From the NCBI GenBank assembly GCA_051313645.2, contig JBNRSN020000013.1:87916001-87980000 (forward strand): a DNA stretch of 64,000 nucleotides, written 5' to 3'. The DNA comes from Centroscyllium fabricii. Taxonomy: Eukaryota. Positions 1 through 64,000 of this stretch are shown piece by piece. Within the stretch, counting starts at the first letter, position 1, and every line of letters begins with the position of its first letter. The notes below the pieces were generated by a model that did not search any database, was not told the origin of the DNA, and saw nothing but the letters and a program-made list of their open reading frames with translations. Position numbers and translations under genes: made by a program.

Positions 1-277
1 TTGCCCAAAATAGGCACAACGTCAGCAGAGCTGCTCCACCACAAGCTCAAGTTGGTGTAGAGGTTCGAACCATTTTGGGGTTCAGGCCTCATTTGAATGG
101 CTATAAAGCACTTTGGGCGACCCAAGATCGTGAAAGGCGCTGTATATGTTTTCTTAAGCACATTCCATATATTGATGACTGATATTGTGGCTTGTTATCA
201 ATCCTCTTTTTAAACTGTTACCTACTTTATCCTTTTGGTAGGATTCTACGTAATTGATTTTTCTTATGTCCTGTAAG

Positions 278-396
278 GTCAACCCATGTACCCGTTGGAG
301 AGGATCAGATGCAACACCTGGAGCTGGCACAGGATATAGCCCGGATCTTCAACAACCAATATGGCAGCTCATTTCCTGTACCAAAGGCTATTTTAA
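278..396 (+). CDS. WARS2: Mitochondrial tryptophanyl-tRNA synthetase, penultimate coding exon (119 nt)
   Basis: Pyrimidine tract and AG acceptor at 276-277, GTGAGT donor at 397. Translates (x)[39 protein letters not shown], containing the TrpRS VPVGxDQ motif. Phase-1 end joins exon 1215 in frame (A+GT=Ser). Confidence 0.95.
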
Positions 397-419
397 GTGA
401 GTACAATAACAACTACTAA

Positions 420-1110
420 ATACTTTTACATGTCCCAAGTGTTTCCCAGGAGATTGGAGAAAATCAAGCAGAAAGTGGGAAAATCAGCTGTAGGAGGTGG
501 TCAAAGAGGAAGATTTTGAGAAGGCATTAGAAGCTGAGGTGAAAGGTTGCAAGACAGTGGAGTTCAGGAAGTGAGCTTGAGTATAGGCACGTGACAGCTG
601 GAGGATCTGGCACTGACTATAGAACAGAGGGAGGGGAACACAGAAGATTTGAAGAGTGTCATTTCAAAATGCGAACCAAGCTTTTAGAGTCGATGAGCTA
701 GAAGATGGGAAGCCGTTGATCTCAACGCAAGTGAGGTGGCGGGTAATGCTGGACTTGGTGTAGGATAGGATATGGTCACCAAGGAGACCACTGGAGAAAG
801 CAAACTTTGAGGTGGTGAAGCAGTGAATGAAGATTTCAGGAGCAGTGGAGTTGAAGTAGAGATGTAGGCATGACAGTGTTCGAACGGGCAGTAGGCCGTC
901 TCGAAGGCAAACCAGATTGTGAAATTTGTAGCTTAGTTCAGGATGGTACAGGATACCGAGATTGCACACCCTTGATTCAGTCTGAGCAAGCAGTTAGGAA
1001 AGGGGATGGAATCGGAGCCTGGGCATGAAGTTTCTGATGGGAAGTAAACAGAATTGGTTCTGTCTGGTCAGTATTGAGGTGGAGCTAGTTCAGATCCAGC
1101 CTCTGTTGGA
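420..1110 (-). mobile_element. Degenerate L2 LINE fragment in the last WARS2 intron
   Basis: Purine-rich + strand with residual similarity to the better-preserved L2 copies at 40.7-44 kb. Confidence 0.55.
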
Positions 1111-1214
1111 CTGGCTTTGCACAAGATATAGATTTCAATATTGAATATTAACTTAATGTTTGAATATTACTTTACAAGTAAGCCTTTTTCCATTATTCCC
1201 TCCTCTCATTGCAG

Positions 1215-1663
1215 GTGAAACTAAAAAAATTAAATCACTGAGGAACCCTGCCACAAAGATGTCAAAGTCAGACCCTCAAACGTTAGCGACTGTGAATATC
1301 ACTGATTCACCGGAGGAGATATTATTGAAGTTTCGCAAAGCAGTAACTGACTTCACCTCTGAAGTGACGTATGACCCAGAGACACGGCCAGGAGTATCAA
1401 ATCTGGTGGCAGTTCACACAGCAGTGACTGGAATGACTGTCGAAGAGGTTGTGCATCAAAGCAAAGGATTGGACACTGCACGCTACAAATACGTGGTGGC
1501 TGAGGCAGTCATTGAGAAATTTGCACCAGTTAAGAATGAAATTGAAAGACTTAGAGCTGAGAAAGGTTTCCTCGAGCAAGTCTTAAACCGTGGAGCTGAA
1601 AAGGCAAAAGAATTGGCAAGCCCCATATACCATGAAATCCGAAAACTGGTTGGCTTTAGCTAA
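1215..1663 (+). CDS. WARS2: Mitochondrial tryptophanyl-tRNA synthetase, last coding exon
   Basis: Acceptor tctcattgcAG at 1213-1214. Translates [20 protein letters not shown]...KLVGFS* with the class I aaRS KMSKS motif and the anticodon-binding domain ([17 protein letters not shown]), close to the human WARS2 C-terminus. TAA at 1661-1663. Confidence 0.97.
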
Positions 1664-1862
1664 CCATCTATCAATTCTAAACCATAACTACTGGGTTACT
1701 ATAAATCTGTTTAATGTGAAAGCCTTGTAGAAGAGGTGATCATGGTGTACTTAAATAGGTGGTCAGTGATTATTTAAGGTACATGTATATTCAGGATCTG
1801 CACTGGTTATCATTCACTGAATATAATGTATGTTGAACATATTTGGTATGATATGTACTTTA

Positions 1863-1929
1863 AATAAAATAAACTGGATCCAGAGAAACATTGGTTGGGT
1901 GGTCCAAGATCATATCACTTAGGAATAAA
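1863..1929 (+). promoter_or_regulatory. Candidate WARS2 polyadenylation signals
   Basis: AATAAA at 1863-1868 and 1924-1929, 200-265 nt after the stop codon; which one is used cannot be told from sequence. Confidence 0.45.
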
Positions 1930-2846
1930 AAGCAAATTTTTAACATGCCCGTCAAAGCCAAACTGGATTCAAACCAGTTCTCCAGGCAAATGAAATGTAT
2001 ATAACCACACTGCATTATGTAGTCTTCCCCTCTGAATTGGATTTGCCAGTGAAAAAAAAAATGTTCTAATATACTGTGCCAGCTATTTCCTGTGTTAGAG
2101 AGAAAAAGCTTTTATCTTGGTTGGATTTGATCCTCGGCTCCAGGAGGAAAAGGTTTCACCACCTAGTTTCCTAAGTAATATCTCTTGGCGTCATGCGTAA
2201 GAGTATGCAACCTGTGATTGACTTCTGTGCTTTCATGGTTTTACTGTGACATTGGGAGGTGATGTGGACCCGAGGCGCAGAGAGAAGGACATTGTGAGGC
2301 AGCTACGCTGGAATGCTCTTTTGCACTTCCTACTTGCTGAGGAGCAAATTGCCTGCCCCCAATTGGAAATTAAGAGGAACCTAAACTAAGTGGAAATAAC
2401 TAATTAAAATTTAAACCTACTATGAAGACCAATTCCACTGTCATCAAAATGTAAAATTATTGCTGCTAAATGTGCAAGTGTTCATTGAAAAATAGAAGTG
2501 GTATATGGAATGAAAGCCAGTGAAATCCAAATACTTCAATGAACATTAAGATACAGTACTTGTGATATGTATTGGATTGTAAATTCAATACTGGGCTAAT
2601 TTCTCTATTGATTGGAATGAAAGCACGAGGAGTTCGGCATGGCTTGTGGCTGTGTTCACATAAATAGTGCGAACAGTCTTGTCAAACAGGAGATGGTAAA
2701 TCGGAAAGCTGTGGGCTTGTTATAAATCGCCCACTTTGGTTTGGAAAAAGCAAAATCTGATGTAACAGAATCTAAATTATGTTTTATTCTTTAGTGATCT
2801 CCCCAACTGAAGGCACTGACCTGTGATTGTTATTCATGAACACTGA

Positions 2847-3604
2847 GGGGGGTATTTTCATGTCCCCGTGAGGCGGGGTTTTGGGCGGCCCGGCCAGCAA
2901 AATAGCGGAACCGGCGGGTCCCGCCCATCCCCGCCGATTTCCCATTTTTGGTTGGCCTGTTTCCCCGACCCGAATCTTTCCCGCCGGCGGGGATGGCTGA
3001 TCAGATGATTAAGGGCTCTTAATTGGCACATGTAATGCCATTTTAAGGGCCGTTGGGGATGTTCAGCCCCTTCCCACCCTAACCCCGCCATCCTAAACAC
3101 CCAGCGGGAGCACAATGATTTTAAAACTTACTCCTTCCAGGTATTGAAGGCCCTGGAGCTAAATGCTTCCCAGGCCTTCACCACACTGCAGGAGTAAGTC
3201 ACTCCCTTAGGGCAGCAGCAGCTGTGGGGAAAAACTTCAAAAACTGCCTGCCCCATCTCCAATGACAGACGCTGGCTCTCTGTCAAAAATTTGAAGCCCG
3301 CCCACCCACCTGTCACTCAGCAGCACATGCCTTTCCCCATTGGTCATACTTCACTGTGGGGTCACAGTGGAGTGTTTCCATGGGAACTGTAAACCAACAG
3401 TTCCCGCATTTCCCTCAAGGTGCAGTTTCAGCGCCGTAATTGGCCGCCGGACTGCTACAATTAGCTCAGGCACCCCGCAAGCGGGAATTTAATTGACTAA
3501 TTAGTCGAAAATAGTGTGGCCTTCCCAGACCCTTGGCCAAGCGGGTCAGGAACCCACCCCTACCAATCCCCTCCAGGTTCCCGCTCGTCCCGCAAAATCC
3601 CCCC
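2847..3604. mobile_element. PIF/Harbinger-like MITE, 758 bp
   Basis: Imperfect TIRs GGGGGGTATTTT / AAAATCCCCCC, flanks TGA and TAA (TWA-like 3-bp TSD), GC-rich subterminal regions, no ORF. Confidence 0.65.
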
Positions 3605-3629
3605 TAAGTGTCTGCCATACCCTGCAGAA

Positions 3630-3938
3630 GGCGGCACGGTGGCATCGTGGTTAGCACTGTTGCCTCACAGCTCTGGGGGTCCGGGTTCAAATCCGGCCTC
3701 GGGTGACTATCTGTGTGGAGTTTGCACATTCTCCCCGTGTCTGCGTGGGTTTCCTCCGGGTGCTCCGGTTTCCTCCCACAGTCCAAAGATGTGCGGGTTA
3801 AGTTGATTGGCCAGGATAAATTGACCCTTAGTGATAGGGGGATTAAATATGTGGTGTTAGAGGGATAGGGTGGGATATGTGTCGGTGCAGGCTCGATGGG
3901 CCGAAATGGCCTCTATCTGCACTGTAGGGATTCTATGA
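3630..3938 (+). mobile_element. HE1-type V-SINE (tail type 1)
   Basis: tRNA-derived head GGCGGCACGGTGGC..GGTTCAAATCC, V-domain GGAGTTTGCACATTCTCCCCGTGTCTGCGTGGGTTTCCTCCGGGTGCTCCGG, CR1-like tail ending GATTCTATGA. Confidence 0.9.
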
Positions 3939-3944
3939 AGATGC

Positions 3945-4275
3945 CATTCTTGATAGATGATGAGTTTTGGCAGCCTACTCTGCAGTGGGAAGATGAGGGA
4001 CAAATCAGTCTCCTTTCACCCTGTCCTCGCTCAATGTCCCCACACACATTTATTCTTCTAGATACTGATCAAGACTAGGGAACCCTGACTGATTATTTCT
4101 CTCCCACTCTCTCTCCCCTTCCACCCTTCTCGTAGTTGGTGGGTGTTGAGGCCAACGGTACTAGCCTTGCATCCTGGCATCAGCTAACTCTGCACGGACC
4201 AGGGGTTGATGCTGTGATTTTCCTGGTCACACATCATTACTTCTCTGTTATGCAGTACATTTAATAACTGAGGCA
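3945..4275 (-). mobile_element. Old tRNA-derived SINE (AmnSINE2-like, tentative)
   Basis: Degenerate; related to copies at 56020-56285 and 57150-57845. Family name is from recall only. Confidence 0.45.
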
Positions 4276-4700
4276 TTGAATTCAATTGATTTTTTTAGGC
4301 AATAAATGGAATATTAGTAAGTATGTATAATTTTAAAAATATTGTTAAAGATATCGATCTCATGTTATGCTGTAAGGACTTCTTTGTGCTTATGTATCAC
4401 TGGTAGATAAATTTCAAATAAGAACAAGTTCTATTAGTACCTGGAGCTTGGGATATATGTAAATTAATGGGAACATAGATAATGTTTGTGTTTGTCCCCA
4501 TGTGCTCCTTGATGTACACCATGAAGACAAAAAGCCTTGCCACTCCTGAATCTGACATGCTTGGAGTAACTGCTGTGTGATTCCACAGGAGAGTAGTCAT
4601 GGTTATATTTGTGTATTAAATATTTATTTCTCCCAGTCACTTCTCCCTCTCTTAACTCACATCCCTTGTGTAGTTTTGTGTTTGGAATGTCATGACCCCA

Positions 4701-5689
4701 TTTAATAGTATACATCAACGATTTGGATATGGGAGTAGGGGGTACGATCAGCAAATTCGCTGATGATACGAAAATCGGAAGGGTGGTAAACAACGATGAG
4801 GATAGTAAGGGGCTTCAGGAGGATATAGACATAATGGTAAATTGGGCAGAAAAATGGCAAATGGAGTTCAACCCAGAGAAATGCGAGGTCATTCAATTCG
4901 GTAGACCAAATGGGGTAAGGGAATATACCATGAACAACAAAACGTTAAATAGGACCGAGGAGCAGAGGGACCTGGGGGTACAGGTGCACAGCTCCCTGAA
5001 GGTTGCTGGACACGTTAACAAGGTGGTTAAGAAGGCATACGGAATCCTCGCCTTTATTAACCAGGGCATAGTATACAAAAGTAGGGAGGTAATGTTAAAC
5101 CTGTATAACACACTGGTGAGACCTCAGCTGGAGTACTGTGTGCAGTTCTGGTCACCGCACTACAGGAAGGATGTGGCTGCCCTGGAGAGGGTGCAGAGAA
5201 GGTTTACCAGGATGATACCTGGTCTGGCGGACCTATGCTACGAGGAAAGGCTGGACAGGCTGGGGTTGTTTGCCTTGGAGAAAAGAAGGTGGAGGGGTGA
5301 CATGATTGAGGTGTACAAGATCATGAGGGGACACGATAGGGTAGACAAAGGGGCATTGTTTCCCCTGGTGGGAGAGTCAAGCACCAGGGGACATAGATTC
5401 AAGATCAGGGGGGGGAGGTTTAGGGGGGAGGTAAGGAGAAATTTCTTTACCCAGAGGGTGGTGGAAGACTGGAACTCCCTGCCTGTGAGGGTGGTGGAGG
5501 CAGGAACCATCACAACATTTAAAAAATACTTGGACCAGCACATGAAGGACCATAACATACAGGGTTATGGGCCAGGTGCGGGCAACTGGGGTTAGTACAG
5601 GGAGGAGTTTTCCTGGGCCGGTGCGGACTGGATGGGCCGAATGGCCCTTATCCGCACTGTAAAATTTCTATGATTCTATGATTCTATGA
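4701..5689 (+). mobile_element. Young 5'-truncated CR1 LINE with uninterrupted ORF2 C-terminus (RT, 290 aa)
   Basis: ORF 4723-5595 with KFADDTK, RPQLEYCVQFWSP and RRNFFTQRVV motifs; 3' UTR ending in an (ATTCTATG)n tail. Confidence 0.95.
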
Positions 5690-6879
5690 ATAGGTTCATG
5701 ATATTTGTATCTGTTATTGATCTAATGTGTTGCATTTTGGAGGAGGATCGAGTAGCTATTGACTTTGTCTATTTCTGCAGAATTCTTTGCATCTAATATT
5801 TTCCTTTACTATTTAGCCAAGTTGGCTAGTGGATTCAAGTCAAAAAGCCAACAGGAGACAGATGGTTAATTTTGGTCTTCATTTTTCAGCATTAGCCAAA
5901 TTGGCTCCACTATACAAGAAGATCGGTGGTATGGTAAATATTATAACTGCTAACTTATTTTCTAATAATTGCACCATGTGACTGCACAGCTCACAAAATA
6001 AACAACTTTTTTACTATAAATAAAATGAAACTATGGAAAAAGCTACACATGAGGAATTGCTGCCAAAGTCATTGCAGTGTCATATCATTAAATAACAACC
6101 TTTTTGTCTTCCAACCAGCAAAAAAAGTCACTGCGAAATGTTGAAAAGCGGGATAGTCTACAGTAAATATTTCAGGTACGTTGCACATAGAAATGATAAA
6201 AAGTGAATTCTCAAAAAGTAAACAAGCAAAATTACATGAGGAAGCAGATAACTCACCATGTCCAGTAAACTGAGTTGTTTATTATCTTAAGTCGCTCATA
6301 GTCATTTCTCTGGCTTATTCCATTGGTTTATATGGCTTAAGAGAAAAAAGTATTCAATGTATATACTTATCACTTCAAGTGATCCAAGTTAAATTGCCGT
6401 GATAGAAATCACATCCGATTTAAAAGTAAGTGCAAATACGTCCACTGATCCAGAAACCACATGTGAGGACACATATGGGCTGCTTGTGATATGTGAAATC
6501 TTTTCCATGAATCATCTCTTCCTCACATGGAGGTTGGACCCATGTGTGAGAAATGTATTTGTACCACAGGCATCTGGTGGTGTGCACTCTTTATACCACG
6601 TGCCTGCTTTCATTTTGTATATCATTTTTAACATTCACTTTTTTAAGCATTTAAAGGGTAAATTGCTTTATGGATCATGGAGTGTTTCAGCCATTGTCTT
6701 GTGCCATCACTGTTGAGTTTAATAGCAATCGTTTTACGGACCACACACAGCACTAAAAGCACAATGTTCCATCTTGGAGAAACCTAACCACAACTTTTAT
6801 TGCATGTTAGATGTTTGACTTCTCAGGCGGATTCAATTTTCAGTTGTATAACGGCTGCCACAAATTTATGTATAAGAAT

Positions 6880-7612
6880 GATTAGAGACCTTGAGAGGAG
6901 GCCAAGTAGGATCGTCCACTCGTGCCTTTTGGCTGAAGATGCTTGCAAACATGTCAGCCTTGTCTCTTGCACTCCCCCATGGTAGAGGGTGGGGGTGTTC
7001 ATGGAGCTTCCTCCTCCTATTAGCAACATAACTGGATTTTAGTATAGCCACTGAGATGTTCAATTCTATCATATGAAATAAAGCCACTTTGAGAATAGGT
7101 TTTTTTCTGCGTATGTAACAATTCATCTGATCTTTGTTTACTTCAGTCTGCACTCACCCTTTGCACTGGAGCGAGGTATGATTTTTTTTCCTTTAGTCAT
7201 ACAACAATCACTAAATTCGAGCCACACACTTTAGTCTTGCCACATCTCGCTGAGAATGGTGGACGACTAACAGGAGGTAGAAACTCCATGAACATCGCCA
7301 CCCTCTATCATGGTAGAGCCCAAAACTTGAGTACAAGAGATGAGGCTGAAGTGTTTGCAAACCTCTTTAGTCAAAAGGGCTGAGAAGACAATTCTACTTT
7401 GCCTCCAAGATCCCTAACTTCATAGATGCCAATGTGCAGCCAATGTAGTTCATTCTATGTGACGCTAAGTGCACTCAACCCAGCAAAGACTATAGGCCCT
7501 GACCACATCCTGCTGTGGTGCTAAACACCTGTGCAGCAGAGCTAGTCACTTCCCTGGCCATGCTGTTCCAGTATAGCTATGATAATGGTATCTACCCAAC
7601 AATCTGGAAAAT
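6880..7612. mobile_element. Decayed fragments of an APE-RT LINE (clade undetermined): 6880-7030 (-) and 7230-7612 (+)
   Basis: Translated remnants KADMFASIFSQK and VLNTCAAELVTSLAMLFQYSYDNGIYPTIWK; same family as 11100-12520. Confidence 0.7.
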
Positions 7613-8299
7613 GTTTCTGCCATTTCTCTTGGGTTTCCCCAATCTTTCGCTGAAGTTATGGTGGAGGATCAGGAGAGCCCCTGCAGAAATTACAGCCAAA
7701 CTAAGCATTCATGGAAACATTTTAAGTAAACAAGTTTCTCTTCCAGGAATTTCAAACTAGCCGTCCTTTTCAAACTGCCATCGGTTGTTTCTCTGATTTT
7801 AAAGAACTGTCTTTCTCATTGGAATTTTGCAAATGCCCATGATTGATTTAATGAGAGTCATGTTCACTTGGGCGCGAGTGGAAATCGGGTGATTGGGGAT
7901 CAGCCACCCATTATACCCCCACCCAATTTTCATTTCCATTTGAATTCCATTGAGTCCAAAATAAAAATGACTCATAATGGATTTTAAAACTAGTCATTAA
8001 AATGCAAAAATAAATTAAATGTATAAATGGCCCAATCACAAAATCTATATGTATTTAAAAACAGTCTTGGCCTTCCTCTCCACTCTATTACCAGAGCAAG
8101 CACAGCATTCCACCAGGACAGCCTAGTGTATGACTTTGGCTTTAGCTGGCTGTTAAATTCTATCTGCACATTGAGTGGAGTTTAAAGAGGCAGCACCTAC
8201 CCACAATTTAGACCAGAATGCATTAATTTTGTCACTGTAATATTTCAATAACTTGTGGTACTATTAGTATTCTTGAACTTGTGAAAAATACTCTTCACA

Positions 8300-9060
8300 A
8301 TGCAGAAAGTATAGCACAGCAGGGGGTTATTCGGCCCATTGTGCATAGGCTGATCCAAGCCATGCATCTGGAGCTGTCTAATCCAATTTCCCTCCCATTT
8401 CTTCATATCCTTTTATATTCCTCCTTTGCAAGTATTTATCCAATTTCCTTTTAAATGATATCGTTTCTGCCTCAAGGGCTACTTGTGGTAGAGCATTCCA
8501 TATTATAACAATCCTCTGTGTAGAAAAATATTCTTCTAACTTCCACTTTTGTTCTCTAATGATGGTCCTGACTGAGTCTATACTCCCTTGCTAATTGTTT
8601 CCACTGGGTGACAACCTATCTATCATTCATTATTTGCCCCCTCAAAACCTTTTATAATGTAAAGCTTTCTAAGATTCCCCCATTAACCACCTCTTCCAGT
8701 GAAAAAATATGCAATTTTTCAAACATTTCTTTGCAGTAATAAGCTCTCGTTCCTGGTGTTACTCTAATGAATCTTCTCGATGCTCCTTCCGTGGCTCTAT
8801 TGTACTGCCTATTTTATGGGGTCCCCAGGATACTGCATGCATCACTCGAACTGTGGCCTAACCAATGTCCTATACACAGTAAACATCATCTCTTCCTTCT
8901 ATATTCAATTACCCTTATGTCAATAGCCCAAAATACCATTTGTCTCGAAGGTCTTTTCGATCTGCACTCCCACCTTTAAAGATTTGCACCCACGAGCTCT
9001 CTGTTAAGGGTCTTGCTATTAAGGGTGCATTTCCTTACACTTTTTTCTGAAATTTCCATG
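8300..9060 (-). mobile_element. Old CR1 3' fragment
   Basis: Degenerate reverse-strand similarity to CR1 ORF2 end and 3' UTR. Confidence 0.6.
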
Positions 9061-9134
9061 TGACAAGACATGCTCATGCTGAGCCTGTAATAAAAAATAA
9101 CACTACAATATCCTGATAACATTGGGCAGAAAAC

Positions 9135-9295
9135 TAGTAAATACTGGAAATCTGACATATAAACAAAATATTGGAAATACACAGCAGCAGGGTTAGTTCT
9201 GATGAAGGGAACACATCCAAAGTGTCATAGCCTGTATTTTTCTTTACAGATACTGACTGACTTATTGTGTTCTGTAGAATATTCTTATTTCCATG
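9135..9295. mobile_element. Old Penelope-like fold-back remnant (family A)
   Basis: AAATACTGGAAATCTGA..GGAAATACACAGCAG arm followed by GTTCTGATGAAGGG.. and a degenerate opposite arm; related to 19946-20167 and 21951-22051. Confidence 0.5.
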
Positions 9296-9423
9296 TTGCT
9301 TGAAATTACCATATCTTAGAGAATAGTCAAATTTGATTATGGATAATGTTTCATTGTATAGATACTCATTTTACATGCAGTAAGTGTAAAATCTCCAAGA
9401 AGATGGTTTGGCAGAGGATGTTT

Positions 9424-9645
9424 CATAAGAACATAACCTAAGAAGCATGAGTCGGCCATACGGTCCCTCGGGCCTGCTCCGCCATTCAATAGGATCATGG
9501 CTGATACGAACTTAGACTCGCGTCCACGCTACCCGCAACCCCTTATTCCCTTATCAGCTAGGAAACTCTCTATCTCCGATTTAAATTTATTTAATGTTGC
9601 AGCTTCCACAGCTCTGAGGTAGTAAATTCCATAGATTTACTACCC
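9424..9645 (-). mobile_element. CR1 3' end fragment
   Basis: CATAAGAACATAA tail and GCCTGCTCCGCCATTCAATAGGATCATGGCTGAT (reverse CR1 3' UTR). Confidence 0.85.
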
Positions 9646-9989
9646 TAAGGAACTTCTGCAGTGATGTCCTGGTACCGGAGTGATTGGTCTCTGACAACCA
9701 CGACTATGTCCCGTCCCTGTCTATCAGGTATGACTCCATCACTGGAGCGTTTTCCCATTGAACGCCCACTGACCTCAGTTTTGCTAGGGTGCCTTGGTGC
9801 CATACGAACGTATGAAAGTGGCAAATGAGTAAAGACCAGCTTGTACATAATCATGGTGCAATTGAGCATCATGACTCCCATTGTTCCTAACCCACCAGAT
9901 CTCCTGGGAAATGCAAAAACTCCTAAAGAGAGAAAAAAAATTGACAAAATCTTCTCTGATCCCCAAAGGCGATCAAAACAAATCCCAGA

Positions 9990-10853
9990 AGACTAATATG
10001 CAGGTGCCGCAGGTGGTCAGGAAGGCCAACGGAATGTTGGCTTTTATTGCTAAGGGGATCGAGTATAAAAGCAGGGAGGTCTGGCTGCAGTTGTACAGGG
10101 TATTGGTGAAACCACACCTGGAATACTGCGTGCAGTTCTGGTATCCATATTTAAGAAAGGACATACTTGCTCTTGAGGCAGTGCAGAGAAGGTTCACTAG
10201 GTTAATTCCGGGGATGAGGGGGCTAACATATGACAAGAGGCTGAGTAGATTGGGCCTCTACTCATTGGAGTTCAGAAGAATGAGAGGCGATCTTATTGAA
10301 GCATATAAGATTGTGAGAGGGCTTGATCGGGTGGATGCGGTGAGGATGTTCCCAATTGTGGGTGAAACTAGGACTAGGGGCATAATCTTAAAATAAGGGG
10401 CTGCCATTTCAAAACTGAGATGAGGAGAAACTTCTTCACTCAGAGGGTGGTGGGGCTGTGGAATATGCTGCCCCAGAGAGCTGTGGATGCTACTACATTG
10501 AATAAATTTAAAACAGAGACAGACAATTTCCTGGAATTAAAGGGAATTAGCGGTTATGGTGAGTGGGCAGGTAAGTGGACGTGAGGCTAGGTTCAGATCG
10601 GCCATGTGATCTCCTGGACCAGTTTTCTGGGTCGGAGAGGAATTTCCCAGATTTTTTTCTCCCAAATTGGCCACTGGGTTTTTTATCTGGTTTTTCGCCT
10701 CTCCCGGGTGATCACATGGGTTTGGGCGGGATGTAGAGTAAAAATAAAATTGAGGTTAGGATCAGATCAGCCATGATCTTGTTGAATGGCGGAGCAGGCT
10801 CGAGGGGCCGATTGGGCCTACTCCTGCTCCTATTTCTCATGGTCTTATGTTCT
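9990..10853 (+). mobile_element. CR1 3' fragment
   Basis: KANGMLAFIAKGIEYKS..PHLEYCVQFW..RRMRGDLIE; 3' UTR ends CTTATGTTCT. Confidence 0.9.
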
Positions 10854-11099
10854 AATGATCATGAGACACATTGCCCAATGCTCCACCTACCTTCCGTAAG
10901 CTGCAATATTGACCACAGTTAGGAACTCATCCAGCTCCCTTTGAACACGTGTACTGATTCCACACTCACCCAAAGTTGAATTACCTTCTGTGAAAAGAAA
11001 AACTTCCCGACATCTACTCTAGTTCTGTGCTTACGTAACTTATATGCACATCCCTTGGGCAAACGCTGCTTTGATACTGAGCCGATATTCTCACTGCAT

Positions 11100-12800
11100 T
11101 CCACTCGGGTTCATGTCAGCAACGTGGTCAGTTGTGGTGGAAGCTGAACTCAGCACAGGCAAGACAATTATTGGCAAGTAAGTATTACTTGATTGCACTA
11201 TTGATTACTTCTTCCATCACTTTGATAATGATTGGGAGAAGGCTGAAAGGATGGTAATTAACTGGGGTAGATTTGTCGTGCATTTTGTGGATGGGATATA
11301 CCTGGGCAATTTTCCACATTGTCGGATCGATGTCAGTATCACAGCTGTGCGGGAATAGCTTTGCTGGAGACCAGCTAGTACTTGTGTGTATGTTTTCAGC
11401 GCTGCAGCTGGAATCTCATAAGAGCCCATAGCCTTTGCTGTGTCTAGTGTACTCAACAACATTAATAAGATCATGAAGAGTGAACTGAATTGACTGGCCA
11501 TTGGCTTCTATAATGATGGGGGCCTTGGGAGGAGGAGGAGGATTAAGGCCATATACGTGGTGGTTTTGGCTGAAGATGCTTGCAAACACTTAGAACCCAG
11601 GTAGGCCTGTGTTGTAGCTTCACTGGGTTGGTGCCTCGTTCACAAGTACGCTTGCTGTTACTCCTGGCCATGCCTTTGTACACTCCTCATTAAACTTGTG
11701 TTAGTCTCCTGGTTTGAGGGAGATGGAGCCAGGAGATTACAGATTTTGATATACAGTTCTGTGGCTGATGATGGCCCATCGCACCTCATAGATGCCCAGT
11801 TTGGACTGCTACATCTATTTTAGTCCATCCCACGAAGGTAGTGCCATCACATGAATACAAAACCTCACAAAGATTGTGTGGTCATCATTCCCATCAGATC
11901 TATCTTCAGTGCAATAGGTAGGTTGGCGGGGACGAGGTCAAGCAGGTTATCCCTGCATTAGTATCCTCATCACCTGATGCAGGACTATTCTGGCAGTTGA
12001 TCCCTTAAAGACTCAGCCAGCTCGATCAGTGCTAGTACTACCGAGCCATTCTTAGTGGTGGATATTGAAACCCTCACCCAGAATACATTTTGTGCCTTTT
12101 TCTTCTGAGTGCTCCTTCCAAGTGGTATTCAAAAGAGTACTGAATAATCAATGAGGGAGGTGGTGGATGGTAATCATCAGGAAGTTTCCTTGGCCTTATT
12201 TGACCTGAAGCCATGAGACATCATGGGGTTCTGAATCAATGTTGCGGATTCTCTGATATATACCACTCTGTCCTCATTTCTGGTGGATCTATTTGCCAGT
12301 GGAACAAGATATACCAAAGGATGGTGATGGAGAAATCTGGTGCAGGCTCAAACTCGGTGAATAGAACTATGTCAGATTGTTGCTTGACTAATCTGTGGGG
12401 CAGATCTCCCAGTGTGGGCACCAGTCCCCAGATATTAATGAGGTGGAATTTACAGGGTCGAAGGGCGTTGGATTGCCTAAGTCTTGTCCTGATCTGATGC
12501 CTGGGTCATTGCCAATAGGTTGGATGATGTTTTTCCTCTTGCTCTGGTTTGTAACAGTTGATTTACAACAGAGCTGCATAAGAGAAGGTATTAAAAGCCA
12601 GCCCGGTAATGTGGCACTGGGCACAAGCAGCAGATTCCCTTGCCTGAAGAAATGAGTGCACATTAATGAACCAGTTGAGTTTTTACAGCAATCCAGCAGC
12701 TTTTAGGGTCATTTCAGCCCACAAATTACCAGATTTACTAAATTCAATTTCACAATGTGGGATTTGAACTCGCGATCTCCGAGGCTACTGGACCCATATA
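11100..12800 (-). mobile_element. Decayed APE-RT LINE (same family as 7230-7612) with a tRNA-SINE-like segment at 12560-12800
   Basis: Remnants LSTLDTAKAMG..IPAAALKT and LPHRLVKQQSDIVLFTE (endonuclease start); 12610-12800 matches the reverse of the SINE at 54450-54865. Confidence 0.65.
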
Positions 12801-13509
12801 CAAAATATTCGTTTACCAATGTTATGAATTCCGAAAACGAAGTCTATGTTAGAGCTTGTTAGCTTTTCTTTACAGCCCATGTTGCCGTGGTTGGTGCAGT
12901 AAGGTGTGGTGAGATGTTCTCTGCTGACCAGGTGCAGTGACTTACTGCTGTGTGACTCCGCTCTGCCAGCAGAGGACACTACAGCGTGTTTAATGTCTCA
13001 AATGTGTACAACAGTAATCCAAGCGAAAGGGGCCGTTCGGGGCAACTGAGAGCCACGAGTCCCCGAGTTGTAATTAACTACTCGAATGCCGAGCCTGTGG
13101 AAATGTAGCCACGTGGAGTTAAGTAGATACTTTACTGCAAAATAATACCTCATTTGTAAGGAAGATTTTGTACCTGTATCTGTCCTAAAGCCAGTTAATT
13201 CGATTACATTATATAGCGACACTACCGTTTATCTTGTTAATGCAATTATTTATTTCCGTAAACTTATAATCGTATTGCTTTCCTTGGCGTGATCGGGATT
13301 TTTACAGGATTTGAACGCTCTAATTCTGTTACGAATTTATTAACATTTTTCTGAGACGCCCTTCAGGGAATCCAAGAATAATTGTGAAAGCCGTCGAAGA
13401 TGAATGTGAATGATTTAGTGTCCATCGATCGGTTCTAGTAACGTTGCCGATTTTATTTACAATGATGAATGCTGATTTAATAGGAGATTGCCTGAGAATA
13501 CCTGTAACT

Positions 13510-16500
13510 GTAGAGTTTTCTGAAGATGTAACTAGCAGGGTAGATAATGGGGAACCAATGGATGCATATTTGGATTTCCAAAAGGCATTTGATAAGGTGC
13601 CACGTAAAAGGTTGTTGCGCAAGATATGGGCTCATGGGGTTGGGGTAATATATTAGCATGGATAGAGGATTGGTTAACAGACAGAAAACAGAGAGTAGGG
13701 ATAAATAGGTCATTTTCCAGTTGGTAGGCTGTAACTAGTTGGGTGCCACAAGGATTTGGGCTTCAGCTATTTACCGAGCAAGGTGGGAAGAGGACACAAA
13801 GAGCCTGCAAAGGAATATAAACAGGTTAAGTGAGTGGGCGATAAGGTGGCAGATGGAGTATAATGTGGGGAATTGTGAAATTATTCAGTTTGGTAGGAAG
13901 AATAGAAAAACACTTTTTTTTTAAATGATGGGAAACTATTAAATGGTGTTCAGAGAAATGTAGGTGTCCTTGTGCAGGAAACAGAGCGTGTGTACAATGT
14001 GTACAGGAGTCCTTTCTAACTCAATATGTAAGAAGCCCGACAAGGGAGGATTCACTATTGGATCCAGTAATGAGGAATGAACCAGAGCAGATAAGAGAAG
14101 TAAAAGTAGGGGAACATCTAGGCAATAGTGACCATAATATAATACGCTTTAAGATAATAATTGAGAAGGACATAAGTATGATGAAGATGAGGGTAATAGA
14201 TTGGAGAAAAGATGATTTTGAGGGGCTGAGAATAGAACTTGGGAAAATTAAATGGGCAACAATATTGCAAACAATTATATAGAACAACAATGGGAAACAT
14301 TTAAAATGGTGTTCAACAGAATCTAGGAAAATGGATTCCGCTATAAAACAAGAACAACATAAACACTAATGAGACACCATAGATGAATAAAGACATGAGA
14401 AAATTTCAGGGTAAGGAAAGAGGCATATACTGAGTACATGGACAGCAGGGGAGAGCATGACTAGGGAGAATATGAAGAGCTTAGGAGAGAAGTAAAAACA
14501 AATTAGGAAGGCAAAGGGGAGCTATGAAATTTAATTATCAAGGAACATAAAGTAAAATAGTAAAATATTCTACGGGCACATAAATAAAAAAAGGAAGGTT
14601 GGGATAAGAATAGGGTCACTAAGGGATGGGCAGGATGAAATCTTAGGCAGCAATAGAGAAATGGCAGAAATATTAAATAATTACTTTACCTCCGTATTTA
14701 CCAGGGAGACATCAGACCCCAGGTGTACATGACATCAGATGTTGAAATTAGAAATAAGATAATGGCATTTAAAATAAAAGGAGGGGAAATATTAAATAAA
14801 CAAATCAAACTCAAAGAGGACAAACCCCTGGTCCAGATAGATTACATCTGCGGATTTTAAAAGAATCTTGGAAAGAGATAGCAGAGGCACTATTAAATAT
14901 ATTTAATAATTCATTAGAAAAAGGTGTGTCAGAGGACTGGTGAATAGTTAGCATAATACCTATATTTAAGAAGGGCGATAGAACATGTCCAGGGAACTAT
15001 AGACCAGTCAGCTTAACATCAATGGTAGGAAAATAATGGAATCCCTACTAAAGGAGAAAATAGAAAAACATCTAGAAACCAAAAATATAATAATGAATAG
15101 TCAGTATGGATTTAAAAATGGAAAGTTTTGCTTGACCAACCTCATTGCATTTTTTGAAGAGGTAACAGAGATTAGACAAGGGTAATACAGTAGATGTAAT
15201 TTTTGTAGATTTTCAAAAGGCCTTCAATAAGGTACCACATAATAGACTAATGAATAAGGTCAGAGAATGTGGAGCCAGGGGAGAAGTAGCAGAATGGATA
15301 GCTAGCTGGCTTCAAGACAGAAAGTAGAGAGTAGGGTTAATGGGTAGCTATTCACAGTGGCAGAAGGTGGGTAGTGGTGTTCCACAAGGATCAGTGCTGG
15401 GACCACTGTTGTTCATAATTTATATTAACAATTTAGACTTCGGAATCACAAACACAATTTCTAAATTTGCGGCCAACATCAAATTGGGTGGGGTGGTGGG
15501 TGGTGGTGGGGGGGGAGGAGGAGTCAATACTGAGGAGGACTGCTAGAAATTACATGAAGACTTTAATAAACTTGCAGATTGGGCATATAATTGGCAAATG
15601 AAATTCAACACAGATAAATGTGAGATGTTACATTTTGGTAAGAAAAATAGGTGGTCACATATTATTTGGAAAATAAGAATCTAAATGGGGTAGAGGAGCA
15701 AAGGGATCTCGGAGTACAAATACACAAATAGTGACGCAGTTTAATAAGGCCATAAAAGAAAGCAAGCCAAGCACCAGGGTTTATTTCTTAGAAACATAGA
15801 AACATAGAAACCAGGAGCAGGAGTAGGCCATTCGGCCCTTCGAGCCTGCTCCGCCATTCAATGAGATCATGGCTGATCATCCAAACCCAGTATCCCGCCC
15901 TGCCCTCTCCCCATATCCCTCGATCCCTATCGAGCCTGCATCAACACATATCCCACCCTATCCCCGTAACCCCACATATTCAATCCCCCTAACACTAAGG
16001 GTCAATTTATCCTGGCCAATCAACCTAACCCGCACATCTTTGGACTGTGGGAGGAAACCCACGCAGACACGGGGAGAATGTGCAAACTCCACACAGATAG
16101 TACCCGAGGCTGGATTTGAACCCGGGTCTCCAGTGCTGTGAGGCAACAATGCTAACCACTGTGCCACCGTGCCGCCCTATCTCAAGGGATAGAATTGAAA
16201 AGTAGAGAATTTGTGTTAAACTCGCATCAAACTTTGATTAGACCACACTTGGAGTACTGTGTACAATTCTGGTCGCCATATTACAAAAAGGATGTAGAGG
16301 CACTGGAGAGGCTGCAAAAAAATATTTGCAAGGATGATACCAGAAATGCGAGGGTATACCCATCTGGAAAGAATGAACAGGCTGGGTCTCTTTTCTCTTG
16401 AAAAGCAATGGCTGAGGGGTGACCTAATCAAGGTCCTTAAAATTATGAAAGGTTTTGATAATGGTGGATACAGAGAGAATGTTTCCACTTGTGGGGAAGA

Positions 16501-17462
16501 GCAAAACCAAAGCTAGCAATATAAGATAGTCATCAAGAAATCCAATAGGGAATTCAGAAGAAATGTCTTTTCCCAAAGAGTGGTGAGAATGTGGAACTCA
16601 CCACCACAGGGAGTGGTTGAAGCGAATAATATAGATGCATTGATGGGGAGGCTGGATAAGCATGTGAGGGAGAAGGGAATAGAGGGTTATGCTGATCGAG
16701 TTAGGTGAGGAAAGACGAGAGGAGGCTCGACTGGACCGTGGACTGGTTGGATCGAATGGTCTGTTTCTGTGCTGTATATCCTATGTAATCCTATGAGTTA
16801 GCGTGCATGTACAGCAAGCAATTAGGAAGGTAAATGGCATGTTGCCTTTATTACAAGGGGGTTGGAGTACAAGAATAAGGACGTTTTGCTGCAATTGTAC
16901 AGGGCTTTGGGGAGACCACACCTGGAGTACTGTGCACAGTTTTGGTCTCCTTATCTGAGGAAGGACATACTTGCCATAGAGACGGCGCAATGAAGGTTCA
17001 CTAGATTGATTCCTGGGATGAGAGGGTTGGCCTGTGAGGAGAGATTGGGCCGATACTCTGGAGTTTAGAAGAATGAGAGGTGATCTCATTGAAGCATGTA
17101 AGACGCTGAGGAGATTGACAGGGTAGATGCTGAGAGGTTGTTTCCCGGGCTGGAGAGTCTAGAACTTGGGGGCATAGTCTCAGGGTAGGGGTTCGGCCAT
17201 TTAAGACTGAGGAGGAATTTCTTCACTCAGAGGGTAATGCATCTTTGGAATTCTCTACCCCACAGGGCTGTGGATGCTGAATCGTTGAGTATATTCAAAG
17301 CTGAGATCGATAGATTTTTGGACTCTCTGGGAATCAAGGGATATGGAGATGGGCAGGCAAGCGGAGTTGAGGCCGATGATCAGCCATGATTTTATTGAAT
17401 GGCCGAGCAGGCTGGAGGGGGCGTATGGCCTACTCCTGCTCCTAATTCTTATGTTCTCATGT
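13510..17462 (+). mobile_element. Nested CR1 cluster: CR1-A (13510-13995 and 16795-17462) split by CR1-B (~14005-16795)
   Basis: RT remnants EDVTSRVDNGEPMD..LDFQKAFDKVP, SGVPQGSVLGPLLFIIYINNLD, RPHLEYCVQFWSP. Two separate 3' tails (16781-16795, ~17450-17462). CR1-A resumes after CR1-B at about the position where it was broken. Confidence 0.8.
15789..16177 (-). mobile_element. HE1-type V-SINE (tail type 2) inserted in CR1-B
   Basis: Reverse complement of the GGGCGGCACGGTGGCACAGTGG head, V-domain, and (TTTCTATG)n tail. Confidence 0.92.
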
Positions 17463-17530
17463 AATACTGGAGACCGCCTGAGTATATCTGTAACACTGGG
17501 AACTGACTGAGTATATCTGTAACACCGGAG
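17460..17530 (+). repeat. 29-bp tandem repeat, ~2.5 copies
   Basis: TGTAA(T/C)ACTGG..CTGAGTATATC repeated at 17460 and 17489, partial at 17518. Confidence 0.7.
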
Positions 17531-19945
17531 TCTCTGGCTATCTGAAACAAATTGGAGGGGAAAACCAGCGGTTCCCGTTTGATCTAGGATATTTTAATAG
17601 ATACTAAAAGTTCACTCGAGGGTGTAACCCCAGACAAAGCACTAGGGAGCAGGGGCTCGCCTCTTTGTAACCCTTTAATGCCGGTCAAAGTTACAGTCCA
17701 ATACACTTCAGTATTGAGTCAATTTCATTAGTAATAACGACGCTCACTAACTGCACTGAACAATTACATGGCGTTAAAGATTTCATTAAATGTCTGATTA
17801 AACAATAATTGCCCGAGTAACACTGTGCCGATAGTAAAATGCTCACTTTGCAAATTCTGTAAGATAACGAGTTGGAAAAATACAGTTTCTGGCCGTATTG
17901 AGTCTTTTTAAAAGTTTAGCTGCGACCATACGCCCGTGAATTGTCAAAGTGTAATAAAACGAAACAAATCTGATGAAATATCACCGTTAAAACGTTTTAA
18001 TAATTAATACTCAATATTTCAAAGTACGTGAGTATTAAATGAACAGAACTATAATGGTAAAGCCTAGATAATCATCTAATTAATGTTGTAAATAAAGTCC
18101 CCTAATTGCCGATGGAAATTCAACAGCCGCCGCGGTCTCTAACCCTAGCTTTCTTGGTTCTCATGTATTCGTTCTCACTGGTTGGAGACTCCGCTCAGCG
18201 ATAGATGAGGCGTGCTGTGTTCAAACAGCAACGTTTTCAATCAACTGCGTTGGTCGCCGATCAAAGGTGTAACGATTCTGTGGGCCAGACTGTCCCCATC
18301 AACCGACAGAGATGAAAATACACGTTTTCTGTTGCACTACACAATAAATGGGCGATCACTGTAAATGTAAACTGTGACGGTCAAAATCAATAAATCGCCA
18401 GCACCCCCGATAATTAGATATCGGGAAACGCGCGGGCAAAGATTAGCACGACTGGGCTGGCAAAGATATTCAGCAAGTTGGGTCTGTTACATGTCCAGAA
18501 CCGGGAGCAGCGGGAATACACTCCAGGCTCTTCAGGTTAGAACTAACCTGGGATTTGCAAAGAAAATCCGTTAAATTTACGAAGACTAATTTAAAAAAAA
18601 CACAATTGCGGTATTTTTATTTTGTAAATCATCTCTTTGATTCAGCCAAGGGTTGGTTAAAAGGGGAATAAAAGTATGGTTTGCATTTGAAAACACGTGA
18701 GACAGATGTTAATGTTAATGAAGAAAAGATCAGTGTGGACGATTTATGTTATCCCGATGTTTGTACGAGACGCATAGTTTGTCTGAGCAAACACACATCC
18801 ATTAGATTCCGCAACAGTATTATTGCAACAGCCAGTTACCGAATCCAGATCCATGAGCCGAGGGTGCAGCCAGGCTCTGTAAGGTATGATTACTCCAACA
18901 ACTGTACAGTGATGCAAATCCGAACCGGTTCTACCGCTGGATTGTCGGCCTGGCCATAAAGATCTGATATTTCGGGACGATATTCGATCCAGATCGCGGT
19001 TCCTATTCAACCTGAGATGAAGTTGTTCCAGTGAAAGAAAGCTAAAACACTTTCTGAATGAATGTCCCCTGACTTCCTTCGATCCGTGGTGCGTGTCATT
19101 AATTTAACCCGGGGACAGAATGTACAAGTATTAATGTTCAATGTGGCTTAAGCTTTAGGAAAGCGGAATTTTCCTGACCCGCCTACGATCCAAACAGGGG
19201 GGAACACTGTTAGTTTCATTTAGTTCCAGGTAAACCTGCCTGGCTATTTTGAGCTGAGCCAGGAGACTTTACTTCCTTTGATCTGATGGGGCCGGCTGGC
19301 CCATATAATCTAAAGAATACTCTTGGTTTCATTAATTCCACTTTTTCTATGTAAAAAAAAAACCAAATTCCAAGAACAATCTTCCGCTCTCGGTTCTTGA
19401 CGAAGCTTTTGAACATCACCCAGGCGGGTAGCTTCGCTCTCCGTGTTAACAGCGATCAAAACAGAAATCAGGTCATTGTGTGCCTGGGCTGGAGTTTCCA
19501 CAGGCCGAGAGCTACAATAAACAATTTATTAACTTTCAACAGGAACACGCGCGACCGGGAAGAGGGGACTTTTATTTGGGATACATTTTGCTTGACGCCT
19601 TCAAGGGCCTCGGAAAACTGGCATTTGATTATTATGATCCATCCATCATGTAGAATTGACAGAAATGCGGTTGATGTTTATTCTGCTAGGTTGGGCTGTA
19701 ACTTTACTCTGGAATTTTTATATTCGGATTCGGCAATCCCCTCGCCAACATTAGAAATACACAGAGCCGAGAATAAAAGGTGCCTGAGAAAAGGTTCGAA
19801 GGTCGGAGACGAATCCGGGCTTCTAATGTCAGACCAGCAGGAGCTGAACCTTCAGATCCCGTCCTTGGCGCTCAGCCTTACCATCACTCTCCATTTCAGA
19901 ACTTCACTTTTTTAGATTGTATAAACAGAGATAACCCGAGAACTG

Positions 19946-20167
19946 AAACAACAACAGAAAATGCTGGAAAAACTCAGCAGGCCAGGCAACATCCGTGGAG
20001 AGAAATAGTCGACGTTTCGGGTTCGGACCCTTTGTCAAGACTTGTCAGTCTGAACCCATAACGTTGTCTCTCTTTCTCTCCACGGATGTTGCCTGGCCTG
20101 CTGAGTTTTTTTCAGCATTTTCTGTTGTTATTTCGGATTTCCAGCATCCGCAGTATTTTCCTATTAT
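19946..20167 (+). mobile_element. Penelope-like fold-back insertion (family A) with a minus-strand hammerhead motif at 20007-20042
   Basis: ~75-bp inverted arms; 15-bp TSD ATAACCC(G/A)AGAACTG at 19931-19945 and 20168-20182; PLE-type end GATTTCCAGCATCCGCAGTATTTT. Confidence 0.85.
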
Positions 20168-20381
20168 ATAACCCAAGAACTGGCCTAGGTCGAAAAGCAC
20201 GTAGCCCAGGCCATCATTCAGCATAGACCAACAAAAAACAACGAACTGGTTATTCGTTCGTTTACTGTGTGTGAGCCCTGCTGGGCGCAAGCTGGCCGCG
20301 CCGATTGCTGTATCACAGTGACTGCACTTCCAAAAGCAACCATTGCTTGTCAAGGTCTTTGGGACGTCCTTGGGATCTATT

Positions 20382-20667
20382 AATGCAAGAAGTCACACAA
20401 CACCAGATTATAGTCCAACAGTTTTATTTTAAATCACAAGCTTTCGGAGCTTTTGCCCCTTCGTCAGGTGAAAGAGAGACTGACTTAAAGAACGCACATA
20501 TGGGAGGGAGGGAGAGATCCGATTCTTTAAGTCAGTCTCTTTTTCACCTGACGAAGGGGCAAAAGCTCCGAAAGCTTGTGATTTAAAATAAAACTTGAAC
20601 TATAATCTGGTGTTGTGTGACTTCTTGCATTTGTCCACCCCAGTCCAACACCGGCACCTCCACATCA
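20382..20667 (+). mobile_element. Penelope-like fold-back insertion (family B) with hammerhead motifs on both strands
   Basis: ~110-bp inverted arms (20382-20492, 20523-20631); 11-bp TSD TGGGATCTATT at 20371-20381 and 20668-20678; TCAC-CTGACGA-A-GGGGC-AAAA-GCTCC-GAAAGCTT-GTGA at 20544-20581; inserted in a Deu-SINE tail. Confidence 0.88.
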
Positions 20668-20997
20668 TGGGATCTATTCAGACGCTGCATAGATGTAGTT
20701 TCTCTCTTTCTTTAGATGCAAGTAGAATGCGATGCTGCGAACATATCCCGCCAAACCATTGAGTACCACGCGGGGCTGCTTGAAATCTAAGCTTGTGCTG
20801 CGGCAATGGCGCAGAGAGCCCTGCACCAATGGGCTTTGCCTGGAGCCCACCGCCAGGCACAGTGATTGCCTTGGTGCCATTCACTACTGCTTGGTGCCCA
20901 GTGTCACACCATATAAATGGCATATTTGTGAAGATGTATCCCTTCGAGCTTAGCGATGGAGAGTCTGACGGGCCGAGCTCCATGCCATCATAACTAA

Positions 20998-21205
20998 CGA
21001 GTCTGGAACTCGCTGCCTGAAAGGGTGGTAGAGGCAGGAACCCTCACAACATTCAAGAAGCATTTAGATGAGCACTTGAAATGCCATAGCATACAAGGCT
21101 ACGGGCCAAGTGCTGGAAAATGGGATTAAAATAGACAGGGCTTGATGGCCGGCGTGGACACGATGGGCCGAAGGGCCTCTTTCTGTGCTGTAAAACTCTA
21201 TGACA
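20998..21205 (+). mobile_element. CR1 3' fragment
   Basis: WNSLPERVVEAGTLTTFKKHLDEHL..GYGPSAGKWD followed by a CR1 3' UTR. Confidence 0.88.
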
Positions 21206-21314
21206 CTGTCAGCTGTGACATCGCCATCACGGGAAAACGTCTCCAACTTTATTTTGAGTGTAGATTTTAAAGTAACGACAGTCTTTCGATTTCGCAATAG
21301 TTTTGTGACATAAT

Positions 21315-21549
21315 GTCCAAAGATGTGCGGGTTAGGTTGATTGGCCATGATAAATTGACCCTTAGTGTTAGGGGGATTGATTACGGGGATAGGGTGGGAT
21401 ATGTGTCGGTGCAGGCTCGATAGGGATCGAGGGATATGGGGACAAGGCAGGGACAAGGTACTGAGTTTGGATGATCAGCCATGATCTCATTGAATGGCGG
21501 AGCAGGCTCGAAGGGCCGAATGGCCTACTCCTGCTCCTATCTTCTATGT
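21315..21549 (+). mobile_element. 5'-truncated HE1-type SINE (tail type 2)
   Basis: GTCCAAAGATGTGCGGGTTAGG through to CTATCTTCTATGTTT, nearly identical to 35921-36170. Confidence 0.88.
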
Positions 21550-21950
21550 TTATAATTAAAATTAATTCAGGAGACCATGAATATGGAAATTATCCCGTGA
21601 TTATTACATCATTATATATCCTGCCGACAATTCTATTACTCGTGAATTCAGTGGCCATGTCGCCGTTCGCTATTTTCAATATTCCATAGTTTCCGGGCCA
21701 ACCTCCACTCTATAATGTTTAGAAGGACCGCAGGCACGAACATAGCAGCTGTTGAATTAACATGAAGGAAAAGAATGCAGTTGCGGAAAAAAAGGTCCTG
21801 TAAAACTGGTCGAATTTTCTGTATCAAAAAAACCCTCATTGCATGGCACCGAAAGGAAAGCATCCATCTATAGAACACAATGAAATATTAGGAAGGGTCT
21901 TCGGGACACACAGATGTTGGGCGTCACCCGCCACCAAACTCTATCCATGT

Positions 21951-22051
21951 TCTGACGAAGGGTCCCAGACCTGAAACGTTAACTCGGTTTCTCTCTCCAC
22001 GGATGTTGCCTGGCCCGCTGAGTATTTCCAGCGTTTTCTGTTGTTATTTCG
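21951..22051 (+). mobile_element. Short Penelope-like 3' end (family A) starting at a hammerhead core
   Basis: GTT-CTGACGA-AG-GGTC-CCA-GACC-T-GAAACGTT-AAC at 21949-21983; 14-bp TSD TCTATCCA(T/C)GTTCT at 21940-21953 and 22052-22065. Confidence 0.82.
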
Positions 22052-22193
22052 TCTATCCACGTTCTATTCTGCTGGTTGTGAAGGGATTCTGGTGTTTATT
22101 TTGTTTCTGGGGTTTATGTCTGGTCTCTGATAATGGCTAACAATCCAACTAAAATAGGGTTAATTCAAAAATTACAAAACTAAAGGGATAGTT

Positions 22194-23625
22194 AAATATA
22201 TATACATGTATTAATAGACATTACAAATACATGTATAACTGAATATAGTATACACAAATAGAAACGCATATATATATAAATATATAATTCAGTTTTACAC
22301 AGCATGCCTATGTATTAGAGACAGTTATACATTTTATTAGCTCTGGAATGTGATGTAATGAATTGTAAAACTGTCCGAAACACCTCCAATGATTAATGTG
22401 CGGATTGTTCAGATCCCGGCCAATAACGCGATCATATTACAATCATTAGCACAGATTATTATATCCGCGCAGAACACTGTGATCCTATTTCTGTGTTTTA
22501 CACTAATAACTAATCCCACATCTTCAAGGCTCTCTTTGGGCGCTGTTGTATTTTTGTTTGCATCACCAGTCCAGATATGGTCAGATATGTCCGCTTCTTA
22601 CAGATGTATTTTTAAATGACATTTCACAGAGCTTGAAAGAATAATCAGAACTCCTAAATTAGATTTAAGAATTAATTCCCAGTTTTTTTAGGTGGGTTTG
22701 TGTGTGTGTGAGAGCGAGCGGGACATTTTGCAACAGTTTATTCTCCTGGTCCTTATAATTATTCTGAAAATACATCGAAAGTGAGAGACGCAAAGCCGAT
22801 CACCCATAATTTGCGGCCAGTTCGGTCTGCTGTCTATCGATATAACCTGCTCTTCAATGACAAGAAATGTAGTAGAGAATACACGCAGGGTGTCTCTCTT
22901 AGCCCTTGAACTCAATATTTAAATCAAAGCCAAATGGAAAAATAAAATAAAAGGTTTCCCGTTTTCTTTGCAGATAATTCTGTAAAAAAAAAATAACGTT
23001 GGGTGAAATGCAATATATTGAAGTAAGAAGGTTGCCCGTATTGGAGGTAGACAGTTTCCCTTCGGTACACTTTCTTAAATCCTTCCTTTCATTAAGTTCT
23101 TAATTTCCTTTCATTGTCTCGGTATCTTTCCATGTCCTTTATTCTCGCTCCCCGGGAACATTGTTGCTGAGTGACACCAACTGAAGGGGGCAAGGTCCTT
23201 GGAGCGGGCAGAGGGGAACATTGGTGGGGCAGTCCAGCCTGCCAGGGAAGAGTAGAGGGACAATATTTAATGGACAATTATTTATTAAGTGGGATTCATT
23301 TTCAGTCATTTAAAACATGCTGAGTATCAGTTGTTATTTGCGAATGGGTATGGGGGAGATGGCAGTGCTGAAGTGATCCCTATTGCAGACTAACATTTTC
23401 TGCTAGACTTTATTTGATGGTTTATTATTGCAGGATATGTGCGCGCACGGCGCATTACACCTTCCGAGCAACAGTCTATATACACAAATATATACACATG
23501 TATTAATAGACATTACAAATACATGTATAACTGAATATAGTATACACAAATAGAAACGCATAAAGATATATATATATCATTCCGTTTTACACAGCCTGCC
23601 TATGTATTAGAGACAGTTATACATT
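22194..23625 (+). repeat. Dispersed 140-bp AT-rich direct repeat (22194-22333 and 23486-23625)
   Basis: Near-identical AAATATATA..CATGTATTAATAGACATTACAAATACATGTATAACTG..AGAGACAGTTATACATT copies offset by 1292 bp. Confidence 0.9.
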
Positions 23626-23940
23626 CGCTATCGGCATTTATTGGTTACCCGCTAGTTTATTTTTCTCCCAGCAGTGATTTAAATTGCTGAATTGAATAAT
23701 TAGAATCTTGATTTGTGGGCTTACTCTGGGTTATTTCCGAACTAAAATGTTTAAATTAAGTAGCAAAAAAAAAATAACAAAACAACTAATAAGATGAACG
23801 GATTAATTTATAAAGACGTTTGTAAGCATAGTGGACAAGCCGAAGCCCGGAGTGTTCCCGCCTGCTCCACTTTCAGGAGAAGGTCTTCAAAAAAAAATGG
23901 GAATTTGAAATCAGGCAGCAAAACCTGCAAATGCTCAGCA

Positions 23941-23994
23941 TGTGTGTGTGTGTGTGTGTGTGTGGTGGGGGGGTGGGGGTGGGGGGGGGGGTGG
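23941..23994 (+). repeat. (TG)n microsatellite followed by G-runs
   Basis: (TG)12 followed by several G-runs separated by single Ts. Confidence 0.85.
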
Positions 23995-25149
23995 CAACGA
24001 GCAGAGCTCTATATCCGAATCGTTAACCTGTCTCTGTACAGGTTCCAATGGCGCTGGCGTGTGTTTCCAGCACTTTTTAAAAATTTAATTTCATTCCTTC
24101 TTGGCGTCAAGGAACAATCAGCACTTTGCCAGTTGAACTGCACACCTTGCCATAGATTCCCAGCGAGGATTAGCTTGAAACTTTGTTTTGCAAATTATTT
24201 GTTTTACTTCATGTTCCTTCCCGTTGGTACACGTACCCCGCAGCAGGGCGGTGAACCTACAGGTTTTTAAATCCGACTGGACTCGCATAGATTTTTAAAA
24301 AAAATCAAACTAATGCTCCTACAAAGTGACCCCATATCCCAAAAGCAAAGTGGATTTCATTAATTGATATAAACATCTTAAAAATACTGAATATTAAGAC
24401 AACTACGGCACACAACATCCGCAGACAACGAATATTAGTTTTCTTCGAAAATAAAATCTAAATTGTATCTTTTCAACAGCGCGGAATAGTCAAGGGAGGC
24501 ATGAATGAGTGGTAAATATTTGGCTGTTTTGGACTTTTTTTTAATTTTTGCCTTTCTATTTGTTTTAATAATTCCTCTAAGCAGTACATAACTCTTCTTG
24601 ATTCATCGAGAACAAAATTAAATCCCGCCGAGAAAGCCCAGAATGCTGCTCCAGTCCTGAGAGTCGGGCCCAATGCACTTTGATGTGCACAATACAGGGG
24701 CCCCGAGGACAACGTCACCTTGCGATATTTCTGGAACGCAGAAGCGTTTCTGCTTTATTTCTCAAACACTATAATTTCGCAGTGTTGTCTCTAGTTCGCT
24801 CTCCTGTTCCAGCTCACCATGGCAAGGGGAAAGAACCACATATGGGAATTAACCACTTCACGGCAGGAAAATAATTCATTAAAAAAATGCAGAAAATGAG
24901 TGTTGCTTCAAAAGTGGCTCAATGTGGTTCCGAACTAAGGTATTCGTTGTCAGCCGCCATCGGTGTCAGAAATGCGCGAGGAAATTGAACAAAATTGTGT
25001 CTAAATTTTGTTCTTGATAGAATTTCCAGCACCAACGTTAGTGTATCAGCAGCAGCCACACGGTTAGTCCTGGATATTTCTGTTCCATTTTAAAACAGTG
25101 CACGATATATGTGGCAGGGGAATGAATGGTAGCGCTTCGAATACAGTTG

Positions 25150-25692
25150 GCCACAAACTTTGTAACCCGGCGCCTCCGGTGCGCAAAGGGTTAAACCCGA
25201 GCGCTTTTCTGTCGCTGAGCATCAAGGTGTCTGTCTGGTGGGGACAAAATGTCCAAATTTGCGGTTGTTTGTCTTGGGATTTTGCTGGCGTGTCATTGGA
25301 TACTGGTTGCTGGCTGCCTGTCCATTGGACGGCAGAGTTTGACAGACACGCAGACCTCACCCCTGCAGTAAAATACGGCAGAAGTTTGCATCAATCAGCC
25401 AGGGGGGAGATGACAGAGTGGAGGCAGAAAGTGGTCTAAATTCAATTACTGCTCTCACTCAGCCAGCAACATGCTAACTGGGACTGTGAGAGATGTAACC
25501 AGCTCTGGGCTTCTGTAGTCTGTGTGTGTCTGTGTGTGTCTGTGTGAAGCACTGAGCGTACAGCCATTATTTTGATTTTTTTTTAAGTTGGAAACTGCAA
25601 CTGTGCCCAGTGCCGGCTCTCAACTTCTCCAATTGGTGTCTTTGAAGGACGGTTTGGTGTTTGCTTGTTCTTGGACTTTCCTTGTTCGGGCG
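25150..25692 (+). promoter_or_regulatory. TBX15: Putative TBX15 core promoter and 5' UTR
   Basis: Two inverted CCAAT boxes (ATTGG 25295, 25324), TGACAG at 25340 and 25411, ATCAATCA at 25390, (TG/TC)n at 25519-25546, directly upstream of the ATG. TSS unknown. Confidence 0.55.
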
Positions 25693-25894
25693 ATGAGTGA
25701 GAGGAGGAGATCTGCAGCTGCCCTTAGTTCGAGGGCTCACGCCTTCTCCGTGGAAGCACTGATCGGGACAAATAAAAAGAGGAAAATCCAGGAATGGGGC
25801 GAGAAGACCATGGAACTGAGTGTGGACAGTATGAGCCCGGACCCGGAGCTTGCAGACAACGTGGACTCAAGCCAGTGTATGGAGATCAACTCCG
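25693..25894 (+). CDS. TBX15: T-box transcription factor TBX15, coding exon 1 (202 nt, phase-1 end)
   Basis: MSERRRSAAALSSRAHAFSVEALIGTNKKRK.. closely matches the human TBX15 N-terminus (eh1 motif FSVEALI, NLS KKRK); GTTAGT donor at 25895; lies downstream of WARS2 as in human. Confidence 0.96.
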
Positions 25895-26945
25895 GTTAGT
25901 GTTGAACAAAAACCACTCGCTTTCCTCCAGCCCACCTTCCTGACCTCAGCTACACTCTACACATGACAAGTGTGGCGGGAGATCATTTCTCTGACACAAT
26001 CATCCCTCTGAAGTTTACTTTAAAAACGAAACCTCCCTTTTATTTTCCCGAACTAGTTTTGCAAATTGCCCCCTCCAGTTTTCAGGGACACATGCTATTC
26101 ACGGTGGGAGAACCAAACCCCGTTTTGTTCTCCATTTGGAAAAAAAAGGAAATATCCAGTTATTTTAAAAAACAAACTCTTCCGTCATTTTCTGCTTTCA
26201 AACTTTAGGATCTGGCGCTGTGCACGTGTTGCCCGCTTTCACTCTGAATAAGCGGCCGGGCTGCCGTTTTGTGGAGTGTTTCTGGAGCGGGCCACTATTG
26301 GGTCTGTAAGGTTTGCTGTTTAGTCTTTTCCGCTTTATTGGGTCGGGCGTTGTGTGGCTAAGTTTTTTTTCCAATCAGGAAGTTGAGATCTTAAACTCGC
26401 AATAAGAGGTGGCCCCATTTCCCCCGTGCTCTGAATTAGTGTGACCATTGGTTAAGTTGCGCATTTCTGTTGGGCGCTGTGAGCACAGAACCCGCTGTTT
26501 GACAGATTATGCAGCGAGTCAGGAGTCAGAACTGGCGGCTGTGTCTTCTGTTGCTGTTACTCGGTGTGGACGAATCCAACTATTCTTTTCCTGCCCAGCT
26601 TCAATCATTAACATAAACAGTGTAACGGCCCGAATGTCGCTGTTTTACACCACACACACCGCGCAATTCATTCCCAATCCTGGGTGCACATCTTGTTCTG
26701 TTATGGAATGGTCCCCAATCCAGCGCCAGACTGCCAAAGCGGTTCAACTTCTATCCCCATCGGAATCCACCGTGATAGGCGTGCACCAGCTCCAACAAGA
26801 TTAAAACTGACCTTTATTTTAGAGAATGCTATAAAGTTAGCAGTTCGATTTGATTCTATTTGTTGTGTTTTGCTTACATCCTGCAAAATGTATTTATATT
26901 TTATTATTAAGGATCTCTGCAGTTCTCCAGTAACTGAAAAGGATT

Positions 26946-27118
26946 ATGATGTGGCGGTGCCGGTGTTGGACTGGGGTGGACAAATGCAAGAAGTCACACA
27001 ACACCAGGTTATAGTCCAACCGCTTTATTTCACCTGAGGAAGGAGTAGCGCTCCGAAAGCTTGTGATTTCAAATAAAACTGTTGGACTATAACCTGGGGT
27101 TGTGTGACTTCTTGCAAT
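26946..27118 (-). mobile_element. Penelope-like fold-back insertion (family B) with an intact + strand hammerhead motif
   Basis: 11-bp TSD TGAAAAGGATT at 26935-26945 and 27119-27129; TCAC-CTGAGGA-A-GGAGT-AGC-GCTCC-GAAAGCTT-GTGA at 27030-27066 between inverted arms. Confidence 0.88.
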
Positions 27119-27729
27119 TGAAAAGGATTGTAACATGTTCCCTGTATAATTACTTTCTATTTAGGAGAATTATAGTTACAAAAACCTTGCCACTCTTATT
27201 TCGTGTAATGTAAGCCTGTTAAAGATGTGTCTGCCCCGGAGTGAGGTCGCTGACTGCACACCTTTCATTCGCTGTCAAACACCGGGTCAGTTTTAGCGCT
27301 TCCGTTCCACCGCCAGGAACATTTCACAATTATCCAGAAAAAAGGGGTTGGCTCCCCTACAATCCGAGCGTTAGAAACGGGCCGACATTAGAAAGATGTA
27401 GGATTTGAATAAAAAATAAACACGTTTTATAATAAGGCATACGGTTCCAATTGTATTGGTGGCAGGCGTGCACGTGAAGTGATATTATTCCAGCTCCTTC
27501 ACTCGTTCCGATTTCCCACTGATAATTGTATTGTAAATGTGAATTCCATCTGCAGAAACGGGTCCGCTTCGGTTTCTTTCTACAATTGCATTTGGTGATT
27601 TGCAGGCAACAAGCCCGTTACTAAATAAGGATGTTTCTCTCAGCTCTTGCGAAACGCTGGGCCGCCCTCCTTTTGTAGGGAGACAATGGGAAGTTAGGCT
27701 GAAGAGGGAATGAGTGTTCACAGATAGTT

Positions 27730-27912
27730 AGACAGGCAACATCCGTGGAGAGAAAGCCGACGTTTTGGGTTCGGACCCTTTGTCCAGACTTGTCAGTCTG
27801 AACCCGAAACGTCGACTCTATATTTCTCTCCACGGTTGTTGCCTGGCCTGTTGAGTTTTTCCAGCGTTTTCTGTTATTATTTCGGATTTGCAGCACCTGC
27901 AGTATTTTGCTG
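27730..27912 (+). mobile_element. Penelope-like fold-back insertion (family A)
   Basis: 16-bp TSD GTGTTCACAGA(T/G)AGTT at 27714-27729 and 27913-27928; same central junction as 19946-20167. Confidence 0.85.
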
Positions 27913-29199
27913 GTGTTCACAGAGAGTTTGTGGTGAGCAGGGTGAAGCTCCTCGCCAGTGAGCGGGTCAATGTCAGAGCCAGCGGCCGCTCCGGCCCTGG
28001 CCAAGTTGCGGTGGACCCTTGGAGATTTGCTCTGGGCTGCTCTTCAAAGAGGAAAGAAATCGGGCGCCACTATTTTTATTTATTGATATAATATGCAAAC
28101 AAACCAAACACTGCCACCAACAAGCGATAGTTTTAAAAGACAAATAGGCCAGGGTCCCGCTGCCAGCACCAACAGGTTGGGTTCGCAGCGCTGTCCGCTC
28201 TGGTTCAGAAATCTCCAACACGCCCGCATTTGGTCAGCTCTTCAGTTCAACCTTGGTATGAACGGGTTTTTCTTTATCAAAGAAATGTTGAAATTTCCAT
28301 GGACTTTGTTGCCAATCCCCTGGCTAATCCGTTATTGAGGGGAATACAATCCGTGCTTTTGACAACCGCTCGTTCTTCTGTCCCAAACACCCGGAGCCCC
28401 AACTAGAAGTTTCCGCTTCAGAGTGTCCCAGAAAGTGGGCAGTGCTGGGGACAAAGATTATCTGAAATTAGAGGGTGAGGGGGGCAAAGTCAGCCTTTCA
28501 GTTCGAGGCCCTTCTGATAGCAGCATTGACTGTCAGGGGGAAGCCGCCAAACCTTTCTATTGCAGTCTGCAATATGTCTGAAAGATAGAGGCTTCTTATT
28601 GTTCGTCTACATTAACCACACTGTCCCTCCCGTAACTGCAAGGAGCAAATTGTAATTCGATCAAACGACTTCGGTCAATTTTCGAAATGTAATCCGCGGG
28701 AAACCAGACTGGAAACGGACTTTGCGAAAGAAACGCGCAGGAGCGAACCGCACGTTAACTCCGGCGATTTAACGCAAAACTGCTTCTTGTAAATGAAATC
28801 TCATTCATTCATCTCTCCTTGTGGACTGTTTGCTTTGTCTGTTCACTCCAGATACGTTTTTGGATTTTTTTAAATATAAGTTTTTAAAAACAGGATTATT
28901 TTTTTTTTTTTTTAAACTGGCGTGGTTGGTCACTTGTTTATCTCGAGTGATTCTGGGACATTGACTGGATTCGGAAAAGGACCGGTTTTGTCCCCTGTTC
29001 ACAGTATCTATGCCCTTCGCTGGGCTACCTTCCCTTGCAAGAAGCCAACAGTTGATCCCAAGCTGGAAGAGTGATTTATCTGTAACTCCAGGGCTGTGCA
29101 GGAGAGGCGGAGATCTCGCGGCTTCTTCAAGGTCGGCTAATAACAAAAAAGGATAAAAAGACAGAGGGGTCAGAACCTGCAAAAAGTCTTTGCGAAGGC

Positions 29200-32100
29200 C
29201 TTTTAAAAAGCACTTTAGAACAAGCAGTTCGACCCGATATTCTAGAAGGGACGGCGTTGAATACTTTAGTTGACAAAGTATTCGAATTTCGGTTCAGCAA
29301 TTTAGTTCGGACTGCTTCGGAATTTCTGTTTAATGCTTTGTTAGATTGCTCCATATCTCTAAAGGCCAGTCTCCTTTTATACTTCAGTAGTATCGGAATT
29401 TAGATTTTAACGACACAATTTCTTACTTTAGCAGACACAGTTGTTTGAATTTCTGTGTAATATTTTAGTAGAAGCAATGCGGACCTAATCTGCTCATATT
29501 TGGATCACACTTTAGCAGCGCCGGTGTGTAACCCTAGTGTGGTGCATTAGGTTTCAATATTTGGGAACAGGCATTCTTGAACTTTGGATGACAATCTCTC
29601 GAAGAGGTAATGTTGTAAGCATCGGCAGAATAATTGAGAAGAAAACAATTGCGTAATTTCAGAGTGATATTTTTTTAGAATAACAAGTTTGCCATTTGAG
29701 AAAAGTACTTCAGTCGAAGTGTTGGTGTAATTCCTGTAGTTGGTGTAGTTTATCATTTCTGCGTGGTAATTTGGAAGCGATGTTGTTGTAATTAGTCAAT
29801 TATTTTCGAAGTGTTGCAATTTTAGTGCAATATCTTTAAAGAAACAGGGTTGTGAATTAAGACAGGATCTTTTAGAAGCGGCAATGCTAGAATTTCAGGC
29901 TGATCCGGTCAAGAGGTAGGTCGTATTTTCCGTGTAATAGCTTCGAAGTGGCAGATACTGAGTTAGAGCTGGTGCTGCAATTTGAATGAAGTACTTCAGA
30001 AGGCGAAGTGTTGTTTTTTTGTCTGTGATATTTTCGAAGAGACAGTGTTGCACCATCAGCGTAGTTCTGTAGAGAAGTCATTGCTATAACTTGGCTGCAG
30101 TGCTTCAGATGTGGCAGTGATGCAATTTCAGTGTAATATTTAAAATTGCCATTATTATACTCATTAGAGTGGGATTTTAGCAGAGATGATGGACTTTCAG
30201 TGTAATATTTTAGAGAATGCAGTGCTATAATTTGACACTAGTACTTTAGAAGAAGAAGATTTGTCATTTCAGTGTAATAATTTAGAAACAAGTGCTGCAA
30301 TTTCAGTGGCCTGCCTTACAGGAGGCAGTGATGTAATTCGGGTGAAGTTCCTTACAAGATGCAGAGTTGTAATTTCTATATAATATATTAGAGAATGCAG
30401 TGCCCTAATATCTATTTAATATTTTGGAGCAGCGTTGTAATTTTGGGTGCAATACTTTAGAAGATTTGCAATTTCACTGCAATATCAGAGAGGTGAAAGT
30501 GTTGTCAATTCAAGGTGACATTAGGAGAAACAGTGATGCAATTCTATTGTAATTTATTTGAAAAGGCAGTATTGTAATTACAATGTAATATTTTGGAAGA
30601 GGCAGCATTGCAATTTGTTCAATAGTTTAGAAGAGACAGTTTTATCATCTCCATGTAATATATTAAAAGTGGCTGTGTTGTAATTTGAGTTAAATGTTTT
30701 GGATGGGGCCGTATTGTAAATTGAATGTAATATGCTAGAGGAGGAACAGCTGGCATTTCAGTGTGGTATGTTGGAGTAGGCAATGTTTTAATTTCACTGC
30801 AATATTTTAGAAAGGACTGTATTGGACTTTTAGTGTAATAATCTAGAAGAGGCATTATTGTAATTTCAGTTACTAATGTAGAAATGGATCTGTTACAATT
30901 CTGTAAAACATATGTAAAATCTTTCTTTTTTACAAGAGGCTAAGAAGAATGAGAGGTGATCTTATTGAAACATATAAGATTCTGAGGGGGCTCGACAAGG
31001 TTGATGCAGAAAAGATGGTTCCCCTCGTGGGGAAATCTAGAATGCGAGGCATAGTTTCAGAATAAAGGGTCGCCCTTTTAGAACTGAGATGAGGAGGAAT
31101 TTCTTCTCTCAGGGGGTTCCAAGTCTGTGGAATTCTCTGTCCCAGAGAGCCGTGGAGGCTGGGTCATTAAATACATTTAAGGTGGAGATAGACAGATTTT
31201 TGCAAGATAAGGGAGTGAAGGGTTATGGGGAGCGGGCGGGGAAGTGGCTTTGAGCCCGAGATCAGCCATGATCTTATTGAATGGTGGAGTAGGCTCGAGG
31301 GCCAAGTGGCCTATTCCTGCTCCTATTTCTTATGTTCTTATATTCAATGTAATTTGTTAAAAGTGTTGGAATTTTATTGTCATATTTTGGAGCAGGTAGT
31401 ATTTTAATTGGGTGAAGCACTTTTGAAGAGTCAATGTTTCAATGTCAGTGTGATAATTAACCAATGACAGTGTTGTAGTGTCAGTGCAGCATTTTAGAAA
31501 AGGTTGTATGGGGCAGGTGGGTTCCAGAAATGTGGAGAACACCAGTGAGCGCAACTCCTGTAATTGAAGCCCATGGATTTTTGGAGCCAGAAACTTTCTC
31601 TCTCTCCCGTCTTTCTCCCTCAGTTTAATACAGTTTCTGAAGTTAATGGAAAACACAAAACAAAACGACAACAGGTGTGTAATCAGAATGTTATTATTTT
31701 CCCTCTCTCACATTATCTCTCTCTCTCTCTTTCTCTCTTTCACACACACAGCTTCTCTTTTTGGAGAAGATATACTCAATATAAATTTTACCTCAATAAA
31801 GGCTTTTCAAAAATATCTTCTTGGTTTTCAAAATTATTTGCAGAAAAACTATTGAGTAGTTAGTGTTAGAATATGAAGAAACATATTCCAAAAGTACAGC
31901 TGACTGGTGCTAATGCTGCCTGGGGATTTAGACATGCATGCTGAGACTGCAGAACCCAAATTCAGCTCACAGAGTCATTGGTAAATTGTGTCAAAACCCA
32001 GGCTATTGGGAGAGCATTTTCTTCAAGTAAAAGACTTTGATTCAGGCATTAAAATACACAAAAGACAACTCCGTGGATAATTTTAATGATTTTGTAATTT

Positions 32101-32790
32101 TTAAACAAATGTTTACATTTTTATTTAAACTTTACTTTGGACATTAGAAATTTCAGTTACTGAGGCAAAAAAGATAGACGAAAAAATCGTAAAGCGTTTT
32201 GATCAATTTTATGTGTAACTAATTGTGCAATCAGATGGTGATATCTATTGTTACTATAAAATAGCAGCTATTGTGCAGCGTGATGTTACACCTTTAACAT
32301 TGAAAAGGCAAATCAGAGGACAACCTAACACATACTGCAGGAGTTTTCAATGAAATGTGCATGCCATACACTGAACTTAATATAGATATTAAATGTTATG
32401 GTATTGAAATTTAATTCTAACATTCAGGAAGGGACAGAGTTGCAATTTTAGTGTAACATTTAAACAGCAGTGTTGTAATTAAGTGAATTATCAATATAAT
32501 ATTTTTGAGCAGGCATTTTTGTACTTTTTTAGAGCATAATATATTAGAGATGACAGTATCACAGTTTTGGTGTAATATTTTTGAAGTGTTGTAAATTCAG
32601 TGTGATGCTTTAGTGGTGGAAGCCTTGTAATTCCATTACAATATTTTGGTAAAAGGAGTGTTTTTATTTGGTAAAGTACCTAAGCAAAGGCTTTGCTGTA
32701 ATTTTAGTGTAATATTTTGGGATATGCATTGTTGTAATTTTGTCACTATTTTACAAAAGAGTATTGCAATTTCAGTGCAATACTTTAGGA
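29200..32790. repeat. Ancient degenerate 36-bp tandem array (blocks ~29200-30905, ~31345-31510, ~32390-32790)
   Basis: Consensus ~GAGGCAGTGTTGTAATTTCAGTGTAATATTTTAGAA; GGCAGT-like anchors at 30565, 30601, 30635, 30671, 30707, 30779, 30815, 30851. Confidence 0.8.
30935..31340 (+). mobile_element. CR1 3' fragment interrupting the 36-bp array
   Basis: AGAAGAATGAGAGGTGATCTTATTGAAAC through to the CTTATGTTCTTA tail. Confidence 0.9.
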
Positions 32791-34520
32791 ACATAGGAAA
32801 GTACAAAGCCATCCTACCATCCAAAAAACTAATACCTGTCAATTTTCCACTTCTTCTATTATCTATCTGATTCTTCCTTCAATTTTTCCACACTATCTGT
32901 CTCACTACCTCCCCGAGCAATGTGCTTGACATGTTCACCACCCTCTGTGTGGTTGCATTTAAATTGTACATCTTCCCTTTTCTAAGCAAGAACTCATATC
33001 CTTGGTTCTAGAGTGAAAATTGTGAACTATATGTCACATTCAATTTATCTATAGCCTTTAGAATTTTAAATACTTGAATAATATTTCCCCTGAGCCTTCT
33101 ATAGTATACAATTCAGGCTCTTCATCCCTCAGATTCCTTAAGTTAGGTATTAGTTTGGTATCCCTTTTCTCCACTACCTCCAATGTTTGCTGTAGTAGAG
33201 TGACCAGAATTACACAGTGTGTCAAAAGAAAGAAATAATTTACGTTTATATAGCATCTTTCATGAGCTCAGGATGTCCCACAATGCTTCCAGTCATGAAG
33301 TACATTTGAAGTGTAGTCACTGTTGTAATGTAGCAAATGCGGCAGCCAATTTGTGCACAGCAAGCTCCCACAAACAGCAATGAGCTAATGACCAGATAAT
33401 CTGTTTTTAGATGTTGTTTGAGGGATAAATGTTAGCCAGGACACAGGGGAGATTTCCCCATCTCTGCTATTGGATCTTTTATGTCCATCTGAGAGGGAAG
33501 ACATGGCCTCAGTTTAATGTAACATCCGAAAGACGGCACCTCCAACAGTGCAGCACGTCCTCAGTACTGGAGTATCAACTTTGATTATGTGCTCAAGTCT
33601 CTGGAGTGGGTCTTGAACCCACAACCATCTGACGCAAGGTGTTACCAAATGAGACATGGCTTACGCAGACATATTGTCACCTTTTGCAGACATTGTTACT
33701 TCTGAGATTTGCGCTCTATCCCTCTCCTATATATCTCAAGATCCGGTTAATTTTCCCGACTGCTTCCATGCACTGTGCTGTTGGTTTCAATTCATTTCCA
33801 CCAATACTCCTAGATTGACTCCTGTGTTGTGTCCTGCAGCCTAGACCCATTTCGTTTATTGTATAATTCCCTTCCCTAGAATCATTACCGCGCATTTGTC
33901 CATGATGAATGGTATTATCCACTAATCGTGCCAGCTTTCAAAACTACCCAGATAGTTTTGTATTTGGTCTGCTTATTCTGTATTGTTTGAATGCCCATCT
34001 TCCCCCCTCACCACCCCCTTCATGGTATCATCTGAAAACTCAAACAGCTTTACTTCTGTCCCCAAATCCAAATCGTATATATACACTGGAAACAGCATTA
34101 GCTTCAGCACTTATCCCTGTGGCACCCTACTAGTGATCCCTTGCCACGTTGACACAACTCTATCCAGAACAACCCCTCCCCCCCACTTTGCTTTTGCTGA
34201 GTTTGCCAAATTCCAATCATCTCAGTAGCTTTTCTCCTACTCCATGCCTTCCGGCCCTGTGGACGAATCATTAGTGTGGTGCAAGTTTCCAAAACTTTCC
34301 TGAAATCTGAACATATTACTCCACACAATTTCTGTTGTCATTTCCCCAGAGAACTCCACTAAATTTTGCCAGACCTTCCATCACATAAATCCACGCTCAC
34401 TCTCACTTACCATGTCATCCCTATCTACATGTTTCATTACCCTCTCTTTCAGGATGCCTTCTAACACTTTACCCAGAACTGATGTTAGTCTCACGAGCCT
34501 GTAGTTTCCTGAGTCATCCT
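32790..34520 (-). mobile_element. Old CR1 fragments split by a SacSINE1-like Deu-SINE (33225-33660, -)
   Basis: Reverse-strand remnants CSDFRKV and AVGKINRILRYI; SINE with TTTATATAGC..GCAGCCAATTTGTGCACAGCAAGCTCCCACAAACAGCAATG. Confidence 0.7.
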
Positions 34521-35129
34521 TGTGACAAAAGTTATGTATTTTTTTCTACAACTTAGCTTGGTATAATCTTCTTTAATTCTGTCAGTGCATAAGGGATTAA
34601 AAACCAGCTTCACTCATAGAAACGTGTTCCAGCTCATTTTTGATACATTTGTTGCAACATTTAGTCAGTAGTTTATCTAAAGACCAGTGCCCAGAAGAGG
34701 GGCCAAGTCCTTCAATTCAAAAAATATTTTTTGTGGTTTATTCAAATATACTTTTGAGCAGTTAGTTAAATTCTGTTAGGCTTCAATCTGAAGTTATTTA
34801 TCAGCTTGTCTTTTTGAAATGGATTAGTCTGCCTGGAGTCTCTGAAGAGAGTTTGGCTGGAGCTTTCAAAGAGAGTTAATGAGGACAGATAGCTTCTGCA
34901 ATTGATGAGGAAAAAAGAAAAAGAGATGCTATGTAAAAATCAAATACATAAATTAGTTTAACATATTAGCAGTAAACTATATATTATTTTCTATTACAAA
35001 AAGGAACTAGCTAAGCTTAACAACTACTATAGAAATATATATTGTGCTAATGCTACAATTTACTGTTCAATTACTATTTAATAAGTGTATTTGTCAGTTA
35101 AAGCCTGAAAAACAGGGAGGATGATTCAG

Positions 35130-35465
35130 GGAGGATGTTTCCCCTGGTAGGGAGTCTAGAACCAGTGGTCACAGTCTCGGAATAAGGGGTCGGACATTTA
35201 GGACTGAGATGAGGGGAAATTTCTTCACTCAGAAGGTGGTGACTATTTGGAATTCTCTACCCCAGAAGATTGTGGAGGCTCAGTCGTTGAGTATATTCAA
35301 GACAGAGATCGATAGATTTTTGGATATTAAGGGAATCAAGGGATATGGGGATAGTGCAGGAAAGTGGAATTGAGGTAGAAGATCAGCCATGATCTTATTG
35401 AATGGCAGCGGAGGCTCAAAGGGTCGAATGGCTGACTCCTGCTCCTATTTCTAATGTTCTTATGT
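35130..35465 (+). mobile_element. CR1 3' fragment
   Basis: GGATGTTTCCCCTGG..AATTTCTTCACTCAG..CTAATGTTCTTATG tail. Confidence 0.88.
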
Positions 35466-35770
35466 AACAGGTTGATAGTGTAGTGTTGTCTTGCCCCTTC
35501 CAAAGACAAGGAGAGTCCTTTGAATGCACAGGATAGAACCAATAGCTGAAATATTTTTTAAAAGCTTTTCTTATTTGTTATTCAGACTCCCTTCAAATTG
35601 TACCTAGATATCAAGGTAAACAAAAACACTCCCTGGAATATAGGGAGCTACAGCTCCCATATAAGAGTAGTCTGAAATATGAAACTAAAAATACCTAGAG
35701 TAAAAAGGTTACAAGAAACCCAAACATGTTACAGTCTCAATACATCTTTTAAAAATGTGTTTAACATTAG

Positions 35771-36170
35771 GGGCGGCACGGTGGCATAGTGGTTAGCACT
35801 GTTGCCTTACAGCACTAGAGACCTGGGTTCAAATCCAGCCTCGAGTACTATCTGTGTGGAGTTTGCACATTCTCCCCGTGTCTGCGTGGGTTTCCTCCGG
35901 GTGCTCCGGTTTCCTCCCACAGTCCAAAGATGTGCGGGTTAGGTTGATTGGCCAGGATAAATTGACCCTTAGTGTTAGGGGGATTGAATATGTGGGGTTA
36001 CGGGGATAGGGTGGGATATGTGTCGGTGCAGGCTCGATAGGGATCGAGGGATATGGGGACAAGGCAGGGACAGGGTATTGGGTTTGGATGATCAGCTATG
36101 ATCTCATTGAATGGCGGAGTAGGCTCGAAGGGCTGAATGGCCTACTCCTGTTCCTATCTTCTATGTTTCT
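35771..36170 (+). mobile_element. Full-length HE1-type V-SINE (tail type 2)
   Basis: tRNA head, V-domain, CR1 tail; ATTAG duplicated at 35766-35770 and 36171-36175. Confidence 0.93.
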
Positions 36171-37746
36171 ATTAGCTACTTTCCAATCTTCAGGCATTAA
36201 TCCTGTTTCTAATAATCCCCTAAAGATAGTAGCAAGGACACGACCAGTTTCCCTAGTCATTCCTTTAAGTATCCTTGCATTGGTCCATCCAGCTTTTGTG
36301 CCTTGATTTCCTTTAACTTTCTGAGCCGATCAATGACTCTTATTTGAATGTTTTATTTCTTTTAGGACTTCCCCTTCCCTCCTCCACACCTGGAGGTTTA
36401 ACCTGTAGTCTTTTACAACCTCAGGTTGTCCCAATGTGCTTCACAGTCAATGAAATACTTTTTAAGTGTACTCCATGTTATAATGTAGGGAAACAAGGCA
36501 GGCAATTTGTGCACAGCAAGGTCCCACAGACAAAGAGATAAATAACCAGATTATTTGTTTTGGTAATGTTATGATGTTGTTTGAAAGATAAATGCTGGCC
36601 AGACATTGGTGAACCAGTTGGGTTTTTACAAATGCTTGACATTCTTCTTCTATCTTAACCTTATTTTACACTTTAGCTCTCTGACCAGTTTCTTAACCTT
36701 CTTTACTTGGTTTTTATAATTGTCTCAGTCCAGCATGCTACATATAACTTTAAACTTTAGGAACAACGAGGATGAATTTCCATGAGGATTCTACCACTCT
36801 TCCGTGCAGGAAGTGTGGAAGAATCTTCGGTGGAAGAACCGTGGAAACCCTGGAAAAACTTTGTAAAAACTGTTTCCATCATTTCTCTGTCATTTCTGCT
36901 GCTCTCCCGTCACATTTAATGGGGACAAGCTGAGGAACCGCGACAGAGATTCACCAGCATTCTTTTTCTTTTGTCTTTATTCCCAGCATTACTTCCGTTG
37001 TTGCCCAAATTGAACTTTTCCCTCGGTTACCTAATGATACATATCGTATCTGTACTTTACTCTGTGTATAATATTGCTAAGCATGATCTACTTTTCTTTT
37101 ATTCTAACAGTGCTGTCCAGTCCAGTTTCCTTAACTCATCTCTCAACCCCTCAAAACCCATCTAATTTACTAACATTCGAATTGTTATGAGCCAAGTCCA
37201 GTCATCAAGCCCAGTCATCAAATCCAACATAACAGTATTTTTATTGTACCCATTTATTTTTCTTAACCTTAAACTTCATCATGCTGTAGTCAATGTTCTC
37301 AAAGTGTTTGCTGACTTGACTTCCATTCCCAGCTCCTGGTTTTAACTCAAAGTTATGTCCAATAGCAATTCTTTCTTGTTTGATTTCCTTGACCAACTGC
37401 TCCATGCAACCATCCAATATTGTATCTAGGATTATGTTTTCATTCCTATTGCACCTTTAGTAGATTTCCCAATCTGCCTCTGGTAAATTGAAGTCACTCC
37501 TAACAATTGCTTCTGTTCATGTATGTTTCTTTTTTTTGTCTATAATGTTCTTGGTCCAATCCTTCCTCCTAGTGGCCTATATCAGATGTCCATTGTTAGT
37601 TTCCTTCCGCTTTATGTCTCTAATCCTTATCCACAGGGTTTGCATATTATCCACATCCAGACTAGATAGCTCTGACTACATTATCATCAAGTTCTCTTTC
37701 ACATAAAGACAAATGACATCCTATGTGACTGTGCCTGTGATAAACT

Positions 37747-38144
37747 ATGAGAGGGGATCTCATTGAAACTTATAAAATTCTAACAGGACTAGACAGACTA
37801 GATGCAGGAAGGATGTTCCCGATGGCAGGGGAGTCCAGAACCAGGGGTCATAGTCTAAGGATAAGGGGTAAACCATTTAGGACAGAGATAAGGAGGAATT
37901 TCTTCACCCAGAGAGTGGTGAACCTGTGGAATTCTCTACCACAGAAGGCAGTAGAGGCCAATTCATTAAATATATTCAAGAAGGAGTTAGATATATTTCT
38001 TAAGGCTAAAGGGATCAAGGGATATGGAGAGAAGGCAGGGACAGGGTACTGAATTTGGATGATCAGTCATGATCGCATTGAATGGCGGAGCAGGGTCGAG
38101 GGGCAGAATGGCCTACTCCTGTTCCTATCTTCTATGTTTCTATG
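37747..38144 (+). mobile_element. CR1 3' fragment
   Basis: MRGDLIETYKILTGLDRLDAGRMFP..GYGEKAGTGY*, then a (TTCTATGT)n tail. Confidence 0.93.
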
Positions 38145-38503
38145 TTATCCCTTCACATCCTTCTCAGCCTGTCTGTAGCCATTGACAGGTTGACCACACC
38201 ATCCTCCTCCAACGCCTCTTCTCTGTTGTCCAGCTGGGTGGGATTGCACTCACCTGAGTCCATCGTTACCTCTGGAGTCCCCCAAGGATCTATCCTTAGT
38301 CCCATTCTATTTCTGATCTACATGCTGCCCCTCGCCAACATCATCCAAAAGCACATCAGGTTCCACATGTGCGCTGATGGTACCCAGCTCTATTTCACCA
38401 ACACCTCTCTCAAACCCACCACTGCCTCTGATTTGTCACGCTGCTTATCGAACACTCAGTATTGCATGAGCAGAAAATTCCTCCAATTAAATATTGGGAA
38501 GAC
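38145..38503 (+). mobile_element. L2 LINE RT fragment
   Basis: [41 protein letters not shown]. Confidence 0.85.
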
Positions 38504-39327
38504 AAATTTACCAGAATATTTGAATTCAATTTTCCAACTTGCTGAAAGCAGAAACGATTTGAAATGTGTTAAGGGTGAGTGTTATTAGGGGCACTGCGTG
38601 GGGGCGGGGAGGGGGTGCACTGACTGCTTAACAAAAAGAATCCCTCCCCTTCTAAAGGCAGTTTGAACAAATTTTGCTGGCATCAAATTCTGTCTGAAAA
38701 TCAGTAACCTTTAACATTTTTTTAATGTATTGATTGAGGTTATTGTTTCCGAGAAACCCTTTACAATATCTACACTAAGTTTAGACTAATCCGGGAACAA
38801 ACAATAACGCCTTTATTTTATCACCCATGAATGCAATATAAAGATTTTGAAACTTGGCGCAAAACACCAGGCAGAAAGAAATAAACATTTCTCGTTTCTA
38901 TTCAAATGTCTGAAAAGTGTCCTGGAGACCTCTGCCTGGTCTGGCAGTTTTCACCTAGTCTTTGTAGTAAGAACAACGTAGACTTTCCCGATGCGGAGAC
39001 TCATTTTACCCCAACAATTCCCTGTCTCTCTGCTCTTACATGGTTCATTTCAGAGCCAGTGAAATCCACTGTCTTAAAAATGACAAATGAAATGTTTGGC
39101 TGAAAACCGATTGTAATGTAAATAGGCTGGAGAACTGATCGATGCTGCCCAGCTCCAGGGAGGTGGTGAGACCCAAATGGCCCGAGTGTTGGAACATCGC
39201 AGGGCCGCCAAAAGACTGGGTGAAAATAAATCTAGCATTGGTTTTGAATACCGGCTCAAACACGGCTCGGTGAAATCCAGCGGCAGCGAGATTCCTGTAA
39301 TATCCGAAAGTAATTAAATTAAATCAT

Positions 39328-40198
39328 GATATGGAGCTGCCGGTACCGGTTGGACTGGGGTGGACAAATGTTAGAAGTCACACAACACCAGGTTATAGTC
39401 CAACAGTTTTATTTGAAATCACAAGCTTTCGGAGCATTGCTCCTTCGTCAGGTGAAGTGAAGAGATGCATATAGGCACAGCATATATAGTCAGTGAACAA
39501 TGCTAGATGATTACAGGTAATCTTTCCAACTGCCCTTCATCACACCTCAGCAGAGAGACATTCACAGCAATCACAGGTGTGAATGGTGTCCAAACAGATC
39601 AGTCAGGAAAGCACCACACCGAAGAACAATGAGGTGTAGTCACAAAGGGTCAAATGTGTGAAAAACAAAAACAGAACAATAAAAAAAAATGTCTTACTGG
39701 AAATCACAACCGGTCCAGCCGCATCTGTGTAGTGAGAACAAGCCAAAGACGACTCGAGTCTGGATGATTCTACGTCAGGTGGGGATACATGTAGCGTGAC
39801 ATGAACCCAAGATCCCGGTTGAGGCCGTCCTCATGAGTGCGGAACTTGGCTATCAGTTTCTGCTTGACGATTTTGCGTTGTGTGTCTCGAAGGCCGCCTT
39901 GGAGAATGCTTACTTCGAGATACTTTGGGACTCCACCTCATTGTTCTTCGGCGTGGTGTTTTCTGACTGACCTGTTTGGACACCATTCACACCTTTGATT
40001 GCTGTGAATGTCTCTCTGCCAAGGTGTGATGAAGGGCAGTTGGAAAGATTACCTGTAATTATCTAGTATTGTTCTCCGACTATATATGCTGTGCCGAGAT
40101 GCATCTCTTCACTTCACCTGACGAAGGAGCAGCGCTCCGAAAGCTTGTGATTTCAAATAAAACTATTGGACTATAACCTGGTGTTGTGTGACTTCTTA
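39328..40198 (-). mobile_element. Penelope-like retroelement 3' end (family B): GIY-YIG C-terminus, pLTR and ~275-bp inverted pLTR
   Basis: Minus 39913-39770 translates VSILQGGLRDTQRKIVKQKLIAKFRTHEDGLNRDLGFMSRYMYPHLT*, resembling the vertebrate PLE endonuclease C-terminus. Arms 39373-39647 and 39923-40196; 12-bp TSD AAATTAAATCAT at 39316-39327 and 40199-40210; hammerhead motifs at 39419-39455 (-) and 40114-40150 (+). Confidence 0.92.
40114..40150 (+). ncRNA. Minimal type I (short stem III) hammerhead ribozyme motif, PLE-associated
   Basis: TCAC/GTGA stem I, CTGACGA core, GGAGC/GCTCC stem II, GAAA, palindromic AAGCTT giving a CUU cleavage triplet. Activity untested. Confidence 0.7.
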
Positions 40199-40654
40199 AA
40201 ATTAAATCATCAGTCCGATTATTTCTCACCAAAAGTGTGTTTTCATAGAATCCTGTGGGTCTGACCAGAAACTGTTCAATCTTATTGTACTATCAACAAT
40301 AAGGATCCCAACACTGGGTAAATGCACTTCTAAATTTTTCGGAGGCGTATGTTATTTATTAGAAAGAAAGGTAATGATACAAAGCGAAATGATATTTAGG
40401 GCATGGGTGGATTTTATCAATACCAATGCCTGCTTGTTCTTCTAAAATCGAATATTTATTTCAAGAAACGTATTAACTAAACAGGAGAGATTCTCGGCAC
40501 AAAGTTAAAGATAAATAATCTGTTAAAGAACGATAATAACATCCGTCACCAGTAAATAGCCTTCCCGCTCTCCTGTATAATACATGGAAGAAAAGCTGCG
40601 GCTTTATTATTCAGCACCGGGGAGCCAAGCAGACAACAACTCATATATCCAGCC

Positions 40655-41810
40655 TTTAACGTAATAAAACATCCCACGGTGCTTCACAAGAGTGTTATCA
40701 AAAACTACTGACATCTGCGTCATATAAGGAAACGGTAGGGCAGATGGCCAAAGCTGGGTAGAAGAGGTGGGTTATAAGGAGCATCTTAAAGGAGGAAAGA
40801 GAAGTGCAGAGGTGGAGAGATTTCAGGAGGGAATTTCAGAGCTCAGAACCTAGGCAGCTGAAGGCAGCATCTCCAATAGTGGAGTGTTTAAAATCAGGGA
40901 TGTTCAAAAGGCCAAAATAGGCAGAGTGCAGAGGTCTAGGGGGTTTGTAGGGCTGGAGGAGATTACAGAGATAGGGAGGGGGCGAGGCCATGGAGGGATT
41001 TGAAAATAAGGATGAGAATTTTAAAATCGAGGCGCTGCTTAACTGGGAGCCAGTGTAGGTCAGCGAGCACAGGGGTGATGAGTGAACGGGACTTGGGTGC
41101 GAGTTAGCACGGGACGGCAGAGTTTTGGATGAGCTCAAGTTTATGGAGGGTAGAATGTGGGAGGCCGTCCATGAATGCATTGGAAGAGTCAAGTCTCGAG
41201 GTGACAGAGGCATGGATGAGGGTTTCAGAAGCAGATAAGCTGAGGTAAGGGTGGAGATGGGCAATGTTACCAAGGTGGGAATGGGCAGTCTCAGTGTTAG
41301 AATGGATATGAGGTAGGAAGCTCAATTCATGATCAGACATGACACCAAGGTTGCGAACAGACTTGTCAGTCTTAGACAGTTGCCGGAGAGAGAGATCAAA
41401 TCAGTGGAAAGGGAATGGAGTTTGTGGCATGATTCAAGATTCAAGATAATTTTATTGCCATGTGTAACTCGTACAATGGAATGCTTACTCCCCATTCACT
41501 CTCACAATTATAAATGTATAAATGAAGACAATGGTTTCGGTCTTCCCGATATTTAATTGGTGGAAATTTCAGTGCTAGATGTCGGACAAGCAGTCTGATG
41601 GTATAGAGACGGCGGAAGGTTCGAGAGAGCTGGAGGAAAGGCGGAGCTGGGTATCATCGGCGTCTGTGTGAAAACTCACATTGTGCTGCCAGATGATGTC
41701 AACGAGGGGCAGCATGTAGATGAGGAATAGGAGTGGGCCAAGCATAGACCCTTGGGTGACACCAGAGGCGACAGTGCAGGACCGGGAAGAGAAACCATTG
41801 CAAGACAAGG
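40655..41810 (-). mobile_element. L2 LINE 3' fragment, with a short (TTCAAGA)n-tailed insert at ~41430-41525
   Basis: [28 protein letters not shown] and ETLIHASVTSRLDSSNA. Confidence 0.88.
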
Positions 41811-42264
41811 ACAATGTACCAGTTGTTTGGACTATTTGTACTGCTTGAAAGAAAGACCTGCATTTATATAGCACATTTACAGCCAATGTAGTACTTTTGA
41901 ATTGTAGTCACTGTTATAGTGTAAGTTAGAGACTTTTGTAGATCTCAAAAAATGACAGCAATATTGGGTATAGTTATAAAACATTAGTATAAATATACTC
42001 TGATCCTGGGTCATTTTAAACCATTTGTATAATAGTTAATTTCAAAGGCCTTGCTTGCTACACTGACCATTAGAACAAACTAGCAAAAGAAAACAACCAT
42101 TCAACCGCATCGCTCTACCAGATAGATAAGGGAAATATTTAGCTTCTATAAAGCATTGCATGCCGGGAAATGCGATTAATAATCATATAATTAACCTGGA
42201 ATGAAAAATATCAATCCTTCAAACTGATAGCACTGATAGATCTACATTTATTATAACATTCATG

Positions 42265-44000
42265 GTGGTTGAAGGAGATTACAGAGATAGGGAGAGGCCA
42301 TGGAGGAATTTGACAACAAGGATGACAATTTTGAAATCAAGGCATTGCTTAACCCGGAGCCACTGTACGTCAGCGAGCACAGGGGTGATTGGTAAATGGG
42401 ACTTGGTGCTAGTTAGGACATGGACAGCCGAGTTTTGGATCACCTCAAGTTTACGTAGGGTAGAATGTGGGAGGCCATCCAGGAGTGCATTGGAATAATC
42501 AAGTCTAAAGGTAATAAAGGCATTGATGAGGGTTTCAGCAGCGGATGAGCTGAGGCAAGGGCGGAGACAGGTGATGTTATGGAGGTGGAAATAGGCATTC
42601 TTTGTTATGCTGTGGATATGTGGTCGGAAACTCATTTCAGGATCAAATATGACACCAATGTTGCGAACAGTGTGGTTCAGCCTCAGACAGATGTTAGGGA
42701 GAGGGATGGAGTCAGTTGCTAGGGAACAGAGTTTGTGGTGGGGACCGAAAACAATGGCTTCGGTCTTCCCAATATTTAATTGGAGAAAATTTCTGCTCAT
42801 CCAGAACTGGATGTGGGACAAGCAGTCTGACAATTTAGAGACTGTGGAGGGGTCGCAAGAAGAGGTGGTGAGGTAGAGCTGGGTGTTGTCCATGTACATG
42901 TGGAAATTGACGCTGTGTTTTTGGATGATGTCGTCAAGGGGCAACATGTAGATGAGAAATAGGAGGGGCCAAGGATAGATCCTTGGGGAACACCAGAAGT
43001 AACAATGCGGGAGCGGGAAGAGTAGCCGTTGCAGGTGATTCTCTGGTTACGATTAGATAGATAAGAATGGAACCAGGCGAGAGCATTCCCACCCAGCTGG
43101 ACGACGGTGGAGAGGTGTTGGAGAAGGATGGAGTGGTCAACCATGTTAAAGGCTGCAGGCAAGTCAAGAAGGATGAGGTGGAGGCGCCGGTGCTGGACTG
43201 GGGTGGACAATTGTAAAAAGTCACACAACACCAGGTTATAGTCCAACAGTTTTATTTGAAATCACAAGCTTTCGGAGCGCAGCTCCTTCCTGAGACTATA
43301 ACCTGGTGTTGTGTGACTTCTTACAAGAAGGATAAGGAGGGACAGTTTACCTTTGTCAGTCACAAAGGATGATTTGTGACTTTGAGGAGAGCCGTTTCAG
43401 TACTGTGGCAAGGGCAGAAACCTGATTGGAGAGATTCAAACATGGCATAGTGGGAAAGATGGGTAGAGATTTAGGAGGCGACAACATGTTCAAGGACTTT
43501 GGAGAGGAAAGGGAGGTTGGAGATTGGGCGGTAGTTTGCAAGGACGTAGGGGGCCAAGGGTTGTTTTTTTGAGGAGAGGGGAGATGATGGCAGATTTGAG
43601 GGAGAGGGGGACAGTACCTGAGGAGAGATAACCGTTAAAAATGTCAGGTAACATGGGAGCCAGAAAAGGAAGTTGGGTGATCAGCAGTTTGATGAGAATA
43701 GGGTCGAGGGAGCAGGAGGTGGGTCCCATGGACAAGATGAATGTGGAAAGATCATTAAGGGAGATTGGAGAGAAACTGGAGAAAGATGTGAGTTCAGGGC
43801 TAGGGCAGGGGGGAACCTTAGAGGAAGCTTGGCCTGGTGGGCTAGGGGAAGGAAGGGAAGTGCAGAGGCAGCTGAACGGATGGTCTCAATCTTAGAGACA
43901 AAGAAGTCCATGAGCTCCTCACACATATTGTCGGAGGTGAGGATGGAGGAGACGGGGAGAAGGATTTAAGAAGACGTTAGCAGTAGAGATTAGGAGGCGG
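42265..44000 (-). mobile_element. L2 LINE ORF2 fragment
   Basis: LILLDLPAAFNMVDH, SGVPQGSILGP, FLQLNIGKTEAI and ETLINAFITFRLDYSNALL spread over several frames. Confidence 0.92.
43175..43323 (-). mobile_element. Penelope-like fold-back insertion (family B) inside L2; hammerhead core truncated
   Basis: TSD CAAGAAGGAT at 43165-43174 and 43324-43333; short inverted arm GACTATAACCTGGTGTTGTGTGACTTCTTACA. Confidence 0.85.
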
Positions 44001-44644
44001 AGTTTATCTTAGATCTTGATCTGACTCTGGGATACAGTTGGAGTTTAACTCCAGCATATTGTCAGGTGCTTAGGCCTCCTGGATCCTTTACTAACTTAAC
44101 AGAGGTTTGTTTAAATATTTACAGAAAACGGGCGTAAGACTGGAGATCCCTACTGGCTGTTAGAAGGTGATTGACAGTCTGCAGCATAATTCTGGTGCTG
44201 GCAGCTGCAAATCAAGCTCGGCAGATCGAGTCTCCCACCAGCTCAGCAGTGCACGATTGCTGTATAACAAGTAGACAGCACACACATTCACAGAGCTATG
44301 TTTCAATTTCACACACTTCTGACCATGGCACTGGGAAAAATACAACTTTAATGTGTTATCACTGATTTCCTGCATTATATGTACAACAAGCAAGTAGGTT
44401 TTAGAAGGAGGATTTATGATGTTATCAGTTTTATTTAATGACCTGTTATGTCATCATTGGTTTAGCCAATGGTCCCGCTGTAGGCTGGCATTGGAGAGGC
44501 TTGGCTTGATCTGTAATTCCACACTGAACACTGATTAATCTTATGTTTGATAGGTTGATAGAGGTCAGTAGTAGAAATATGAAACCATATATAGAATTCT
44601 AACTGCCTGGACCCAAATAAGGTTGGAATTTTCTCTCGGAATCA

Positions 44645-45877
44645 GAAGGAAAGAAAGAAAGACTTGTATTTATATAGCATCTTCCACGACCTCAGGACAT
44701 CCCATAGCACTTTACAGTCAATGAAGTTCTTTTGAAGTGTAGTCACTGTTGTAATGTAGGAAACACGGCAGCCAATTTGCACACAGCAAGCTCCCACAAA
44801 CAGCAATGTGCTAATGACCAGATAATCTGTTATTGTTTTGTTGGTTGAGGGATAAATATTGACCAGGACACCGGGGATAACTCCCCTGCTCTTCTTCGAA
44901 ATGGTGCCATGGGAACTTTTACATCCACCTGAGAGAGCAGACGGGCCTCGGTTTAATGGTCCAAAAGTTAGCCTTGGAGCCTTCCTGCGAGTGCAAGGCT
45001 CCAAGGTACACTTACCCTGCATTTCTGCCGTTTTGCAATTATGGGATGTGAAATCCCGAGTTGTACAGCTGCTGCAAGCTCCAAGTGCCCTGCTGGTGCA
45101 ACTCAACGGCGTAGTTAGTGGGAGATATCGCACGGGACCACGGGATCTGCAGGGAGCCAATCAATGGAAGCAATCCTCCATTCATAACTTACACGGAGAA
45201 ATCTGTGTAAGTTATGAAAAGGAAGAGCTTCAAAAACACATATAAACACAAACATAAAATAAAAAAAACACCACATTTTTTAACAATACTCTAACTAACT
45301 TAAATTACCTATTTTACAAAAAAATAAAAATTTAGAAAAAAAAATTAACGTTTTTAACTGGCCTAAAAGAATACTTACCTGTCTTTTAAATTAAAAAAAA
45401 TTAAAAACCTGTTAAAACAATACTTAAATTCTATAAAATAAAGACTTACCTGCTAAAAACGGGTGGTTACGGCTGATATTTTTAAGTGTAAAATCTTCCA
45501 TACTTACCCCGATAAAAAATCGGGAAAAAATTGGAAGTCCACTGCGCACCACCTGGTGCGCAGGCGAACGCGATCCAGCCGGCTGCAGCTCGCGATCCCC
45601 CGCTGGACGCCATCGGAATTGCAAGTAGCAGCTGGAAATGGCTGCTACCTGCAATTCGGAGCTCGGGTGCGTGAGCACCCGGCTCAAAAACCTCCCACGG
45701 TCTTCGTAATTTTTGGTCCAATGTCTCATCCAAAAGATGGCACCTGTGACAGAGCAGCACTCCCTCAGTACCGTACTTGTGTGTCAGCCTAGATTTTTGT
45801 GCTCAAGTGGAGTGGGACCTGAACCCACAACCGTCTGACTCAGAGGCGAGAGGGCTACCTGCTGAACCACGGCTGAC
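44645..45877 (-). mobile_element. SacSINE1-like Deu-SINE split by a MITE
   Basis: (GAAA)n tail at 44645, Deu-like core, tRNA-like head at 45800-45877; SINE sequence is continuous across 44957/45720. Confidence 0.85.
44958..45719. mobile_element. PIF/Harbinger-like MITE, 762 bp
   Basis: TIRs GGTCCAAAAGTTA / TAATTTTTGGTCC; 3-bp TSD AAT (44955-44957, 45720-45722), confirmed by the interrupted SINE. Confidence 0.85.
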
Positions 45878-46325
45878 ACATAAGCCACAATGAGAGCAGG
45901 TTTCCATATGAAATGTTATGAATTCTTATATTGGAACCTGGTACTCATAGTTCACCATATGCAATTTCTCTATTCTCTAGACTGCTTTCTTAGAAAGATT
46001 TAACATTTTAAATTAGAGCTCAATTTGCTCAGAGCCTTAAAAGAGATAGTTGGATAATATAGCCATAAAATTCAAGGAGGGATATAATAAATAGATAATT
46101 TTGCAGTTCTAAAGTGAATTAGAATGAATTAAAGGGAAGGTAACTCCTTCAGATAATTACTATCAATGATATTCACAGGGTAGCTCACTGGTTTTAGTTT
46201 TTTTTAGTAACATTTTAGTTTTTAATTTTTTTCATATTCCTATTTACACAACTCCTCAGTGAGCTCTATATGACCATTTGAGGCAATACAATGGTGGTAA
46301 TCATCCTTTGCAGACTTGTTACAAT

Positions 46326-47078
46326 GGGCCCTGTTTTCCTGTGGCCCGATTGCTGCGGGTGCACGCGCACGTAATTTTTTTTTTTTTTCTGACGGCAATT
46401 TCCTGTTGAAAATGCCGGGTTTTTTTGCTGCGTAGGGGTCTGGCTTTCGTTGGTGCATGGTGCTTTGTGCGTGGGTTGTGAGCAGGCCACGCCCACTGAG
46501 GTCGGCTTTCCCCCCGCACAAAGCACAGACCACAGACAAATATCCGCAAAGGAATCAAAAGTTTCAGCTTTTAAAAGGCAAGCGTTTTTTTTTGGTGGAA
46601 GTGAAAAAAAAACGGGTTTTTAACTCGATTTCAGCAGCTCTGGTGGCCACTGAAATCGAGTTAAAAACCCGTTTTTTCCCCGTTTTTTTTTCAATTCAAC
46701 AAAAATTAAAAAAAACACTTCCATTTAAAAGCTGAAAGACCACACACACACATCACCAAAGGAATGAAAAAAAACCTTACCTTTTAAAGCTTTTAAACAT
46801 GTTTCTCCACTTCTCAAAGCTGCCTGCAGCACCTCTTAAGACTGCTTTCTAAATGTGCAGCTCAAGAGAGACTTGCCCACGTGATACACACGCATTTTGA
46901 GCAGCTGCCACAGGAAATCAGCAGTTCAAAGTCTTCCTGCGTTGGAAGCTGAAGCTCCTTCCCCATCAGCACAGGAAATTGATGTTTCTGGGAATCCCCC
47001 GTGCTGCACCCCCACGAGGCATTTCTGACCCCCCTTCGTGGGGGTGCAGCTCTTCTGGAGCACAGGAAAACAGGGCCC
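46326..47078. mobile_element. PIF/Harbinger-like MITE, 753 bp
   Basis: Perfect 18-bp TIRs GGGCCCTGTTTTCCTGTG; flanks AAT and ATT; internal perfect 28-bp inverted repeat at 46607-46677. Confidence 0.82.
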
Positions 47079-47679
47079 ATTATTCTAACAGGCACACTCA
47101 CTTTAAAATTTGTATATAGGACCCCATTAAAGAGCCTTGTAAAGTGGGCTATTTAAATCTGAGAATCTAAGTAATCTCTTATCATTGGTCATACCTACCT
47201 TGTTCCACTAAGAGCCTGGTATATATAATAGAAAGGATAGTGTGCAGATGGCAGTGTTACAAGTTTGATCATGGGATCCAATGTGCAAAAGTGATGCTCA
47301 AGAGATTCATGAATCTCTAAAGTAGTTCAAGAGTGTCTTAAACAGATTGGCAGCTATCTGTTATTATTTATGGAGTGCAGAATTTTGATTAAAAAATACT
47401 CAGTTTTTCTTGTTAAAAATTGTTATAAAATGAATGTGCAGAGGCGAAAGGCTGAAGAGTCTCGGTTATATTGCCACTTTGCATCACTAAGAAGCCGTTG
47501 CTGCTTCAAAGTGACACAAAAGTGACCTACCTATGGCGAGCAGCAGTCTGAGGAGAAGACCGCCTCATACTGCGAGGACTACAAACCAAAGTCAAGTGGA
47601 GTGTCAAGCCCAGTTTAAAAAGTGCTCAGAGTCCGTTGGACCTGCTGGACACTTTTGTCTTTGCTCTTTGAAAATTGGT

Positions 47680-47900
47680 GATACTGGCAAGGCAGAATTT
47701 ATTGCTCATCCCTGGTTGCCTTGAGGGCATTAAGAGTCAAGTATGCAGTGTGGGACTTGAGTCACGTGTAGCCCAGACCAAGTAGGAATGAAAAATTCCC
47801 TTCCCTGGCAGACATTAGTGAAGCATTTAGGTTTTTGCAACAATCCAGCAGCTTGCATTGTCAATTGATGGGCATAAATGACCAGATTTATTGAATTCAA
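47680..47900 (-). mobile_element. Fragment of a tRNA-derived SINE (same family as 54450-54865)
   Basis: GAATTTATTGCTCATCCCTGGTTGCC..ACATTAGTGAA..CCAGATTTATTGAATTCA. Confidence 0.7.
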
Positions 47901-47911
47901 TGTTACCTTTT

Positions 47912-48552
47912 ACATAGAAACATAGAAGATAGGAGCAGGAGTAGGCCATTCGGCCCCTCGAGCCTGCTCCGCCATTCAATGAGATCATGGCTGATCATCC
48001 AAATTCAGTACCCTGTCCCTGCCTTCTCCCATTACCTCTTGATCCTCTTGATGTGGAGGTGCCAGTGTTGAACTGGGGCGGACAAATGTGAGAAGTCACA
48101 CAACACCAGGTTGTAGTCCAACAGTTTTATTTGAAATCACAAGCTATCGGAGCATTGCTCCTTCATCACATGATGAAGGAGCAGCGCTCCGAAAGCTTGT
48201 GATTTCAAATAAAACTGTTGGACTATAACCTGGTGTTGTGTGACTTCTTACACTTGTTCCTCTTAGCCTTAAGGAATATATCCAACTCCTTGAATATATT
48301 TAATGAACTGGCCTCCACCACCCTCTGTGGCAGAGAATTTCACAGGTTCACCACTCTCTGGGTGAAGAAATTCCTCCTCATCTCAGTTCTAAATGGCTTA
48401 CCCCTTATCCTTAGACTGTGACCCCTGGTTCTGGACTCCCTGGCCATCGGGAACATCCTTCCTGCATCGACTCTGTCCAGGCCTGTCAGAACTTTATAGG
48501 TTTCGATGAGATCTCCTCTCAATCTTCTAAACTCCAGTGAGTATAAGCCCAA
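47912..48552 (-). mobile_element. CR1 3' fragment
   Basis: LGLYSLEFRRLRGDLIETYK..RRNFFTQRVVNL; CATAGAAACATAGAA tail. Confidence 0.92.
48050..48252 (-). mobile_element. Penelope-like fold-back insertion (family B) inside CR1
   Basis: 12-bp TSD CTTG(A/T)TCCTCTT at 48038-48049 and 48253-48264; arms invert exactly at the hammerhead core (TTCATCA-CA-TGATGAA). Confidence 0.88.
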
Positions 48553-50446
48553 TATCACGGTGGGAAAGGAGCTCACAAGCTCTGTGTTATCTGTCCTCTA
48601 CGATATCATACCCATTATAAACCAAAGCAGAACTTATTTCAATTACTTGAGTGTGAGAACACTCCCACCTGTCTTCTCAATATATTTAACATTTTCTGGC
48701 CAAGAACAGCAGTCTGCACGTGTCTGTATGCACGTGTGCACAGAGATCTATCCTGCCTATCTCAAAACTATTCTGTCTGGCAGAATCAAATTTGTAGTCA
48801 GAGGGTACAAACAGGGAGCTGCTGGCTGCGAATAGACATTGCATTTATTAATCTGAGTTCATAGCTACAATATAAATTCTATATAAATAGAAGTTGTTGT
48901 TGTTAACTGCAGGCTAAGCATGACATAGTACTGACATAGGACCAGGATGTATGTGGCAGAGCATGATAGGAGCGATAGAACAACTTGGGTTCGATTCTGG
49001 CAGTGGCTTATGAGAACATAACCTGCAATGCATTCTATTGTAATGACATCAGGAAGCGAGTGAAAATCAAAATTCACAAGTTGATCTTGAGTAGTTTTTA
49101 ACTGTTGGCTAAAGCCTGAGATTAAATTTCAGATTCTAAATCATTCTCCGATGTCATGAATTTTTTACAGTGTATGTGTAGATAAATTATTATAGTATTG
49201 ATCTGTCGCACCTTTGTTAGATTGTTAGGAATTCTTTCTGTTGTGGGTTGTGTCGGAGTATGTCAGCATAGTCTTGGAGAGTGCTCATTTTAAAATGTTT
49301 CCCCTGGTTTAGCTGATCTACTGTGGGTAAAATGGAGCCCATATTGCTTAGCTGCTCACCCAGTCTGCCCCTGTAAGACCACATGTCAGGTACTTCCTCT
49401 GGGGAAGCGGCCTAAGTAGTCCCGAAGGTCAGTTAGAGGCTAATTATTGTTGTTGTTGGAATTTTTTGTGAAACAGCAGCTGCTTGGCCTCTCTCCTTGT
49501 TATCCCAACAACCGCTACAGGTTATTTCAAGATCGGAAAAACAGCAGAAAATACCTAGATTTCTTCTCCGTTTGCTATACTTTTTTAAGATTGTTCATTT
49601 GTTCATATTTGATGCAAAGTATGATGCCCAGAATGTGAATTCTGGAGTACAAATTTAGAATGACACTCTCAAAACCTTTACATAAAATATAGACAGATAC
49701 GAAGAAGGAACAGAGTGGCAGAGAGGGCAGAGCCCTGGAGAACTTTTGAATTAATGGAAGAAGAGTCAGTGGATAAAATAATGGAAGAGGATCAGCGAAA
49801 GTAGTCCAGTACCTCACTACAGTGGTAGAAAATGTTCAAAATCTCATTAAGCATAGAGCTTCCGTGTGTAGTTTTTTTTCCACAAATGGGTGGCTTCCAT
49901 TGCATAACTGCTGTGTTGAGATCTGGTGCATTGTACCTTCAGCCAAAATCATTTGACTTCTTTTCAATGTCAGTAGCAAACACAGAAATTGGATGTTTTT
50001 GAGGATCAGCCAGGCTTCCAGCTCTTAGTGTACAGCTCACTTGTGTGGATGTGAAGTAAAGACAGAACTGGAAATGGCTTACTGCCCTTCATCATTGAAT
50101 AACTAAGTAACACTGATATATGCAGAGTGGCTTGCCCCAGTGCTTCCCTTTAGTGAAAGTATATGGTGTAGGTCTTCTACTTCCTAACAGTGTGCCCTTT
50201 CTAAATGTTTTCCCAGTGACAAGAGGAAGTAAGGTAATTGGTTATTGTATGTCAGTGTTTGTCTGTAGGGATGAAATTGGCCAACTACTTCTTGTGCTGT
50301 GTCAGTAGTTGGCCCTGCAACTGCAGGCACTGTGGGTACTGATGCAATGGCTGCCTGTGGCTACATGTTATTTGATACTTTTATAGTTATTTGAGTGGGG
50401 TAACGGGGTGTGATGGATGTGGTGCCATCCTGAGAAACACCTCCAT

Positions 50447-52465
50447 CATAGAAACATAGAAACATAGAAGATAGGAGCAGGAGTAGGCCATTCAGCCCCT
50501 CGAGCCTGCTCCGCCATTCAATGAGATCATGGCTGATCATCCAAACTCAGTACCCTGTCCCTGCTTTCTCCCCATATCCCTTGATCCCTTTAGCCTTAAG
50601 AAATATATCCAACTCCTTCTTGAATATATTTAATGAATTGGCCTCTACTGCCTTCTGTGGTAGAGAATTCCTTAGGTTCACCACACTCTGGGTGAAGAAA
50701 TTCCTCCTAATCTCTGTTCTAAATGGCTTACCCCTTATCCTTAGACTGTGACCCCTAGTTCTGGACTCCCCCACCATCAGGAACATCCTTCCTGCATCTA
50801 GTCTGCCCAGTCCTGTTAGAATTTTCTAAGTTTCAATGAGATCCCCTCTCATTCTTCTAAACACCAACGAGTACAAGCCCAATTGACCCAATCTCTCCTC
50901 ATACATCATTCCTGCCATCCCAGGCATCAGCCTGGTGAATCTTCGCTGCACTCCTTCCATAGCAAGAACATCCTTCCTTAGATAAGGTGACCAAAACTGT
51001 ACGCAATACTCAAGATGTGGTCTCACCAAGGCTCTGTACAACTGCAGCAAGACATCCTTGTTCCTTTACTCAAAACCTTTCGCTATGAAGGCCAACATAC
51101 CATTTGCCTTCTTAACCGCCTGCTGCACCTGCATGCTTACCTTCAGTGACTGGTGCACAAGGACACCCAGGTCTCATTGCACTTCCCCTTCTCCCAATTT
51201 ATTGCCATTCAGATAATAATCTGCCTTCCTGTTTTTGACACCAAAGTGGATAACCTCGCATTTATCCGCATTATGTTGCATCTGCCATGTCTCTGCCCAA
51301 TCACCCAACCTGTCCAAATCATACTGGAGTTTCTCGGCATCCTCCTCACAGCACACACGCCAACCCAGCTTTGTGTCGTCTGCAAACTTGGAGATATTAC
51401 ATCTAGTTCCCTCGTCTAGATCATTAATATATATTGTGAATAGCTGGGGTCCTAGGACCGATCCCTGCGGTACCCCACTAGTCACTGCCTGCCACTCGGA
51501 AAAAGAGCTGTTTATTCTAACTCTTTGCTTTCTGTCTGCCAACAGTTCTCTATCCAAGTCAATACCTTGCCCCCAATCCCATGTGCTTTAATTTTACACG
51601 CTAATCTCTTATGCGGGACCTTATTGAAAGCCTTTTGAAAGTCCAAGTACACCACATCCATTGGTTCTCCCTTATCAATTTTACCAGTTACATCCTCAAA
51701 AAATTCCAGTAGATTAGTCAAGCATGATTTACCTTTTGTAAATCCATGTTGACTTTGTCTGATCTGGTCACTATTTTCCAAGTACTCTGCTATTACATCT
51801 TTTATAATGGACTCTAGCATTTTCCCCACTACCAATGTCAGGCTTACCGGTCTGTAATTCCCTGTTTTCTCTCTACCACTTTTTTTGAACAATGGGTAAC
51901 ATTAGCTACCCTCCAATCCATGGGTACTGTTCCAGAGTCTATTGAATTTTGGAAGATGACCAGCAATGCATCTACTATTTCCAGGGCCACTTCCTTAAGT
52001 AGCCTAGGATGTAGATTATTAGGCCCTGGAGATTTATCGGCCTTCAATCCTGTCAATTTCCCTGACACCATTTCCCTACAAATACTGATTTCATTCAGTT
52101 CCTCCCTTTCATTAGATCCCATGTTCCTCGACATCTCTGGGAGGTTGTTTGTATCCTCCTTTGTGAAGACAGAACCAAAGTATTTATTTAATTGGTCTGC
52201 CATTTCTTTGTTACCCATTATAAATTCCCTTAATTCTGACTGCAACGGACCTACGCTTGACTTCACCAGCCTTTTTCTCTTCACATATCTATAAAAGCTT
52301 TTACAGTCGGTTTTTATGTTCCCTGCAAGCTTACTCTCGTATTCTATTTTATCTTTCTTAATTAATCCCTTTGCACTCCTTTGTTGAATCCTAAACTGCT
52401 CCCAATCCTCAAGTTTACTGCTTTTTCTGGCCAATTTATAAGACCTCTCCTTGAATCTTTGCCAG
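50447..52465 (-). mobile_element. CR1 LINE, ~2-kb 3' portion with frameshifted ORF2
   Basis: KSPGPNNLHPRLLKE, GNYRPVSLT, QHGFTKGKSCLTNLLEFFE, LDFQKAF, SGVPQGSVLGP, KFADDTK; (CATAGAAA)n tail. Confidence 0.96.
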
Positions 52466-52479
52466 TTCCCGTCATTCAC

Positions 52480-53990
52480 CTGAGGTTGGGCATTTCCTCA
52501 GAGACCTGTGTGAGAAAAGATCTGTGAAGTTGTTGAAGGCACATGTTATGGCTGTCTCAACCTGATTCCCAAACATGGTCACATTGGAATCCAAGGTCTG
52601 CAGAGCCTCACTCATAGCATTCATTAAGGAACCTATGGCTGCACTAAGAAGATCAGGCAAACGGGCTCTGCTGCAGAAGTAGACACATTTTCCATGGGTA
52701 CAGCACAACTTTGTTACATGGTGATATAACACTGCCTGGATTCAAGTTGTGAACTCCTCAACAGATGCCTCAAACTGTAATGCTTTCTTGCTCACTCTCA
52801 AATAGCTACATTTGTCAGCTGCACAAGTCCTTGAGCTGGCCGTCCAGCCAGCAAGTTCCTCCAAATGTACCTGTACTTTCTTCGCGCTTCACCAAGTACT
52901 CCCTGCTGGAATAACCATAGTATGAATATATCTGGATATATTGCCATTGTAGGAGTGAGTTATGTTAAATGCTTAATTGAGGCTGCACACTGGATTCTGA
53001 CACTTTTTTGGGCACCTAGAGGAACAGAAGAAGAATATATTTTGGAATGCTGGCAGTAAGACACCCCCTGAAGCAGAGTTTTGTGTGGCAAGACTTTGTG
53101 ATGTGTCTGTGTGGGAGGGAGTGAATAAATAAGGAGCGAAAGCATGAAATGCAAAGTACACTTGCCATGAGTTTGGGGGCAGTCTGAAAACAATCCCTCC
53201 CATACTCTAGCTATTGCCAAAATATCCAGCATTTGCAATATCCTCTCCTATAAGGAGTCAGTGGCCGCAGCATCGGTGACCTCCTTCCTATCTGCCTTTA
53301 CTGATGCCAAACAGGAACATGTGTTGTAAAAGGCAATATGAGAGATATGTGTGACCCAAGTGCCCAGACTAGCAGCCTCCTTATGTGAAGGTGTCAACAT
53401 GCAGCTGCAGCAACCTTGTGGGCAGCGTGCTTGGTGTTTGTTGCTTGCAACATTTCTTGGGCTACATCGTGCTGGCAGCAATGCAAAGTGACTTATTTTA
53501 ACATGAGCATGCTTGTGCATTCGGAAAGCACATGAACTATATAGAGCTGTACATTGTACATTCCAACAGTGACTTCAAAAATACATTTCAAAAATTGGCT
53601 GTAAAGCACTTTGGGATGCCCTGAGGTTGTGAAAGACATTATATAATTGCAAGTCTTTCTTTTTTTTATCTATGATGCTGCACCACAGTTACATTAGAGT
53701 GCTGTTATGATGCATTGTAAGACAACATTGTTAAATTATGCAAAGTGAGAGCAGACTTACCTTGGTAACCTTGAGTAGACCAGCACATTTATCCTTCCCT
53801 TGCTCCTCGATCTGAAACACAGGTGAGACCGAATTCATACTACCTCTCACCTCTACCTAGGTTTCTTGGCAGTATCCTTGACTGCAGGGTGCCCTTCCAC
53901 TGAAGATTCACCCTTCTCTGTAGCACTTCCTGAAGGAGCACCTCCAAAGCTACATCTTGGAATGGCACTGTTCTATCTCCATGCCTTACT
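52480..53990 (-). pseudogene. Decayed Harbinger-type Myb/SANT-like (Myb_DNA-bind_5) gene
   Basis: Minus ~53985-53762 reads RTVPFQDVALEVLLQEVLQRRVNL, frameshift, ET*VEVRGSMNSVSPVFQIEEQGKDKCAGLLKVTK, then a GTAAGT donor. The next segment (~53300-53230) reads RQIGRRSPMLRPLTPY/ERILQML, resembling the TGGG..LTP.EE motif of these proteins. Confidence 0.6.
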
Positions 53991-54286
53991 TTGGCATTTT
54001 ATTACTTTTGCAACTAGTTTCCTTTCAAGAGCCATGATTGCAAATGACCCACCTATTCAGCCAGCAAACTCCCAACACGTAATGTGCTAAGTCCAAAAAT
54101 GTGTTTAAATGAACTGACCTTGCATTACAACACAACGACAGCTCAGTGGGGGACAGGTGGACTCAACGCATGGAGAGCAGCGGTTCCTGTACCACTGCAC
54201 CCTGATCACATCATCACCTCTAGGTATCAGCCTGTTCCATAACTCCAAACATGAAGAAGCTATTCCTTAAATTATATTTGACTTGC

Positions 54287-54323
54287 GACTGCTCTAGTCA
54301 AATATAATTTGACTAGAGCAGTC
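54287..54323. repeat. Perfect 17-bp hairpin with a 3-nt loop
   Basis: GACTGCTCTAGTCAAAT-ATA-ATTTGACTAGAGCAGTC. Confidence 0.9.
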
Positions 54324-54449
54324 ATTTTGATCTCTCAACCCGGTTTTCACAATGCGCCTCTCTGCATCCATCTGATCAATTCTCCTCATGATCCGAAAAG
54401 TAAGATTATGTTTCTATAGTTTTTTCTTCAGCACGCATATCGCAATTTG

Positions 54450-54865
54450 GGTACGGTAGTGTCATGGTTATGTTACTGGACTAGTAATCCAGAGGCCGGG
54501 ACTAATAATCCAGAGTACACGAGTGCAAATCCCACCAGGGCAGATTGACAATCTGAATTCAGTTTAAAAAAAATCTGACCATGAAGCTGTCAGATTGTTG
54601 TAAAAAGCCCAACTGATTCACTAATGTCCTTCAGGGAGGGAAAGCTGCTGTTCTTAACCAGCCTGAGCTATATGTGACTCCAGTCCTGCACCAGTGTGGT
54701 TGACTCTTAACTGCCCTTTGAAGTGGCCGAGCAAGTCATTCAGTTGTATCAAGCCACTACCAGCGCTTCAAGAAAGTGGCCCACCATTATCTTATCAGGG
54801 CAACTAGGGGTCAGCAATAAATGCCAGTCTGGCCAGCAATGCCACATCCTGAGAATTAATTTTTT
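54450..54865 (+). mobile_element. tRNA-derived SINE with a LINE-like tail
   Basis: Head GGTAGTGTCATGGTTATGTTACTGGACTAGTAATCCAGAG..GTGCAAATCCC; tail GCAACTAGGG..GCAATAAATGCC..GCCACATCC. Confidence 0.75.
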
Positions 54866-55399
54866 TAAATCCTCCTTTCAAAGAGTAGTGATCTAAAACC
54901 TGGAATCTGTTTTATCGCTCTTCAGATGGCTGAAAATGTCAACCTATCAGAAAACAATGGGCCTGAATGAAGATATTCACTATCCATATAACTAAAATGC
55001 TGCATCTCAACGATCATCTACACTGGCTGCCCTGTCTATTCACCGTCCGCCAGACAACAGGGCGGCAGTTAACTTTATCCCAGGCTTCTATCAAAGTTGC
55101 TCTGTGATTTGCCGCTGACAGATACTTGAGAACTACCCACACTGGCTTTTCCTTTCTTTCCTGTGGGGAATTGTTTCATTTTCACACCTCCTCCAAACAG
55201 CTGAGCAAATATCCAGAAATCACAGGTGTGAACCAACTGCTCCACTCAACATTGATGCAAACCTATGCTGAGTCAGCAGGTTGCCCTCAGTGGATTTATC
55301 TAAAGCGACATCTATACTTTTTAACAATCTAGCCTGCTCATTTGTAAAAACAAAGTGTACTTAAATAGTAATATATGATTGCACTGGGATGCCAGTACT

Positions 55400-55867
55400 C
55401 AGGGCCGGCCCTACCATATAAACGATGTAAACATTTGTTTAGGGCCCCCGATTTGAGAGGGCCCCTCATAGGCCTAAGTGTTTTCATTCTTAAATTATAG
55501 CCCATGATAGACATACATTGCCCCTGCACAATACTGTGCACAATGTACTGGTACATAACTGGTGCATAATTATATACTGGGTACAGTAGGTTTTAGTGCC
55601 GGCAGAAGAAGCCCCCCTTGTGCTTGTGCACACATATCTACAGACACAAACAGAAAGGGCCCCCAAAATACCTTGTTTGGGGCCCCCAAAATACCTTGTT
55701 TGGGGCCCCCAAATACCTTGTTTGGGGCCCCCAAAATACCTTGTTTGGGGCCCCCAAAATACCTTGTTTGGGGCCCCCAAATACCTTGTTTGGGGCCCCC
55801 AAAATACCTTGTTTGGGGCCCCCAAAATACCTTGTTTGGGGCCCCCAAATACCTTGAGCCGGCCCTG
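55400..55867. mobile_element. hAT-superfamily MITE, 468 bp, with an internal minisatellite
   Basis: TIRs CAGGGCCGGC / GCCGGCCCTG; perfect 8-bp TSD CCAGTACT at 55392-55399 and 55868-55875. Confidence 0.92.
55657..55856 (+). repeat. 22/23-bp minisatellite, 9 units
   Basis: GGGGCCCCCAAA(A)TACCTTGTTT units with A-run lengths 4,4,3,4,4,3,4,4,3. Confidence 0.95.
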
Positions 55868-56019
55868 CCAGTACTCAATGAACAATCCACCTTCTGAAGT
55901 CTTCAAAATATAATTTGATTAATTACTTTCTTTTCCTTCTTCCCCTAGAAGCTGAGGTACGGACCTCCAGGTGCTGATATATATATAGCTCTAGGACCTT
56001 GCCCAGGTAGCCCTGTGTG

Positions 56020-56285
56020 AGTCACAACAGGTGAACTTAGGATCATTTGGGCCCAGTTCTATCCTAACCTGATGGTCCAGCACAGGTGACTGGATAGCAC
56101 TCAGGGGCGAGATCTTTAGCTGGTTCTTCTCACCTCTCTAGCCCAGGACTGGCTGTAGAGCTCCCACTGCCAGCTTAACGAACATCAGCGAATTCAGTGT
56201 AGAGTAGGAATTAGACCTGAGACCTTCCTGGTCTATTGGGCTGAGTACTCCAGAGGGTGTTGCTCTTATCCACTGTGCCATTGAG
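56020..56285 (-). mobile_element. Old tRNA-derived SINE (same family as 3945-4275)
   Basis: GACCTTCCTGGTC..CCACTGTGCCA reverse head and degenerate body. Confidence 0.5.
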
Positions 56286-57409
56286 TGGAAGTACATTGAT
56301 TAAAAAAAATAATGGCATATCCTTTGAAGATATACTTTCAATGTGTTTGCGATACTGTGCTGCAGCATGTGATGTATGGAGTCTAATCATTTATTTTAAG
56401 GATACATAATATATTTATAATATATATTGTAATTGTAAATACATGTATATAAAATAGTACCTTTTACAATTAACTTTCTTGACATTTCAAATTCTGATGT
56501 ATAATATAACACACAAGTTCACAACACAACACAGACAAGATTTGTCTGATTTTTATTTGCAGAGAATTACAAATGTAACAAGGGTTTTCGATGATCTGTT
56601 TTGTTAAAATTTTGGACAGGGCAATTGAATTTTTAAAACATCCAGTAAAATTGGAATAAAAATGAAAGAGCTGGACATAAGACAGAATGCAGGCAGTTAG
56701 TTGCAATTACAAAATATCTTTACCCTCTATGGTCAATATGAAGAATAACAAAACAGGAATTCTTATTAAAGACACATTTCTGATTTTTTTTTGTACTTTC
56801 CCCATTCAAATGTTACTTATGCCAGATGAAATTTCCAGTGTAAGTGTTCACACATGTAGGTTTGATTGACGGACAGGAATAAAAATGGGAGCAGTTCCGT
56901 TAACATTTACTACACCCACTGAGTTCGTTTCTCTCAGCTTCATAACCTACCTGATTTTCAGATGTTACTGAATTTATTTCATAAATTACATTTTTAATTT
57001 CAGGAGTGTTCTGTGTTTGACCTTAAATTCTTACAACCTGATTATATATCAGGATGTGGCTATAGCAACTATGATGGGATATTATCATTGGCATGTATAG
57101 CACAAGCAATTCCCTCTGTACAATTACATATATGCTGTATACTGAACAAATAACTTGAAGCTAGGAGAGTAAACACCACAGGAGCAGATAGCTTAGAAAT
57201 TAATAATATTCTTGGACACTGGGCTGATAAGTGGAAAATCAACAATGGTTCCTGCTCCTAATCATTATCCAGTGGTGCACACTGAAAGGAGCATGCATGT
57301 GGATGTCAAGAGCACATGAGGCATGGATGCAATACTACCCATGATTAACTAGCCTCATGATATTCACTAATTAGGTTCACTCATGGAAAATGTCCACTTG
57401 AACAAGGTA

Positions 57410-57818
57410 CAGGTTGAGCACCAATAATCCGGCACCCGATGGTCTGGCAACATCAGTGGTTTGGCACGAATCGAAACCGGCGGCCTTCAGTTTGTGGAGC
57501 AGCCACTTGGCAGTGCCGCCGTTTCCCGCGAAGGGTGGGTGAGCACCGAAGGCATCGGGCATTTGGGTTGCTGGTTTTTCAGTTCTTGTAAGTGTTCTAT
57601 CCCCGGGCTCCCTCCCAGGGAGTGTTCTATCCGCGCGCTCCGGGCCCCGGGGAGTGTTCTACCGCGTGTGCCGGGCACCGGGGAGTGTTCTACCGCATGC
57701 TCTGGGCCCCGGGGAGTGTTCTACTGCGCGCTCCCCCCGAACCTTCAGTGGTTCAGAATTTTCAGTGGTCCGGCACCGGCCTGGTCCCGTGGGTGCCGGA
57801 TTACCGGTGCTCAACCTG
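57410..57818. mobile_element. Tc1/mariner-pogo (Tigger4-like) MITE, 409 bp, inserted in an old SINE (57150-57845)
   Basis: TA TSD; 28-bp TIRs CAGGTTGAGCACC(AA/GG)TAATCCGGCACCC; internal ~31-bp GC-rich repeat GGGAGTGTTCTACCGCG.. x~5 at 57590-57735. Confidence 0.9.
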
Positions 57819-59924
57819 TACTAAAGAGCAGTAGCTACCTGCAGAACTACTCCAAGACTGACTTGTTACATTCAGGAAAGGATGAGAGAAAAGGATAGAA
57901 AAGGATTGAGGGGGGAAATCTATAATAGAAACATTTAGCTTGTTTGCCCTTCAAGTAAATTTCTGACACCTAAAATTTTTGATCAAGACACTTGCAAGTA
58001 CTTAACTTCATTTTAATCTCTTGGTTCCCTTGTGTGCAGTACAACATGGATTAACAGGTGCCTCTAAATTCTATAATGGGGACAGAATATAGAGAACACA
58101 TATTCAGGCGGAGGCAAGTACAACCAACTAACCTCACAAGTTAGATGTGGCTTGCTAAGTCTAGATTTTGGTTAATTTAGTCGATTTTGCTCAATGTCCT
58201 TAGGCAAAGTATTGTGCACATTGGAAATTGCTTCCATGACATCCTGGGGTCACACTGTTGTTCAACCCAAAGATGATGGTTAAATAAATGTAATGTGAGC
58301 AGGACTTCCATCAGGTTTTTTTGCCCTGAAGGCAAGCTTCTTCGCTTCCCACCTGGCAGCTGGAATGAGAACTGATAAAATTGCAAAAGTATTTTTCAGT
58401 GTCAGAGGCATTTGGGCTGGGAAGCCATATGTCGTCGGAATCTGTGACTCAAACCAATTGCCCCAGTCAATGTTACATGCTTTTTAAAGCTCTGCAAATT
58501 GTTATGTGGTTTATGAAAGCTAGTGCAGTCTAGTGATTTTATATCATTTTTGACTTTTTTATTTGTATCATTTTATTAATTTATCTAATACCAAGGGGAA
58601 TCACTGATGTGAAATGAGAACCTTAAATGTTGGCACTAGTACTTTGAATCTATTTTTTTTGTATAGATAGCAGCCCTCTTTGTTATTTGTGTCCCTTTAC
58701 TCAATTGGATATTCCTACCCCATGAGCAATTCACAGCCAAGAAAGCACCCTGATGCCAAACCTCCACCAATGTTGCATCAAGCCTAAAGGTACGAAAGAA
58801 TGGCTGGCTTGGAAATCTCTTCCACTTTAACTTTCCCTATCTCCGTCCCTCTGGGGAGACTGCTGGCCTCCATTCTACACTTTACACAGTGGTGTGGCTA
58901 AACATGTCAACTCCATGGTGTAGGAGACTTTTGGAATTAATCCACATCCCACCGTCTCATGGCACCACAAAGCTTCAATGTGCCACTCCACTGCGCCTTA
59001 TCTTGAATTTACATTTAAACCCAGGTGGATTAATATCTTTCAAGAAGTGTACTTTTAAAGTGGAAATTTACAATGATATACACAGCGGGATCAGATGCAT
59101 GTAGAGCAATGGATGAATGAGAATGAGTTACAAGATTGTAATTCAATTGAATATTTCTGAGAATGTCATAAACAGAGAGCCTCGGGCACTTTATAAATCC
59201 CAGTAGGATTGTAATGCTCAATTACTACTTTTCGATCTGCCAGATGTTTGATATTCTATATATTATGTAGTCTGTAGTATATATTTTTTTTAAGTTAGAT
59301 TTCTCCAGCATTAATTGGCTGCTGCATTGCCTGTAGTTAAAGCAACATATTAAGGTGAACAGGTAATACAAGTAATAATGACACAGAACTTGAATGCATG
59401 AGTCATGTGTCTTCAGCTCCCACATCACAACATCCAACAACACAAAGGGAGATCAGCAGTGGATTAATGGGAAATATACTGCACACTATATAATATAATA
59501 TAAGGGAATGATTTAACATAACATACTTCCTTAAAACTGCTACACTTGTACATTGACATTATGTAATACTTTAGATACAGTATTTCCAAATATTGTATTA
59601 CTCAGGAATGTGAAACACCAGCCTTCTGATCTGTCAACTATATTCTGTGTGCCAGTCTAGCTTGTTTTATGAACTGCTAAATTTCAATCGAGGTTTGAAG
59701 AGCTGTTGCTTAAATTATTAATTCAGGTAGGGACAGCGACTGCATGTAAACCAAAGAAACTTTCTCCGCAGGAAATGTTGAACACTGATATTCTGCAACA
59801 CCAATGTCGCATTGCTCTGCAAATTCTTTTAAATCATTTTTTCTAGAGGGTTTGCAAGTCTGATGGCTTGTATTATATAATGTTTCAGGTCTAGAGCTGT
59901 GACTTTTTCTAAGATTCTCCTATT

Positions 59925-60086
59925 TTTCTATGTTTCTATAGACGCAAAAGACGTCAAGGGGTATGGGGAGAGAGCGGGAATATGGTATTGAGATAAAGGA
60001 TCAGCCATGATCAGATTGAATGGCAGAGCAGGCTCGAAGGGCCGAATGGCCGACTCCTGCTCCTATTTTTTTCTATATTTCTATGT
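59925..60086 (+). mobile_element. Short CR1 3' tail
   Basis: GTCAAGGGGTATGGGGAG..GATCAGCCATGATC..CTCCTGCTCCTAT. Confidence 0.85.
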
Positions 60087-61427
60087 GACACTGTAGTATA
60101 TATTAAACTGTTCTTGTGTTAACATTTAATTCATTTTTCACTTTTTTAACAACAATAATCTGTAAAATTCTTCCCATCCTATGCATACATCCTTTAATAA
60201 AACTCTGGATAAATACAAAGCAACTTCAAATATAATCCTGATACAGCAGAGAATCCCATTGTGCCTATCCACATCTTGGTTAGTCCCATTCTATACAACT
60301 CCAATGTACCATTTCACATCCCATTCATACTAATCATACCGAATTACTGTACTTGTTCCACATATCCATTACCCTGGGGTGGAAAATTCTTTGAATCTCT
60401 CATCTTGCTTGAATCTTGTGAATTCTTTGCTCTTGTTCTCCATTTCTGTAATCATAGTCTAAGTTAAATTGTATACCTACATCAAAATTATCCATTCCAC
60501 TCAGTATTTTAAAATCTTGGATCGTGTTCCCTTTCAATCTTTTTTTACAATGAAAATAAATTGATTTCTGTAAGTTTGTTGTTGTAACTTGGAGCCATAA
60601 TTCTTTGAATTATTCTTACTGCTCTTCTCAATACTCTCAGCAATGCATCAATGTTCCTTTGAAGATAGGGACCTGGAATTTCCTTGGGGGTTCTTCTGAA
60701 TCTACAACCATAACTTTGGTAGAAGATCAATGGAATGGCCATTTCTGCTGTTTCCTCCAAGTTTCCACTGATCTTCCACTGAAGTTATGGCAGTAGATTC
60801 AGGAGAACCTGATATTATACGCAATGTGGGCAGCCTGGGGAGAATTTCTGCAGGGTTTTCCAGATCGCCTGCCATAACGTTGGTGGAAGATCAGTGGAAT
60901 AGTCTTTTCTGCCATTTCTCCCCCAGGATGTCCAAATTACATAATATTTTAATTGTAGCCTTACCAGTGAATTATTGTAATGTGTTCAATTTATAATCAA
61001 ATGTTTTTGAGATACACCTCAGTATTTGACAACCTTGTTGCTAACAGCTGTACTTTGACTCAGTTGAATGCAGCATCAACCTAGAGTGAATCTATGATAT
61101 ACACTCTATCCTATGCCTTTAATGACCTTTCTATGATGTAGTGTCCAAATCTGCACTCAAGACTCTAACAGTGGTTTATCCAATGTTTTGTACAAATGTT
61201 ACTTTACTCTTGTACTCTATGCCCCATTTATAATATTCACTCCTAATCACCATAGTTCTATAATACATTGCAAGCTGCCGTGGTCCAGCATTTGAAATTG
61301 AGGAATTTGATTTACAATTCTTATAAAATACAGTCTACTCTAGCTATCTGAATTGCTATTCCATGCAGAGAATTCAAATCTGCCAAATCATTTGGGGCCA
61401 TTCCCATTATATAAGATTCCTCATTGA

Positions 61428-62347
61428 AGCCAGCTATGGCTCAGTGGGTAGCAACTGCACCTCTGAATCAGAAGGTTGTGGGTTCATGTCCCACTCCAAA
61501 GACTTGAACACAAAAGTCTAGGCTACAAAATAACTAATAGAGTGCTGCTCGGTCGGAGGTGCCATCTTTCAGATGGGACATTAAACCAATGGCCCTGTCT
61601 ACTCTCTCAGGTGTATGTTAAAGATCTCGTGGTGCTATTTCGAAGAAGAGCAGGGGAATTAGCCCCAATGTTCTGGACAATATTTATCCCTAAATCAGCA
61701 TCACTAATAACAGATTATCTGGTCACTATCACATTACTGTTTGTGGGAGCTTGCTGTGCACAAATTGGCTGCCACGTTTCCTACATTCAATTCAATTCAA
61801 TTCAATTCAAGTTTTATTGTCATTGCAGAGTACTAGTACAATACAACGAAACAAAGACTCGCCGCTCCCGAGAGTAGTGCAAATAAGTTACATGCAAATT
61901 GCATACAGTAAAGTTCATTTCAGGTGTGCAGATACTGGAGTTTCTTGTTAGAGTTCAGGAGGCTGACAGCCCTGGGGAAGAAGCTGTTCTTGAATATAGT
62001 CGTGTGGGTGCAAATTGATCTGTAGCGTCTCCCGGAGGGCAGGGGGGCGAACAGACTGTGGCTGGGGTGTGTGGGGTCTTTAATAATGTTCAGAGACCTC
62101 CGTAGGCAGCGTTTGAGATAGGTGCATTCAATTGATGGTAGCTGGGTGCCGGTGATTTATTGGGCAGTTTTGACTACGCGCTGCAGGGCCTTCCGGTCCG
62201 AGATGGTGCAGTTTCCATACCAGACTGTGATGCAGCTTGTCAGTATGCTTTCGATTGTGCATTATACAGTGACTACATTTCATTGACTGTAAGGTGCTTT
62301 GGGATGTCATGAGATTGCAAAAGGTGCTATATAAATACAAGTCTTTC
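61428..62347 (+). mobile_element. SacSINE1-like Deu-SINE split by a Rex1/Babar fragment
   Basis: tRNA head TGGCTCAGTGGGTAGC..GGGTTCATGTCCCACTCC, Deu-like core; tail resumes at ~62261 and ends ATAAATACAAGTCTTTC. Confidence 0.85.
61786..62260 (-). mobile_element. Rex1/Babar-type LINE 3' end with a (TTGAA)n tail
   Basis: Minus translation TIESILTSCITVWYGNCTISDRKALQRVVKTAQ*ITGTQLPSIE..IIKDPTHPSHSLFAPLPSGRRYRSI..FKNSFFPRAVSLLNS*; stop at 61948-61950. Confidence 0.88.
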
Positions 62348-63121
62348 ATAACATTTAGATACAGAACTCTCCTTCAAGCTGAGTTTTGCCCATTTTCTGG
62401 ATTTTTAATACTCAAATTCACCAGTTAAAGTTAATGCACAGACATTTTACTGAAAGCCATCACCATGTTTCAGAAATATAATCATCTCAAAGCAAAATGT
62501 GTGTTTTGTTAAGTGTTTTCTGTTAATGTTGTTTAGACTGATTGAATCATTTATTAGGCTGTGGTGCAAATACTCTGCCAACTGGCCACTTTTAACATGC
62601 AATTTATAAAACTCCTCATCCAAGCATAATTTTCATCCAAGCATAAACATTCTTGGCAGTCTAGCGATATATTCATCAGGATTCAGCTGTACATTCACTC
62701 TTCCCTCCAAATAAAATTTTTCATTTTGCCTGGACTTGAAGATATTTCAGCTGAAGGTGTGATTAACATAAGCTAAATGGAGCTTGTAAACACTGATCTA
62801 CTGTTAACCATAATGGAGTCACTAATATAACTGAGGTAACTGGCTCTGGTCAATTCTGCCCTTCAAAAATTCTGAGCACATCAAGCCTCCTCTCAGAGTG
62901 ATTAATCAGTATGGTGGATTTTGTTTTTTTGGATCTTTCCAAGTAACCCTGAAGCATTTTATTTCTGATGTTGCACAAGTATTCTTTTCTATCTAAATAA
63001 ACTTAAGGTTAAAAGTAACTATTTGTGTCACATTTTGGGATTTTTGGACCATTTTTCCACAAACACCTTTTTTGGAAAAAGTTACTTTTCGAATGCTATA
63101 TTTCAACACATAATGTAGTTA

Positions 63122-63881
63122 AGGCCCTGTCACACCTTGACGTTTTAGCCAGCGTATGCAAATTTGGCTAAAACGCTGAACTTTCGACCTTTTTTTCAGT
63201 TTTGGGCGTATAATAGCGTATTCATAACGTATTGGACGTATACGTATTAGTAACGTACACAGAACGTTTCGATAAGTTACAGATAACTTATACCAACGAA
63301 TGCTTAGCGTGTTGTCGGCGTTCACAACTTATGCCCAACGATAGTCTAACGTATGCATAGCGCGCGGCAGCGTATCGCCGACGTTTTAGATAAATTTTGA
63401 TACGTCGGCATACGCTAGCTAAATCGTCAAGGTGTGACAGGGCATGACAGGGGCATAAGTTCTGTGGTCGTCCGGAAGACGTCAAATACGTCAATATGCG
63501 TTGGAGATACGTTACACATAGGTTCAAAGCATGTTACTCATAGGTTAGACATAAGTTCCGGGTACGCTAGACATTATCTCGACGTATTTTGACGTATGAC
63601 TAACTTACAAGTAACGTGTGTCAACGATCGCCTAACGTGCCTACAACGTATGGCCAGCGTATGCGGAACGTGTGAATCATACGCTAGATACGTCGAGATT
63701 TTTTGTGCATGCTCAAAAAATCTCGACTTACTCGAAGTACAACGACGTATGCAACGTATGGCCAGCGTATGCCAGCGTGCTCATAACGTATACAAAACGT
63801 ACCCATAACGTATCCGACGTAAACCAGCGTTTTAGCCAAATTTGCATACGCTGGCTAAAACGTCAAGGTGTGACAGCCCCT
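63122..63881. mobile_element. PIF/Harbinger-like MITE, 760 bp, very CpG-rich, with an extra internal TIR
   Basis: ~57-bp TIRs AGG(CC/GG)CTGTCACACCTTGACGTTTTAGCCAGCGTATGCAAATTTGGCTAAAACGCTG; TTA TSD at 63119-63121 and 63882-63884; third TIR copy at ~63408-63443. Confidence 0.9.
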
Positions 63882-64000
63882 TTACATAAGTTAAAAATGA
63901 CACTGAGACGTAGATGGTTAACATGCTAATAGAAGTTAATTTTCTTCCCCAAAGTGTGTAAACAATAAGCAATTCATTAGCCTGGCTTGGTATTTGCTAA

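Follow-up and report, generated by a model that had tools for sequence, protein, structure and literature searches.

The 64,000 nt of Centroscyllium fabricii analysed here (the window, in which all positions are counted and elements are named after their start positions) holds a group of short insertions with hammerhead ribozyme (HHR) motifs, most of them built as inverted repeats, and raises the question of why such insertions should so often break off at the ribozyme. A first-pass annotation had read them as fold-back mini-elements derived from Penelope-like elements (PLEs), produced when the ribozyme fold stalls the reverse transcriptase (RT), and possibly behaving like retrozymes. We propose instead that the template RNA starts a few bases before the ribozyme and that this is why the insertions stop there, each one being made anew at every landing, a reading whose chances of being right we put at about even.

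Eight insertions and their parent elements

All eight annotated insertions are present (19946, 20382, 21951, 26946, 27730, 39328, 43175 and 48050), each flanked by a target site duplication (TSD) of 10-16 bp, and they fall into two families as described: A (19946, 21951, 27730) and B (20382, 26946, 39328, 43175, 48050). Seven of the eight have inverted arms, the exception, 21951, being a plain truncated copy. Their features are as follows.

19946..20167 (+): family A fold-back stub whose inverted arm spans 19946-~20035 and whose tailed sense arm reaches 20167; TSD 19931-19945 / 20168-20182, 15 bp, 1 mismatch
20382..20667 (+): family B fold-back stub, HHR intact in both arms; TSD 20371/20668, 11 bp, 0 mismatches
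20434..20471 (-): minimal hammerhead motif, inverted arm of 20382
20544..20581 (+): minimal hammerhead motif of type I in the sense arm of 20382 (family B)
21949..22051 (+): family A plain truncated copy (element 21951); TSD 21940/22052, 14 bp, 1 mismatch
26946..27118 (-): family B fold-back stub; TSD 26935/27119, 11 bp, 0 mismatches
27030-27066 (+): intact HHR in the non-tail arm of 26946
27730..27912 (+): family A fold-back stub; TSD 27714/27913, 16 bp, 1 mismatch
39328..40198 (-): family B insertion; TSD 39316/40199, 12 bp, 0 mismatches
39419-39455 (-) and 40114-40150 (+): intact HHRs in 39328
39770..39922 (-): the final ~45 codons of the endonuclease domain (family B), in 39328, matching the C-terminus of the L123 ORF
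43175..43323 (-): family B stub in a LINE fragment; TSD 43165/43324, 10 bp, 0 mismatches
48050..48252 (-): family B near-perfect hairpin; TSD 48038/48253, 12 bp, 1 mismatch

The count of eight stands for elements with TSDs but falls to seven for independent events, since 19946 and 27730 carry one derived junction, which occurs only twice genome-wide even when two mismatches are allowed; 27730, whose inverted arm is shortened, is probably a secondary copy or a conversion product. Counting from C3, the C of CUGA, six of the eight elements (five of the seven events) have an end at C3-15 to C3+12, in agreement with the annotated clustering of breakpoints near the ribozyme in most copies. The turn of 19946 lies at the 5' edge of its mutated HHR core, while 21951 starts 3 nt before CUGA (its TSD overlapping its first bases), retains an intact HHR at 21949-21983, and ends without a tail at the inner of the two start sites discussed below. 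The tail arm of 26946 ends 3' of the HHR and its other arm 6 nt before CUGA, the tail arm of 43175 terminates in CUGANGA opposite an inverted arm of 33 nt, and the tip of the 48050 hairpin falls inside the CUGAUGA box. The exceptions are 20382, whose arms extend to 25 and 60 nt upstream of the core and which has a ~35 nt tail on its right arm only, and 39328, in which a sense part running from the ORF end to the tail is joined to a 275-nt inverted pLTR copy, with the turn far from the HHR.

On sequence evidence, the insertions are 5'-truncated, dead stubs of two Neptune-type PLEs, whose tails have 47,236 and 33,233 exact matches genome-wide. The PLE origin is supported by the layout of inverted pLTR plus tail and by L123, the parent locus of family B, in which direct pLTRs surround a single ORF with an RT (Pfam RVT_1, 1.4e-8) plus, at the C-terminus, a GIY-YIG-like core with two inner cysteines, the latter read by eye and without a Pfam hit. 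Because the ATG of L123 directly follows the tail, the HHR lies within a leader of ~125 nt. The annotated link between family B and a GIY-YIG ORF is thus proven, by L123; 39328, from which it had been drawn, holds only the ~45 codons listed above, and a Pfam search with that fragment alone gave no hit. RT and endonuclease (EN) fragments of family A occur in L194 and other loci. As in other EN+ PLEs, an inverted arm lies next to 77 of the 171 B tails and 24 of the 111 A tails, the tail of 30-40 bp is one-ended, and TSDs vary in length (mode 12-13 in B, 14 in A). Both arms are shorter than 200 nt in a third of family B copies (58/171). Neptune/Nematis elements are defined by a CX2-5CxxC motif in the RT-EN linker (PMC8557442), and the assignment of both families to the Neptune type would rest on such a motif, CX4CxxC, present in L123 for B and in L156, L151, L160 and L139 for A; a "Poseidon-type" label was dropped after this linker had been identified in both.

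The hammerhead motif

Sequence and pairing pattern support the annotated reading of the motifs as minimal dimer-type (type-I) PLE hammerheads, in which CUGANGA, GAAA, UH, both stems (I and II) and the palindromic positions of stem III are all in place. In an alignment whose rows were selected for an intact core, 92.8% of cells are paired, against 20-45% in slid controls, and six of nine pairs show changes on both sides, although this covariation mostly amounts to the single split between A and B. Of 88 family B segments, 71 retain an intact core. Within the window, a ribozyme was said to be kept in several copies: an intact CUGANGA...GAAA-NN-UH core is present in four of the eight (20382, 21951, 26946 and 39328; six motifs) and mutated or cut in the other four. 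An Rfam search for hammerheads in the window returned no hit, with only generic hairpin matches below gathering scores. The predicted monomer fold is worth only -10 to -12 kcal/mol, and cofolding predicted stem-II-swapped dimers and no double hammerhead, a structure that the method represents poorly.

Where the ends fall

The clustering seen in the window extends genome-wide: in both families breakpoints are tied to the ribozyme and are far from uniform along the pLTR, a scan statistic over all 28-nt windows exceeding 300 of 300 constant-rate simulations in A and in B. In an interval of C3-15 to +12, picked after data inspection, 47 ends fall among 171 B copies (4.5 times the rate of the rest and ten times that of the downstream zone) and 31 among 111 A copies (5.6 times the rest). 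The family B peak is ~30 nt broad, and seven family A ends fall at C3-3. Plain truncated copies peak likewise (10/49 in B, 12/47 in A). By alignment-free pattern counting, hairpin turns number 6,440 immediately 5' of the core, 3,098 within the ribozyme's 3' half and 1,135 downstream, around a fifth of the 3,098 being passengers of one repeat (11/50 among the matches listed). In B the 3' half receives ends at about three times the downstream rate (0.0045 versus 0.0014 per nt), and structure therefore contributes something. No extra cap-derived G was evident at the ends on inspection by eye. An apparent subfamily with tandem HHRs was rejected, its reference (r85) being a nested copy that was then excluded; another reference (r15) was trimmed at a SINE.

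The 3' ends are fixed at two sites that lie about 35 nt from each other, the inner clustering at -34 to -38 in B (mode -35) and near -29 in A. Where the arms stop is set by position and not by length: the median difference between them (b-a) is -4 nt, with 26 of 69 within 5 nt and 3 of 69 near -35. Among off-peak B pairs, 12 of 40 end within 10 nt of each other versus 2.2 expected, while arm symmetry in family A is not significant (4/24 within 3 nt, p 0.17; off-peak 0/11). The arms of a hairpin nearly always come from one sequence variant, as downstream markers are discordant in only 2/81 and 3/72 cases, against a heterozygosity of ~0.45. Two independent RNAs per hairpin were rejected as a rule, stem II type being discordant in 6 of 52 where ~50% would be expected.

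In 11-14% of family B hairpins, the arms carry different subfamily versions of CUGANGA-stem II and match on both sides of it, and 184 exact cases of such ribozyme-confined differences were counted genome-wide. These hint at template exchange between paired RNAs. The stubs could on that basis be read as genome-wide fossils of the PLE replication complex, preserving the RNA start, the priming of two strands from one RNA, and an exchange of templates limited to the ribozyme through a trans double hammerhead of two different element RNAs held together during reverse transcription; as a whole we consider this an outside possibility, albeit a serious one. If true, the differing arms would be the footprint of that trans double hammerhead, and the minimal hammerhead would be a signal for RNA pairing as well as a cutter.

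Explanations for the position of the ends

Under an RNA start just before the ribozyme, a TATA/Inr core promoter in the pLTR would initiate transcription ~4-9 nt before CUGA. The element protein would nick both target strands 10-16 bp apart and prime two cDNAs on a single RNA, one at each of the internal start sites; where the leader copy of these sites is used, both would extend for ~90-135 nt, run off at the 5' end of the RNA and be joined head to head, sharing 0-3 nt of microhomology. The ribozyme would then mark the stop without causing it. Short consensus matches, in copies that are not independent within a family, mark the putative promoter: of the long B copies, 55 of 59 have a TATA-like motif at C3-40 to -28 (3 and 3 in controls), as do 10 of 24 A copies (1 and 0 in controls), and 19 of 24 A copies match an Inr whose A lies at C3-4; family B lacks a clean Inr (no match in 39/59). 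The text of PMC3846280 reports a TATA plus Inr-like pair in the Adineta pLTR. Short copies reach no further into the ORF start than long ones (at least 3 bases in 31/90 short versus 23/51 long copies), a result that lends use of the leader copy no support.

The family A promoter motif fits a branch point, pyrimidine tract and CAG equally well, and the template 5' end might instead be a processed one, either a 3' splice site at helix I or the point at which 5'-3' decay is halted by a folded, protein-bound ribozyme. The CAG of the family A tract ends 2 nt before CUGA, close to the seven ends at C3-3, and in D. virilis, where the promoter is TATA-less and transcription starts 46 nt before a 75-nt intron, that intron terminates at helix I (PMC2377424, PMC4209133). 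Against this, a search for spliced retrocopies found none, the plain stubs listed (19 A, 18 B) share no exon-1 sequence upstream, and many B subfamilies have no AG at the site, such that we regard a processed end as unlikely. Self-priming, in which the 3' end of a single cDNA folds back and the cDNA serves as template for a second arm, appears rather unlikely, even though it would account for arms of one variant and for the many near-perfect palindromic tips, which recur at internal palindromes such as AAGCTT, and has been proposed for the palindromic junctions of Adineta PLEs in the text of PMC3846280. The arm without a tail exceeds the tail arm in length in 37 B hairpins, as against 19 with the reverse, and it stops at a fixed site ~35 nt in, while plain truncated copies share the peak; fold-back therefore fails to explain its position.

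The first-pass proposal that the fold, or a protein bound on it, stalls RT and provokes strand switching gains from the raised rate of ends and turns within the 3' half of the ribozyme and from the anole HHR, whose cleavage requires the element protein (PMC11167929). However, a stem is expected to make RT pause on its 3' side, which RT reaches first, whereas the maximum lies at the 5' edge, where both stems have already been copied, and the 3' half excess is smaller and includes the passengers noted above. The monomer fold is also weak, and as the main cause stalling seems to us quite unlikely. Very improbable, finally, is retrozyme-like behaviour, whereby ribozyme cleavage would yield unit RNAs that are retrotransposed as hairpin mini-elements in their own right. 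Retrozymes are derived from PLE pLTRs and are present in one cartilaginous fish (bioRxiv 2026.07.22.740005), most B segments keep their core intact, and 27730 resembles a secondary copy of 19946 with a TSD of its own. Yet arm ends coincide with the predicted cleavage site in only 2 of 138 (B) and 0 of 46 (A) cases and junctions are distinct in 68 of 69 (B) and 23 of 23 (A), and the stubs are therefore not retrozymes amplified as a unit. The window contains no direct tandem HHR units, and genome-wide direct pairs under 1.2 kb number only 6 among 222 B motifs (five at least 960 nt apart) and 2 among 79 A motifs, with spacings of 432-1125 nt; in the 20382 hairpin RNA the core is moreover predicted to be paired shut. 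One recurrent identical junction, considered as a self-spreading mini-element, was rejected, as 11 of the 13 copies compared share both flanks and are passengers of another repeat.

Relation to known elements

Non-LTR retrozymes (PMC7229834; bioRxiv 2026.07.22.740005) resemble the stubs in being non-coding, PLE-derived and 100-300 nt long, with a type-I HHR. They are direct tandem repeats whose monomers are freed by double cleavage, unlike the shark stubs, which are dispersed and inverted, have unique junctions and start upstream of the cleavage site. The local architecture had been thought possibly undescribed in sharks; the inverted layout of PLE insertions is already published (PMC8557442, PMC3846280, PMC4209133). 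Complex insertions of EN+ PLEs, as the texts of PMC8557442 and PMC3846280 present them, combine 5' truncation, an adjacent inverted pLTR, a one-sided tail of 30-40 bp and a TSD, and share with the stubs the head-to-head inverted copy, one-arm tail, variable TSD, palindromic junctions and TATA/Inr-like pLTR motifs. The stubs differ in the third of B copies with short arms and in ends that peak at the 5' edge of the HHR, a peak for which our literature searches found no report; supplementary HHR alignments and retrozyme tables may already list these shark families.

In metazoan PLEs, minimal type-I hammerheads (Cervera and De la Pena 2014, PMC4209133) likewise lack helix III in the monomer and have palindromic 15.2-16.2 positions and an extra base before stem II, and motifs 100-700 bp apart on opposite strands were already noted there; sharks, breakpoint clustering and ribozyme-patch exchange between arms do not appear in that study. 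The formation of inverted pLTRs and the role of the weak PLE hammerheads are open questions in that field (PMC8557442, PMC11167929), to which tens of thousands of independent stubs bring positional statistics that rule out cleavage-defined ends and yield exact predictions concerning the RNA start, two-primer synthesis and possibly RNA dimers. For annotation, hairpin stubs of this kind resemble miRNA precursors or MITEs, yet are PLE debris.

Poseidon of Anolis carolinensis, studied in vitro (Frangieh et al. 2024, PMC11167929), has two tail-defining internal RT start sites, like the inner-end clusters of both shark families, with an HHR at a similar distance upstream; both target strands are cut and extended, and insertion is independent of cleavage. 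Unlike Anolis Poseidon, both shark families have the Neptune/Nematis CX4CxxC linker, and the ATG follows the tail in family B, whereas it lies in stem II in the anole element.

The insertions and their parent elements

All eight insertions reported in the first-pass annotation were found, every one flanked by a target-site duplication (TSD) of 10-16 bp with 0-1 mismatch. Seven of the eight carry inverted arms, and two families of Penelope-like elements (PLEs) are represented, as had been proposed: family A at 19946, 21951 and 27730, and family B at 20382, 26946, 39328, 43175 and 48050. Several copies were said to keep a hammerhead ribozyme (HHR) motif; this holds for only half of the insertions, as the six intact minimal motifs are confined to four of the eight. 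Other features of the window, and one pair of hairpins, are as follows.

1157-1663, + strand: tryptophanyl/tyrosyl-tRNA synthetase exon (Pfam tRNA-synt_1b), presumably WARS2-like
about 25693-25899, + strand: candidate coding exon resembling a TBX15 first exon, Pfam search negative
19946-20167 and 27730-27912: hairpin pair 7.8 kb apart, TSDs different, inverted arm shortened in 27730-27912
22201-22330 and 23493-23620: AT-rich segment of ~130 nt, two direct copies 1.3 kb apart
55570-55900: short tandem repeat yielding repetitive open frames
6897-7406, 9456-10815, 46561-46738, 57407-57821 and 63118-63885: inverted repeats with no hammerhead motif, likely to be MITEs or DNA transposons

Five of the eight truncated insertions (stubs) lie within 6 kb of the TBX15-like exon. 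The same derived changes mark the junctions of the hairpins at 19946 and 27730; a search of the whole genome (7.2 Gb) that tolerated two mismatches found no third copy of this junction, and the pair is therefore counted as one event. It is a possible case of local re-retrotransposition, and the sole hint that hairpins are recopied, yet conversion between two older copies may account for it instead.

Both families are abundant, judging by the tail usually found on one hairpin arm: the genome holds 43,844 exact matches to the family B tail, together with 3,392 to its CpG variant, and 33,233 to that of family A. A PLE ORF lies 320-440 nt upstream of family A tails and is ~26-30% identical to that of family B. 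Both have a CX4CxxC linker, a type that marks Neptune/Nematis (PMC8557442), and by this motif both would bear the Neptune/Nematis mark. From one family to the other, paired bases in HHR stems I and II change together, in an alignment whose rows were picked for an intact core.

Breakpoints cluster at the ribozyme

The 5' ends were mapped against natural long copies for all tails in fetched loci other than the window copies (171 B, 111 A); almost all of these lie in the initial part of the contig supplying most loci (C1). Counting from C3, the C of CUGA in the HHR core, the rate of family B ends per nucleotide is highest, at 0.0138, in the zone from -15 to +12 (family A: 0.0171). It is 0.0045 over the 3' half of the ribozyme and 0.0014 past its downstream end (family A: 0.0057 and 0.0023), with 0.0058 immediately upstream of the zone and 0.0032 beyond (family A: 0.0034 and 0.0029). 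The zone was chosen post hoc, with the data already viewed; a scan statistic over every 28-nt window, with three near-duplicate loci removed (n=168 for B, 110 for A), exceeded 300/300 constant-rate simulations in each family. Furthermore, where hairpin arms meet within -8 to +10 nt, such that alignment drop-off cannot imitate an end, the zone holds the ends of 29/69 sense and 33/69 inverted arms in B, and of 12/23 and 11/23 in A. Genome-wide pattern counts, using equal 0-30 nt spacers and anchors of unlike sequence, gave 6,440 turns on the immediate 5' side of the core, compared with 3,098 within the ribozyme's 3' half (about one-fifth of them passengers of another repeat) and 1,135 downstream; no duplicated flanks occurred at 40 fetched sites out of the 50 listed for turns 5' of the core. 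Taken together, rates, scan statistic, meeting arms and pattern counts bear out the clustering noted in the first-pass annotation, and the stubs show a positional regularity that is real and testable. A search of literature outside subscription journals and supplements yielded no account of breakpoints that cluster at the edge of the HHR, of hammerheads in shark PLEs or of exchange restricted to the ribozyme. The inverted-arm PLE layout is itself already published (PMC8557442 and PMC3846280), and a 2014 study recorded HHR pairs on opposite strands at distances of 100-700 bp (PMC4209133). One family B hairpin occurs with identical flanks at 11 places on contig C1 (L305-L315), and is carried along by a young, amplified repeat.

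Origin of the hairpins

The starting point of the tail-less arm is fixed, with its mode at -35 in B and at about -29 in A, in line with the two RT start sites described for an anole PLE (PMC11167929). B arms stop at a common template position rather than at equal length, with a median difference of -4 nt, 26/69 within 5 nt and only 3/69 differing by near -35. Their ends are correlated (Spearman 0.60, 77 hairpins), and 12/40 off-peak pairs end within 10 nt against 2.2 expected; no such correlation was found among 24 family A hairpins. Subfamily markers downstream of the ribozyme are discordant between arms in 2/81, 3/72 and 3/57 cases, with a background mismatch of 1.75% per nt, and this concordance suggests that a single RNA usually templates both arms. 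Three hairpins (L023, L095, L115) carry a full tail on each arm, so that both arms begin at the outer site.

The simplest account of the stubs, as read from sequence, is one of run-off: the RNA would start immediately ahead of the ribozyme, two primers would each start a cDNA, both would run off the RNA 5' end, and the ends would then be joined head-to-head through microhomology, of which the joins show 0-3 nt. By TATA and Inr consensus motifs at -30 spacing, C3 is preceded at 28-40 nt by a TATA-like motif in 55/59 long B and 10/24 A copies (control windows 0-3), and an Inr match in 19/24 A copies sets +1 at C3-4, the copies being related in both counts. Adineta PLE terminal repeats have a similar TATA/Inr-like pair (PMC3846280). 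Several points count against the run-off account. The D. virilis promoter is TATA-less and an intron there ends at helix I, according to PMC2377424 and PMC4209133. The family A motif is equally readable as a splice acceptor, although a search for spliced copies found none, and short copies extend into the ORF start no more than long copies do.

The arms of B hairpins are discordant at two ribozyme markers in 10/71 and 8/73 cases against 2/81 at a marker 20-30 nt downstream (117 hairpins; Fisher p 0.013 and 0.048, uncorrected). A whole-genome pattern search found one subfamily's core opposite another's in 184 hairpins. Among 30 of these that were fetched, all selected for discordance, two were already in the sample and two had no clear tail; the downstream marker is common to both arms in 26/28 scorable cases, and the discordant patch is ~12 nt, lies in either arm and usually has matching sequence on each side. 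Such a patch would be expected if two RNAs, held together as a double hammerhead, exchanged template; ectopic gene conversion over a short tract, or sister elements expressed together, would account for it as well.

The proposed retrozyme-like behaviour

The hairpins had also been proposed to behave like retrozymes. Only 2/138 arms (B) and 0/46 (A) end 2 nt or less from where the cleavage product is predicted to start, distinct junctions number 68/69 and 23/23, and short direct tandem HHR units are absent among the motifs of the mapped loci; consequently, the hairpins fall outside the retrozyme definition given in PMC7229834 and bioRxiv 2026.07.22.740005. The avoidance of the cleavage site by shark ends agrees with the anole PLE, where insertion proceeds without need for HHR cleavage (PMC11167929). 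In family A, a DNA element is repeatedly inserted at the ribozyme ACGTT/AAC palindrome (L175, L178, L201, L202, L222, L166, L090 and other loci), in ~16 arms among 113 copies counted by eye. Its ends read GGG.../GGCC, and a 3-bp duplication is apparent. This element, which we take to resemble a PIF/Harbinger-type MITE with a target preference, can imitate truncation at the cleavage site.
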